Position numbers and translations under genes: made by a program. Of a DNA stretch of 64,000 nucleotides, positions 1 through 64,000 are shown piece after piece. The notes under the pieces are model-generated. The model saw only the letters and a program-made list of their open reading frames with translations. It ran no database searches and was not told the origin of the DNA. The DNA is from Oopsacas minuta (Eukaryota > Animalia > Porifera). The stretch is from assembly GCA_024704765.1 (NCBI GenBank), contig JAKMXF010000022.1, positions 186,001-250,000 of the forward strand, written 5' to 3'. The stretch's first letter is position 1, and every line of letters begins with the position of its first letter.

Positions 1-258
1 AAAGTTCTTGTTACTATTGGTTGTCAATAAATCGTTTCCAAACCTTTGTAGAAAATTAGAAAGTTTCTTTCCAGAGACAATTTTATCTTTTGTCCTTTCT
101 ATATCGACTCTTTTACCCAGAGGTAATTGTTCAGTTGCTCTAGTCCTTTTATGAGAAGAGATTTCTGTACCTTTTTTTGGTGTTGTTGTTACTTGCGCCA
201 GAAAATCTGACAAATTTCTTGTATTAGAAATCGGATTATGAACACTATTCTTCTTCAT
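1..258 (-). CDS. Partial ORF running off the window start; unknown product
   Basis: ATG at 258 opens 86 stop-free codons to base 1 (MKKNSVHNPISNTRNLSDFLAQVTTTPKKG...). No family recognised. Confidence 0.4.
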   Translation of the reverse strand, partial: MKKNSVHNPISNTRNLSDFLAQVTTTPKKGTEISSHKRTRATEQLPLGKRVDIERTKDKIVSGKKLSNFLQRFGNDLLTTNSNKNF

Positions 259-334
259 CACCAATCTTCCATTATTTGTTCGAATTACCCACAACTATGC
301 ATTTAAATGTTTACATCATTAAATAATTAATAAC

Positions 335-363
335 TACAGTCAAACTTGTCTATAACGGCCACT
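335..363. mobile_element. Possible solo end of a pogo/Tigger-like MITE
   Basis: TA-CAGTCAAACTTGTCTATAACGGCCACT resembles TA-flanked CAGT termini; only a weak partner repeat near 483-503. Confidence 0.25.
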
Positions 364-533
364 CATGTGCCGTGCAAAACGAGCGATTTTAAGTTAACAC
401 AATAAGTATTAAAATATTAATCCAGCGATAACCAATTTACAATACAAATACATACATGCTAGTATACATGTAGTAATACTCTACCAATTATACAGTTTTG
501 ATTCAAATTAAAATAACATTATACTGCTCGCAA

Positions 534-2045
534 TTAATTGAGCAAGTCGTCATCAGATTCAGTGGGTCCCTCGCTATCACTACTGGAAGTCCTAAGCAGC
601 ATGCTCTCTAGATCACGTGCATTAGTAGAAGATACTATTGAAGGAGTAAAGAAATATTTTTTGATAAGACATCCACTACCAATAGTAATCAATACTAGCA
701 TGGCTATAAGCACAATAACAACCATTATACATATCAGTATTTGAAAGAAACCGAAGCTATCCGTGGTGTACTGGCAGTTATCTGTTTGAGTGCGAGGAAT
801 TATCGCGATTTTTAACACTTCGCTTGGGTTTTCTAATCCATTTATATCACATGCTGAGGGTGCGAATCCTACCCTACCCCTTCCCCTGTCAAACTCTACG
901 GTGTAACCTTTGAACAGCATCATCCCTAGTACAGCACCGCTAACACTCTCTATTGGGTTCTGTTTTATGCCTAATTTGTACCAGGAGCAGTTGGTAGTTG
1001 CACAATAGTCTCCTTTCTCGATGTTGATACTTTTACTGCTTACTTTCTTCAAATATAATTGAGGAGGAATTACAATACTCAGTTCTACTTCTTGGCTGTC
1101 TGGTACCTGCAGAGCAATTTCTAAATTATTGAATGACGTAAACTCTTCAACTGATCCTCTCTTCCAACCCAGGGCTGACTCACCACTCCAAAAGCTATCA
1201 GGAATATCCAGCTTACTGCTTCTGTTAGATTTCTTCAGTTTAGCTATTATAGCAGAGAAAGTACCTTTATTGAATGACAGCTCTGTAGTTCCACTGTCTA
1301 TAATGCTAAATTTATCGTTGAAAACTGAACAGGGAAGATCGAGAGCTTCTGAGCCAACTTTAATGTTTGTTAGAATTATTTTGTAGAAAGATTTCTCTGT
1401 TATAGCTGCATAAATGAACGTGTCACTGTTGCTAGGTAAAAGTGGTGTGCCTGACCCTAGAGACATTCTCCCACCCTTGTCCAACAGGGTTCCATCTGGC
1501 CTTGTCTCAGGTCCACAAAGCTGTAGACCGAACTTATCATCTGTCACTCCATTCGCAACCAGGCTGTCCATGACAGGAAGTACACTAGAATCTGGCTTTG
1601 CTAGCTTAGCATATCCCATTCCTAATATCCCTACCCACCCATTACTTGTCTTAAAAAATCCATCAGAAATAACTTCCATTAAGGATATGTATACAGTAGT
1701 GCTATGTGTGTCTCCAATGGAAAAGGAAAAGTTGTCTTTCCCTACTCTACCTGACCACTCCCCCTCTACATATCTCACACCTACATCAATGTCGATATCT
1801 CTAAATGATTCAGAGAGATCTGAGTTAAAATAAGGGTAGTTGTTAATTGAAGAAAAGTTCACAGCTGCCACAGCAAAGTTGCTAGATCCAGAATCTAGTA
1901 GTACTCTGAACTCCTGAGGGGGCGTACCCAAACTAACAGATAGTGAATAGCCTGTTTCTGGTTCTCCTTCAAGTGGGTACACCTGACAGCAAGCTACGGG
2001 AAGTGTTGTCATACATAATAAAATAGTTACACTAGCTACAAGCAT
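534..2045 (-). CDS. BACE1: Beta-secretase (BACE1/2-like) A1 aspartic protease, type I membrane, single exon, 503 aa
   Basis: Signal peptide; GTPPQ; catalytic LLDSGSSNFAV and IIDSGTT; WVGILGMGY; FDRGRGRVGFA; TM helix; C-terminal DDDLLN (DxxLL). Confidence 0.88.
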   Translation of the reverse strand: MLVASVTILLCMTTLPVACCQVYPLEGEPETGYSLSVSLGTPPQEFRVLLDSGSSNFAVAAVNFSSINNYPYFNSDLSESFRDIDIDVGVRYVEGEWSGRVGKDNFSFSIGDTHSTTVYISLMEVISDGFFKTSNGWVGILGMGYAKLAKPDSSVLPVMDSLVANGVTDDKFGLQLCGPETRPDGTLLDKGGRMSLGSGTPLLPSNSDTFIYAAITEKSFYKIILTNIKVGSEALDLPCSVFNDKFSIIDSGTTELSFNKGTFSAIIAKLKKSNRSSKLDIPDSFWSGESALGWKRGSVEEFTSFNNLEIALQVPDSQEVELSIVIPPQLYLKKVSSKSINIEKGDYCATTNCSWYKLGIKQNPIESVSGAVLGMMLFKGYTVEFDRGRGRVGFAPSACDINGLENPSEVLKIAIIPRTQTDNCQYTTDSFGFFQILICIMVVIVLIAMLVLITIGSGCLIKKYFFTPSIVSSTNARDLESMLLRTSSSDSEGPTESDDDLLN

Positions 2046-2213
2046 AATTAACTCAAAAAGACAATATTAATTAATTAATTAATAAGTTAGTATTACCAAT
2101 GTCTACTTCATTGTGAGATATTAACAATTAAATTGATTTAATATTTTGACTAATTGCAAAAATAATTAGAAGAAAATTATATTAATAATTATTTATAATT
2201 AATTATCTTTCTT

Positions 2214-3128
2214 CTATTTATTTGAACTCTTTATCCAGCTGTCCATGAGAATTCCTGTGAATACAACTCCAACTGATATCTTTTGATAAATTGTAAACAT
2301 ATGTCCAAACACTATAATAGATCCTAGAACAGTAAAGAATTTCCGTAGAGTAGTGATAAGAGATAGAGTTAAGGGACCAAAGTTTGAAATTGTTACGAAA
2401 ATGAAATTCTGTCCAATCGCACTGGTAAAACAGAACGCCAATACCATAGGAATAACCTCTGGGTTTTTAAATGTAAATTGAACAACTGCAAAACCTTCTC
2501 CAAACAGAATAAATGGAAATAGAATAATGACAGCCCATTTGTTCAGCTCATACATCAGCAAGTATGGGTTTGTTTTGTATTTGGCTCGTATAACTTCTTG
2601 AAAAGATGCAGTCAATCCATCAAACAGAAGAGAAATTAATATAAACACATCTCCAATTGACATACTATAGTTTATGGATTTTCCGGGTTTAAAAAGATTG
2701 AACATTATAACTCCCAATACAATACAACCGACGGCTAACCAACGTTTGAGAGGTTGACTCCGCTTGGCTAAGATAGTAGTGAGAATTAGAATAGGAATAG
2801 GTTTGCATGATTTTCCTATTACCTGTGTTGGATAGCTCACCCATTTTAGTGCGTAATTGCTAGCAACCATAGCTGAGAAGTAACAACATGAACAACCTAC
2901 ATAGTAAGATAGCGGAGATGGGTTATTCCATAGTTTGTAGTATTGACAGATCAAATACCCACAAATACAACTTGTCAGAGATTGAAAAAGTACGAGAGTT
3001 AAGATGTAAGCGTATTTCTCATTATCCCTATAATCTCGTGTCTGTATCGACTCTTGAATCAATCCGAAGGTTAGATAGGAGAAGAAAATACCGAAAAAGC
3101 AAATTGAAAATAGCAATAATCGATTCAT
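2214..3128 (-). CDS. SLC35B1: SLC35B1-like nucleotide-sugar/ATP-ADP transporter family member, single exon, 304 aa
   Basis: Multi-TM protein with UAA-family motifs SNYALKWVSYPTQVIGKSCKPIP and GPLTLSLITTLRKFFTV. Confidence 0.85.
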   Translation of the reverse strand: MNRLLLFSICFFGIFFSYLTFGLIQESIQTRDYRDNEKYAYILTLVLFQSLTSCICGYLICQYYKLWNNPSPLSYYVGCSCCYFSAMVASNYALKWVSYPTQVIGKSCKPIPILILTTILAKRSQPLKRWLAVGCIVLGVIMFNLFKPGKSINYSMSIGDVFILISLLFDGLTASFQEVIRAKYKTNPYLLMYELNKWAVIILFPFILFGEGFAVVQFTFKNPEVIPMVLAFCFTSAIGQNFIFVTISNFGPLTLSLITTLRKFFTVLGSIIVFGHMFTIYQKISVGVVFTGILMDSWIKSSNK

Positions 3129-3597
3129 CCCACAATAACGCTAGTATAAAGTCCACTTGTTAAAAAGGTATAATGTTTCATCTTTGATTTGCTAAATACA
3201 TTCAAGCATAGCTTTACTTATAGAATATGTAAGTTTTTGATTGGTGGATAAGGAATTCTTACATCTATGATATATTCTAAACCTGTAAACAATTGAACCA
3301 TTTTGAACACATGGCACTCTCTAGTGTAACTAAATTTGCATGTGTACTTATGAACTATGATTCTATGAACAAATTACAAATTATAGATGCAAAAACTCAT
3401 CACAAATTAAATGAGCTTCACAATTGATGCAATCTCTAAATATAAATTGGATTAATTGATGCTAACTAATCAAATGTAAACTCAGTTCAATTGGGAAACG
3501 GAATGGACTGTTTCTCTCTGAGTATTCTGGAGTATATAATTAAAATTAAATCGATAGCCTCAAACAGACAAAACTAAATAAGATAAGTGATGAAAAA

Positions 3598-4512
3598 CTA
3601 TATTTTAGTATCGAGATTATAAGTTGTTCCGTATAGATCTGATGGTAGTTTAAACTTTCTCAGTTCTTTATAAAATAACTGAAGTACAGCAGTTTGGTAT
3701 GCGTCATGTCTCGCACGCTGTATGCTCTGACCTACACCCTCAGCTAGCTTCTCTTCTCCAGAGTGTACTGAGACACAAAATGTTGATCTTTCAGTGTCTC
3801 TTCCTGTCTCCCAAAGTAGCTCATGACTCGGCTTCTCACGCCCCTTAATCGCAAGGATTCCTTCTAGTACTTGGATTGGATGCTCTAGTTTAATGACATT
3901 ATATATATCACTTCCTTGTAGACTGTATAGAACGAATTCTTGTACGAGTTGCCTTGCATATAATGGACCTTGATCCACATATATTGACCCAATGATGGCT
4001 AGCAGAGCTTCAGCTAATCCTACATCTAATTCTTTATCTTCTACCTTCTCTTTGGTCAGGTAGAGTTCGTGCGTACCTAAGTGCTTAGCAGTTTTCACGA
4101 GCTGAGGAATATCAACAATAAAGTTGTGGCAATCTCTCAAAGCAGAACTCGATAAGTTAGGATATTTTAAGAAGAAATGCTCCATCACAAAATGTGTCAT
4201 TACTGTCTGTCCTATAATAGCGTATCTGTCATTATGCTCTCTATTCTGTAGTTTAGCATCAGCCTGTACGTACGATTTATGTGTTAGAGCTCTTTGTATA
4301 ACGCTAACATCAGATATTGGTACTGCAAAACGGTTTCTGAATGCATTCAGCTCTACAGAATAGTCCCAATTAGTCATTGGTTTCTTAGTCTCAGGGTCTA
4401 TAGGAGGGGTATGGCTTTCGGTTAGAGACTGTTGAGAGAAGAAACGAGGGTATGTGAGGACATGAGTGGATGAGGATAACGTCCGTAGATGCGTACGTAA
4501 CATTGTAAACAT
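3598..4512 (-). CDS. MRPL44: Mitochondrial ribosomal protein L44 (RNase III-like fold), single exon
   Basis: NWDYSVELNAFRNRF, RALTHKSY, degenerate RNase III region and C-terminal dsRBD. Likely start ATG at 4512 or 4503, followed by a presequence-like MLRTHLRTLSS. Confidence 0.85.
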   Translation of the reverse strand: MFTMLRTHLRTLSSSTHVLTYPRFFSQQSLTESHTPPIDPETKKPMTNWDYSVELNAFRNRFAVPISDVSVIQRALTHKSYVQADAKLQNREHNDRYAIIGQTVMTHFVMEHFFLKYPNLSSSALRDCHNFIVDIPQLVKTAKHLGTHELYLTKEKVEDKELDVGLAEALLAIIGSIYVDQGPLYARQLVQEFVLYSLQGSDIYNVIKLEHPIQVLEGILAIKGREKPSHELLWETGRDTERSTFCVSVHSGEEKLAEGVGQSIQRARHDAYQTAVLQLFYKELRKFKLPSDLYGTTYNLDTKI

Positions 4513-4720
4513 CTCTTGAATAAATGTACACGCGTAGATGTTTTGTAAATACACAGAGGAAATATATATAAACTACAATTTTCTGATACGGAAATGTATC
4601 AAAAAAATCACGATAATAATATTTGGAAATTATAACAATTAAAACTAAACGAAAAACGTAAAACAAATCAAAAATATTTGTAAGTGATAATTACCCATTA
4701 CATCATATAATAGACAATAA

Positions 4721-6094
4721 TTAACGTTTCTTGCCTCTTCCTCTCCCACTAGCACTAGCAATCTTTGATTTCTTAGAACTCCCCATAACACCACTGGGAT
4801 CTACCTTACGTTTGCTGCTTTCCGGTGTAGCTATAGTTTTGAAGAAAGAATCCATTCTAGCCTGACTACCTTGTCCTAATTGAAATATATCTAAAACTAA
4901 TTAGCCAACAATTTTGTACGGTTAATACCTTTGCTTTTTTCAATACGCTTGTATACATTTCTAACTCGATCTTCGTTGAAACTTTTCTCACCTACGAGGA
5001 AGCTCACCATTCCCTCTTCATCAGCATCTCCCCATTTAAAATCCACATCTATGCCTGGGGTAACTTCAGGACTTAAGAACAGCTCTCTGGCCTCTGGATA
5101 GCTCCAGTCCTCTGGAGGTGTGTACTTCTTAGGATCCAGACTCCGGACTATATCTTCTATCTTTTTGTGTTCTTGTATATAATTCAATGCTTTCTTATAA
5201 CCAATACCTAAATTAATTATTGAAAAGTTAAATAGCAAATAATACATTTATCACCTTTGATAGTATCTGTGTAATCACAACCCATAAGGATACAGAGATC
5301 CACGAACTCGTTATGAGAGAGGTTAAGTGTCTCCAGTACTGTATTTAAGTGGATCTCACGAATTGGCATCTTCTTTGCTTCACTCATCATCATGTTGCGT
5401 AGTAATATAGAAGATCCGAAAGTTAGCGAATCCATATCCTCACTGGCTACAGCAAATACCTTCCCTATAACTCAGTATAACTATACATGTATTATATACA
5501 TTTTCATTCTACAATATAGTATGCTTCACCTGATTTAGCTAGCTCAGCACATTGAGCCTCTGCTTCACAGGGAGCAACTATGTGAGGAACTCCCATTAGA
5601 GTTAACAAACGCTTGCATTCATCACTATGTTGTGACGTCACCTTTACTGTCCTCTTAGCCATTCTCTCAGCAAGTTCTTTATCTCCAACCTCAGATGCTT
5701 CGGTCAGTTCAGCTTCTGCCTTCTGTCTCCTCTCCTTGCGTTTAGCTAGCTCACCAGATTTCATTAATGGAGGCTTACCATCAAACACGTATAGTGGTTT
5801 CAAGCCATTCTCCAACATGCGAGCTGTTCTGTATAGCAATCCCTATAGATTATTGTTAGAGATTTACATTAAAATATTTGTGTGTAATAGACTTGTAACC
5901 TGTAGATGACTGGTTACTTCTCCATGCTCGTTCATAAGCACATCACCATCTGTCCTTATTGCAATTATAAACTGGTATATGCTCATAGACGCATCTATAG
6001 CTATCTTCCTCCCGAAATAGTTCTTGATTTCATTTTCCTTGATGGCGGATGGAGCATAATCTGCTATCAATGTCATAAGTTTATGAATTCCCAT
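4721..6094 (-). CDS. FEN1: Flap endonuclease 1; exons 5900-6094, 5530-5842, 5255-5464, 4929-5207, 4721-4875
   Basis: [52 protein letters not shown] box QARMDSFF. Four GT-AG introns of 47-65 nt all phase-compatible. Confidence 0.97.
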
Positions 6095-6221
6095 AACTAA
6101 TTATTTATTAATTAAGTAATAAATATTCCAATGTATTAATTAATGATATTTCAAATATTCTACTGTATGTGGCAAGCAGAGGAACAAATTTACATTGAGG
6201 TCGAGTTCAACTACAAATAAC

Positions 6222-6234
6222 AAGATGGCGGAAA
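6222..6234. promoter_or_regulatory. Overlapping YY1-like (AAGATGGCG) and E2F-like (GGCGGAAA) motif upstream of FEN1
   Basis: AAGATGGCGGAAA lies ~130 nt upstream of the FEN1 ATG; a second AAGATGGC is at 6486. Motif match only. Confidence 0.25.
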
Positions 6235-6350
6235 TTCCAACTCAGTAATTTGCCAAATAATTGATTGTTCCTGGGTTTTAAATTTACGCATGTATATGTA
6301 CAAGTCTTTTTGCAAAATAATATTGTAAAGCGAGAATACTTTCTTAGAAA

Positions 6351-6373
6351 ATACACGTATACACGTATACACG
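6351..6373. repeat. Short tandem repeat (ATACACGT) x ~3
   Basis: ATACACGT ATACACGT ATACACG read directly. Confidence 0.7.
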
Positions 6374-6983
6374 AGTTAACAAATTATTCAACTCAACAGT
6401 TTACTGATAATGTTGTTGCAACACTATTGGAACATGATTGACGTAAAATAATTAAATAGTAAAACAATTATTCTAATTCTTGTTAAAGATGGCACCAAAA
6501 TTTTGATAAGCAAATTTCTGAGCAAACATTAGCTTGCACGAATTAAAGCGAGACAGACCTCAATAATTTAAGACAGTTAAAAACACAATACAGGACTTAA
6601 TTATTACGTACATCAACAACATTTGTTACAGTTAATCAATAAATAATAACAGTTCTATGCACAAAAGTCTATACAATAGACCTCAGATATATATACTAAG
6701 TAGTGCAATGATTCTTTGAAATGGTGAGACACAATGCAATCCGGATGCAGTTAATATTATTATTATTAAAGAGTATTAAGCTAGGGAAATGCGTATGGAA
6801 ACAGCAAGAGATGCAGACTTAAGTAGCTGGTAAGGTTTCTGGTTGAAAACAGAAGTGTAGACTTCTTCCGTTGACTTGAGTGCATGCTATTAAAGTTTGA
6901 AAAAGAGGAACTATGAGAAACATCAAGTTGAAAGGCATTTAATGCCAGAAATAAGCGCAATTCACAGTTGATCAGTTGATGCG

Positions 6984-14590
<7,607 letters not shown>

Positions 14591-15318
14591 TTCGTATCGA
14601 ATATAAATTATTAGTAAAATCAACTAAAATTGCTGTAACAGAGCTAGCTGTAATAAGTTGCTGAGATAAATAGAATTGAGTGGCAGTAGTAATGAGCAGT
14701 TCAAATGTATGTATATCAAGCTACTGTGTATTTATACTAAATTGATACATTGAAGATTAGGTTGTCATTATATTACCACAAGTGTGACCAATATAAGTAT
14801 CCTGAATTAGTAATAAGGAGGGATAATACATACATCTAAACACGATAATGTAAGGAATATAATCTCGTGGTGTATTACCTTTAGAGAAAAGTTAAGTTGA
14901 ATTTTAACTAGGAAATCTTCTATGTAGTTCACGCTACGGACGGAGCTCGGATCTTTAGCCCACGCTTGATTCCCCCCACAAATCAACGAGAGTATTACCT
15001 ATCTGGCGAGTAAATTGTATATTTTTCATTAAAAATATGCCTAAATAAATGCATGTTCATCGTAATTAATGAGTAAAGCTTGAACTCGTTTCAATGATTT
15101 CTGACATAGTAAAGAGAAGTATAAAAAAATTTGAAGAGCTATAATTAGAGAATTCTACATCTTTTGGAAAATAGCAGGGAGTACAGTAAATATTAGTTTA
15201 AATATTTACGAAATACATACATCATTTCCATTATCAAATATTTTTGAAGATAAAATCAAAATTGATAAAAATAATTAAACCAGCTGAAATATTCATCTAT
15301 ATACAACAGTTAAAAGCT

Positions 15319-17570
15319 TTAAGTGCAGTACCATTTTTCTATTTCCTGTCTGTCTCTCCTCTTGTATTTAATAACAACAACAAAGAAGTAGATCAAATAG
15401 ATTAGAGATAGAATTGAAAATATCACAAAGAAAAATATCCCCAAATTATCGTACTTTATACATTGAGCGTAAGGAAGAGCACAATTAGAGCATTTATCTA
15501 TCAATAAACTAGAATTATTAAGAGAAGGACCCGGGCAGTCACTAGCTGCTTCTATTATGGCAGCTACCACTGTAGAGAAATAAGAACCAAGGCCATATAC
15601 TGTGTTCAAAATCCCAAAAGTAAACCCTTTCATATCTCCAGGAGACTGCGCGTATACGAACTCGTAAGTTGCAACAATCGCGAATATTTCTGAAATCCCC
15701 ATAACCACTGTCTGAGGGAGTACTAGAAGAAACAAATACAACTGACCAGATGACTGTATATTAGGGTTATCGTCTCCACAGTTGGGTTCTATTGTAGAAA
15801 TATTAGTTCCAACGTCACCTCGTATAGTTGTGAATACACTTACCAGACTAGCACACACAACACTAAGAAATGCCAGACAGATGCCTACCTCTACTCTGTA
15901 TAAAATCTTAGCTGTATAGGGCTTAGGTATACGGTTAGCTAATCTCATTATAGGAATAGTAATTGTAATAACAAAACCTTCAATTAAACCGACTACAAGA
16001 CTACTGAGATAAGGAGATTCTTCACGAACTACTTCTTGAGCTTGTAACGTGTAGAATCCACTGACTAGATGATAAATTGAAAAATAACCGAATAAACTAA
16101 GAAGCACAAATACAATCCTATAAAATGCTTTTACATCTTCTACCATCTCAAATCTAGCTCCACCGTAATGCTGAGTCTTACTATAATCTAGAATAGGAAG
16201 ATTTTCATGGTAATTCTGTTCACTTCTGCGCTGATACCAAATGACCAGAGATGTTCTTGTCACATAGAAAATCTTCTTGAGAGGTGTACCAATGTTAGGA
16301 CCTCGATGTAATAGATGAAAAGACTGGGACAATCTGAATATAATAGCAGCCAGGAAAGAAGATATAGTAGCTAGATAGCTTGAACTGAGTAGCGAAAACC
16401 TACTGTTTTTAGGTGAGTATACGAAATAGCGTCCAAATGACATGAGGCCACCCATATTTATGGACCAGAAAAGCCAATAAAAATACGAACTCATTCGGGT
16501 CTCTCCAGCATCTTCCATCTGGTCAACACCATATGGTAACATCAGGGCTGTTATGCCAGAAGAACCAAGGATGAGAACTATTACTACTGTAATGTGGACG
16601 CTATAGTACAATTCTTTAGTTATTATCAGACCAGGGATGTTCTTCTGGAACTCAAAAAGTGAGTGGAAAATACTCTGAGCACAAGAACCTAAGAAGCATA
16701 GTAGCAAACAGAAAGAGAGCATTTTGGGACGTCCGAAGTATTTGTCAGCCAATATCCCAGGCAGTGGCCCTAAAAATAGTATCAATAATAAAGTTATATA
16801 TAGTAACCTGATCATATAGACCGCATCAAGGAAATTGATTGATAAGAATCATCACAGCTATTATCACCTTTAATTCCTTTGTATAATAATAATATTAATC
16901 AAATCGGAGTGGCCTAAATAATAGCCAGTAACTACAGCACACCAAATGTCGATAATTCTACACAATTATCAAAACTTCATTAAATATTCTAATTATTTTA
17001 AAGAAATTCTAGTAAGATTGGAGTCTTGTGATTAATATATAATGTTATGAATCACTGATTGGATTCCCAAAACAATTTCATCAAAAAGTTAAGCATTAAG
17101 ACGTGATGGTATGAACTTGAACTTCCAAATATGCTGATTTAGGAGAAATTAAATCACAAGGGAGTAGCGTTACGTGCTCCCACGAACCTGTATAATACCC
17201 TTGTTATAAAACTTATATTAATGATAGCAATACCTAACATGAATGCAAAGGCGATAAAAGCGTGAGCACTCTGTGCGGAATTTTCATCAGCATCATCACT
17301 GTCATGATCTGATGATCTAATGGAGGACAAATTTGAAATGAATGCGAAGACTGAGTAGAAATGAATTCTGTGTAGAAATATAATAAAAAGAATAATTTTG
17401 ACTCCATTGAAACTCCCAAAGGAAGGAGGGAAAGGAATCTTGTTCAAAAAGGAATTGACTCTATCAGAGGCAGTGAGGATAGACTTCCTTCTAGCTCTTG
17501 AAGACGTCGTTGTGTTTAAATCAGCGTTTTGGTTTTTTGTGAAATACTGACAATTTGCTGAATACTGCAT
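15319..17570 (-). CDS. POT/PTR (SLC15A3/4-like) MFS transporter; exons 17234-17570 and 15319-16769, ~595 aa
   Basis: GILADKYFGR, PYGVDQM, FWSINMGG, PQTVVMGISEIFA...EFVYAQSPGDMKG. Phase-1 splice joins MLG to PLPGILAD. Confidence 0.85.
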
Positions 17571-19086
17571 GTATCACTTAGGCTATTATAAATAATAAAA
17601 TAGGATCAATGTTCTCGTCACTCCAGGACATATACTCGTGTCTCGGAAATTAGTCATATGTTCGGGCAAATTTGAAGCCAAAAAAGTCAGTTTAACTAAT
17701 AAAATCCCTGAACGCGCAGGTCTCATGGCTAGTTGATCTTATACACTAATAAAACTTTGGGGTAGAGGCACCCACACATACACTCAGAGACACATAAAAA
17801 TTATATAGCTGTGATTAGGGGCGCCGAACTCTCCAACTACTTCAACAACCCAGCTTATGCATTATTGAGGGGGGCTCAAGTCGCCTATGACTGTAACACA
17901 AGATTGTGCAATAATATTTTAAGCATCCACTCAATTTGTATTGAAGTACGTATAAATTGTATTTTGTCAAGCTAATGCACTTTCCGAATCTACAATCACA
18001 AAAATGTCTACAGCCCCTACGATCCTTCTGTCAGTCACTGTTTGTGAAGGCGAGCGTTAGTTTCAAATATAACAGAAATCAACGTCGTACGACTGCCACT
18101 GTCATCCGCAAACCAAAGATGTCCTACCCTTCTTACTTGTGCCCAAATGATAAATCCGAGGAATAGTATGAATCCTCAAGTTTTGAGCGATTTCAAAACA
18201 CACTACCATTATATAGAGGGAGAGGCGGAGAGGGCTTCCACTAATTTGAGAAAATCTGGATTGACATCAAATGGCGTTCATAAAATCAGTATTAACAATA
18301 TATGGTCAGATAGGTTTGCCATTATTAATTTATGTCATGGTCTTTGGTAGCCAGGAAATTATTAATTAATATAGCCACGGTCGTAACCCAACACCAAGTA
18401 CAAAAGATCAAAAGATGTCAAAACTTATTTCGATTGAGTGTGATGGAAGTTGAACCTCTGGCCCCCTCAAAATTTCACGCGATCCCGGGTGCATGGATAC
18501 GCAATGACAAATATGCTTTAGAAGCAGTTGGCAATATGGGTATATGGCATGATTCTGTTTGAGGATTACAAGTGTATACACTTTCACTTATCAGCCCCTT
18601 TCAATTATTTCTAAAAATGAATACGTAATACATAAACTCGTACTACGAAGTGCAAACTAGGAAATGGGACCTCGATTCCTCTAAGATCCCTTGGTGTGTT
18701 GTGTGAACTGGGACTACTAACTTTAATATTCCCAATCATAAAACGCAAACTTGTAATATTTGCGTTAAAACACTACATCATTGCAAAAGGAATAATCAAA
18801 GCAACACAAGTAATGCAGTAATATGCTGAGCATCATCATTGTTTTGAAGAAACCATGAGAAAACCACAACCCTCCTATATCAAGCTTGTTCTCATACTAG
18901 TGAATATCTCAACATATTTGTAAATAAACAAGATGCTTCTATAAATACCTCTACTTAGTAAAATAACTACCTTTTGCTTTCATAAATATATGTTCTAACT
19001 TTTCGTCTTCACACATTATTGATATTTGAACAATTAAGATGTTTGTATTTGGAGGAAGAAGCTCACACCTCCACATCAAACTCCTC

Positions 19087-22000
19087 ATGTATGTGACTAT
19101 GTTTTTGATTATTTTATTTTGCTCTCCTCTCGTCCAATCTCAAACGTGCAATGACATAACACTCGAGTTCACTGGTGTTGGAGCTGGTGGATACTCACAC
19201 AGTACTACCTTTCCAGAAGATGGTGATCCTGTCAAAATCGTGCCAGATAATGTAATTTTTACATCTACCACTAACATACTCAGTATTCAGATCGTTTTAG
19301 GTTTGTTTACTATTATCTCACGTCGTTACGCTCATGGATAATTATTTTATTTCATATTTGATGTGTTTGTATTTTTAGGAATATTTCGCTTCTCGGGTAC
19401 AGTCCCAGACAGTGAAAAAATTTTTATTCCTACCAATGATAGTTTCACACAGTTTGTAATAAATTATGGTGAAATACCCAATACTCTCTATATCAGGGCT
19501 GTAGATACCCAAGGGCTACCTGCCGGGGAATATATTGCACCATTACAAGAGATTGAATTCATATTGTATGGGGAACCACAGCCCCAAGAGAACAGATTTA
19601 CTATCTTTGCCATATTCGCTGCTTCAACAATTCCTTGCTTCATAGACTCAAGTGAGTATATTTGCGATTATTTACTTCAATAATTATTTATAGTTTATAT
19701 TGTTTGCTCCCTCTAGCTTCCGCGGGTACTCTCATATTCTTAGATCTAATCAATGATCCGCCAGAGCTAAACTTGTTCGGAGACTTTACTGAAACTAGAC
19801 AAGAATTTGTTTTTACTATTGGAAGAGATACTTCCATTCCATTCTATATTCCTCCAGTGGAGCTATTTGATCATGATTCTGAATTTATTTGTAATCTTAC
19901 AGTAAGTTTATTAGTAATTTCCCTACAAATCATTGATTACTGTGACTATTCCCACTAGGTACTCCTAACTAATCGTACAAGTATGAATGAAGTACTTGTG
20001 ACGTCATCTTCCCTCCCCTTTACTAATGCAACTCTATCATCTTCCTCCTATCAACTGGTTCTAGACTTCTCTCCCTCTGGCATGTCTTTCTCTGTACTGG
20101 AAGATGCTATTGAATCCCTCACCTATGAAAATACGGACAATCCCTCTGTTATTGGAGAACGTTATATTTATACTTCTGTTTCTGATTGTAAGTTTACTCA
20201 ATACTATTCAGGAATACATTTCAATTTATTGGAGCCATTTGGAAGGGAAGGAGACGGAAATATCTGGATCCCTGGGGCCGTTATATGTTGAAATATTTGT
20301 AACAATAACTTAAGTGTAATTATTTTATCGATTTATCCTCTAGGCTTTGCATATAGCGCTCTATACATCTCTACTATACTGGTTGTATTCCCGAATGACA
20401 ACACTCCATTGTTTGATTCTCCTAGCTATACCTTCTCAATACTAGAGAATTCAGCTGCTCAGACTCCAGTAGGGAGTGTAATAGCTACTGACGGAGACGA
20501 TCCCACTAGTCCACAGGGACAAATAGAATACAGTCTTATAGGATTTGAAACTCAGTTTTCTATAAATACAGAAACTGGTGAGTAATTATCTTTGTTTACT
20601 CATTTTCACCTGTCAGATTGTTATAATTGTTATAATTTAATTTTTGTGTTCTATTTTCTAGGTTTGATCAGAAGTAATCTTGTCCTAGACAGAGAAGCTA
20701 AACCCGATTACTTATTAACAGTAGTTGTTACAGATAAACCTCCTTTCCTTCCTAAATCTTCTACAGTTAGTTATATACTACTGCTGATACAATTTTAACA
20801 TTAATAACACGTAATTATGTGTAGGTTAGCGTTACTGTGCTTGTGGGTGATGAAAACGATAACCATCCTCAGATAATCCTCTCTACTCTCTTGATAGTAG
20901 TACCTGAGGATACTGTTGTATCAGGAGGGGGTGTGGTTATTGGTACCATCCGTGCGACGGATAATGACGATCCTAACACGGTTAATTCTCAGATTGTCTT
21001 CAGTTCACTTGACAATACAGATCCTTTCGTTATCAATATCGATGGCTCTGTCACTCTCACCTCTCCGCTAGACTTTGAGAATCAAACTAATTATGAATTT
21101 ACTGTTACTGCTACAGATGGAGGTAAACATATATTATATAACATTATTTATGGGCACCCTAATCGCTATTATTTCTTAATTAGGAGTTAACCAAAGATCA
21201 GTCACAGACATGCTCACTATTCAGGTGTTGAATACAAACGATGAATGTCCTGTATTCATACATGATGACGGTATAGGAGGTAGCATTAGATACACGCAGG
21301 AAGGCTCTGTGATAATAGCAGGGGATGATATAACTCTTAGTGATCCTGATGATGACGTCATCGCTGGTGTTACAATACAAATGTTATCTGATGATGATCC
21401 TGTAAGTATTTTGAATAAATATTCTTCTTCTAGGCATGGATAATATTTGATTAAATCTTGTTTCTTAGCCAAGGAGTTATCCCGTGGATGCTGCTTACTG
21501 TCGCTATGGTTCCACAACAGACCCTGAATTCTGTCTACCGTCTAGTTCCAATAAAATAGAGCTACTTACTCTACCTACACTACTGAGATCATATACTGGA
21601 TCCAATCCTGGTAGCAGCTCTTTTGCCAGTGACAGGTCAGTAATCTCTAATCAACACATCAATACTACAGTATGGTATTCCTCAGTATGGTATTCCTCAG
21701 TATGGTATTCCTCAGTATGGTATTCCTAAGTTCCTTAAACACAAGTACTTCTTAATTTATTAATCAAATTTTTCAATGAAGCGATTTATTTATTTCGAAT
21801 AGATAACGTATGAACATTTTAGACATTTTATTCCTTGAATTACTCAGAGATAGAATCTCTGAATTGACTAAAAATATTTCAAATTGGTAAGCAAATTCTT
21901 TTCTTATACAAATGTTTTACCGTTTAAATAGTCTGATCCTCCCGCCATGTAAACAAGTATCACTATATCACTTTATGTTCTATAGAGAATATCAGACAAT

Positions 22001-25000
22001 CTCTTCCGATCACTACCTCGAGTTGACTGACATAACAACTCTCTCTCCTCCAGAGAACCCACTCACTGATAACTTCACCTTCACAACTTGGATATACATA
22101 GAGGATACCACAACTGACTATGAGTATCTATTCAGTATTAATAGCGGCCTTAATCGTTATCTGGCATTCACTATAGCTAAGTCAAATCGGTTTGAGGTAT
22201 ACTATCGAGGCACAAACACACTGGTATCAGTCAGTAGACAGATTGTTAGAGTCAACTTTAACCTGGATCCCCCCTTCTTAAAAGACACCTGGCATTTCAT
22301 TTCAGTAACCATGTTGTATCCTAACATAGACGTTAGTATAAACTGCAAACAGATCTCTCCTTTTAGAGTTGTATACTTTGATACTAGCAACAACAAGATG
22401 ATTGATAACGACAATCTTGTTATGCCATTTCCTTTTGCTAATTTTTCAAATTCAGCTGTGGTAAGTATTACACACACAAATAACTTGATGTTATTGTGTT
22501 GTTATTTTGATTTATGTATACGTATAGACTGCATATATATTCACAAGACAGAGCAAGTCTCAGTACACCACACAGGGGAGAGAAATCCTTCCTACATTCC
22601 ATCGTCGCATTTTAACTTTTGAGGAAGTGTGTTGCCTCGCATCTTGTGGTCACTTATTCGATGCTACTGTCCCTGGTGGGGTTACTAAATCCTTTGACGG
22701 AGTTACTCGTACTCTCACGCTTTCAGGGGAAGCATCATTATCTGAATACCATGATATCGTAAAGAGTTTAACTTACAGCAATTTGAATCTGGATCCTGAT
22801 TCTGATGAAACAGTTCGATTCCAGGTTTGAATATTTCCAATTTATTGTCTGATAAAGATATATCTGTTCATTTATATTTCATTTTGATTGTAGGCTTACG
22901 ATTCGGTATGTCTTGGCCCCTCATTAGATGTTCCTCTCGTGATTGATGTGTCTAATTTCAACCCACCAATCCTCTTCCTGAATGGATCAGAACAGCAGAA
23001 CATATCAATAGAGTTCAGAGAGACTCCTGTACTTCCTCGTGAAGCAATACCAATAACAACACCAGATAGTATCATAACAGATTTAGATACAATAGCACCT
23101 CGTATCAATAATATTACAGTATCATTGATTGGAGCAGTAGACCTGACTGAACAGATTATATTTTCTGACGTGCTCTCTCATCCCAGTACTATAGTAGCCA
23201 ATAGAGACAGTCTTACTGAGATCACGCTAGTAGCCCTGGCAACTCCTACTGTTGCACATTTTCTTGCTATTCTAAATGACATACGTTATTCTAACGACGA
23301 ACAAGAACCATTCCCCGCACAGAGAATAGTTGAGTTCAGAACTTCAGATGATCGCTTCACAAGTCTTTCTATCACTACTATCGATGTGATTGAAGTTAAT
23401 GATATACCAGTTCTATTCCTCAGCTCTGCTATGGTGACAGATACTGTTCTTGCTAGTTACACACAAGGAGCTCTGCCTGTACTGTTCATATTCGGAGCTA
23501 GCATTGTTGATATAGATAGTAATATTGTTAATGCTGTGATTACAATACAAACATTTGACAGTGGAGAGGAGATCATTTCTGTGAGCCAGAGAGAAGCTGA
23601 TGATAATGGCATTACCTTCAGTACAACTACAAATGTAGGGGGAACAGGTGAGTTATACGGTAGAAACAAGAGACATTCATAAATCTGAATACTATTGAAA
23701 TCATAGGCGAAATACTAAATTTTAATTAAAGAAAACCCAAAAATAAGATTGCTTGTATACAGAAAACACAAATATAATATTTAATTGGAAAGTTAAACTC
23801 TCCCCGAGTCAATGGGTGTGCATGTGATTGAAATTTTGTATTATCTGTATAGTAGTTACACAGATTAACGAGAATCTACCTTATATGTAGTATATGTATC
23901 ATTTTACAATAATTATATACATCTATATTACAGGTACATTCAGTGTATTGACTCTAGAAGGCAATACTACTCCTGATTCATTTGCTCGGGTGTTACAGAC
24001 AGTTTCTTACATACACACGGGGCGTGGAACTGGATCCTCAGATGATCCCCGGGATGTTGAGATTTACGTAACAGACTCGAGAGGAGGTGTTAGTAAAGCC
24101 AGACTAGCTTCCATAACGCTATTTGTCAAAACTCTAATCAAATATTTCCTTAACTATCCTACTGACACGAATTTATTTAACACAACATTCTGTGAAGATG
24201 GTCCTGATGTTCCTATCGTGGGTAACGTGTTATTCTCCATTTCTGAGTCTATACCAACTAATATCATTGAGCTCAGAGTTCGTATTAACGAGCCAATTAT
24301 TGATGATGATGATCTATTGATTGATAGGGTACCAGCTGATAAAATTATCATTGCTAATAGTCAGCTATCATTAGAGATCAATACAGCTCAGAAGTTTATC
24401 ATAGTCTCTGGTATCGCATCACAAATTCCTTATCAGAATCTCTCACGTATGTTGAAATGAATAGTTAGTTTAATATACACTAAACTCCCATTATCTCGAA
24501 GCTTAAGGGATCGCGACAATCAATTCGATATAACCGATGACATTTATGTACTCTGATTTTGGCACTTTCGTTTGGGACTTTATTTGTTAATTTCAGACTT
24601 CAATATAAATGGGTATTTCGATATATCCTTGCTCGTTATAACGGAAGATTTGATTAATTACGCTATCTATGTACTTGTATTACAGAGTTGATGTCTTACC
24701 ACAATCCTGAGAACCCAATAGGAGAGCCAGAAGTCTTGGAGCGTCTGATTGAATGGTCCGTGAGTGATACAGATCCTGACACTATATACTTTGGTATAAC
24801 CCGAGTATCAATCTTGCTTAAGAACGATAACCCGCCAACTATTACTAACATAGAGACCAGCATCCCAGTCCTTGAGAACATTACAGTACCTTCTTTGATA
24901 TACGTGCTCACAGGATCTGATCTGGATACAGGGATAGATGGAGAATTCTATTTTCTGTTACAAAAAATAGACTCTGTGAATAAGTTCAATCTACAGAGTA

Positions 25001-28000
25001 CTGGAGAATTGTATGTGTTAGAGAGTCTAGATTATGAAACACAGACTACTCACTCTATCATAGTTACCATTATGGATAATGGTATGTTAGTATATGTGTG
25101 ATTATGATTAATACGATTATTAAATATTCTAATTAGGAACAACACAATGTGATGGTCCTGGGCCTCTACAGACAAATTACTCCATTACAATAGCAGTTCA
25201 GGATATTAACGATAATCCTCCTATCTTCAACTCTCCTTTATTCGCAGAATTTGAGGAGAGCAGAACTGGATATGTTGTCACTCCCAATGTAACAGATGCT
25301 GATTCAGGAGTTAATGCTATATTCACTCTAACTATCGCGTCAGGTAACACAGTGGTGTTCACTATAGTCAATGGACTGGATATACACGTGCTTATGGAGC
25401 TAGACTATGAAACACAAACTAATTACACACTACAACTAGAAGCAGTGGACCAGGGATATCCCTCTCTTACTTCTCTCACTAACTATATTATACAAGTTAT
25501 AAATGTTAACGATGTACCTCCTGTATTTATCCAGCCTCCTCTTTCCGCTACATTAGTCGTAAGTGTATCAGAGAATACACTACAGCAGGACATATTTATA
25601 CTGGAGGCTTTTGATGGAGATGCTCCCCCCTTCAATGAGATACGATTCTACTTTGCTCTTAACGTCCCTCAATTAGTTCTACAACACTTCTCTATTGACC
25701 CTATTACTGGAGGATGTGATGTAGTAGTAGCAGTAGACCGTGAGAGTACCCCTCAGTTTAAATTTGATGTACAGGCGTTTGATGGAACCTTTAACACTAC
25801 TGCTACCGTACAGATTGATATAGCTGATGTTAATGACAATCCTTCTGTTTTCCAACCTCCTTTCCAACTGTCTGTTCCAGAGAATGCCAGTAATGATACC
25901 TTAGTTGGTACTCTTCGCTTTACGGATGATGACATACCTCCTAACGATGCTGCCACCTTAATTATAATGAATACTCTCCTTCCCTTCAAATTGGAGATGA
26001 TTGATGGTCAGTCTGCTCGTCTGCTCGTGGCTGGAGAACTTGATTATGAAACGGTACCGAATTACACAGTTGTCATAATCGCAATAGACATAAACGGAAA
26101 CATGTAAGTTATAATACAGTTGATAATTACTACAATATTATTTCTTACTGCTTGTGTGTAGAGTCAATCAGAGTTATTTTGTACATATCTTAAACGTTGA
26201 TGACAGTGCTCCTATCATTCTATTAGACGTATCTTCTCGTACTATTTCTGAGAGTACTGTACAACCTATGACGTCAGATGTTTTCTCAGAAGCTACTGTG
26301 TTTGATCCTGACTTATTGCCTGTACGCTACTTGACGGTAGGAGTAGCAGATGAGAATGATGAGTTATTTTCACTTCCTCGCTGTACTCCAGATGGAATAG
26401 CTGATTCTTGTGGAGATGCTTTAACCAATCCTTTAACTGCAGAGTGTATCACTAATTGCGGATACTATCTCAATCTAGATGCTGCTAGCTTTCCGCAACT
26501 ACAGATATCTCTTGATGGGCCATTAGGAATATTGGAAATCATCTCTCTATCATGTAAGCATATATATACGATATATTCAATAAATATTGACTATCCAATT
26601 AAATAATATTCTCTCCTCGTGTAGCTATATCTGTGGAAGAGATGAGCAGTGTACTTCAAGCAATAGAGTACTTGGACTTACGAGATGAGCCAGGAGACTT
26701 AAACATTAGAATAATTGCACAAGCTGGTGACAACTTCCAATTCGGGCCATTCTCTGCTTTCGATATCACCATACAGCCTGTTAATGATCAAGCCCCAGTG
26801 CTAGATTTGAGTGCAAGTGAGAATACAACTTATAATATCCTAGGAAGAATTGATTACTATGAGGAATCTGGTGCTCAGACCTTCTCGACTGATCCTTCCA
26901 TATTTGATGCTGATCTACACACAGAATTTGAGGTATTTGAATAATACCTTAATTGTATCAATAGCAATTTATTTATGACTATTGTCTGCAGGTCGTTTCT
27001 ATTATTGGATTTCTAACTGGTGAAAACGTCCTATCTCCCTCTATTAGCTATAATGTATCATTCAATAGGACAGAAGCATTAGACTTCTTACGTGATTATC
27101 CATTCGAAGATTCCAGAAATGAACCAGGGATGTGTTGGAATGCTACAGATACTCAGTTGGATATTTCTGTTGTCATAAATGACAATACATTTGACAGCAA
27201 TCCTGCTATAATATATGTATTGATCATTTGTATAAACGATGCTCCTATCTTAGACCTAGATATACTCAATCCTGGGATTGATAGTGTATTTGTCTTCGTA
27301 GAAGATTTTCTATATTCTCCCGTATTCAATGCTTCAGTTATATCATTCACTGATTCAGATTCCACTCTCTTCCATAATGCGACTGTGTCTCTCACGAATC
27401 GTAAGGATGGGCCAGAATATCTATCCTTCTACCACTCAGGTGTAGGACTAGACTATACCATATATGGTAATAATTCTGAAGTAATATCGTTCTATAGTCA
27501 GCAAGGGATTACAGCACAAACAGTAAATCACTGGATATATAGCATAACTAATAAACTGATTTATTTCTCCTTCATTCTAGGTATTGCAGTTCTTCTCTTG
27601 GGTGTATTATGTGAATTCTGAGATTAACTTAACCTGTTCAGCTCGAACTATTGAGACAGCTGTATTTGATGGAGAGGACCTCAGTCTAACAGCTGTAACT
27701 CGTGTAGTATTCCAATGTCAGAATGATTTTCCTGAATTATATTTGGATGTTGCTAATATGCAGAAAAACATCAATGTATCCTTTACAGAAGGCTCAAACA
27801 CACCCGTACAGCTGTTCTCTACTATATTCTTGAGAGATATAGATTCAGCTTTTCTGATGTATGCTCAGATTACTGTGCTTGATAAAGTACAAACAAATGA
27901 AGGTATTTGTGGAAATATTTCTAAATATCATATAGTCTTAATGCATTACTATAGGTATTACGATTGATTTGGTAACAACTCAAAAAAGTGTTAACAAGAG

Positions 28001-31000
28001 TGGGTTAGCTCCTCTCTCTGAGTACTTAGCATTCCTGACGTCATCACTATTCTACTTATCTATTGAAGATGAGCTGGTAGGAGATTCTAGGATAGTATCA
28101 GTATACGTGGTAGACTCAGAAGGAGATCTAAGTGAGACCGTATATGCTTTTATTCAACTGATACACGTGTGTGACCATCCTCCAGTCCCGGAGCAGTCCA
28201 CATACTTTCCACAGACCCGAGAAGATGTCAGCAATGGAGTTACACTTCAGAGGATTGTCTTCACTGATGCTGACTTAGGACCAACTAATGCTGTCACTTG
28301 TGAAGTATCTAGCAGTGTTGATCCATGGGTTGAGTTCTCTATTCAACAACCTGGTGATCTAATCTGTGACGTAATAGCTACTTCCAATCACTCAGCTCCG
28401 TTTGACTATGAGAGACTGACAAATTATAATCTTCTGGTTATAGCTACAGGAGTAGATGTCTACAAGCTAATGTTCTTATTGAGTTATCGGTAAGTAATTA
28501 TATGTCTCTATATTTATAATTACAATTTTATTTTGCTTCATTCTCAGATTATAGATGTGAATGATAATATTCCTTATCTAACCGAAAACACGACTGTATA
28601 CATCCCTGAGACACAGATTGATAATGCTTTTGGTAATTTCTGTTTCCATATTTATACTTTCACTGCAAGCGATGATGATGGAACTTCACCAAACAATCAA
28701 TTTACATTCTCTCTTCTTAGTGAGTTATTTGTATTTGATTTGATTTAGTTTGTTTTATTCTATTTATTCTTAATCCAGATGCTGATCCTATCGATGTCTA
28801 TGACGTAATATCAAACGGAAACCTCTGCATCACGCAACATCTAGACAGAGAGACAGATGGCATTGATTACGTCACCATACAAGTACAAGATCTCGGCTCT
28901 CCCTCTCTCAACTCCAACCAGACATTCACTGTTGTTATTACAGACAGGAATGACAATGTCCCTCAACTATTCTCAACAATAGAGCCTTATTATGTAGAGG
29001 AAGATGCTAGTTTATTTGATGTTGTAGAAGTGATTGACGTAATAGATTTAGATATCGGTATCAATGAAGAAGTTATATACACTTTAGAGGATATTCTGGT
29101 ACCCGGGAGAGAGGGCTTTACTCTTGAAACATTTGAGTACCTTCCATATCCTAATCAGCTGATTCAGAGATCTAGTCTATTAGTTAATGCTTCACTTGAC
29201 TTTGAAGCTGTCCAGAACTATTTGCTCTTACTGACACTCATTAATCCTTCTTCTTTTGATGGTATTAGCCTAGAACCATTGCAAGTTAGTAACTTTATTT
29301 TCTCGAATAATAGTAGGAACATAAATATTAGCACACTAATCTCTAGGTAATGATTAACATAACAATAGTTGATGTGAATGATAACTCTCCTTCCTTTGTA
29401 ATATCTGCATACAATTTCAGTATCTATGAAAATCAAGATGCTTTTACAGATATTGGAATGGTTCAAGCTACAGATCTAGATTCAGGGTTAATCAAGAATT
29501 AACATACTTTGTTGTAAACGGATCACTTCCTTTTACATTTTCTGACAATAGTCTACAAACTCTAGAACCTTTGGATAGGGAGGAACAAGCATCTTACACT
29601 ATTCAGGTTAATACACGCCTCATATATACTTTAATTTATGTATATTATTAAATTTATACATTTATAATTTAGATTGGAGCTGTCGATTCAGGGACCCCTC
29701 CATTGACTGGCTATGCTACGGTGGAATTAACTATTCTAGACGAAAACGACAATATACCTACTTTCCTGAATACTCCCTACAATGTGTCAATACCTGAGAA
29801 TAATAGCATTGTAGTCGGTAAGTTTATATTGGTTTGTAAAGATGAGGATATATCTTATCTTCTATTCCTGTAGACTCATTCCTATTCCAAGTGGATGCTT
29901 CAGATAATGACATATTCAACAATGCTGTATTAAACTTTTCGCTCGTGACAGCTTATCCAAGTTTCACATTTAGCTATTTCGAATTTACTTACACTCAAAA
30001 CAAAAGCAATCTTACACAACAACGCTGTATCAGTATCAACCAGGTTATAGATCGTGAATTGACTGGTGACGTAATAATTCTAACTATCCGTGTTAGAGAT
30101 GGTGGAATGCCCTCTCTAGCTTCTCTGACTAATATCACGTTTTATATTGAGGAACTGAACGATGAGAGACCTGTATTCGACTCAGGCAGTATGATAAATT
30201 TTATGATTAGAGAAGACATTGCAGAATACTATCAGTTGACATCATATATTGCTGATGACCCTGACAAGTTTCCTTTTCTAACATACTCTATCGAGCCATT
30301 AGGTATCCCATTTGCTATCTTCCCTTATAACGGAACCCTATATGTAATGTCGGGAATTGACTATGAAGAAAATCAGCAATATACCTTTTTGGTTATTGTA
30401 GAAGATAAGGGAAGTGAAACGGGCAAGCAGAGCGATATTCTCATTGTTAAAATCGATATTTTGGATGCAAACGATAACTGTCCTAATATCACTAATCTTC
30501 CTCTCTCCTCTCCCATTCAGGTAATGTATTTATGAATACATCATCTAGTTCATTCCTATTGTGTTATTCTGTTGTTATGTGTTAATAGATTAACGAGAAT
30601 ATTGATATTAGTACTGAAGTATATACCGTAGATGTGATAGACTTAGATCTTGATGATGCCAGTGGTAACAATGTAATTTCGTTTTCAATAGCGGAAAATG
30701 GTGATGCTCTTCTCTACCACTTTGCTATAGACACGCGGACAGGAGTTATAACAACTAACAATACGATTGACAGGGAAATAAAGTCATACTATTCCCTAAC
30801 TATAATTGTACAAGATAATCCTACTAGTTTATTTGATTCCCCTTGTATCAGATCTGAACCTATTGAGATTAGAATCTTAGACCTAAATGACAATGATCCT
30901 ACATGTATTTTCAACGAGACTACTATTCCTTTGATAGAAGATTTGTATGAGTTTGGCCCTAAAGTGCTTATCATCGATCTAGCAGACTCTTGTTTTGATA

Positions 31001-34000
31001 TTGATCTTGGTAAGATTTACTAAATGCATAGTTAACTATACGTATATTCTATCTATGTTATCTTCTGTAGGTCTTAATGCACTGCTGAGGTACAACCTTC
31101 TATCTGGAAACACTGGATCTGTGTTTAGCTTGAATAATACTTCTGGTGAATTAGAACAGATCGCATTCCTAGACAGAGAAATTCTAGACATATATTATCT
31201 AGTGATAGAAGTGAGAGATGTTGGAGTTGTGTTCTCAAGGCTTATAACATTTACACTAACAATATTAATCATGGATCTTAACGATAATACACCAATAATA
31301 ACTCCTGAGACTGCTAGTAAAGGCGTCAGCGAGACTACCATCGTAAACACCTTACTTATTGAATTCTCTCTCCTAGACAGAGATATTCTTATGAACTCAC
31401 AACTCCTGCTTGAAGTAGATTCTCCAGTATTTGGAGTCAGACCTGATGACGTGTCTGGTTAGATTAATTATTAACAATTAACTCTTAATTTTTTTCACAA
31501 TTGATGATTTTATTATTCTTCTCTTATATAGCAAATCCTGAAGTGAAAGTAGAGCTATTTCTGAATCAGGGGCTTGACTTTGAAGCAATACAGCGATATG
31601 ACATAACACTAACTGTTCGAGATCAGGGCTCCGTACCAAGATACAACTCTGTTAACATAACAATAATTGTACTTGATGTTAACGACAATCCAACTAATAT
31701 TACTTCTATTCCTGGGATCATACTGCATTACTGTGAAGATCAAGAACCTGCACCTATTTTCATTGGCACTATTAGCGATCTAGATTCTCTAGACTATTAC
31801 GGACTATCTGTCATGATCAGCAATCCTATCAACTCAGGTTTGGAAATATTAGATGTTGATCTAACAGGAATAGCTGCATTAAAGTACTACGATATTACTA
31901 CGCACTCCCTGTTTGTGATTGGTACATTGAGTCCAGATATCTACGATACTATCTTATCCCTGGTTGTATATGAGAACTTGGCAAATGAATTCACTGGGAC
32001 ATACAGAAATCTAGATATTTATATTGAGACTGACGTAATTACTAACATCCCAGATCTCCCCTCATTCAACTACACAATTAACCCTAATACGCTGATTGGT
32101 AATCCTGAATTAGCTGATATATTTGATAATTTACAACAAAATGTAAGTTGTGTCATACTTGTACTTTACTTAGTGCTTGTTCGTTTTACCTTAATTTTCA
32201 AATTTCTATCACTTCGCTTATACTACACTGTTCTACAGGTGATGAATATTGCACTCTTTTCTACAACTCTGGTGTTGAATTGCGTTAATGATGCACCTGA
32301 ACTTCTCGGTGATTCAGTTCTGAGTCCAATTGACGAGGACACACAAACCAGAATGTATTTAGTTAGAGAATTGACAACTCCGATCACTACAGACGATAAG
32401 AAGAACGGATGTGAATTCGACATTCCCCCACCTCCCCAATTGGGACTTGTCTTTGTAGATGTACCAACTGAACACACAGTATATATCGGTCACCGTTATG
32501 AATTTTATGTTACTTATCCTCCCTTCCTTGATGATATATTAGTCACACTGATCCTACATTCTAATGAGACAGTAGAAGTACAAGTAGAGGGTCTAGGTAA
32601 GAATTCTTGTAATTTGGGCCAAATAATACTTAATATATTGAATTTTTGATTTTGTAGAAGTCCGAGAATTATCATTCACTTTGAGGATGATACTAACATA
32701 CAATAACCAGCCTGTTATCATTGATTGTGAATTTATAGTCACCGAATCTGAACTAGAAGTAAATGGTCTTACCTTTCAGATAACTATTAACAATATAATA
32801 TATCCACTAGTTGTACTGCCAGGAGATGAAACTACCATTTATAGATTCCCTGTACCACAGATAATACCATATATTTGGTCTATCCTAACATATACTGGAT
32901 CTGTTACAGTATTAGAGCCTAATGCTACTGCTCATGTTGCATTCTACCCTTTCTTCACTGCTCTATATAATCAGGCTGCGATTTCTGAAACGAATGCTAT
33001 TCAGATTCCAAGATTTGCTGCGATTAGGATTTCTCCTGCTGAGAATTTCTTCGGAGATATAAGTATAAAATTTAAGGTTTACGATGGCAACGCGTTTAAT
33101 ATGGTGGACTCAAATTGGTCTGATGGATTTGATACTACCATTCCATTCTCTGTATCTGGTTGTCCAGTTTCATTCCAATCAGGAAGATATAGCGATGATT
33201 ATAGATACATAAACTTGACAGTTAATCCAGTTAATGACCCACCAACTGTTGATTGTCCAGATTCTTATTTCACGTTTTATGACGGGTGCTCTGACGTCAA
33301 TATTGGAGGAGATATAATCGTTAATGATATTGATAATCCTGACCTGCAGTGGGCTAGAATTCGTATTAGTCCTGATAATGGTGCTTGTGACTTGGCCTTA
33401 GAGGTTAGTTAGTATAACTCGTATTTTCCCCGTCACAAGTAATTAATATTATTTCCACTTTAGAATCAAATCGATGATCTTTCATTCAACACTGCTCCTT
33501 GGTTCAACTTTATTACTGATACCAGTTTCGGCAATACCTCATGCTCTACAGTGAGGATTTCACTCAACAGTAGTCACACACAGTCGATCTACAAGACACT
33601 CAATAATATCTCATACAGTCCTGCTAACATAGAGCTATGGCAGTGCTATTTACAGCTAGCAGCCTTCAAGCCGGGAGCAGATGAACCTGAGTCATATACC
33701 AGAGCATTGTCTCTGTATGTATTTGATGGATTGAATGCTAGTGACAGCTGTCAGATAACAGTACAGGTAGTGCTTAAGAATGACAACCCCCCTGAATTAG
33801 ACACAGGTTAGTATTCATAGCAAATACGTACTATCACTTTAACCATCTACCCTATTTATTTTAGCTCAAGATTCATTGAACTACACAGAAGAGTCACCAG
33901 CTATCCTATTATTGCCTAACCTTTCTCTAACCGACAAAGATCTCAATTTTCCATTAGAAAAGGTAGAAATTATCTTGACACCTGATTGTGACTGTGTTCT

Positions 34001-37000
34001 AACTAGCGCTTCATCTCTGCCACACAACTTCACATTTGCTAACAGAGTCTGGACTCTATCGAATGCGGGATATGCGAACGAATTTGAACAAATTATCCGC
34101 GAAATTTGGATCTTTTTCGGCACAACCGAGCAATCAGAGTCTCATTACCTTGTTGAGATTATAGCCTATGATTCTGCAGATTCGCCTGTTACCAATTGTG
34201 GTACTGTTTTTGGGAGTTTTATTGTCTCTGACAATTTCCAATTATTCTTTATTCATGTCAACGACATTGCTCCTGTCTTAGATCTTAACGGTACCAATCC
34301 GGGTATTGGCTTTTCTACTATCTTTATTGAGGAGTCTTCTTCCGTCCAACTTGTATCTCCAGAATTGACAATAACAGATGCAGATCTACCATCTAGGACT
34401 CAATATGACTTCAGAATATACATAAATGTGAGATAAAATAATTATCATTGTTATTTCGTAAATATTTGAGTGTATAATTATAATTCAATAGATTGAGCCC
34501 TGCTCAGCTGATGAGATACTCTATCCCAGTTCAACTGCTCCTGTTAACGTACATCAGTGGTATAACGCTACAATATGTACACTATCTGTTACTGGTCCTG
34601 CTTCTCTCCTCGATTTCAGAGACACTCTAATAAACATCCGTTATAGTAACTCAGCTGATGAACCACTGTCTGTGAATAGAAGTGCTATATTCCGCGTGTA
34701 TGATGATAATCTTATCTCTATCCCTGCTATAACAGATATAATCATACAGCTTGTTAATGATGCTCCTAGGGTTGTATTAAATGGTTCTCTGTTCACTATC
34801 TCACTGACCTACACAGAAGATATGGGTAACTTAACACTAGCACCAAATGCTCTAGTACAAGATGATGACAATACTATGCTTTATGGCATAAACCTAACAA
34901 TGCTTGTGGGAATGGATTCAGCCTTTAGCATATTTGTATTTACTCCAACTGAGTATCTATCTCATCCACAATTAGGACAGACTATAAATGGAATATCTAT
35001 TAGCACGGGATCTGGTGGAATATTGCAATATTCTGGTGTAGCAAGTCTGCTTGAGTATCAATCAGTTGTAAGGGGGACTATATATTTCCGTGAAGGAGAG
35101 ATCCCTACTGAAAATAATGAAGAGAGACGGGTAAGTTTAAATTTCATATTGTCTATACTCTATTTAATGTAATCAAATTATAGGTAGAGTATTTTGCTTT
35201 TGATGGGACTGATTTGAGTGATGCTTCCATTGTACGTGTAATTCCATCTGGCGTAAACGACAGACCAATAATAGACCTAGACCCTTCTGTAGCTGGGACC
35301 AGTTTTTTTATAAACTTTCAAGAAGGTGGAGACGTAATTAACCTTAATAAAGGTCTCACTATATCTGATGTTGATGACGTCAACTTATGCAATGCTTCTG
35401 TTGTGATTACGAACCCTATCGATATTGAGGAGAGTCTTATTGACAATGGAATAGGAGATGATTTTATGAATATATTTATTTCTCCTTTTACGATTGTGCT
35501 AACTGCTATAACCCCTCTACCAATTGCAACTTTTGAAAATATCCTCAGAAGGGTATGTAATTAATTTTTCATGTATTCAATATATTATTATAATTATTTA
35601 TTTAGATTCAATATATTAATATGGAGTTACAACCAACCGGCGGCTACAGGAATATACTATTCACAGTAACAGATTGTAACGGAGGAGTTTCAGAGTCTGC
35701 AACAGCCTTTGTTAATGTGATAGTTAACAATGAGAGTCCTATGTTAGATTTAGATATTGGGGTATCAGGTAAATTATGAAATCTCTGTGTTATATAGCTT
35801 TCTGTAATTTAGTTATTTTATCATTCTTGTAGGATTTGGGTTTGTAACAGATTATATTGAGGGTGGCCCCTGTGTTGGCATTGCTAGTCAATTCGATCCG
35901 AATTCAACTGATATTGGTATCTCCAGTGGAATTCCTCTCTCCTTTATCGGAGAGGGAGAGGCAGGGCCCATTTCTTCTACCCTGGGATTCAGTCTAGAGG
36001 ATCCTGACTCGATTAATCTGGACCACATACGGATAGAGGTCACGGAAGGAAGCAAGGTAGACATAGACTCAGACAAAGTGCGTCCTCGCTGCGAAAATGC
36101 GAGTGACACTGATGCCTGTTCTGGAGAGGTGTGTGAAGAATTGATTATAACTACTGGTTACAGTGATGGAATTCTGGTTTATGAATACAGGTAAATACCT
36201 CTGTTTCCTCAAATTTCTGTACTATAATCATGTACTTTTTAATATTATTCATTATAGATTCTCAGACAATCACTCTGTAGCTCATTTTACAGAACTAGTC
36301 GCTTGTCTCTGTTATGAGTCTACTCTAAATGAACCTGATGGCACTGTCAGAACTCTAACGGTAAATTAAATATTTAATTTTAGAATTTCACCTCTTAGTA
36401 TTAAGCTCATTATTTTATTTTTATATTCAGACTACTGTGAGTGATGGTGATTTACAAAGCAGTCCTGCGATCACAACTATCTACATTATGCATTTCAATG
36501 ATAATCCACCAGTCTTCGATGCTAACTTCACATTTAGTGTGCCTGAGATTGATGGACCTGTACAAGCAGGAATTGACTACCCACCCCTATTACAAGATGT
36601 GTTTGTACGAGCTACTGACGAAGATCGAAGCGTTATCACATATTCTATTCAGAACAACTCCTGTTCACAGGACTACGAAATAGAGAATATTTTCATAATG
36701 AGTTTATCAGGAGAGATAATCGTAACTGCTCTAGACAGAGAATTGACTCCAACATGTATACTCACAGTAAGAGCATCTGATGGCGAAAATTCTAACACTG
36801 CAACAGTCACTATTACTGTCCTTGACGTAAATGATAACACACCATATTTCGGTGATATACAACAAGCTAATGTGACTAATACCTCAATCTCAGATCCTTT
36901 CTACAGGGTACCAGCATTTGATGACGACATAGGGGTCAATGGACTGCTTACTTATGTCTTGGCAGGACCTGATAGTGACAGGTAATATTACTTATTACAA

Positions 37001-40000
37001 TTTCAGTTTTATTATTTGGTGAATTTCAATTTCAATCCTGAACATATACAAAAGAAATATTCCTATTTCATATGAAGATACAATGTATTAGTAATCTGTA
37101 TAGTCTTGATTTTTCATCAATCTTGGTGTTGAGGTTTGAGGATAAGTCGGTTGTGGAGTAGCACCTGGTATATTTTTCGTGAAGTGGTTTTCAAACTTCT
37201 TAGAAAGAGCAAATGAAGTGTTCACATTTTCAACTTGTTGGTACATTTGTGATTGTAGTTTTCCCATGTCTTCTTTTAGTGATATGAGACAGGTCTGTAG
37301 AGCTGCTACATTCTTGCTAGGTCCAGTAGAAGGTAGTGACGTAGATACTTTTTGGAGAACATGATCATGTTTGGTCTGAGTTGTTTCTTGAAGAGTTGAG
37401 TACATTTCTCTTAGTGATTGTATTTCACTCTGATGTCTCTTCTCGGAGGAAGAGAGCATCTCTTCCAATTTCTGTGAATGTGCTTCCAATTCTGCGGTTT
37501 GGGATTGGGCCATATTCAATCTGTCCTGTAGGAAGTTGGCTTGTTCTATTCTCATAGATAGCTGACCGTCAAACTGCTTCACTTGTGCTTGTAAGCGAGT
37601 TTTCTCGGTCTCCGAATTCTCGTACCTAGATTCGAGCTCTTTCAGATTCTTTTCAGAAGCTCTATGCTTTCCTTCTAGATTTGCTACTTTCAATTCTTGA
37701 GAATCTTTCCTATCCAGGAGAGAAGTTTGGTCATTGTACGATGCTCTTAGATCAGCCTGCATTCTATTGACTCTCTCTTTCATGAGAGTAGCTTCATGGT
37801 ATGCAGCATCTCTCTCTTTCTCATACTGATGTGCTCTGCTTGTCAGATCTGTCAATATCTCTTGCATCTCATTATCTTCTGCCTGTTTCTGTGATAATAC
37901 CATTTCCGCCTGTGCAGATAATCTAGCTAACATTCCTTCCTTGTCAGCGAGTGCTCTCTCTAATAACTGTGCGTGTTCTGATAATTGGGCATAACCTTGT
38001 TGTGTTGCGTTTAGTTGTCCTTTCATTGTTTCAAATTCGTAGCCTCTTTGCGAGAGAGCTTGTTCTAATTCACCTCCCTTCTTGTTGTAGTCTCTTTTCA
38101 CTTTGTCAAATTCTCTCAAGAGATGGTTTTTCTGATCATGTTCATTGTTTAGCTGTGAGTGTACTGTATCTAATTCCTTCTTTCTTTCTTCAAATTGTCT
38201 CACCAAATCATCATTTTGTTGTTGCAGTATTTCGTAACGTTTTTCTAACTTTTCAAAAGATCTTGCTTTCTCTATCCCTGTTCTACTTGACTTATCTCTC
38301 ACTTCCTGTTCAAGTTGTACGTTCTGCTCCTGAGCTCTCCTCAATCCTTCTTCTGAGCGGTACAGTTTTTCTCGCGTTTTCTGCTGTTCAGCTATTAGTT
38401 GCTGCATTACTGATTCTCTATCTCTCTCACCTTGTCTCACTTCTTGTTTGAGTGTTGATAGGTTTCTATCATAGTCCATTTTGGCCTGATTCAACTGCAA
38501 CATGAGTTTACCACGTTCTTCTTGCAGGAACTGTACACCTTCTCCTCTCATCTCCTTAGCTCGTCTGCTCTCTTCTTGCGAGTTAGCTAGTTCTATTTGG
38601 ATGTGAGCTAGTTCAGCTTGTAGCTGGTTAATCCGTAACTTTCCTTGCTGATTCTCTCTTTTAGTTGTGTCTAATTCTGTTATCATGGATTCTTCTCTTT
38701 CCGACTTCTCATTAAGACCATCTTCCATTGCTTTCATTTTATCTCCCACATCTCTCATAGCATACTGTACATTCTTAACTTTCTTTTCTTTAGCTTCCAG
38801 TTCTTTTTGAAGTTTCTTCTCATTGCTCTCTTTCTCTTTCAGAAGATCATTGAATTCTTGTTTCACATCTTGGAGTTCAACATGTGCGAAATCTCTTTCC
38901 TGAATCGCTCTCTGTACTGCCCTCACTCTTGCTTCTTCTTCCAGTTCCATCTCTGTAATTTTTCTTTTCTTCTCAGCTAACTCTCCTTGTATTGCTCCTA
39001 TCTGAGTGTTAAGATATGAAATTTGTTGTCTACATTCTTGTAATTGTTGCTCTAGTAATTGCTTCTCTTGACTCAGCCCTCCTAGCATGTTCTCCTTGTC
39101 CATCAATAGACGCTCAGCTGCTGTCTTTTGTACATGAAGTCCGTCATGATTTTTCTGTATATTCGCGAGTTGATTCTGATTTGTTTCTACTTGCATATTC
39201 ATTTGAGATATTTCCCTTTTCAATTCTTGTTTCTTTCTCTCGCTCTCTTCTAGTCTATGTTTTGTTTCTGTTAACTGTTCTTGTTGGAAACGGAGTTGGT
39301 TTTCTAATTCATTTTTCATAGTTTCATGTTCTGTGAAATTCTGTTTAAGCTCGCTCATTTTATTTATTAAATTGTCCCTCTCTTCACTGACTTGATATAA
39401 CTGAGAATTTAGTTCTTCTAATAGTGAATCTTTTGACAGAACTTCTTCTTCAACTCTTTCTAGTGTAGTTACTATTTGAGCTCTCTCCTTTAAGCTATGT
39501 GTTCTTAAGTGACTGCATTCTCTACTCGCTTTTGTGAGATCAGCTTTCGTGTTTTCAAGCTCTGAACCTTTTGACAAAACGAGTCCTCTTGAAGTAGCTA
39601 GTTCCTGTTGCAGTTTTATCCTCTCTTTCATCATTTGGTCTAACTGAGACTGTAACCATTGTTGTCCTTCTTCTACACCGTCTTTTTCCTTTCTTCCAAC
39701 TTCACAATCTCTTTCTAATCTTCTTACTTTTTCTTTCAATTGTCTTAATTGTTCGCTATCAACGCTACTCCTTTCTTCGCAGTCTTCCATTTGTCTCCTC
39801 AGAGAGCTGATTCTCTCCTCTTTAGATTTTAGTTCATTCTGTAGTCTATCTCTTTCCCTGCTTCTGTCATTCAGCTCTTTCCTATACACATCATCTTCTG
39901 ACCAGACCATAGATGTACTCTTCACAGGAGCAGTACTGTCATTGAATTCTGTCAGTCTGCTTGGCGTAGATATCTCAATATCGCTTTGAGAGAGGGGCGA

Positions 40001-43000
40001 GTGACTATCATCACTACGATTAGAGATGTATCCGATCAAATTGCTGTCAGGAGTATCTGAGTTCCTTATTGGTTTCAAATGAATCGGACAGTTTAGTCTG
40101 TTTAGGCTAGCTGATAGGGGTATATTAGATTGTGGGGTGTAATTGCGGGATTGTTTGATCGGATTAGAGTGTGCCAGTGCAGAAACAATATCAGAGTTCG
40201 TTGAATGTGTAGACACAGCGCTCATGCTTCTACGCAAGTTATCACTTGAAAGGGATGGAGAGGGAATACAAACTTGAGAATAAAACTCTTCATTTCGATT
40301 TTTCCTCTTTGGTGGACTCTCGTTATAGATACTAACTAGTAGCGTCTTGAAAAGTTCCTCGCTGGATTCTCTATTAATCTGTATCTTTGGAATTCTATCT
40401 TCGCTTACAGATTCCATTGAGAAATCAGGTTTAAAAGTATATGAAATATACGTATATGCTATAAAAATATAATAAGAAAATTCAATCTACAACCTATATT
40501 TTAATATGTTATATAATTCATAATTGCTATACCTATAAGATTGAGGTATCCGTTAATTCTATTGGTTCTTCTTGTAATACAATTTCTTAAAGCCATAATC
40601 TATTCGATTTATTCTCTTTATTGTGCCTAACATTAAATCCACTCAACTATCCTAAGCACATTATATGACACTGAATTATGGACTTCGTATCTTGGTTATC
40701 ACCATAATTAATTACATACGAACTAAATTTATTAATTAATCAAGTTTATTAGATTTTCTTTGTGTACACAGGTTCTCAATCGATATTAATACTGGAGATT
40801 TGAGCGTATACCTTGATTCCTTAACTCCACCTGCAAAAGGTGTGCTTTACCAGGTCCTGGTATTTATATTTGACAGACCTGTTCAAGCAGATCAAGCTAA
40901 AAGAGCTTTTGCTACAGTTTCGATATTCATTGCAGAACTTGATCCTTGCTTTGTTGTCCGTTTGGATTTCACAGATTCTGAACAAATTCCAGAAGATACA
41001 GCTATTCCATCACGTGTATTTTCATTCACTTTGACCAGCAGTTCTTCTTATATTGATGCTACTCTCCTTCAAGTAATAGATAGCTCTACACTAGCTATTC
41101 AAAATACACATCCTTTCCAACTTACTAATGATACTGTTTATCTAGTGGGTGAGCTAGATTATGAGAATATTACCAGCTACACAATATCGATATTTTTCTC
41201 CAACACGCGTCCAGAATGTGATATTATTAATAATGTTACCGTGGAAGTTACTGACATTAATGACGTCATACCAACTATTCAAACAATTGATACTCAACGA
41301 GTTAGAGAAAATACTGAAACCATGTTGGCTATTTCTGCATCAGATACTGATTTCCTTCCTCTAAGATATTTTGTAGTCGGCGCACCTTCTTCTCAGTTTT
41401 TATTCGTAGACGTTACACAACCCACTTTGTTAATTAGAGATTTGGATCGGGAAATTCAAAGTACCTATCGGGTAATTATTATTGTGGAAGATAGCGGTTT
41501 TCCTATTTTGTCATCCGTTATTCAATTCCAAGTTAATGTCACTGATCAGAATGACAACATTCCACAATTCAATCAGTCTTCTTATACTAGTTCTGTCCCA
41601 GAGAATCAAAGCGGGTTTGTTTTATCCGTAAATGCATCCGATATTGATTTGGACAATAATGGTGAAATCGTATTTTCACTTATTGCTCCTAATAACGAAT
41701 TCTCTGTCGAGACAGTACAACTATCTACTGGATACTATGAGGGGCGTATCAACCTTATCTCTCCTCTCAATTATGAAACTCAAGCTAGGGTGTACAATTT
41801 CCTGATACAAGCTGAAGACAGGGCCCCTATAGGAGAGCGTCTATCGTCTACCACAAACGTCACAATATATATCCTTGATGTTAATGACGTCACGCCAGCA
41901 TTCTTGAGTAGTCCATACACAGCTTCTGTGGACGAGGAGCTGTCTATTGATGCCATAGTGTTTAGTGGAGTAAGAGGGGTTGATCATGAGGAAGGTGAAA
42001 ACGGGAGAATCCAGTTCTTTCAGAATAGTACCGACCTTCTGAACATCGATTCAGAGACAGGTGTAATTTCAGTCACAGGTCGACTTGACAGAGAGCAAAT
42101 CCCTCAAATTTATATGATTATCATTTTGTTTGACTCAGGAATTCCCTCCTTATCATCCACAACTACATTTACACTAACTCTTATTGACATAAACGACAAT
42201 TCACCTATCTTTACTAATCCTGATATATTTCGTGCTCTACCTGAAGACACACCTACCGGCTCAATTATTCTATACCTGCGGAACCTCACAACTGATGCAG
42301 ACATAGGAGGGTCAACTACACATACTTACTCTATCAATCCATCTACAGCTTCTCCAGGAGTACTAACTACTTTCAGTATACAGGATAACAATCTAGTTCT
42401 TATTGACAACCTTGATTACGAATCTTCGATAAAGTTCTACCGTTTTACCCTTATCGTTACAGATGGATTTAATTTAGCGTACGCTTCGGTTGAATTTAAT
42501 ATTACTGATTTAAACGACAATGCTCCTATATTCGATTTCCCTGATTATAAGTTCAATGTAACAGAGAACAATGCTCACCATATGCTGGTAGGTCAGGTCA
42601 TAGCAAGAGATTTGGATTCAGGAATGAATAAACAAATAGACTACTCGTTACCTTCTAACGAAAAACGGTTTTATGTGTCGAATAACGGTACTATCACAGC
42701 AAACTTTACTTTTGATCGTGAATCTGTCGACAATATAAATTTCACTGTTACAGCTAGAGATCGAGGCTTACCTAAAATGTATGGATACACTACTGTTACT
42801 GTCTGTATTCTGGATGAGATTGATGTACCCCCAACTATAATTGGCGGACCCTTCACCTTAAAGGTGCTAGAAGATAGAGCTATTAATTATAATGTTACCA
42901 CATTTACAGTTTTGGACCCTGATCTTGAAGTTCCCCCTTCTCTATCAATTTATGGTGCTGGTAGTTCTGACTTTATTATAGACGGGTATGAGTTACGTGT

Positions 43001-46000
43001 AAATGCGTCTTTAGACAGAGATTTAGGACAATCTTCCTATTCTTTAACCTTAACTGCTCGAGACTCAGCAGGACTTGAAGACAGTGAACAGCTGGATATT
43101 AATCTTGAAGATGTTAATGACAATGCTGCTGAGTTTGAAGAAGATTTGTATGGGTTTGACATAGTAGAAGAATCCGCTAGCTATAACTTTGGACAGGTTG
43201 CAGCTATCGACATTGACTATGAAGCTAATGCTAATTTCATTTACTTTATCAAAGAAGCTAGAACCACGTTTATAGGTACATTTATACAAAATAGAGATTG
43301 TGCTTTTGATGGAACTTCAGCAGATTTGTTCGATTTCAGAATATATCCGTCTAATGGGTCTCTATTCCTCATGTCACCAGTAGATTACGAAAGCGTTCAT
43401 TTCGTTTCTCTCTCTGTTTGTACCATGAATACAGCGGTCCCATTTTATGAGCGTTGTACTTGTGTAATTGTAGATATACAGAATATTAATGACGTCAGTC
43501 CTGTATTTATTCCTGGCGAAATAAGTATCGATTTGGTTGAAACACAAGGAAATTTGTCTGATTTTAACAGGCTTGTAACATTCACTTCTTTCATGGATTC
43601 TGATGGATTTCAAAGCGATAGCTATTCTCTCTTCATATCACATACTTATGGTTCTCAATTTCCATTCACATTACGTAACATTAACTCTTCAATTACTGAA
43701 CAGGATGGGAGTATAGAGATTACTCGAGAAGTTGTATCATTATCTAATGTAGACAGAGAGACCAGAGACTCATACCATTTCCAGGTCTGTGTAAATGATG
43801 GAATATTTCAAGACTGTTTACAGATTAATTTAACAATCCTTGATGTCAACGATAATCCGCCAATCTTTGACTTAGCAATATTTAACATGTCAGTGAATGA
43901 GCATGAACCTCTTGACTTTCCAATCGATTTTGTGAGTGCTACTGATGCAGACATCGATACTAACTCAGAAATTAACTATTCTCTACTTAACAGTACAAAC
44001 ATATTCTCTATGGATCTAAATAGTGGATTGTTGTCCGTAGTTTCTGACATTAATCGCGAGCCGAATAACAACCTAATCATCCTGATCGTCCAGGCAGTCA
44101 ATATAGTGGAAGGTGTTCCTGTTAGTTTTGGGCAAATCACTTCGATTATTTATGTTTACATACTTGACATTAATGACAACAAGCCTCTATACGATGGCCC
44201 GCTTACAACCTCAGTTAATGAGGATCTTAATAATCAGCTGTTATTCACTGTAGATGCCACTGATGCAGATATCGGTAGAAATGCTCAATTGATTTTCTTG
44301 ATTATTAGTGACCCTGATGACTCATTCCAGGTAGATCAAGATGGATTAGTTAGAAACAATAAATTATTGATAAGAGACGAGCTGAGAGGAGGAAAGATGT
44401 TTTATGAATTCAGTCTTCTTGTATCGGACAATGGCATATATCTATCTCCTCTCAATTCAACATTCCACTTTACTGTTACAGCATTGAATGTGAATTCTGG
44501 TGATCCTGCTATCACCAATCCTTCATTTAATGTTTTTGAAAATGAAGCTTCAGGTACCTGCTTTGGTACACTAGAAGTTAGTGATATAGATTTCCCTCCT
44601 AACTCCACCATTACAACTCAGTTCTTTACATACTCTACAGTATTCTCTGTAGGCCTAGACAGTGGTATTTTGTGTACCAGACAGGTATTAGATCGTGAGG
44701 ATATTCCCTCTCATTCCATTACAATAATATTAATTGATTTGCAACCTACAGCTACAAACACCTCGCAGAGTATAAGTATATTTATCGATGATAGAAATGA
44801 CAATCCTCCATTTTGGCAAACACTTTGTCCTATTTATATACAAGATTCTTTGATGCGATCTGGATTGAAAGTGTTAGAGCTCGTTGCTGGTGATCTGGAC
44901 CTTGGTCCAGATCTCATTTACAGGATAGTTGGTTCTGACTTTGGGTTTTCTTTAACTGAAAATGATCTCTACGCTCCATCAGGAGCCGATGTTAGTGACA
45001 CTGATCAGTTTTGGTTGACATTTTCTGTTGACGACAGTGTGTTTTCCCCAGTACTGCTGGATTGCACAATTTTTGTAACAGACCTGAATGGCTATGATCC
45101 TGTGCTCTCTCCTTCTGAGTACGCAGTTACTGTAATAGAGAATATACCTGTTAATTCTGTACTCGTAAAAGTATCAGCTGTAGATCTTGATGAAGGACTC
45201 AATGGTAATGTATCATTTGAACTTTTGAATGAACTCGGAAAATTCACTCTAGACAATGATGGTGAGTTATAGCAAATTCTTAATTCGTAAAAAATTTATT
45301 ATTTGCTTTTTTAGGGATTAGCTGTGCACTACTGAGACTTGATGTTCCGCTTAACTTTGACAGTCAGTCAATGTATAGTCTAACATTCAGAGCTTTTGAT
45401 ATGGGCTCAGTGAGGAGGTACTCACTAAATGGAACTATTGAGATATTAATAGACGATCTAGCTGATCATTCTCCTGTATTTCTACAACCGAACTACACTA
45501 TGACTATATCAGAAGACACCCCAATACTAACCAAAATTCTAACAGTTAGTTAACTCTATATACGGTATTGTAACAATTATTTAGAAAGTTTTAATTGTTC
45601 TTGCTACAGGTTGAAGCACAAGATGAAGACTCTGGTGATGCAGGTAGTATAACTTATTCCCTGCAGGATACTAACGCATTCTTCATCGACTCTACTTCTG
45701 GAGCAATATTTACACAGTCTCTACTTGACAGAGAAACAACTCCATCTTATATGTTCAGGGCATTCGCAACCGACAAAGGTTCTCCACCTCAAACTTCAAT
45801 TGTTTCCATTCAAGTTAATATCTCAGATGTTGATGACAATTCTCCTACTATTCAAATTTCTAATTTCACACAAATATTTACTGAAGCAGGCAATGCCACT
45901 ACTATTATAGCAGAGAACTCGGATGTTACAATTTCTGATCATGACGATATGACTATATTTGGTGTCTACGAGGTACAGGTCTTTTTGGTACCTAACTCTG

Positions 46001-49000
46001 GAGGATCTCAATACCCCTTGCCTGGCGGGTAAGTCATTTCCTGCATTATAATAATATTATCAAATATTTTATCTTTATCGATTACATATACTAACAGTGG
46101 AACACGCATATAACAAATACAGTTATAACGAATTCGAGCTTATAGCGAATAAACTGTGACCGACGAATGGGTTCGTTATAAGCGTGTTCTCATTTCCGTT
46201 AATCTACCCAATCAGCTGAGTTACGCATTAGTTCATACTGTTAGTATTTAGACTATTATGGTATATAACAAACTACACGTATCCTATTTCTCTTTAGATA
46301 TTGTGATCATTCTCTACACACAAGTTTTGACACAATTAATGCACATACAATATGTGGAGACGCTTCAAATATAATAGACACCTCAGCTGTTGATATAACT
46401 GGTAGTGTGAACGAGGTTACTACACCTCTTCCTCTCTTCTCACTTCCTGGTCAAACAGACTCTTATATGTCTTACTATCTTGTTCACTCAAGTAACTCTC
46501 TTAGCAATTTTTCATTTTTCGTTTGGTTCTCTCTATCTAGCATTGATGGCCCGATTTCCTTGGTTAGACAAGAAGGGCAGTTTGAAATTGTAATCACTCC
46601 TGATCCCACAAATTCAAGATACATTATTACAATTTCAAACTCTGTATCATCTATCAACTTTACTCTTTCTGGCTATGAAATAGTCGGTAATGGTTGGCAT
46701 CATTTTGTTATTTTTATGGATGGAGCACAAGTCGGTGTTGATATCGATAATCTTTCATCTTTCTCAAATTTCCAAGTTACCCTTAACACATCTTTACCGT
46801 TGACGTTCGGAATTAACTTGAACGGCCAGATAAATACACCTTTGTTCTCAAATGATAATCACATCTCTGACGCAATTAGCTTTGTTAGATGTATTCGTAC
46901 ATGTGGCGAGTTTATTTCATATGAGGGACCCACTGACCAAATTTCAGTTGTTCGTGCCTTCCGAAAACGTTCCATATTCCTCCGAGTTCTCGCCCCATTT
47001 CATTACCCAGCTATTAACACATATAATATTTTAATGGAAGCTTTAACGAATGTTTATTACGAGAACGTACTTGATGAGCCTAGCTCCAACCCTCGTGTAG
47101 TCGCCTACCAAGTTTCGGATTCATCAGGTTATGGACCGACTACTCAGACAGAACTTTATCCTTTGTTGCTCAATGATAAAGAGCCGATTATTGACCTCAA
47201 CAGTGATGATGATAGTAATGCAGCCTTTGTAACTACATTTGTTGAAAATTCTGGTGGCGTATCCTTGATTCATTTTAGTGCGATTGTGTTGGACCAAGAT
47301 AGCGGGGTTTTCTCTCTAACTTCCATTATTACAACTATCACAAATCCAATTGATTTAAACAATGAGAGACTATTTGCTTTGAATTTACCTCCATTTTACA
47401 CTGCTCAACAGCAAGACTATACCTTAACCATTACATCTACAGTAGATAAAACATTTGACGAGTGGACTGAAGACATTTTGAGAGGAAATGTCATCCACTA
47501 TATCGACGACTTTATTGAGCCTACCAATGGAACACGAGTGATAAGCTTGACTGTGGTGGAAATTATTAATGGGTTTAATTTTACTGATACTGCCTTCATT
47601 TATGTATCTATCCTGGCTGTAAATGACGAGCCTGTGATCGATCTTAACAATCAAGATCCTCTTACAATTGATAGATTTGTTATGTATTTTGAAGGAGATC
47701 TCAATATTAACCTTCTATCTGTTGATGCTCTCTCAATAACAGACTCTGATAACCTCAATCTTCTTTCTGCCGAAATTTGGCTAAGTCCCACGCCAGACGG
47801 TATTCTAGAGTCTATAGACATCATGGATGATCCATCTAGCGGTCTCTCTATTGAAAACAACGGATCAATTACGATAACAGGCAATGCTAGCACTTCTGCC
47901 TACGAGGATATTCTACTTTCCTTGGAGTACGCTAATTTTAACGAGGAAGATCCTGATGATTCCCCTCGTATGGTTCTTATAAGAGTCTATGACACTGATC
48001 AACAACCAAGTGATACTGCTATCGTTTACATAGACTTCTCTGCTATTAACGATGCTCCTATTCTTGATTTGGATGCTACAGATCCTGCTAATGGCTATTA
48101 CACTGTGTTTATTGAGGAGACCGGTTGTGTGTCTATTGTTAATCCATCAGCCTCAATTGTAGATGTTGATAGCGATACGCTAGTTAATTTGACCGTCAAC
48201 TTCAGAGAGGGGAACACCGATATTCTCGAAACTCTCTATGCAAATGATACTGATGGATTATTGGTAGAGAGTGATAATACTGGTGGGATAACACTCTCAG
48301 GGGATAGAGATGTAGCCGATTATATAAGAGTACTACGTTCTCTTCAATATTGTAATGCAGGAGATGAACCGAGGAGTGACGTCATAAGAAATGTTACCAT
48401 ATCTGTATTTGACAAAGAAGGTAGAATTAGTAATATAGCTCTTTCTGAAGTTATGGTAGAGAGAGTTAATGATAATCCTGATCTTACGCTAGGAGGTAGG
48501 ACTAATGCAAGCTATGGCTCATCTTCTGAATTTGTATTCGCAGACCCTATAAACGTCACTGATGTTGACAGTGAACTCTTTTTCCGTGCTCTTGTTTATA
48601 TATTCTATCCTTATGATGGGAAGGACTTTGAAATCATAACATTTGAAGGAGATCTAGGCAACCAAATCACATCTGTGGGTCCAAGTGAGGTTCTGTCAGG
48701 ACAGTTCGAAGGTGCTATATTTTATAATGTTACATTCTTGATACAAGCCAGTGGTCAGCTGGTAGAAGAAGTTATTGCTCGTATACAGTACAGTAACACT
48801 GCTAATAATCCAACTACAAACGAAACTAGGGAGATTTGTGTTAGCGTGTTTGATGTGGATGGTGGAGCTAGTGATTTAACTTGTATAGTTATCTCTGTTA
48901 CCGAACCTAACTTATTCCCACCTCAGTTTCTAAATGAACTACGAACCTTGACCCTGAGCGAAAACACAGCTGTTTCTACCATAATAGACACAGCAAGTGC

Positions 49001-52000
49001 TTCAGATAACGACCAAGATGTCGATCTTACTTACTCAATAGTGTCAGTTGCCTCCGTCCCGGATACTGATACCACTGGGTTATTTTCAATTGACACTTCT
49101 GGTAACATAATTCTACTTCAGAGTTTAGACGCTGAATCTGTTCTAAACTACGAGTTAGAACTTCAAGTCAGCGATAGTGGAATTCCGTCACTGACCGCAC
49201 AAGCTCACAGAACTTTTATACTTTCTGATATTAATGACGTAACTCCCGTCTTCCAGCCTCCTCTGGATTGTAGCATTGGGTGTACATTCTGTGTTAACGA
49301 AGGAGACTCGTTCAGTAGTGTATTGACTGCTACTGATACTGATAAGACAAGTCCTAATAACGTCATTGCTGGTTATGAGGTTAATTCCAATCAGTTCAGT
49401 ATAAACTCTGTTGGGTTACTAACTAACATTAACCCTATTGACTACGAAATATCTCCAATGATATCTCTGATAGTAGGAGCATTCGATGGAGGGATTGATC
49501 CAGGACTGCTAACTGGCGAGATCAGCATTACTATCTGCGTAATTGATCTAGATGATGAAGCTCCTATTTCAACACAACGTACTCATGGTGTTTATATTAA
49601 AGGTTCTGATCCCGTATTTGTTGACCAGTTCTTGGATGTAGTAGATGTTGATAGCAGTGGTTTGGATCAAGTTTCCGTCTCTATCATAATTCCATCCAAT
49701 CCTTCATCTATCCAAGAGGACTGTACTGACACTTGTTTTGACAGGAGATTAGAACTATGTCAAACTTCTCTGGTTGCGATCGATCTATTAGTTCTTGTTG
49801 AAATTGTAAATAATCAATCCGGTGTTTTCTTAGAACCAGACCCGTTTTCAGGCCCCTGTCCTTATATTAGAATCATAGGTAGGGATAGTGAGGGCAAAAG
49901 AGATCACTCTCTAATGGGTCATGGGGTAATATTTGCTAGCCAGCTTCCTACACTTGTTGCTCAGCCAGTGACAATAATCGCAGAAATGTACAACTTTGTA
50001 GGTGAAGGATATCTCTTGTCAATTAATAATGGAGTGAGTCGTCACCTTTCAGTTTGGTTGCGGAAAAGTAGGATTTCAGTTTTTTATACAGACAATGTGA
50101 ATCTATTCGAATGGAAATTGAACACCATTACCCCTGATCTTGTTACTTATACTTTCTTCTCCCTGGTCATTACAATTGATCCAAGTCTTGGAACATCCTC
50201 AAGTGCGGTCCATGTGTACCGAGATGGTAGTGAACTCCCAGGCGGTCTCGCCACATCAAGCTCTTTCAGTGCATTAGAGAATCAAGATATGTCGATTGGG
50301 CAGAGATTCCCAAGTGATAGAACTAGTAATAGAATAACGTCGGGTATTCGTAACTTATTCATTATTCCCTCTCTTCTTCCAGAAACATCTAGAAATTGTT
50401 TCCTACCCTGTCATGAGTTTGTAGATATCCGTACTGAACTGCTCCCAAGCACTGTAGACTTGTCACATACTGTTAACGCTATTGCTTTATCTAACCGAGG
50501 TACATTCAATGACTTCCTTACTGCACTCAGGGCTCTTCAGTTTGTAAGTTTCTTTAACGATCCTGTAACAACAGGTGCTGTATTAGGTTCCGTATCTGAC
50601 ATACGATCTTTAAGGATATTTATAGATGATCCATCTGGTAATAGAAATACAGGAGTCTTACAGGCGTATGTAGCTAACACACTGCTACCGCTAACAATTG
50701 ATCTTGACGACAGTATTTCTGGAAATAATGCTTTCGCTACTTTTACCGAGGATGCGTCAGCTGTTGCTATTTTCCAAGATTTAGGACTCCTGTTTAAAGA
50801 AGGAGAGTTTGCCAGACCGCCTGTACTACAGCTAAAAATTGCAATACTCAACCCATCGGATGGAACAGATGAGTATTTATCTGCTCAGAACTACTCCAAT
50901 ATAATAGCACATGTTGATATTCATGAAATAGTGTTTGTAGGACCAGGTGCTCCTATACACTTTAAGAATGCATTACAAACAGTGACATACTTCAATGAGA
51001 AAGACCTTCCTGACACTACAACGAGAAATATCCAAGTTATGTTCACAAGTGTAGACAATCGTGTAAGTGCTCCCTCTACACTTTTCCTATCTCTTTCTGA
51101 GTCCAATGATTGTCCAAACATATATCTCAACAATGCTCTTGACTCTTCTATAGACCTAGATTTCATCGAAGGTTCTTTCCCTCTGTCTCTCTTCCCTAAT
51201 CTTAATATACAAGATACTGATGGAGAATACATACTACAAGCCTCACTAGAGATAGTTTATTCTACCTACATACAAGGAGAAGATTTTATAACATTTGATA
51301 CAACCCTTGCTCCTCTGGTTAATGCAGTACTATCAGCTGATCAGCGCGTGCTTATAGCAACCCTCAACACTACTATCTTAAATTACCAAACATTCTTCAG
51401 ATCTGTTAGTTTCCAGAGTACTTCTAATCCTCTTCTTAACTCTAATGGAGAAGTAGTTACCAATACTGATAAGAGTTTAATTCTGCTACTAACAGACAGC
51501 TCAGGATCTAATCTGAACTGTCCTAATGGACTAGTTAACCTGTCATTTATACCAATTGATGCCTCACCCACAATTCTACTCCCAAATATCTTAGTTAACT
51601 TTACAGAAGAGAGCAATGCTACAGTACCAATCCTATGGGACCTTACTCTGTCTGATTCAGATTCACTAGCTCTAGGTGAGTAATTGCAATGTACGAATAA
51701 GCTTAATAAGTCAAACAATATCATTTCTGAAACCGAATTCATATCCAGCCCAATTGTGCTAGACTACAATTAGCTGAGTCGTCTATGTTTTGTAAATACT
51801 AAATGTAATTCTTTCATTATTATCATTTTTACATTATTACGTATATGCTCATACTTCTAGGTGATAACAGATTGGTAGTACGTCTGAATAATATAGGAGA
51901 TCCTGGTAATGAGAATTTAGCCATTACAATTGATGGGATCACTGCTAGAGCAACATACTTTGAGTTTACCGGTGACATAATGCTATCAGATGCTCAGACC

Positions 52001-55000
52001 AGCTTAAGAACTGCCACTTATATAAATACTGCTGAAGAACCCAACATATTGAACAGGACTATTGAAGTTAGTTTATACTCAGGGAATGGGAGTTTGTTAC
52101 TTACTGAATACAGGGAAATCTGGATTAAGTATGTCAATGATCATGCTCCTGATGGGAGAAATGAGTACTTATTCACTATCTTAGAAGAATTAGAAATTGG
52201 TACAATAGCACAACAGATAATCCCACAAGATGACGACAAGGACATTAGTCCTAGCTTTACATTTAGCTTCATTGGAAGTGTTTCTATTCCTTTTACATTG
52301 AACTCATTAACAGGGGAGTTGACTGTGTCTTCTCGGATAAGTTTTGAAGTTATGGCTAGCTACCAGTTTGATGTGAGTTAATTATAAAAACATTTCTTGT
52401 GTTTATTAGTTAAAATATCTTTTGTATTTAGGTTATGATTAATGATGGTGGTATAAACGGAGAGAATGAACTAACAGCTGTAGTAAAAGTAGTCATAACG
52501 TTAGAGAACATTCAGGAGAAACCTGAAATAGATCTGAGTCCATCTGATGATACATCAATTGACCAGACAAGTCCTACTTTCTTTATCGTTAATCAAATTA
52601 GTGTTGTGCTATTCCGTGAGAGTGTTACTATAACTGATGAAGATTTCGGGGATACAATTGAGCAAGTTAGAATTAAGTTCCTGAACAGACCTAATGGAGT
52701 ACAAGAAGGACTTCGTGTTGGAGTATCATCGTTGTTATCCACTAGTAATGTGTTCACGATATCTCTATCTGGTATTGTGGATATTTCTGGAGAATTAGCT
52801 AAGATTCAATATTTCAACTCATTGGATTCTCCAGACACACAGACCAGATCTCTTGAAATATCTGCAGTTGATTCTACAGGACAAGTTAGTCAGAATGCAA
52901 ATCTTCAGATTGAACTTCTCACTATTCCAACATTTGGTCTTGAAGAATATAACTTGTATGTTTACGAGAATTCTCTCTTGCCAGATGCTATTCAAATAGA
53001 GGCAGTAGTTGGAGACGGTACCTTTACAGCGTTCCAGTATGCCCTGTCAGGACCAGGATCTGATCGCTTGGAGATATCAGGCGATGGTTGGATATCTGTA
53101 GTTATGGAGCTGGATAGAGAGGGAGAGTACGGACAAACCTTAACGATATCTGTATTGGTAGGTATTAATGAATTTTCACCTCTTATAAATTGCATTATTA
53201 CTTATTTACTATAGGCCACAGATCCTCGTAGTCAGCCCAGGACAGGCAATACAACTATTATTGTAATAATATTAGATACTAACGACAATCCTCCAACTAT
53301 TTCAGGGATAAATGGAACATTTAATCTTTATAGAGATGTAGAGTTAAAGCCCTTCCCAACCAGTAAGTTTGTACAAGTAAAGTTGGAAATATTTCTAAAA
53401 TAACATGTTATATTCCTGTAGCTACTAGCATTACAGATTTGGATACCTCTAATTTAACCAGGATATCAGTTCGTGTGATCGGCATTTACCCTTTACAACA
53501 GAACCCATTCACCTATCTTACTTGTGAAGATGATTTGATAGCAGTCACAAAACATCGGTTTGTTTACTCTGTTACTATTTGCAGTTTATTCCACTTCTAT
53601 TTATACTCTCTCTTCCAGTTCCTGCGGACTCTCTACTATTCCAGATGATCTCACGATTACTGCAATTATATCAAGTGACTCAAACTCAACCAATTTGGCT
53701 GGCAATGAAGTATTACAGATCCGAGAGACTTCTCATGTTTATCTTAATCGTACTTCTGTATTGAACGGTCCTTACACCCACATGACCATTGACTTCTGGC
53801 TCCGCTGGCTTGGCAGTGAAAGTGGTTATATTTTCGCTCTCACAGATAGCCCTGGTTATAAAAGGTGATACATTTGTATTCTCAGTTAATTACAGAAACT
53901 ATTTACAATGTATATACTATTTAGGTATCTTGCTGTCTACTACGATGTAGAAAGGGAACAACTAAGTGTATACTTCAGTGAAGACGGTATTGAACCGGAT
54001 GAAGCTAGAATCAGAGTGCTATGTCCTGTTGTTATTACAGATCAGCGCTGGCATCATATCGCTATTGTAGTAGCATTCCCTAATGTGCGTATTTATGTAG
54101 ATGGAAATGAACTCACGTGTATTATCTATCTGGGGCCAGCTGGAGATATCGAGCATACGTTAGAGAATTCTATAGCAGGTGAGCTACTAATTATTTGTTA
54201 GTTATTCTGGCTAGTTACCAACTCCTCTATTCTGACGTGAAGAGAGGAGATGACACTGAGCCTATACTATCCACTCTAGCAAGCTGCTGTTCTTGTAAAT
54301 AGCATGTCGTTCACCCGTGGGAATATTCATATTATAGATGTTTAATATCATATTATTTCTCAGGTCACCCTATTTCTGGTCCGGAATCTGATGATACTCA
54401 GGTTGCATTCACATTGGGAGCAAGACTACAAAACACTCACTGGACACAGAGAGGAGAGTTTGACATTTCAACCTTCACTGCTGTCCACTACGCTCTCAAT
54501 GCTGATTTCCTGAGTTGTCTATTGAATTGCATGGAGACCTTCGACCTTGGACTAGACTCCACTGGATTAACACAGGTGTGATATAATTAACACCCATGAT
54601 AGAATCATAATTGTGTATTATCCATGGTACAAGTATGTTAGTATAGGTAATTGTTACGCTTCAAAACTGCTTTAAGTTGAAATTTTCAATGTAAATTCAA
54701 AATGATACAGATTTACAGATCAGAAAACCTAAACACACATTGATTAACCATTTAAATTTTAGAGTTTCAACCCGACATCAAGAGAGTACGTGATAGAAGG
54801 AGATTTATCACCAGTTTACGCTACAGAGATAGTTCAAGCAATTTTATATAATAACAAAGCTGATGAACCAAATGTACAATCTCTACGTCTTACAGTATAT
54901 GACGGTGTAGACATCACAAATGGAGACTTACTTGTGTATGTAGGGGTTCTTACTCGAAGAAGACGTGAACTTGATCATATCTTAGAGCCAATTGAGATTA

Positions 55001-55095
55001 ACTATGATTCGTTTGGAAGTGGTGCTGACCCTCTCATGCCACTACACTTAATATTTCTACTCACTGCCTTCTTCATTTTGTTTCTATTATATTAG
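19087..55095 (+). CDS. Giant cadherin/calsyntenin-like extracellular mosaic protein, ~50 exons, roughly 9,000 aa (hand estimate)
   Basis: Signal peptide MYVTMFLIILFCSPLVQS; many DxNDNxPxF, DxD and LDRE/LDYE cadherin repeats; NDxPxLDL-type repeats; four LamG-like domains; hydrophobic C-terminus then TAG. GT-AG junctions traced by hand are phase-compatible except 1-nt breaks at ~28458 and ~29490. Confidence 0.85.
21237..22953 (+). other. Calsyntenin-type module 1 (LNS inserted in Ig-like repeat)
   Basis: EFCLPSSSNKIELL, NFTFTTWIY, TWHFISVTMLYPNIDVSIN, CLASCG, LTLSG...YHDIVKSLTYSN. Confidence 0.7.
21668..21727. repeat. 15-nt tandem repeat (CAGTATGGTATTCCT) x4, intronic
   Basis: Four perfect copies inside intron 21636-21985. 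Confidence 0.95.
24476..24655. mobile_element. Degenerate pogo/Tigger-like MITE remnant in an intron of the giant gene
   Basis: TACACTAAACTCCCATTATCTCGAA at the left, weakly complementary CTCGTTATAACGGAAGATTTGA at the right, internal TTCGATATA repeats. Confidence 0.3.
37088..40417 (-). CDS. GOLGA3: Golgin-160 (GOLGA3)-like coiled-coil protein, single exon, 1109 aa, nested antisense in intron 36982-40771
   Basis: Ser-rich head then long coiled coil. QQWLQSQL...RIKLQQELA...HSLKERAQI and LQTCLISLKEDMGKLQSQM match recalled GOLGA3 segments. Confidence 0.72.
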   Translation of the reverse strand: MESVSEDRIPKIQINRESSEELFKTLLVSIYNESPPKRKNRNEEFYSQVCIPSPSLSSDNLRRSMSAVSTHSTNSDIVSALAHSNPIKQSRNYTPQSNIPLSASLNRLNCPIHLKPIRNSDTPDSNLIGYISNRSDDSHSPLSQSDIEISTPSRLTEFNDSTAPVKSTSMVWSEDDVYRKELNDRSRERDRLQNELKSKEERISSLRRQMEDCEERSSVDSEQLRQLKEKVRRLERDCEVGRKEKDGVEEGQQWLQSQLDQMMKERIKLQQELATSRGLVLSKGSELENTKADLTKASRECSHLRTHSLKERAQIVTTLERVEEEVLSKDSLLEELNSQLYQVSEERDNLINKMSELKQNFTEHETMKNELENQLRFQQEQLTETKHRLEESERKKQELKREISQMNMQVETNQNQLANIQKNHDGLHVQKTAAERLLMDKENMLGGLSQEKQLLEQQLQECRQQISYLNTQIGAIQGELAEKKRKITEMELEEEARVRAVQRAIQERDFAHVELQDVKQEFNDLLKEKESNEKKLQKELEAKEKKVKNVQYAMRDVGDKMKAMEDGLNEKSEREESMITELDTTKRENQQGKLRINQLQAELAHIQIELANSQEESRRAKEMRGEGVQFLQEERGKLMLQLNQAKMDYDRNLSTLKQEVRQGERDRESVMQQLIAEQQKTREKLYRSEEGLRRAQEQNVQLEQEVRDKSSRTGIEKARSFEKLEKRYEILQQQNDDLVRQFEERKKELDTVHSQLNNEHDQKNHLLREFDKVKRDYNKKGGELEQALSQRGYEFETMKGQLNATQQGYAQLSEHAQLLERALADKEGMLARLSAQAEMVLSQKQAEDNEMQEILTDLTSRAHQYEKERDAAYHEATLMKERVNRMQADLRASYNDQTSLLDRKDSQELKVANLEGKHRASEKNLKELESRYENSETEKTRLQAQVKQFDGQLSMRIEQANFLQDRLNMAQSQTAELEAHSQKLEEMLSSSEKRHQSEIQSLREMYSTLQETTQTKHDHVLQKVSTSLPSTGPSKNVAALQTCLISLKEDMGKLQSQMYQQVENVNTSFALSKKFENHFTKNIPGATPQPTYPQTSTPRLMKNQDYTDY
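45832..47170 (+). other. Calsyntenin-type module 2
   Basis: GGYCDH...AHTICGDA, FSFFVWF, GWHHFVIFMDG, VRCIRTCGEF, LTNVYYEN...PRVVAYQVSD. Confidence 0.7.
46095..46193. mobile_element. Small TIR element (Tigger-like MITE) in intron 46029-46297
   Basis: GAACACGCATATAACAAA (46100-46117) and TTCGTTATAAGCGTGTTC (46172-46189) are 16/18 complementary; CAGT start; internal TTATAACGAA/TTATAGCGAA subrepeats. Confidence 0.55.
49551..50677 (+). other. Calsyntenin-type module 3
   Basis: EDCTDT...LELCQTSLVAIDLL, RHLSVWLRK, VHVYRDG, MSIGQR, NCFLPCHEF, FLTALRALQF. Confidence 0.65.
53281..54950 (+). other. Calsyntenin-type module 4
   Basis: TCEDD...KHRSCG, MTIDFWLR, RWHHIAIVVAFPNVRIYVDG, FTLGAR, SCLLNCMETFDL, IVQAILYNN. 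Confidence 0.75.
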
Positions 55096-55473
55096 TAATT
55101 CTATCATTTATTTTACTATATTCAACTAACATTAGGAACCTACTGCTAGGTTATAACTTTTAGACTTTTATTCTTATCCATTTTCTATTTTTATTCTTAT
55201 GTCATATATTTATATTCCAAATCTAATAAACCTTTTCGAACTTTATTTGGGTTTTTACTGTACCTAAGTTGCATTCAAAGTGTATTATTAAGAGCTGCAA
55301 GCTAACAATCCACATATTCAAACTATTTGGATGGACGTCTGCTTTCACGAATAACAACTTCAAATCCAAAAGGAGAGTCAAACATCTGACATATTGAGTT
55401 ACTCTTGTAAAGAGAGTTGTGGAACTATGCTAGATTGTGGTCACTTACATGTGGTAGTTGCTACGATCAAATG

Positions 55474-55865
55474 CAGGGTTTGATTTAAATCATGATTTAA
55501 ATCAAAATATCTTATTAAAATTCAATATTTTGATGTTTGTATTATTTTATCAAGCTAATTATGTCCATTCTGATATTATTATGTATACCTATCGAAAGTC
55601 TATTCATTTTACAGTCAGGATCGCTTATTGTGAACCCCTTCATAATGACTTGGCTTAATACAAATCTTCCGTAAGCCGAAGAATTGGGACCTGAGGGGGT
55701 TGTTCATAATGAACAAATGTTCATATTAAGCCGGATGGCTCAGTCAGCTGTCGTACAAAATCCGATTTAAATACAACAATCCAACTAAAATCAAAAAATC
55801 TGATTTAAATAAAAAAATCCGATTTTTTGATTTTTTTTTTTTAATCATGATTTTTATCAACCCTG
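55474..55865. mobile_element. Non-autonomous hAT-superfamily element, 392 bp
   Basis: Termini CAGGGTTTGATTTAAATCATGATT and AATCATGATTTTTATCAACCCTG; perfect 8-bp TSD ATCAAATG at 55466-55473 and 55866-55873; subterminal GATTTAAAT repeats. Confidence 0.88.
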
Positions 55866-56280
55866 ATCAAATGCATAAACCTTGTTCACAGTTATGTAAC
55901 TAGCTTCTAGTATGTGGACATTTCTGTCAAGAATCTTGCCACAAGCCTTATGCTTGTCCTCCACGTAAAGAGCCTTGTAGGATACATTGTGTTCATGGAG
56001 ATTGTACCAGTGTGTGGTGATGCATGTATTTCATGTTACAAATCTTGCGAATCGTTGTGTCCAAATTTCAGATGTCTACAGACATATTCAGAATCTTGTA
56101 AAAGAGAACAAGTCTCAATTCTTAATAATAGATTTTATTAATAAATTTGAATTTATATAGTATATATTGAATCACACAATAGTAACAGACACATAAGATA
56201 CTAGTATTATAAGTAAGTATTATACATCCCTATTGGAATAACACTATATTGGATATAAGGGTAAATAGAATATTCTAGAA

Positions 56281-57252
56281 TTATTTCTTTAGCTCATCCA
56301 TACGCTTGAGTCTGCGTCTAAACTCCTGAGGGAGTCTGTCATAGCATTTGCGACATAATGGTCTGTTGTCGTAGAAAATGAACTTAGAGTTTCCTTTCAA
56401 AGCAAGCAACACATCACATGCAGTGCAGCGGAAGTGACCTACACACCAGGATTTGCATAGAACATTCACTACGTCCTTTATCACGTGGTTGTTGCAGTAG
56501 AAACATATCTCACCATACAGCTGATTGTAATGAGGCTCGCAGTAAGCTAATCCTTTCTTCTCGTAATGCTTCTGTCCTTCGAACGGCTTCTCACAGTAGG
56601 CACATACGAAATGCTCTGGGTGCCAAGTCTGTGCATTTGCATGAACAATCCTCCCTTCGATTGGTCTACGACACGCTACACATATGGAAGCTTCCATCTT
56701 GTCATAACATCGAATACATACGAGCTCTCCACAATGCAATTTAGACATAGTCTCTAGCGGCTTCTTGCATTTGAAGCAATTGAAGTGATGCGGATGTACA
56801 ACCATATTCATGTGGAAGAGAGGTTCGTCTTCAATCGGTTTGAAGCAAATCTGACATAAATGTTTCCCAGACTGTTTCACTAATGTGTTACACGCTTTGC
56901 ATAGAGGCTGACCTTGAAACTTTACAAAGCCGACATCTGCAAGGGACTGATCGCACCACACGCAACGGAAACAATCAGGGTGCCAAGGGTGTCCAATGGC
57001 CCGAATAACCCTCCCAGATATGAACTTGTTGCATTTGTGACAAACTGGGGAGAATAACATCTGAAAATCATGTTCACAGTACTTGCGACCATCTGACTCA
57101 TAGAATAACCCGTCAGGAAATGGCTGAAAGCATTGGACACAAACAAAACACTTTTCATGCCACACCTCTCCCCCACTGTTTATCAACTTCTCTGATGCTT
57201 GGAACATCTCTTTGCAGAGACTGCATCTAGCAGTGTCGGTTATAATACTCAT
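56281..57252 (-). CDS. LIMS1: PINCH, five-LIM-domain focal adhesion adaptor, single exon, 323 aa
   Basis: Five LIM domains; WHEKCFVCVQCFQPFPDGLFYE...YCEHDFQMLF; C-terminal RLPQEFRRRLK. Confidence 0.93.
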   Translation of the reverse strand: MSIITDTARCSLCKEMFQASEKLINSGGEVWHEKCFVCVQCFQPFPDGLFYESDGRKYCEHDFQMLFSPVCHKCNKFISGRVIRAIGHPWHPDCFRCVWCDQSLADVGFVKFQGQPLCKACNTLVKQSGKHLCQICFKPIEDEPLFHMNMVVHPHHFNCFKCKKPLETMSKLHCGELVCIRCYDKMEASICVACRRPIEGRIVHANAQTWHPEHFVCAYCEKPFEGQKHYEKKGLAYCEPHYNQLYGEICFYCNNHVIKDVVNVLCKSWCVGHFRCTACDVLLALKGNSKFIFYDNRPLCRKCYDRLPQEFRRRLKRMDELKK

Positions 57253-57522
57253 CTATTCTAAAAATTATACATAATCAACCTTACCCACATTTCATATCAA
57301 AATTAAAGCTAGGATAAGTCAATTAGAGTATATAGTCTAGTCATACCCTGCCCAGACAAAGTATTCATGCATTATATAAAATTTCCATAACAATGCTAAA
57401 TATATAGTGCGTCTATTCTTGATGGTTAATGTAACTAATGGACTCAATGTCAATACGACCCGAGTTCAATTACTACAAATTATACTAGAAATAGCATTTA
57501 CTGACAACTACACAAATAGGCA

Positions 57523-58320
57523 ATGTCTAATAAGACAAGTGATCGTTCTGAGAAGTCAAAACGCCGTAATGGTGGAGATGAGAAGGAACCTGAGCCTGGA
57601 TCCAAGAGAATAAAGCTAACTTCTTCTGAGATAAAGCACATGAAGAGAGAGGATATAATTGGGAGGTGGCAGGAACAAGATTCCTACATTGACAACCAAG
57701 AAATGCAATCTGATCGTTTTAAAGGAAAGCTGAAACAACTGGAGAACAAGATACAAGAGGATCATCGCAGAGAAGAAGTACTAAACATGCGATTAAGTAC
57801 GAAGGAGCACGAGCTACAAGAGCTCATCAGTCAAGTTGATGAGTTGAAGAGAGCACAGACTTCTCGCATGCCTGGACAACTCAATAACTATCCAGTAGAC
57901 CCAGCTGTTAATATAATATTCCAGAAAATGAACCAAGAACTCAAAGAAACACAAGCTCGATACAAACAAGCTCAAGAGGATCTCTCTGCATGGAAATTTA
58001 CACCCAACAGTGCGACTGGTAAAAAATTAGTAGCCAAGTGTAAACAGCTGATTACAGAGAATGAGGAACTGGGAAAACAGCTGTCAGAGGGTCGAGTAGC
58101 TAGACTAGAAGCTCAGCTCGCTCTACAGAAAAACTACACTCAACAACTGAAGAAATCTAGAGAGGAATTGAACCAAGTTGTCCTACAGTTAGATGAAGAG
58201 TTAGAAGCCTTTCAAAGCACTGTATTAGCCTTAGAGAATAAAATTACAGACAGTACAAATACGGAACACCCTAAGCCTAAGAGTCAGAGCAAAAGTTCTA
58301 AATCTTCGAGTAAACAATAA
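57523..58320 (+). CDS. WTAP: WTAP/Fl(2)d, m6A writer complex subunit, single exon, 265 aa
   Basis: LNMRLSTKEHE, VDPAVN, DLSAWKFTPNSATGKKLVAKCKQLITENEELG, LQLDEELE. Confidence 0.93.
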   Translation: MSNKTSDRSEKSKRRNGGDEKEPEPGSKRIKLTSSEIKHMKREDIIGRWQEQDSYIDNQEMQSDRFKGKLKQLENKIQEDHRREEVLNMRLSTKEHELQELISQVDELKRAQTSRMPGQLNNYPVDPAVNIIFQKMNQELKETQARYKQAQEDLSAWKFTPNSATGKKLVAKCKQLITENEELGKQLSEGRVARLEAQLALQKNYTQQLKKSREELNQVVLQLDEELEAFQSTVLALENKITDSTNTEHPKPKSQSKSSKSSSKQ

Positions 58321-58626
58321 TTTCATAGAAATGTGCATGCTTGTTAATTTTATCCATCTTTACAAAATCATAGTTCTATATTCAGACATCCCATTTTTCT
58401 CACAATTAAACACTGTCCAAGTGGTTAGATTGTTCCTACGTTGTCTTTTTCCGAAACCTTATAAATATAAGGTGGTAACAAACGAATAAATTCTTGAATG
58501 TACTTATAAGCAGTAGATATAGGAAACAAGTAATTTTTCAATGTTATTTAGATTACAAGAAAACACATGAAATATTCAAACAAATAATGAATATATGTTG
58601 TCTAATTAATATGTATACAAGATCAA

Positions 58627-59133
58627 TTATTTACTAGTCATAATTTTGACAAATTCTTCGTAGTTAATCAATTGATTTCCATCAATATCTGCTTCTCTTA
58701 TCATATCAGTAGCTTGCTCTGCATTTGTGTCTATTCCTATTGCAGTCATCACTCTTTGGAGGTCTTCCGCTGATATGAATCCGTCTTGATCACGGTCAAA
58801 CAACTAAAGAGGTATATATAATGTAATTTTTAGTCAAATACATACTATTTATGAAATTACCTGAAATGAGCTTCTAATTTCTTTTTCCAACTCCACCTCA
58901 TTCATCTTTCTTGCCATCATACTTACAAACTCTGCAAAGTCAATCACTTCATTTCCATCTAGATCCACATCTCCTATCATCTCTTCCACCTCTGATTCAG
59001 TGGGGTGGTGTCCTAGTCTCCTCATAACCTTCACCAGTTCATCAGAGCTAATATAGCCGTCCTCGTTCATGTCAAATAAACGGAATGCTTCCTTCAATTC
59101 TACTATTTGTGCCTCTTTTAGACTTTCAACCAT
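58627..59133 (-). CDS. Calmodulin-like four-EF-hand protein, 149 aa; exons 58861-59133 and 58627-58803
   Basis: Loops DMNEDGYISSDE, DLDGNEVIDFAE, DRDQDGFISAED, DIDGNQLINYEE; 57-nt phase-0 intron; calmodulin length from ATG 59133. An upstream in-frame ATG at 59214 is also possible. Confidence 0.88.
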
Positions 59134-59722
59134 GATGGATAAAATTGCTTCTTTTGCAGATTTCTGAATTGCAAATCCTCGATGTGCGCTGCTTATGTAT
59201 TCTCTACAATGCATATATTCTGATAAGCCACCATCATAACCTAGATTCTATCAAGCTATTATTCCACTCTATTCTATGTCATTCTAATCATCAACATCTG
59301 ATAAGAATAATTAATTTGATATCTTGTTTGTTTTAGCTCAATTAATTCCAATTATTAGTTACATATTGAGATTGATGATATCCTGTGGGTTGGAAGTTAT
59401 ATCTCTTGAACATTGTCCTAGAACCTAAAGACTAGCATTAAAGCTTTTGAATGCTATGGAGAACCTAAATTCCTATGTTAGGTTGAAGTCAAGAAGACCT
59501 GTAACCAGAGATAGTAATTGATTCTAAAGTGATTTACAACAAATCTAAATTTAGAAATAATTATATTATAGTACTTACTCTCTCTACTAAAATAGAATAA
59601 GAAAACAAAAATTTATAAATAAATGTGTGTTCAGAGCTAGTTTATATAAATAAATGAGACCTGCTAAAAAGTAAATATTACAAACACATTACATACAACT
59701 TTCACGAATAAAAATATTTTTA

Positions 59723-59915
59723 CTGTAGACTCTTGCTAATCCGGACAGGTTATACAACTTTTGGAAATGTTCTAAAATGTCAGCATTTCATCAATCATAC
59801 AACTTTCGAAAAAGTGTCCCCTAGAGCCGATAGTACTGGCCTATGCATTTCGCTAATCCTAACGAAATATTTTGCAATTGGAATAGGTGCTGTTCAGATT
59901 AGCGAGGATGTACTG
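59723..59915. mobile_element. Degenerate Tigger-like MITE upstream of HACE1
   Basis: CTGTAGACTCTTGCTAATCCGGACA (59723-59747) and TGTTCAGATTAGCGAGGATGTACTG (59891-59915) are 18/25 complementary. Confidence 0.5.
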
Positions 59916-59983
59916 CTGATAAAACGCTAATACATTGCAATAGATAGACATTCATTTAGTTGCTTTCATTGCTGAGATAATAT

Positions 59984-62900
59984 ATGGAGCACTTGCAAAA
60001 ACTTATTTCAAGTTTCCGCACCGGTCGCTCCGTAGAATTGCCCAGGGATGACCAGTCTGCTTATTACACGTTATTCTCACACGTAGTGAGGAATCAACAC
60101 AAAACCCTGAATGACATTCTATCTACAAACAACGAGAGGAGGTTTCCTATCAACATGAAGAATGGGAGAGGTAACAGTACTCTGTTGCATGCAGCTGCAA
60201 ATGCTGGTAGTTTTGAGTGTCTACACACATTAATAAAGTGAGAATATGGTTGTATGATAACCTTGTTGCTGCTTTGATTTGCTGTATTCTGTAGATGTGG
60301 TGCTGATCCTAATGTAGTAGATATCAGTGGACAAACCCCTCTACTGATTGCCTCACGTGCTAGAAACAAAAAGACAGTACACAAACTGATGGAAGCTGGA
60401 GCAGACGTGTCTATTCCAGACAGATCAGGACTCACTGCATTACACTGGAGTGCTGGTAATGGGTCTGTTGAGCTCATTCAAGTGATTGTCTCGATCGGTA
60501 AGGTAAGGTCCCGACTAAACACCATTATACACATACACAATTATATATTTCCATACAGGTAAGTGTAGATGTAGAAGACTCACATAATCAGTCTCCTCTA
60601 CACATGGCTGCAATGAATGGACAACTAGCATCAGTATCAAAACTATTGGAATTAGGAGCAGAGATTAACAAGAAAACTATAAATGGCTATTCGCCACTTT
60701 TCAACGCAGCTAAAAAGTCGCAACACAAAGTAATGGATTATCTCCTGCAACGAGGTGCTGAATATCTTCCCTCAGACAGTGGATGCACCCCAATGGACTC
60801 TTCTATTGAAAATAACAGTCCCCATTGTGTACTCGTGTTACTGAAACATCGGCCAGAATTACTAAATGACATCATCAAACGAATCGAGGATGAAAAAGTA
60901 AATTGTTATTATTCTCTTAATTATATTATTTATGTATTACTACTGATTAATTTTAGCTCTCAAATGAGAAAGTAAGAGAGTTAACAGTTCTGCTCGTGAA
61001 TGTATTAGAAGATGATGTTAATGTATTCTTTCACTTCCTGGATATAGCTATAAGTCAATGTGTGAGTAGAGGAATGGAGCTACTCTCTCAACAGATTGAT
61101 TATGTTAAAGTCAGTTCTAAACTGATCAGATTAATATCATGTATTTGTAGTGCAGTAGATAAGCTAGGTGCTCGCCATCTGCTCAAAGAGAGGGGGCCAG
61201 TAAGAAAGGGGAGTAGGAAGGGGTCTGAATATACCTCCAATTACATATCTCCTAACCTTTTATTCTCAAAATTTGAAACTGTATGGAGCACTATGGAGAG
61301 CTGGTTCCAGCTGTTTCAAGATGAAATATCTTCATTCGAATCCTTCAAAGAAAAGCAAAATCAAAAGGACTCTCATGTCAAAACAGAGTGTATAGATGAT
61401 AAGCCTCCAAACCATCTCGCTCCTAACCTAGCAGAGATAACAGATAAGCGTAATCTCATTAAGGTAACACCATTGATATATGTAGAGTACATTGTATAAT
61501 ATATAGTAATAGGCTCTACAACCAAGTAGAGAAAATAATAACAACAGCACTTCTGAAGTAGCTTTGAGTAATGCAGCTCTCGGCCCTATGAAGGAAATTG
61601 TGTTAGAATTCGCAGATAAGCTTTGTGCAGCTCTACACGCATTTGCGATTATTTATAACTGTATTCACAAGTTGAAACTCTCTGAAACAAGAATTGAAGT
61701 GGAGGTGTCACAAATTGCACCAGAAGTGGTTCAATTCTTGAACCAATACAAACCAGTGATCCGGTTAGTATACCACTGTTTACATATGTTTAACACATTT
61801 GCAACGGGCTGCCCACATTTGACTTGATGATTTAATTTCAGTATTGTAATTATGCTAGAGATAATGTTAAAGTCTATTGAAATTGATATAATAGGGTCTT
61901 AGCTTGGCCTACAATTTCTATGACGGAAAAGTACACATATTTTCCACGAAATTACAAATTTCGTATATTTGTTAGAAAACAACAGTAAATTATCGGAAAG
62001 TCATGATAATTACGCGAAATATGCAAATATAGCAAGTACCTTCAAGATAAAATTATAATCTCAAATAGTCATATTTTGATAATTTATTGTGATGCCTTTT
62101 ATGGGCCAGTATTTTTGTAAAGCTTCACTTTGCGGTCCCGCTACGAACGTGTTAATAATATCTACTTTGTTAATATTTCTTCTAGATTCCTGGTACACAG
62201 AAATCCTTGTATAATATTTGAGCATTTCAGCTTCTTACTGTCTTCTCGAGAACTTATTGATCAATTCTTAGACGTAGTTCGTTCTCAGTCATTTGATCTT
62301 AGAAAGCAATGGTTCTATGATAATCTGTACAAAATGGAAAACACAAAACCTAACACTTCCCTCTACTCAGATGAAAGTCCAATTGTTGTAGACAGACACG
62401 ATTTCTTCAATTCATCATGTGGAGCTATTCTTTCATTTCCCGCAGAGGTTCTAAAGAGAGATATCAATATTAAATTCACTGGTGAACAGGTATGGACCAT
62501 GGATATTATATATGTATTAGTATAGTTGGTAATATCTGTATCAACAGGGTATGGGTGACGGAGTGAAGAGAGAATGGTTTAACCTCCTGTCTACAGAGTT
62601 CTTAAATCCTGACTATGCTCTATTCACACCCTCTCCTGATGGTACCGCTTTCCAGCCCAACCCCAACTCAGCTGTCAATCCAGATCATCTCTCTTACTTT
62701 AGATTTGCTGGGAAAGCATTTGGACTTGCTCTCTACCACAAACATTTAATCCCCGCCTATTTTACCCGCTCATTCTACAAACACATATTATCACGTCCTC
62801 TGGATATTGATGACGTAGCTTCTATTGATCCTGAGTATGCTAAGAATCTCAAATGGCTGTTAGACTCTGATATCGAGGAAGCTATGCTAGAACTCACGTT

Positions 62901-63625
62901 CTCTATAGAGGAAGATGCATTCGGAGATCTTCAGTTGGTACGAGTTAATACAATAATACTATTGTATCAAGTTCCATAGTATAGTACGTAATTTCTTGTT
63001 TGTAGATTGAGCTTCGTCCCGGTGGAGCAAACATCCCGGTTACAAACTCCAATAAGCGTGAGTATGTACAGCTAGTAGCAGAGCATAGAATGGCTAGAGC
63101 TATTCAGGAACAGATAGGTCACTTCTTGGAAGGATTCCACGAGTTTATTCCTCATGGGCTTATCAGTTTATTCGATGAGTTAGAGTTAGAGCTACTAATG
63201 AGCGGAGTACCTGAGATAGACATTAGGGATTGGATTGATAATACAGAGTATTCCGGGTATGTTATACAACGAATATACATAGTAGATTGTATTAATTTAT
63301 ATATCATAGACTGGACGCTAGTAGTGAATTGGTACAATGGTTCTGGTCATATATAGAACAACTAGACAAGAATTCACTTGCTCTAATTCTCCAGTTCGTG
63401 AGTGGGAGTGCTAGAGTACCAGTTGGAGGCTTTGCTAAGCTACAGGGGTCGAGTGGTTCTTGCAAGTTCAAACTCACCAAACTATCTTACACACAACAGT
63501 GCCTCCCTCAGGCTGCTACTTGCTTTAATTTGCTGAAACTTCCTGACTATCCAACTCGGGAAGAGCTAAATAAAAGTTTTGAAATTATGCTGAAACATGG
63601 AACACATGGTTTTGAGTTTTCTTGA
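59984..63625 (+). CDS. HACE1: HACE1 ankyrin-HECT E3 ubiquitin ligase, 9 exons
   Basis: N-terminus [16 protein letters not shown]; ankyrin repeats [24 protein letters not shown]; [26 protein letters not shown], catalytic [13 protein letters not shown]. Introns give an open spliced frame. Confidence 0.93.
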
Positions 63626-63688
63626 ATTATTGATCTTTGTAAGGATGTATGTTTGGTTTTCGATTTTATAGCACAGAATATTTTACAA

Positions 63689-63710
63689 ATATATATATAT
63701 ATATATATAT
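63689..63710. repeat. (AT)11 microsatellite downstream of the HACE1 stop
   Basis: Read directly. Confidence 0.9.
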
Positions 63711-63799
63711 TTATCTAAACGAGTTATTCTTATTCTTTTCTATAATTTCTATTACACACAGTATTAACTAATTGCTAGATGTTATAGCGTTAATTAAAT

Positions 63800-64000
63800 A
63801 TGGATAATATGTTGGATGTATTAAGCCATGATCATAGGAGTACAGACACTATTCCTATTGGTGCACCGGATTGTCTATGTCTGGACAGGAAAGATCCTCT
63901 CTTCGGAGCAGTTCATATCGGCCATCATCCACACAAAATATACTCCCCCGGTCCAATTAGTGTGTGTTCACGAAATAATTTGATATTTATTGCTGATGAT
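63800..64000 (+). CDS. Partial ORF running off the window end, possibly an NHL-repeat protein
   Basis: ATG at 63800 opens 67 codons ending SPGPISVCSRNNLIFIADD, which resembles an NHL blade (P-x-x-I-x-V...I-F-I-A-D). Confidence 0.4.
   Translation, partial: MDNMLDVLSHDHRSTDTIPIGAPDCLCLDRKDPLFGAVHIGHHPHKIYSPGPISVCSRNNLIFIADD

What the first reader, a model, noticed from the sequence alone, without database searches (positions are those of the whole stretch)
19087..55095. A ~9,000-aa cadherin / Ig-like / LNS mosaic surface protein of unfamiliar architecture
Seen: the dozens of + strand ORF fragments splice into one frame from a signal peptide to TAG at 55095, about 28 kb coding by my exon sum. 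Hand count gives ~35 cadherin repeats (blocks of 2, 4, 9, ~17, 2, 1, 1), ~28 longer NDxPxLDL-type repeats and 4 LamG domains. Known: Fat, Dachsous, Celsr and classical cadherins pair LamG with EGF repeats and have a cytoplasmic tail; none of that is present here. Inference: a giant adhesion or matrix protein outside the standard cadherin classes, possibly an undescribed family.
Basis: partly seen in the sequence, partly recalled or inferred. Interest (0 to 1): 0.9.

Follow-up and report, generated by a model that had tools for sequence, protein, structure and literature searches.

The report
Giant sponge cadherin with calsyntenin-like modules
This is one real, expressed 51-exon gene for a 9,246-residue surface or matrix protein, built from about 36 cadherin beads, about 28-30 beads of a second bacterial-type "cadherin-like" kind and four LamG domains. 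It belongs to a conserved but unnamed family whose building plan repeats the outer part of the synaptic protein calsyntenin.

Summary
My gene model gives 51 exons from ATG 19039 (or 19087) to TAG 55095, a 27,741-nt CDS and 9,246 aa.

- **One gene:** RNA-seq contigs confirm four predicted junctions, including the 3,790-nt intron that splits a single cadherin repeat.
- **Conservation:** an orthologue in a related assembly is collinear over 9,052 aa (58.5% identity, 41 of 50 introns identical).
- **Content:** 35 canonical cadherin repeats in blocks of 2, 4, 9, 16-17, 2, 1, 1; at least 26 and probably 28-30 copies of a 147-aa repeat; and four LamG domains. There is no EGF, no internal membrane-spanning segment and no cytoplasmic tail. 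A conserved RRRR site precedes a GPI-type hydrophobic end.
- **The 147-aa repeat:** it folds confidently (pLDDT 95.7) as a beta-sandwich. It is nearest to bacterial Cadherin_4/Cadherin_3-type domains and, among animal proteins, to the region of calsyntenin after its LNS (LamG-type) domain.
- **LamG placement:** each LamG sits about 60 residues into one such repeat. The unit Cad-Cad-[repeat with LamG]-repeats therefore mirrors the calsyntenin ectodomain.
- **Family:** the same C-terminal domain order recurs in giant ORFs of other animal assemblies at about 30% identity. This is an uncharacterised conserved family, not a one-off.

Function is inferred: a calcium-stiffened filament of about 0.3 µm for adhesion or matrix. 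Interest is moderate. Another reader of this scan had already noted the tail on this same window.

The parts
19039..55095 (+). Whole gene: 51 exons, 50 GT-AG introns (median 64.5 nt, maximum 3,790), CDS 27,741 nt, 9,246 aa
   Evidence: Gene model. RNA joints. Collinear orthologue.
19039..19140 (+). Signal peptide: basic n-region, hydrophobic core, then ..PLVQS|QTC. An alternative start ATG lies at 19087.
   Evidence: Hydropathy scan. The orthologue has an equivalent N-terminus.
20424..21230 (+). Cadherin pair (block 1)
   Evidence: In-house HMM, E 7e-21 and 7e-20. Pfam Cadherin on these exons.
21231..22974 (+). LamG#1 nested in a 147-aa repeat: first half, then LamG, then second half
   Evidence: Pfam Laminin_G_3 at 29.3 bits against a cutoff of 27.6. 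67% identity to the orthologue through the exon 21986-22460. Half-repeat hits on either side.
22966..24846 (+). Three 147-aa repeats
24853..26198 (+). Cadherin block 2 (4 repeats)
26211..28190 (+). 147-aa repeats: 3 strong and 1 weak
28200..31674 (+). Cadherin block 3 (9 repeats)
31660..36517 (+). Region rich in 147-aa repeats (7 copies), plus 334 aa still unassigned at 32047-33205
   Evidence: One copy passes the Pfam Cadherin_4 threshold (27.6 bits against 25.1).
36524..45825 (+). Cadherin block 4: 16 detected repeats and one 109-aa divergent gap. It is interrupted by the long intron.
36982..40771 (+). 3,790-nt intron that splits one cadherin repeat (...LAGPDSDR | FSIDINTGDL...)
   Evidence: In-frame junction. 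GT..AG joint in an RNA-seq contig of run X4. The same arrangement is present in the orthologue.
37088..40417 (-). Nested, intronless, antisense gene for a 1,109-aa coiled-coil protein. It is not part of the cadherin protein.
   Evidence: ORF. RNA word depth about 25-40 times that of the host exons. Orthologues at 59-74% identity, nested in the same intron in the orthologous locus.
45826..47195 (+). LamG#2 module: half repeat, LamG, then repeat
   Evidence: Pfam Laminin_G_3 at 28.1 bits. Half-repeat hits.
47184..48929 (+). Four 147-aa repeats. The stretch 47631-48488 was folded.
   Evidence: AlphaFold2 pLDDT 95.7. Fold searches.
48942..49538 (+). Cadherin pair
49539..50687 (+). LamG#3 module: half repeat, LamG-like core, half repeat
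   Evidence: No Pfam hit. hhalign to LamG#1 gives E 4.8e-5. Language-model look-alikes are calsyntenin and Laminin_G_3 clusters. Half-repeat hits. The AlphaFold2 model was poor.
50688..52156 (+). Three 147-aa repeats
52163..53274 (+). Cadherin, 147-aa repeat, cadherin
53275..54954 (+). LamG#4 module: half repeat, LamG, half repeat
   Evidence: Laminin_G_3 at 23.9 bits, E 5e-5. Homologous C-terminal LamG in 16 other giant proteins. Half-repeat hits.
54955..54966 (+). RRRR, the only polybasic (furin-type) motif in the protein
   Evidence: Conserved as MRRRRS in the orthologue.
55024..55092 (+). C-terminal hydrophobic tail preceded by small residues (..GSGA DPLMPLH + 15 hydrophobic residues). This is a GPI-attachment-type signal and no cytoplasmic residues follow it.
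   Evidence: The orthologue ends the same way.

Best explanation
**What is shown.** The region is one expressed gene of an animal with short introns; earlier notes of this scan call it a glass sponge. It encodes a 9,246-residue secreted protein. The protein is a linear chain of about 65 beta-sandwich beads. About 36 are classical cadherin repeats. About 28-30 are copies of a 147-residue cadherin-like repeat that carries its own conserved acidic set (E, DxD, D, NDxP) at the repeat boundaries. Four LamG domains are each inserted about 60 residues into one of the 147-residue repeats.

**Inferred mechanism.** Calcium bound at the inter-repeat linkers stiffens the chain into a rod of roughly 0.3 µm. 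The C-terminal signal is exchanged for a GPI anchor, so the rod stands on the outer leaflet with no link to the cytoskeleton. A conserved RRRR site about 45 residues from the end allows a furin-type convertase to release it into the matrix. Binding is done by the membrane-distal cadherin repeats and by the four LamG heads, which project sideways from the rod. On this reading the protein is a long-range adhesion tether or pericellular-matrix scaffold.

**Building plan.** The unit Cad-Cad-[repeat containing LamG]-repeats is the plan of the calsyntenin ectodomain, used here several times over.
For: **One gene**
- The model has no internal stop.
- RNA-seq contigs give exactly the predicted joints 35768/35833, 36190/36258, 36360/36431 and 36981/40772.
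- The long intron cuts through a single cadherin repeat.
- The orthologue is collinear from aa 2 to 9203, with 58.5% identity and 41 of 50 introns identical.

**Domains**
- Cadherin and Laminin_G_3 are confirmed by Pfam.
- The 147-aa repeat has 23-26 copies. In a 61-sequence alignment E21, D38, D40, D121, N140 and P143 are nearly invariant.
- The fold is confident, pLDDT 95.7.
- The best solved matches are cadherin and protocadherin EC pairs, E about 1e-8.
- The best Swiss-Prot models are calsyntenin-1/2/3 residues about 530-830, E 7.5e-14 to 3e-10. These alignments start at query residue 59-60.
- ESM Atlas structures of bacterial Cadherin_4/Cadherin_3 clusters match at TM 0.72-0.82.
- One copy passes the Pfam Cadherin_4 threshold.

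**Nesting**
- First-half hits (HMM positions 2-62) lie before each LamG and second-half hits (63-146) lie after it, in both species.

**Ends**
- The signal peptide, the single RRRR and the hydrophobic C-terminus are conserved in the orthologue.
Against: - Function, calcium binding, GPI attachment and furin cleavage are all inferred from sequence; no dedicated predictor or experiment was available.
- Only 4 of the 50 junctions were checked against RNA. The joint over the long intron rests on a 30-nt flank in one contig.
- LamG#3 has no Pfam support and its AlphaFold2 model failed (pLDDT 43). The nesting has therefore not been seen in a structure.
- CLSTN_C matches are below threshold (12-18.8 bits against 27).
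- TM-scores to calsyntenin are only 0.37-0.43.
- VIA-align Z-scores against solved structures are middling (at most 9.6).
- 334 aa (32047-33205) remain unassigned.
Confidence: 0.6

Rival explanations
1. Two or more independent genes: an N-terminal gene ending near 36981 and a C-terminal gene starting near 40772, separated by the coiled-coil gene on the other strand.
For: A 3.8-kb gap holds a highly expressed antisense gene. All other introns are 52-350 nt.
Against: - The two flanks are the two halves of one cadherin repeat and are in frame.
- An RNA contig joins 36981 to 40772 at GT..AG, and word depth is equal on both sides (399 and 398.5).
- There is no stop or signal peptide at the supposed boundary.
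- The orthologue has the same arrangement.
Confidence: 0.03
2. A divergent member of the Fat / Fat-like / Dachsous planar-polarity cadherins that merely lost its EGF repeats and tail. RefSeq labels a sponge relative 'protocadherin Fat 3-like'.
For: - Long cadherin runs and weak Cadherin_FAT4_N hits.
- LamG domains are present.
- The Corticium relative P0015 is named Fat 3-like and does have a transmembrane helix and tail.
Against: - There is no EGF, no transmembrane helix and no cytoplasmic domain.
- Nearly half of the beads are 147-aa repeats that Fat4-type and the other cadherin-only giants lack: 0 copies in the Nematostella and Monosiga giants and other cadherin-only proteins.
- The LamG domains are nested inside repeats and spread along the chain, not grouped near the membrane.
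- Named Fat4 hits cover only 7-17% of a family query.
Confidence: 0.08
3. A purely secreted matrix protein. The C-terminal hydrophobic stretch is removed, or the RRRR site is cut in the secretory pathway, and the mature protein is never membrane-bound. It would act like a FRAS/FREM- or CSPG-type matrix organiser.
For: - The RRRR just upstream of the tail is conserved.
- Fold and language-model neighbours include FREM1/3 and Cadherin_3 (CSPG) clusters.
Against: - A GPI-type signal conserved in two species at 58% identity suggests that membrane attachment matters, at least transiently.
- No Cadherin_3 or Calx-beta Pfam hit was found.
Confidence: 0.25
4. A recent bacterial acquisition or contaminant, because the 147-aa repeat is mostly a bacterial domain type.
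For: - The closest language-model and structure clusters are bacterial.
- Giant proteins made only of this repeat occur in Pseudomonas and in the cyanobacterium Oculatella.
Against: - The gene has 50 spliceosomal introns, four of them confirmed in RNA.
- Base composition is the same as in the flanks.
- Animal neighbours and a nested gene are conserved in synteny.
- Metazoan-type cadherin repeats are interleaved with the 147-aa repeats.
Confidence: 0.02

Closest known systems
Calsyntenins (CLSTN1-3, CASY-1)
   Same: Both have a pair of cadherin repeats followed by a LamG/LNS domain and then beta-sandwich domains. The folded 147-aa repeat pair matches calsyntenin residues about 530-830 best among all Swiss-Prot models (E 7.5e-14). 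Those alignments begin at repeat residue 59-60, which is where the LamG domains are inserted here. There are faint CLSTN_C Pfam hits, and calsyntenin clusters are the language-model look-alikes of the LamG#3 module.
   Different: - Calsyntenins are about 950-990 aa with one such unit, a transmembrane helix and an acidic kinesin-binding tail.
- This protein is 9,246 aa with four LamG units, long cadherin and repeat runs, a GPI-type end and no tail.
- CLSTN_C is below threshold.
Fat / Fat-like, Dachsous and CELSR atypical cadherins
   Same: Giant size, long runs of cadherin repeats and presence of LamG.
   Different: Those proteins have EGF repeats next to LamG near the membrane, a transmembrane segment (7TM in CELSR) and signalling tails. 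None of these is present here, and they lack the 147-aa repeat.
CSPG4/NG2 and FRAS1/FREM matrix proteins (CSPG repeats, Pfam Cadherin_3)
   Same: Both combine LamG with arrays of cadherin-like repeats of 110-150 aa. FREM1/3 and Cadherin_3 clusters appear among the fold and feature neighbours.
   Different: No Cadherin_3 or Calx-beta Pfam hit. CSPG4 and FRAS1 are transmembrane proteins. They have no classical cadherin repeats.
Bacterial giant adhesins with Cadherin_4 / Big_9 / RapA2-type cadherin-like repeats
   Same: The 147-aa repeat is closest to these by structure (TM 0.72-0.82; E 1e-20 to 1e-14) and by language-model features (0.96-0.97). Arrays of 26-33 copies occur in Oculatella and Pseudomonas proteins.
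   Different: This is a spliced animal gene in which the repeats alternate with metazoan cadherin repeats and nested LamG domains.
T-cadherin (CDH13)
   Same: A cadherin-superfamily protein held by a GPI anchor without a cytoplasmic domain (my own knowledge of CDH13).
   Different: T-cadherin has five classical EC repeats and a prodomain. It has nothing like this size or mosaic.

Membership tests
Cadherin superfamily | Tandem extracellular cadherin repeats scoring above the Pfam PF00028 threshold | tested here: met
   335.8 bits in 10 stretches on one exon, with further hits. 35 repeats by the in-house HMM.
Fat / Dachsous / CELSR atypical cadherins | EGF repeats adjoining LamG; a transmembrane segment; a cytoplasmic signalling tail | tested here: not met
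   At most 4 Cys in any 40 aa. No EGF hit on the exons scanned. The only hydrophobic segments are the signal peptide and the extreme C-terminus.
Classical cadherins | Cytoplasmic catenin-binding domain | tested here: not met
   The protein ends in the hydrophobic tail, with no residues beyond it.
Calsyntenin | Two cadherin repeats followed by an LNS/LamG domain | tested here: met
   Cad-Cad-LamG occurs three times (aa 344-836, 6335-6734, 7481-8062) and Cad-LamG once. It is met at the level of the module, not of the whole protein.
Calsyntenin | CLSTN_C (PF19699) above threshold | tested here: not met
   12.0 bits and 18.8 bits in the orthologue, against a cutoff of 27.
Calsyntenin | Fold of the post-LNS region | tested here: met
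   Foldseek E 7.5e-14 to 3e-10, probability 1.0, query residues 59-286 against calsyntenin about 530-830; TM only 0.37-0.43. Calsyntenin C-terminal clusters also appear.
Calsyntenin | Single transmembrane helix and acidic tail with kinesin light-chain-binding motifs | tested here: not met
   No cytoplasmic region exists.
CSPG4 / FRAS / FREM | CSPG repeats (Pfam Cadherin_3), with Calx-beta in FRAS/FREM | tested here: not met
   No Cadherin_3 or Calx-beta hit even at E up to 10. There is only structural-cluster resemblance.
Bacterial cadherin-like domain (Pfam Cadherin_4) | PF17803 above threshold | tested here: inconclusive
   One copy scores 27.6 bits against 25.1. Eight other copies scanned singly gave nothing. 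Structure and feature neighbours are Cadherin_4 clusters.
GPI-anchored proteins | N-terminal signal peptide plus a C-terminal signal made of small omega-site residues, a short spacer and a hydrophobic end | tested here: inconclusive
   The sequence pattern is present and conserved in the orthologue. No GPI predictor or experiment was available.

The most novel reading that the evidence does not exclude
This gene represents an ancient, pre-bilaterian 'poly-calsyntenin' family. On this reading the calsyntenin ectodomain (Cad-Cad-[cadherin-like repeat with a nested LNS]-repeat) is a single surviving unit of a giant repeating architecture that sponges still keep. Its second bead type would be the animal branch of the otherwise bacterial Cadherin_4 domain. 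A synaptic organiser of bilaterians would then descend from a GPI-anchored giant adhesion or matrix filament of nerveless animals.
Probability: 0.25. Interest if true: 0.75.

Novelty: new variant of a known kind. Interest (0 to 1): 0.55.

Why it matters
- **Cadherin classification.** It adds a well-supported, transcript-backed and cross-species conserved member to the small set of non-bilaterian cadherin architectures. This one does not fit the Fat, Dachsous, Celsr, classical, hedgling, lefftyrin or coherin scheme.
- **An unmodelled domain.** About 28-30 beads per protein belong to a domain family that Pfam does not model in animals. It links bacterial giant adhesins, CSPG-type repeats and the uncharacterised C-terminal ectodomain of calsyntenin.
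- **A testable origin.** The nested-LamG unit gives a concrete hypothesis for where the calsyntenin ectodomain came from.
- **Annotation.** Such genes are easily broken into dozens of fragments or mislabelled 'Fat-like'. The exon table here can serve as a template for the orthologues.

Tried and rejected
- **LamG#3 fold.** AlphaFold2 of the LamG#3 module with an 8-sequence orthologue alignment failed (pLDDT 42.7). It was therefore not used for fold search, and the nesting rests on HMM half-hits.
- **Sequence searches for the 147-aa repeat.** A PDB sequence search with the repeat profile gave only marginal protocadherin linker matches, and none for the LamG#3 module. My recollection that the repeat might be the T1SS-143 repeat was not borne out: NCBIfam gave nothing for the window's copies and only weak tandem-95 hits for distant relatives.
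- **Relation to canonical cadherin.** hhalign of the 147-aa repeat against the canonical cadherin profile was not significant (E 0.019 over 24 columns). The two are kept as separate sequence families with a similar fold.
- **Origin of the 6,200-6,500-aa ORFs.** I first suspected they were bacterial. Two loci that could be fetched have animal neighbours (laminin/netrin-type and soluble guanylate cyclase genes), so at least those are giant animal exons.
- **Model corrections.** The first gene model contained spurious mini-exons over the antisense gene and four spurious in-ORF introns. One merged 'exon' was really an intron. These were corrected with orthologue evidence.
- **Species and literature.** No named close homologue was returned, so the species was not identified by my own tests. 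Literature searches found no description of this family. The key 2012 cadherin-diversity paper is not held.


Full report
**Setting.** The window has 36% G+C throughout. Its + strand between 19 and 55 kb is a dense series of open pieces separated by very short GT-AG introns. This marks a compact animal genome. Earlier notes of this scan call it a glass sponge, one naming Oopsacas minuta. I did not verify this. The sequencing runs that hold the locus combine long-read contigs, Nextera-type and TruSeq-type libraries and RNA-seq from one sample. That agrees with how the O. minuta genome was produced (PMC5968619).

**Gene model.** I trained codon scores on the two largest exons and chained exons with a dynamic program using iteratively learned splice-site matrices.
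- After removing spurious mini-exons over the antisense gene, the path 36981 to 40772 is in frame.
- Orthologue evidence showed that 22190-22366 and 33551-33655 are coding.
- 50002-50091 lies inside an orthologue alignment with 80% mean column identity and almost no gaps, so I kept it as coding. I also kept 43785-43823 as coding, because the orthologue aligns in a single HSP through it.
- 32143-32238 is a true intron: the orthologue carries a stop there and the stretch is not conserved.
- The final model has 51 exons and 50 introns (median 64.5 nt), a 27,741-nt CDS and 9,246 aa, from ATG 19039 to TAG 55093-55095.

**Transcript evidence.** I had one read-laying run and spent it on 35600-41500.
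- Run X4 behaves as RNA-seq. Its contigs skip 35769-35832, 36191-36257, 36361-36430 and 36982-40771, all with GT..AG ends and at exactly my coordinates.
- A 6,979-nt spliced contig continues upstream.
- Word depth is 399 on one side of the long intron and 398.5 on the other.
- The long intron divides one cadherin repeat (...LAGPDSDR | FSIDINTGDL...).

The 'several genes' refutation therefore fails at the one place where it was plausible. The joint over the long intron has only a 30-nt flank, and 46 junctions remain untested against RNA.

**Conservation.**
- The best library hit to the 5.4-kb exon was a 1,798-aa ORF at 52% identity.
- Walking its contig gave a 44-kb orthologous locus. tblastn shows collinearity from aa 2 to aa 9203.
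- An independent model of that locus has 50 exons. Global alignment gives 58.5% identity over 9,052 positions, and 41 of 50 introns share position and phase.
- The orthologue has the same nested antisense gene, the same RRRR and the same hydrophobic end.
- Seven assemblies hold the orthologous exon of about 1,800 aa at 57-73% identity.

**Domains.**
- An iterated HMM seeded on one Pfam-confirmed repeat finds 35 cadherin repeats in blocks of 2, 4, 9, 14(+1)+2, 2, 1, 1.
- A second HMM, seeded on the stretch between two NDxPxLDLD motifs, converges on a 147-aa repeat with 23 strong copies. A broader HMM adds three more.
- Pfam does not recognise this repeat, apart from faint CLSTN_C and one Cadherin_4 hit above threshold. 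NCBIfam is silent.
- In a 61-sequence alignment of repeat pairs from many proteins, E21, D38, D40, R113, D121, N140 and P143 are nearly invariant. This acidic set sits at the repeat boundaries, as the calcium ligands of cadherins do. That is the basis for inferring calcium-dependent stiffening.

**Fold of the 147-aa repeat.** The repeat pair 47631-48488 folds with pLDDT 95.7. Each repeat is a beta-sandwich with one short helix.
- Against solved structures, the best Foldseek matches are cadherin-23, protocadherin and Fat4 EC pairs, E about 1e-8. VIA-align Z-scores are only middling, at most 9.6, so no close solved relative exists.
- Against Swiss-Prot models, the top 16 hits are all calsyntenins, over their region after the LNS domain, E 7.5e-14 to 3e-10.
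- Against AlphaFold DB fold clusters, RapA2-type cadherin-like, DUF5801, DUF4347 and calsyntenin C-terminal clusters lead.
- Against ESM Atlas models, bacterial Cadherin_4/Cadherin_3 clusters reach TM 0.72-0.82. Language-model features agree at 0.96-0.97.
- A sequence-profile comparison with the canonical cadherin repeat is not significant.

The second bead is thus a distinct, mostly bacterial type of cadherin-like domain. Its animal relatives are the CSPG repeats and the calsyntenin C-terminal ectodomain.

**LamG domains and their placement.**
- LamG#1 and LamG#2 pass the Pfam Laminin_G_3 threshold.
- LamG#4 scores 23.9 bits and has homologues at the C-termini of 16 other giant proteins.
- LamG#3 has no Pfam hit but aligns to LamG#1 by hhalign over 130 columns (E 4.8e-5). 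Its nearest language-model clusters are Laminin_G_3/Cadherin and calsyntenin clusters.
- Each LamG is preceded by a match to HMM positions about 2-62 of the 147-aa repeat and followed by a match to positions about 63-146. This holds in both species.
- The calsyntenin alignments begin at repeat residue 59-60.

I infer that LamG is inserted at a fixed point inside a repeat, here and in calsyntenin. I have not seen this in a structure, because the AlphaFold2 attempt failed.

**Domain order.** With R for the 147-aa repeat, C for cadherin and [L] for a nested LamG, the protein reads:

R1-2, C2, [L]R4, C4, R about 4, C9, R about 8 (with 334 aa unassigned), C16-17, [L]R5, C2, [L]R3, C1, R1, C1, [L], tail.

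Three times this is Cad-Cad-[R with LamG]-R(n), which is the calsyntenin ectodomain plan.

**Ends of the protein.**
- The N-terminus is a typical signal peptide.
- The protein has a single polybasic site, RRRR at 54955-54966.
- It ends with small residues, a short spacer and 15 hydrophobic residues followed directly by the stop codon. The orthologue keeps all three features.
- This pattern is that of a GPI-attachment signal with an upstream convertase site, as another first-stage note on this window already proposed. It remains a sequence inference.
- Composition is strongly acidic (13.9% D+E against 4.1% K+R), with 141 N-glycosylation sequons.

**Wider family.**
- Of the 150 best library hits, many are 4,000-8,000-aa ORFs that mix both bead types.
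- Several show the same C-terminal order as here, C about 15-20, [L]R5, C2, [L]R3-4, C1, R1, C1, [L], at about 30% identity (P0029, P0047, P0207, P0057, P0004).
- About a hundred such clusters exist, nearly all unnamed.
- Two loci that I could fetch have animal neighbours and further giant cadherin exons upstream.
- The only named relative with both bead types is a Corticium candelabrum protein labelled 'protocadherin Fat 3-like'. It has a transmembrane helix and another domain order.
- The giant cadherins of Nematostella and Monosiga hit only through their cadherin repeats and have no 147-aa repeat.
- Arrays made only of the 147-aa repeat occur in Pseudomonas and Oculatella proteins.

**Interpretation.**
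- *Shown:* one spliced, expressed, conserved gene; its bead composition and order; the fold of the second bead; the absence of EGF, transmembrane helix and tail.
- *Inferred:* calcium stiffening, a length of roughly 0.3 µm (taking about 4.5 nm per bead, from knowledge of cadherin ectodomains), GPI anchorage, optional furin release, and binding through distal cadherins and laterally displayed LamG heads.

I commit to a long-range adhesion tether or pericellular-matrix scaffold at about 0.6. A purely secreted matrix role is the main variant.

**Comparison and novelty.** It is a member of the cadherin superfamily. It fails the defining features of the Fat/Dachsous/Celsr, classical, calsyntenin and CSPG/FREM families, as set out in the membership table. 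It works most like a multiplied calsyntenin ectodomain on a GPI anchor. I found no description in the searchable literature. I rate it a new variant of a known kind with moderate interest. Diverse cadherin mosaics in sponges and choanoflagellates are expected. The calsyntenin link, the nested LamG and the unmodelled bead family are the points worth following.

Noticed in passing
window 37088-40417 (-): An intronless 1,109-aa coiled-coil gene lies antisense inside the 3,790-nt intron of the cadherin gene. Pfam gives only weak Golgin_A5 and ANG-1 hits. Its RNA word depth is about 25-40 times that of the host exons. The nesting is conserved in the orthologous locus, and orthologues at 59-74% identity exist in five other assemblies. 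No named homologue was found.
   Followed up: partly
window 56284-57252 (-): The downstream neighbour is a single-exon 323-aa protein with five LIM domains (PINCH-like; Pfam LIM 180 bits). In the orthologous locus the equivalent ORF lies on the same strand as the cadherin gene (L001 18914-19885 +). This suggests a small local inversion between the two species.
   Followed up: partly
window 32143-32238 and orthologue (merged L003+L001) 14763-14837: This true intron is a multiple of three and open in frame in this genome. ORF-based or naive models read through it and create a false hydrophobic 'transmembrane-like' segment (VILVLYLVLVRF...).
   Followed up: yes
L005 1-22601 and L004 8001-26338: Other animal assemblies encode relatives of this protein in a few enormous exons (4,866, 3,445 and 2,880+ aa), whereas this genome splits it into 51 exons. 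Intron density in this gene family therefore differs greatly between lineages.
   Followed up: no
window 21636-21985, 23648-23933, 24447-24685, 46029-46297: Several introns are unusually long for this gene (239-350 nt against a median of 64). They might hide small exons or alternative exons. They were not checked against RNA.
   Followed up: no

Follow-up and report, generated by a model that had tools for sequence, protein, structure and literature searches.

A giant cadherin-superfamily gene of a glass sponge carries LamG domains nested in an adhesin repeat and a cassette with the part order of the calsyntenin ectodomain

The 64,000-nucleotide stretch of Oopsacas minuta (glass sponge) DNA analysed here, hereafter the window, contains on its forward strand a predicted gene whose product is built from three blocks: cadherin repeats (EC), a repeat of 143 residues (R) and four composite modules in which a LamG domain lies between the two halves of an R repeat. 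With moderate confidence, we interpret this product as a secreted, Ca-dependent EC/R/nested-LamG adhesion protein, probably GPI-anchored, one cassette of which probably shares an ancestor with the calsyntenin ectodomain.

Gene structure and the ortholog locus

The EC, R and module profile matches span positions 19968 to 54957, all of them on one strand, and the limits of the gene were predicted as follows.

19039..55095, + strand: predicted whole gene, encoding a giant secreted cadherin-superfamily protein (same-strand ORF chain and profile matches)
19039..19338, + strand: first exon, with two candidate Met starts (19039 and 19087) followed by a signal-peptide-like hydrophobic stretch and the start of an R repeat (from the translation)

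The size of the encoded protein was estimated as ~8,000 residues, with many short GT-AG introns predicted; those of the modules were placed by hand. The signal-peptide-like start in the first exon is putative, and the stop codon is at 55093-55095. The EC repeats belong to the Pfam family PF00028 (E 4e-103, 10 stretches within 40740-45269, with more matches across the gene). Pfam Cadherin_4 reached 27.6 bits at 32642-33409, and weak matches to Cadherin_FAT4_N and Cadherin_CELSR2_9th were also obtained in the window. The gene showed no EGF, GAIN or cytoplasmic domain. A 3.7-kb gap in the gene (36983-40739) contains another gene on the opposite strand.

One important question is whether the modules come from at least two neighbouring genes, or from a decaying pseudogene, and were joined by eye. 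The gene model is drawn from the sequence alone, the gap hosts the opposite-strand gene, and modules 2 and 3 are strongly divergent, all of which would fit such an artefact. Against it, every examined exon was open and joined in frame by GT-AG introns, and a single signal-peptide-like start and a single terminal anchor signal were noticed along the gene in an unsystematic look. Furthermore, the ortholog locus (L001) has an identical order of parts, including the nested opposite-strand gene, at 58-87% protein identity. This identity, together with the recurring order, points to constraint, and we regard an artefact as quite improbable.

Four composite modules in two kinds of context

A preliminary description of this DNA had recognised four modules, and all of them were confirmed, with starts at 21237, 45832, 49554 and 53281. 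Every motif that it quoted is present in the sequence, including the C-x3-C-x-E/H closings CLASCGH, CIRTCGE, CFLPCHE and CLLNCME. The R profile used below had 143 positions and was built from 53 R repeats.

20397..21122, + strand: two EC repeats directly upstream of module 1 (local EC profile at 20397-20579 and 20858-21121; splice junction placed by hand)
21237..22950, + strand: module 1 (M1), canonical; the two R halves enclose, in this order, a Cys pair (21499-21534), LamG and CLASCGH (22633)
21184-21401, 21469-21635, 21986-22460, 22528-22824 and from 22894, + strand: exons of M1
22957..23397, + strand: complete R repeat directly downstream of M1 (R profile positions 2-143, 83.6 bits)
45832..47171, + strand: module 2 (M2), divergent; the two R halves enclose a Cys pair (46302-46355), LamG and CIRTCGE (46890)
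45619-46028 and 46298-47171, + strand: exons of M2
47172..48908, + strand: four complete R repeats (R profile, 74-112 bits each)
48909..49550, + strand: two EC repeats directly upstream of M3 (Pfam Cadherin and local EC profile)
49554..50690, + strand: module 3 (M3), the most divergent, in one exon; the two R halves enclose a Cys cluster (49722-49760), a LamG-like insert and CFLPCHE (50397)
50685..51104, + strand: complete R repeat directly downstream of M3 (R profile, 92.8 bits)
53281..54960, + strand: module 4 (M4), canonical, near the predicted membrane anchor; the two R halves enclose a Cys pair (from 53520), LamG (WHH...YVDG strand at 54049) and CLLNCME (54516)
53215-53362, 53422-53557, 53619-53864, 53925-54178, 54364-54575 and 54763-55092, + strand: the six exons of M4

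As had been described, M1 and M3 are each preceded by exactly two EC repeats and followed by a further repeat, the profile matches giving the orders R-EC-EC-M1-R and R-EC-EC-M3-R. M2 is preceded by a run of ~12 EC repeats, and M4 by R-EC; after M4 come the RRRR motif and the GPI-type tail, with no further repeat.

Within the gene, module-to-module identity is only 17-21%, and profiles built from M2 or M3 detected the remaining modules at 2-9 bits only. A MAFFT alignment of M1/M4 exon fragments with M2/M3 was scrambled and was dropped. Identity to the L001 counterparts was 58% for M2, 71% for M3 and 62-87% for the exons of M4. The M4 junction between KHR and SCG is contiguous in L001 (72% identical), which supports the splice.

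The LamG domain interrupts an R repeat

The R profile matched every module twice (4/4), once on either side of the LamG domain. The match before LamG covers profile positions ~13-66 (i-E 1e-5 to 6e-4) and the match after it positions ~60-139 (i-E 2e-10 to 1e-7), with break points in the four modules at 55/67, 49/91, 59/61 and 66/60. This pattern suggests that LamG was inserted into one loop of the R repeat, near position 60 of 143 in each case; an insertion point common to all four modules speaks for a single origin of the composite module, followed by copying. Judging from the profile matches and from the pTM of the model described below, the two R halves would pack as one sandwich. The interruption that the preliminary description had proposed is thus borne out by R matches on both sides; its term "Ig-like" for the repeat is conjectural, and the R profile found no relative with a solved structure when compared with the PDB by sequence.

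Nothing significant was obtained with R repeats against NCBIfam models. R appears to be a beta-rich repeat without a Pfam family of its own, its nearest named relatives being bacterial cadherin-like or tandem-95 adhesin repeats. The sponge R profile matched R repeats of the bacterial-looking protein P0114 with 93-120 bits, and relatives on plasmids carry the annotation of tandem-95 repeat, DUF4347 or Ig-like domain protein. The Cadherin_4 match in the window is a further resemblance to the bacterial repeats, in which, unlike in the sponge modules, no LamG insertion was seen.

Identity and predicted fold of the LamG domain

Compared with Pfam Laminin_G_3 (PF13385, cut-off 27.6 bits), M1 scored above the cut-off (30.8 bits), and M2 (28.0 bits in the long ORF, 26 bits alone) and M4 (24.3 bits, in one 84-residue exon only) were borderline; M3 gave no LamG match in Pfam. 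A profile search of the PDB returned matches to core strands of neurexin LNS, SHBG and laminin LG, and phmmer of M3, M2 and the M4 exon against the PDB returned nothing useful. Neither phmmer nor the profile searches found a calsyntenin ectodomain chain in the PDB.

The fold was predicted with AlphaFold for a canonical module of a relative (P0102:338-772, 30-row alignment; pLDDT 80, pTM 0.79). In this relative, rather than in a module of the window itself, the insert was modelled as a jelly roll with pLDDT >85. Foldseek of the module model gave E 3e-10 to NEL. The best structural matches of the insert, which covered residues 82-336 of the model only, were the thrombospondin-1 N-terminal domain (Z 17.8, 192 residues, rmsd 3.0), collagen IX NC4 (Z 15.6), and NELL and pentraxins (Z about 14), the thrombospondin N-terminal, collagen IX NC4, CBM40 and pentraxin matches together ranging from Z 14 to 18. 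Neurexin/laminin LNS domains followed at Z about 11, below these thrombospondin-type neighbours. The thrombospondin-type domains are free-standing and mostly N-terminal, whereas the sponge domain is inserted, and sequence identity to them is 10-18%. M3 itself, with a 2-sequence alignment, yielded an unusable model (pLDDT 31.6).

A LamG-core profile made from M1 and M4 was searched against 1.84 billion proteins. It is a weak profile, with sure sponge relatives scoring 39-50 bits, and its 93 matches were sponge fragments and prokaryotic multi-Laminin_G_3 proteins, with no calsyntenin among them. The LamG domains had been considered calsyntenin-type; these comparisons gave no support for this assignment, and among the families compared the domains group with those of the Laminin_G_3, thrombospondin N-terminal and pentraxin types.

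A conserved cassette in sponge-like assemblies

The cassette R-EC-EC-module-R-R-R recurs in other sponge-like eukaryotic assemblies. The order R-EC-EC-module-R... was found in P0096, P0101, P0102 and P0111, and module-R4-EC-EC-R... in P0031, P0042 and P0079. M1 matched the modules of other assemblies with 33-66 bits and M4 with 10-38 bits. At a further locus (L002) the cassette forms an apparent compact gene with its own transmembrane segment, and the tail of this gene gave no match to the calsyntenin C-terminal family CLSTN_C. Word-indexed homologue searches with the M3 region, the P0096 module and alignment A4 returned sponge-type proteins only, and no calsyntenin. R-EC-EC-module-R is a conserved cassette, present twice in the window gene and also in giant and compact relatives.

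Relationship of the cassette to calsyntenins

Calsyntenins (CLSTN1-3, CASY-1 and Cals) have ~1,000 residues with a single module, and their transmembrane helix is accompanied by a cytoplasmic tail whose W-acidic motifs bind kinesin light chain. Their LNS domain is also filed under Laminin_G_3, and in human calsyntenin-1 it is surrounded by a similar Cys bracket and NP-x-x-x-x-x-x-EGD motifs. Their ectodomain consists of two cadherin repeats, one LamG/LNS domain and a further domain (PMC9064300), which is the extracellular order of the window cassette, and they have been treated as part of the bilaterian toolkit (PMC10734073). Our literature search on calsyntenin in sponges and other non-bilaterians found nothing relevant, and a full-text search for calsyntenin motifs returned no paper.

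The preliminary description had seen the calsyntenin layout at least twice in this gene. The order EC-EC-module-repeat was confirmed at M1 and M3, and no support was obtained for kinship of the LamG domains with that of calsyntenin; there are four modules in a giant protein, M2 following ~12 EC repeats and M4 only one.

The computed link to calsyntenin lies in the flanking R repeat and in no other part, and it is a partly supported one. R repeats from five proteins matched Pfam CLSTN_C (PF19699, cut-off 27 bits): the window repeat R3 at 48048-48467 (E 0.011, 15 bits, CLSTN_C positions 182-235), P0113 (E 3.9e-4, positions 160-217), P0042 (E 0.0039, positions 161-245), P0031 (E 0.026, positions 150-225) and P0104 (E 0.06, positions 184-215). 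These matches are partial and all sub-threshold (best relative 19.9 bits), short of membership in the family. They all fall within positions 150-245 and are colinear, R position x corresponding to CLSTN_C x+105 to x+112, and CLSTN_C was the sole Pfam family matched repeatedly by these different R repeats. When single R repeats were scanned alone, 1 of 49 matched CLSTN_C, the signal otherwise appearing in multi-repeat segments; no match was obtained with the second half of any split repeat. From these comparisons, homology between R and part of CLSTN_C is very probable. This homology, together with the shared order of parts, makes it probable that the sponge cassette and the calsyntenin ectodomain share an ancestor, in which case the sponge LamG domains and that of calsyntenin may also have a common origin.

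The likeness could instead have arisen by convergent shuffling, a generic Laminin_G_3-type domain having been inserted into a sponge adhesin repeat and the EC-EC-LamG-repeat order resembling calsyntenin by chance; calsyntenin would then merely keep one copy of a widespread cadherin-like sandwich, originally of bacterial type. The prokaryotic multi-Laminin_G_3 proteins found in place of calsyntenin with the LamG core, the thrombospondin N-terminal, collagen IX NC4 and pentraxin domains as structural neighbours, the R repeats in P0114 and in plasmid tandem-95/Ig-like genes, and the module second halves without a CLSTN_C match all fit this explanation. It has to accommodate, however, the coincidence of three features (exactly two EC repeats ahead of the module, a single Laminin_G_3-type LamG and an R-type domain behind it), the repeated and colinear matching of CLSTN_C alone among Pfam families, and the similar motifs around the human calsyntenin-1 LNS. 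We consider convergence possible, though doubtful.

The C-terminal end of the protein

54955..54966, + strand: RRRR, candidate furin-type cleavage site, kept in L001
55009..55092, + strand: GPI-anchor-type C-terminus; small residues (SFGSGAD) and a short spacer precede an 18-residue hydrophobic tail, after which the stop follows

The 18-residue tail has a mean hydropathy of 2.3, and each of the downstream splice options examined also runs into a stop. L001 shares RRRR and the hydrophobic tail, and with them the whole GPI signal pattern (small residues, spacer, hydrophobic tail and no basic stop-transfer). A transmembrane helix with a cytoplasmic tail is absent from the end of the reading frame, and likewise in L001. 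The protein is probably GPI-anchored, as judged from this pattern, and furin-type cleavage may occur at RRRR.

This end bears on whether the gene could be calsyntenin's ortholog in the sponge. The order of the cassette and the weak CLSTN_C matches of the R repeats would fit orthology. However, the gene encodes four modules in ~8,000 residues with a GPI-type end, instead of one module, a transmembrane helix and a tail; the CLSTN_C cut-off is never reached; and even the compact relative L002, which has a transmembrane segment, carries a tail without a CLSTN_C match. With no cytoplasmic tail there is no site for the kinesin-light-chain motifs. Orthology was rejected because the transmembrane and cytoplasmic parts are absent, and we judge it highly improbable.

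Discussion

As the proposed adhesion protein, the product would have a long calcium-stiffened stalk formed by the runs of EC and R repeats, with the LamG domains spaced along it as putative heads binding sugars or proteins, and a furin-type cut at RRRR could release the ectodomain by parting it from the lipid anchor. Long cadherin-repeat runs with LamG in the ectodomain are also found in FAT, FAT-like and CELSR/Flamingo proteins. In these, LamG lies un-nested between EGF domains near the membrane and is followed by a transmembrane part or 7TM, in contrast to the nested LamG of the window gene, where no such EGF, GAIN or cytoplasmic domain was seen. T-cadherin (CDH13), which has five EC repeats, a GPI anchor and no cytoplasmic domain, LamG or R, resembles the window gene only in its type of anchoring.

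A more far-reaching reading, plausible but tentative, is that the calsyntenin ectodomain is a cassette older than nervous systems, made of two cadherins, an LNS domain nested in a split R-type sandwich and a second R-type domain. Sponges would keep it in two forms, as a unit repeated within giant GPI-anchored cadherins and as a compact membrane protein. One released cassette that acquired a kinesin-binding tail would have become calsyntenin, and the sponge LamG heads may already bind neurexin-like partners.

The R repeat is a sizeable family common to sponges and bacteria, with neither a Pfam model nor a solved structure. A domain nested at a fixed loop of an adhesin repeat, in four copies within one protein, would be a clean example of how such a protein gains binding heads. 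Calsyntenins form a conserved group of proteins that serve adhesion and transport in neurons, and their origin has so far lacked an explanation. A sponge cassette that has their part order, and that has in common with their C-terminal domain a repeat lacking any other annotation, would open this origin to testing and, if the relationship is true, would provide a further case of a synaptic ectodomain that existed before neurons.

Organization of the gene

On the + strand, open exons with short GT-AG introns between them form a single series from ~19 kb to 55.1 kb, which constitutes one predicted gene. Domain order was read with local profiles for the cadherin repeat (EC), a 143-residue repeat (R) and a composite module (M1 to M4, beginning at 21237, 45832, 49554 and 53281) in which a LamG domain lies inside R. 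The main features are as follows (introns of M1, M2 and M4 set by hand).

19039 or 19087 onward, + strand: first exon, opening with a hydrophobic stretch that resembles a signal peptide
21184-21401, 21469-21635, 21986-22460, 22528-22824, 22894 onward, + strand: exons of M1
45619-46028, 46298 onward, + strand: exons of M2
49554-50690, + strand: M3, contiguous, no intron
53215-53362, 53422-53557, 53619-53864, 53925-54178, 54364-54575, 54763-55092, + strand: exons of M4
55093-55095, + strand: stop codon at the end of the last exon, preceded by RRRR, a stretch of small residues and a hydrophobic tail of 18 residues

From the N-terminus, the order was a putative signal peptide, R, R, EC, EC, M1, three R and four EC; then, further along, R, R, about seven EC, R and, further on, five R, one EC and an intron. 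This intron between EC runs contains an opposite-strand gene, and beyond it about 12 EC lead to M2. The C-terminal part reads M2, four R, EC, EC, M3, R, R, R, EC, R, EC, M4, RRRR and the hydrophobic tail. The product, estimated at ~8,000 residues, belongs to the cadherin superfamily. Judged from its sequence, its C-terminal end has the form of a GPI-anchor signal and the cytoplasmic domain is absent; downstream of the last exon a stop was reached by every splice option examined. The same C-terminal pattern is kept in the ortholog locus L001 of another (ENA) assembly, which is 72% identical to the window gene across the largest exon.

The opposite-strand gene (37088-40417, - strand; 456-3779 in L001) encodes a coiled-coil protein of 1109 residues, with a high content of E, L, Q and K and with faint matches to CCDC39, Golgin_A5 and ANG-1. 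It sits within a 3.7-kb gap separating cadherin exons, and this nested placing is kept in L001. Open exons at 26127-27230 and 32100-33580 gave no EC, R, module or Pfam match at E<=0.01, except for Cadherin_4 in 32642-33409; they may hold extra divergent repeats or a different domain type.

A LamG domain nested in the R repeat

The four modules were located at the positions where the preliminary description had placed calsyntenin-type modules, and all the motifs it quoted were found in the sequence. The splice of M4 was confirmed by L001, which runs uninterrupted through the KH-x-SCG junction. Every module has a Cys pair ahead of LamG and a C-x3-C-x-E/H motif behind it (CLASCGH, CIRTCGE, CFLPCHE and CLLNCME, from M1 to M4). 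Pfam Laminin_G_3 was matched by M1 at 30.8 bits, exceeding the cut-off, by M2 at 26-28 bits and by M4 at 24.3 bits on a single 84-residue exon; M3 gave no match to this family. Identity among the four is only 17-21%, and single-module profiles hardly picked up the remaining modules. Within the intron splitting M1, a 15-base unit is repeated 4-5 times in tandem (21655-21730), reading VWYSS in one frame.

An R profile of 143 positions, for which 53 complete repeats were taken from the window, from L001 and from related proteins, matched all four modules twice, once on each side of LamG, which bears out the inserted-domain layout proposed earlier.

Matches of the R profile on the two sides of the LamG domain
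M1: residues 11-51 to profile 14-55; residues 314-386 to profile 67-139
M2: residues 7-45 to profile 13-49; residues 306-346 to profile 91-131
M3: residues 7-51 to profile 14-59; residues 288-365 to profile 61-130
M4: residues 27-59 to profile 34-66; residues 295-370 to profile 60-138

The i-E values were 1e-5 to 6e-4 for the first halves and 2e-10 to 1e-7 for the second halves, and every pair was colinear, so the split matches are beyond chance. The insert (Cys bracket, LamG, Cys bracket) spans ~230-250 residues and enters at R position ~60, a site identical in the four modules, which points to a single origin of the composite module with duplication afterwards.

Predicted fold and function of the module

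Structure prediction of M3 from a 2-row alignment yielded no fold (pLDDT 31.6). A canonical relative (P0102, residues 338-772), modelled from 30 aligned rows, window exons among them, reached pLDDT 80.1 and pTM 0.79. In this model four to five strands (pLDDT 56-73) span residues 16-65, a confident jelly roll (pLDDT 85-97) residues 100-340, and four strands plus one helix (pLDDT 69-88) residues 350-403. The profile matches, like the high pTM, suggest that the two R halves probably pack as one sandwich. The insert aligned best to the N-terminal domain of thrombospondin-1 (Z 17.8 over 192 residues, rmsd 3.0). Collagen IX NC4 (Z 15.6) came next, ahead of clostridial receptor-binding jelly rolls and the sialidase CBM40 (Z ~15), pentraxins (Z ~14) and, at Z ~11, laminin LG and neurexin LNS. 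In this model the insert is by fold a LamG domain of the Laminin_G_3/thrombospondin-N type. The preliminary description had regarded a grouping with generic LamG or pentraxin domains as evidence against its proposal; such a grouping was obtained to the letter with the P0102 model, but as calsyntenin itself lay outside the comparison this does not settle the matter.

As read from its sequence, the protein is a multi-domain cadherin that is secreted, carries four LamG heads and an anchor signal, and lacks a cytoplasmic part. By analogy with known cadherins, the EC and R runs would form a long stalk stiffened by calcium, along which the LamG heads, as in known LamG domains, would bind glycans or proteins at intervals. 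M4 would adjoin the membrane, and cleavage at RRRR might release the ectodomain. Lacking a cytoplasmic tail, the protein would depend for any signalling on a partner in its own membrane.

Relatives and the conserved cassette

A HMMER profile of the LamG core of M1 and M4 was searched against 1.84 billion representative proteins, and its 93 matches comprised ortholog fragments, eukaryotic proteins that also carry the module, and prokaryotic multi-Laminin_G_3 proteins. Calsyntenin was absent among them, with a weak profile that scored undoubted relatives at only 39-50 bits. A subsequent alignment search gained further module-bearing proteins. Against the modules of relatives, M1 (33-66 bits) and M4 (10-38 bits) are canonical, whereas M2 and M3 (<=8 bits) are divergent.

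Domain orders in related proteins of other assemblies
P0101, P0102, P0111: R-EC-EC-module-R-R-R-R
P0096: EC-EC-module
P0031, P0042, P0079: module, four R, EC-EC-R-R-R-EC and onward

By these predicted orders the cassette R-EC-EC-module-R is conserved among relatives. Three relatives with a matching exon layout carry, at the M3 position (P0031 1126-1285, P0042 1140-1297, P0079 1133-1294), a plain R with only a small Cys loop and without LamG. Either the glass-sponge line therefore acquired the M3 insert or the other lines lost it.

The cassette also occurs in what looks, from its sequence, like a compact gene (L002, ENA ERZ24894575 contig, 4331-10007), where R-EC-EC-module-R-R-R-EC lies in one 1345-codon exon. 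The next exon carries a clear transmembrane segment with basic stop-transfer residues (TRR), and beyond it are possible cytoplasmic exons, one with an L-F-D-D-G stretch. The L002 tail gave no match to CLSTN_C, the calsyntenin C-terminal domain. A HECT gene adjoining L002, together with the large size of the contigs, argues that the assemblies with these relatives are probably eukaryotic.

Nature of the R repeat

For the R repeat itself, neither Pfam nor NCBIfam gave a significant match, and no PDB relative was found by sequence. An exon of the same gene (32642-33409) matched Pfam Cadherin_4, a bacterial cadherin-like domain, at the cut-off (27.6 bits), and P0113 gave weak Big_9 and Big_13 matches; these, like the bacterial-looking carriers described next, are hints that R may belong to the bacterial cadherin-like or Ig-like class. 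The Cadherin_4 match apparently covers the first half of an R-like repeat. In the bacterial-looking P0114, R repeats scored 93-120 bits with the sponge profile, and relatives of it on plasmids bear annotations as tandem-95 repeat, DUF4347, Ig-like domain or peroxidase family proteins. This suggests an R family common to sponges and bacteria, without a Pfam model. Of the bacterial-looking R carriers, including P0114 and P0115, one is high in GC and another has GEVED and Chlam_PMP domains.

Comparison with calsyntenin

Three word-indexed homolog searches did not return calsyntenin, and no calsyntenin ectodomain chain was found in the PDB. The motif comparison of the preliminary description, with which the human calsyntenin-1 sequence presumably agrees, serves as a lead only. 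CLSTN_C (PF19699; 354 positions, Pfam cut-off 27 bits) was matched weakly but repeatedly by multi-repeat R segments.

CLSTN_C matches of R segments
Window R3: E 0.011, CLSTN_C positions 182-235
P0113: E 3.9e-4, positions 160-217
P0042: E 0.0039, positions 161-245
P0031: E 0.026, positions 150-225
P0104: E 0.06, positions 184-215

The five fall in different repeats of different proteins, and in every one R-profile position x corresponds to CLSTN_C position x+105 to x+112. Recurrence of this kind was unmatched by other families, save DUF2420 in two orthologs. Recurrent and colinear, these matches are good evidence, at the level of sequence profiles, for an R-type domain in the post-LNS region of calsyntenin. 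The parts of the calsyntenin ectodomain and of the cassette stand in the same order, and the two would have in common one repeat, R, that is otherwise unannotated. On balance we lean slightly towards the view that the cassette and the calsyntenin ectodomain share an ancestor; that calsyntenin derived specifically from one unit of such a giant protein, as proposed earlier, is put forward only tentatively.

All five matches lie under the 27-bit cut-off, single R repeats scanned alone matched CLSTN_C in only 1 of 49 cases, and the second halves of the modules showed no match to the CLSTN_C start. That the likeness arose by convergence through domain shuffling is a somewhat doubtful alternative, to be set beside the colinear recurrence of the matches. 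The window gene itself is not a calsyntenin, because it lacks both a transmembrane and a cytoplasmic part and its CLSTN_C match is under the cut-off.

No description of this sponge cassette or of its calsyntenin likeness was found in the part of the literature covered by our search. Common ancestry of the two would bear on how adhesion and synaptic proteins originated.
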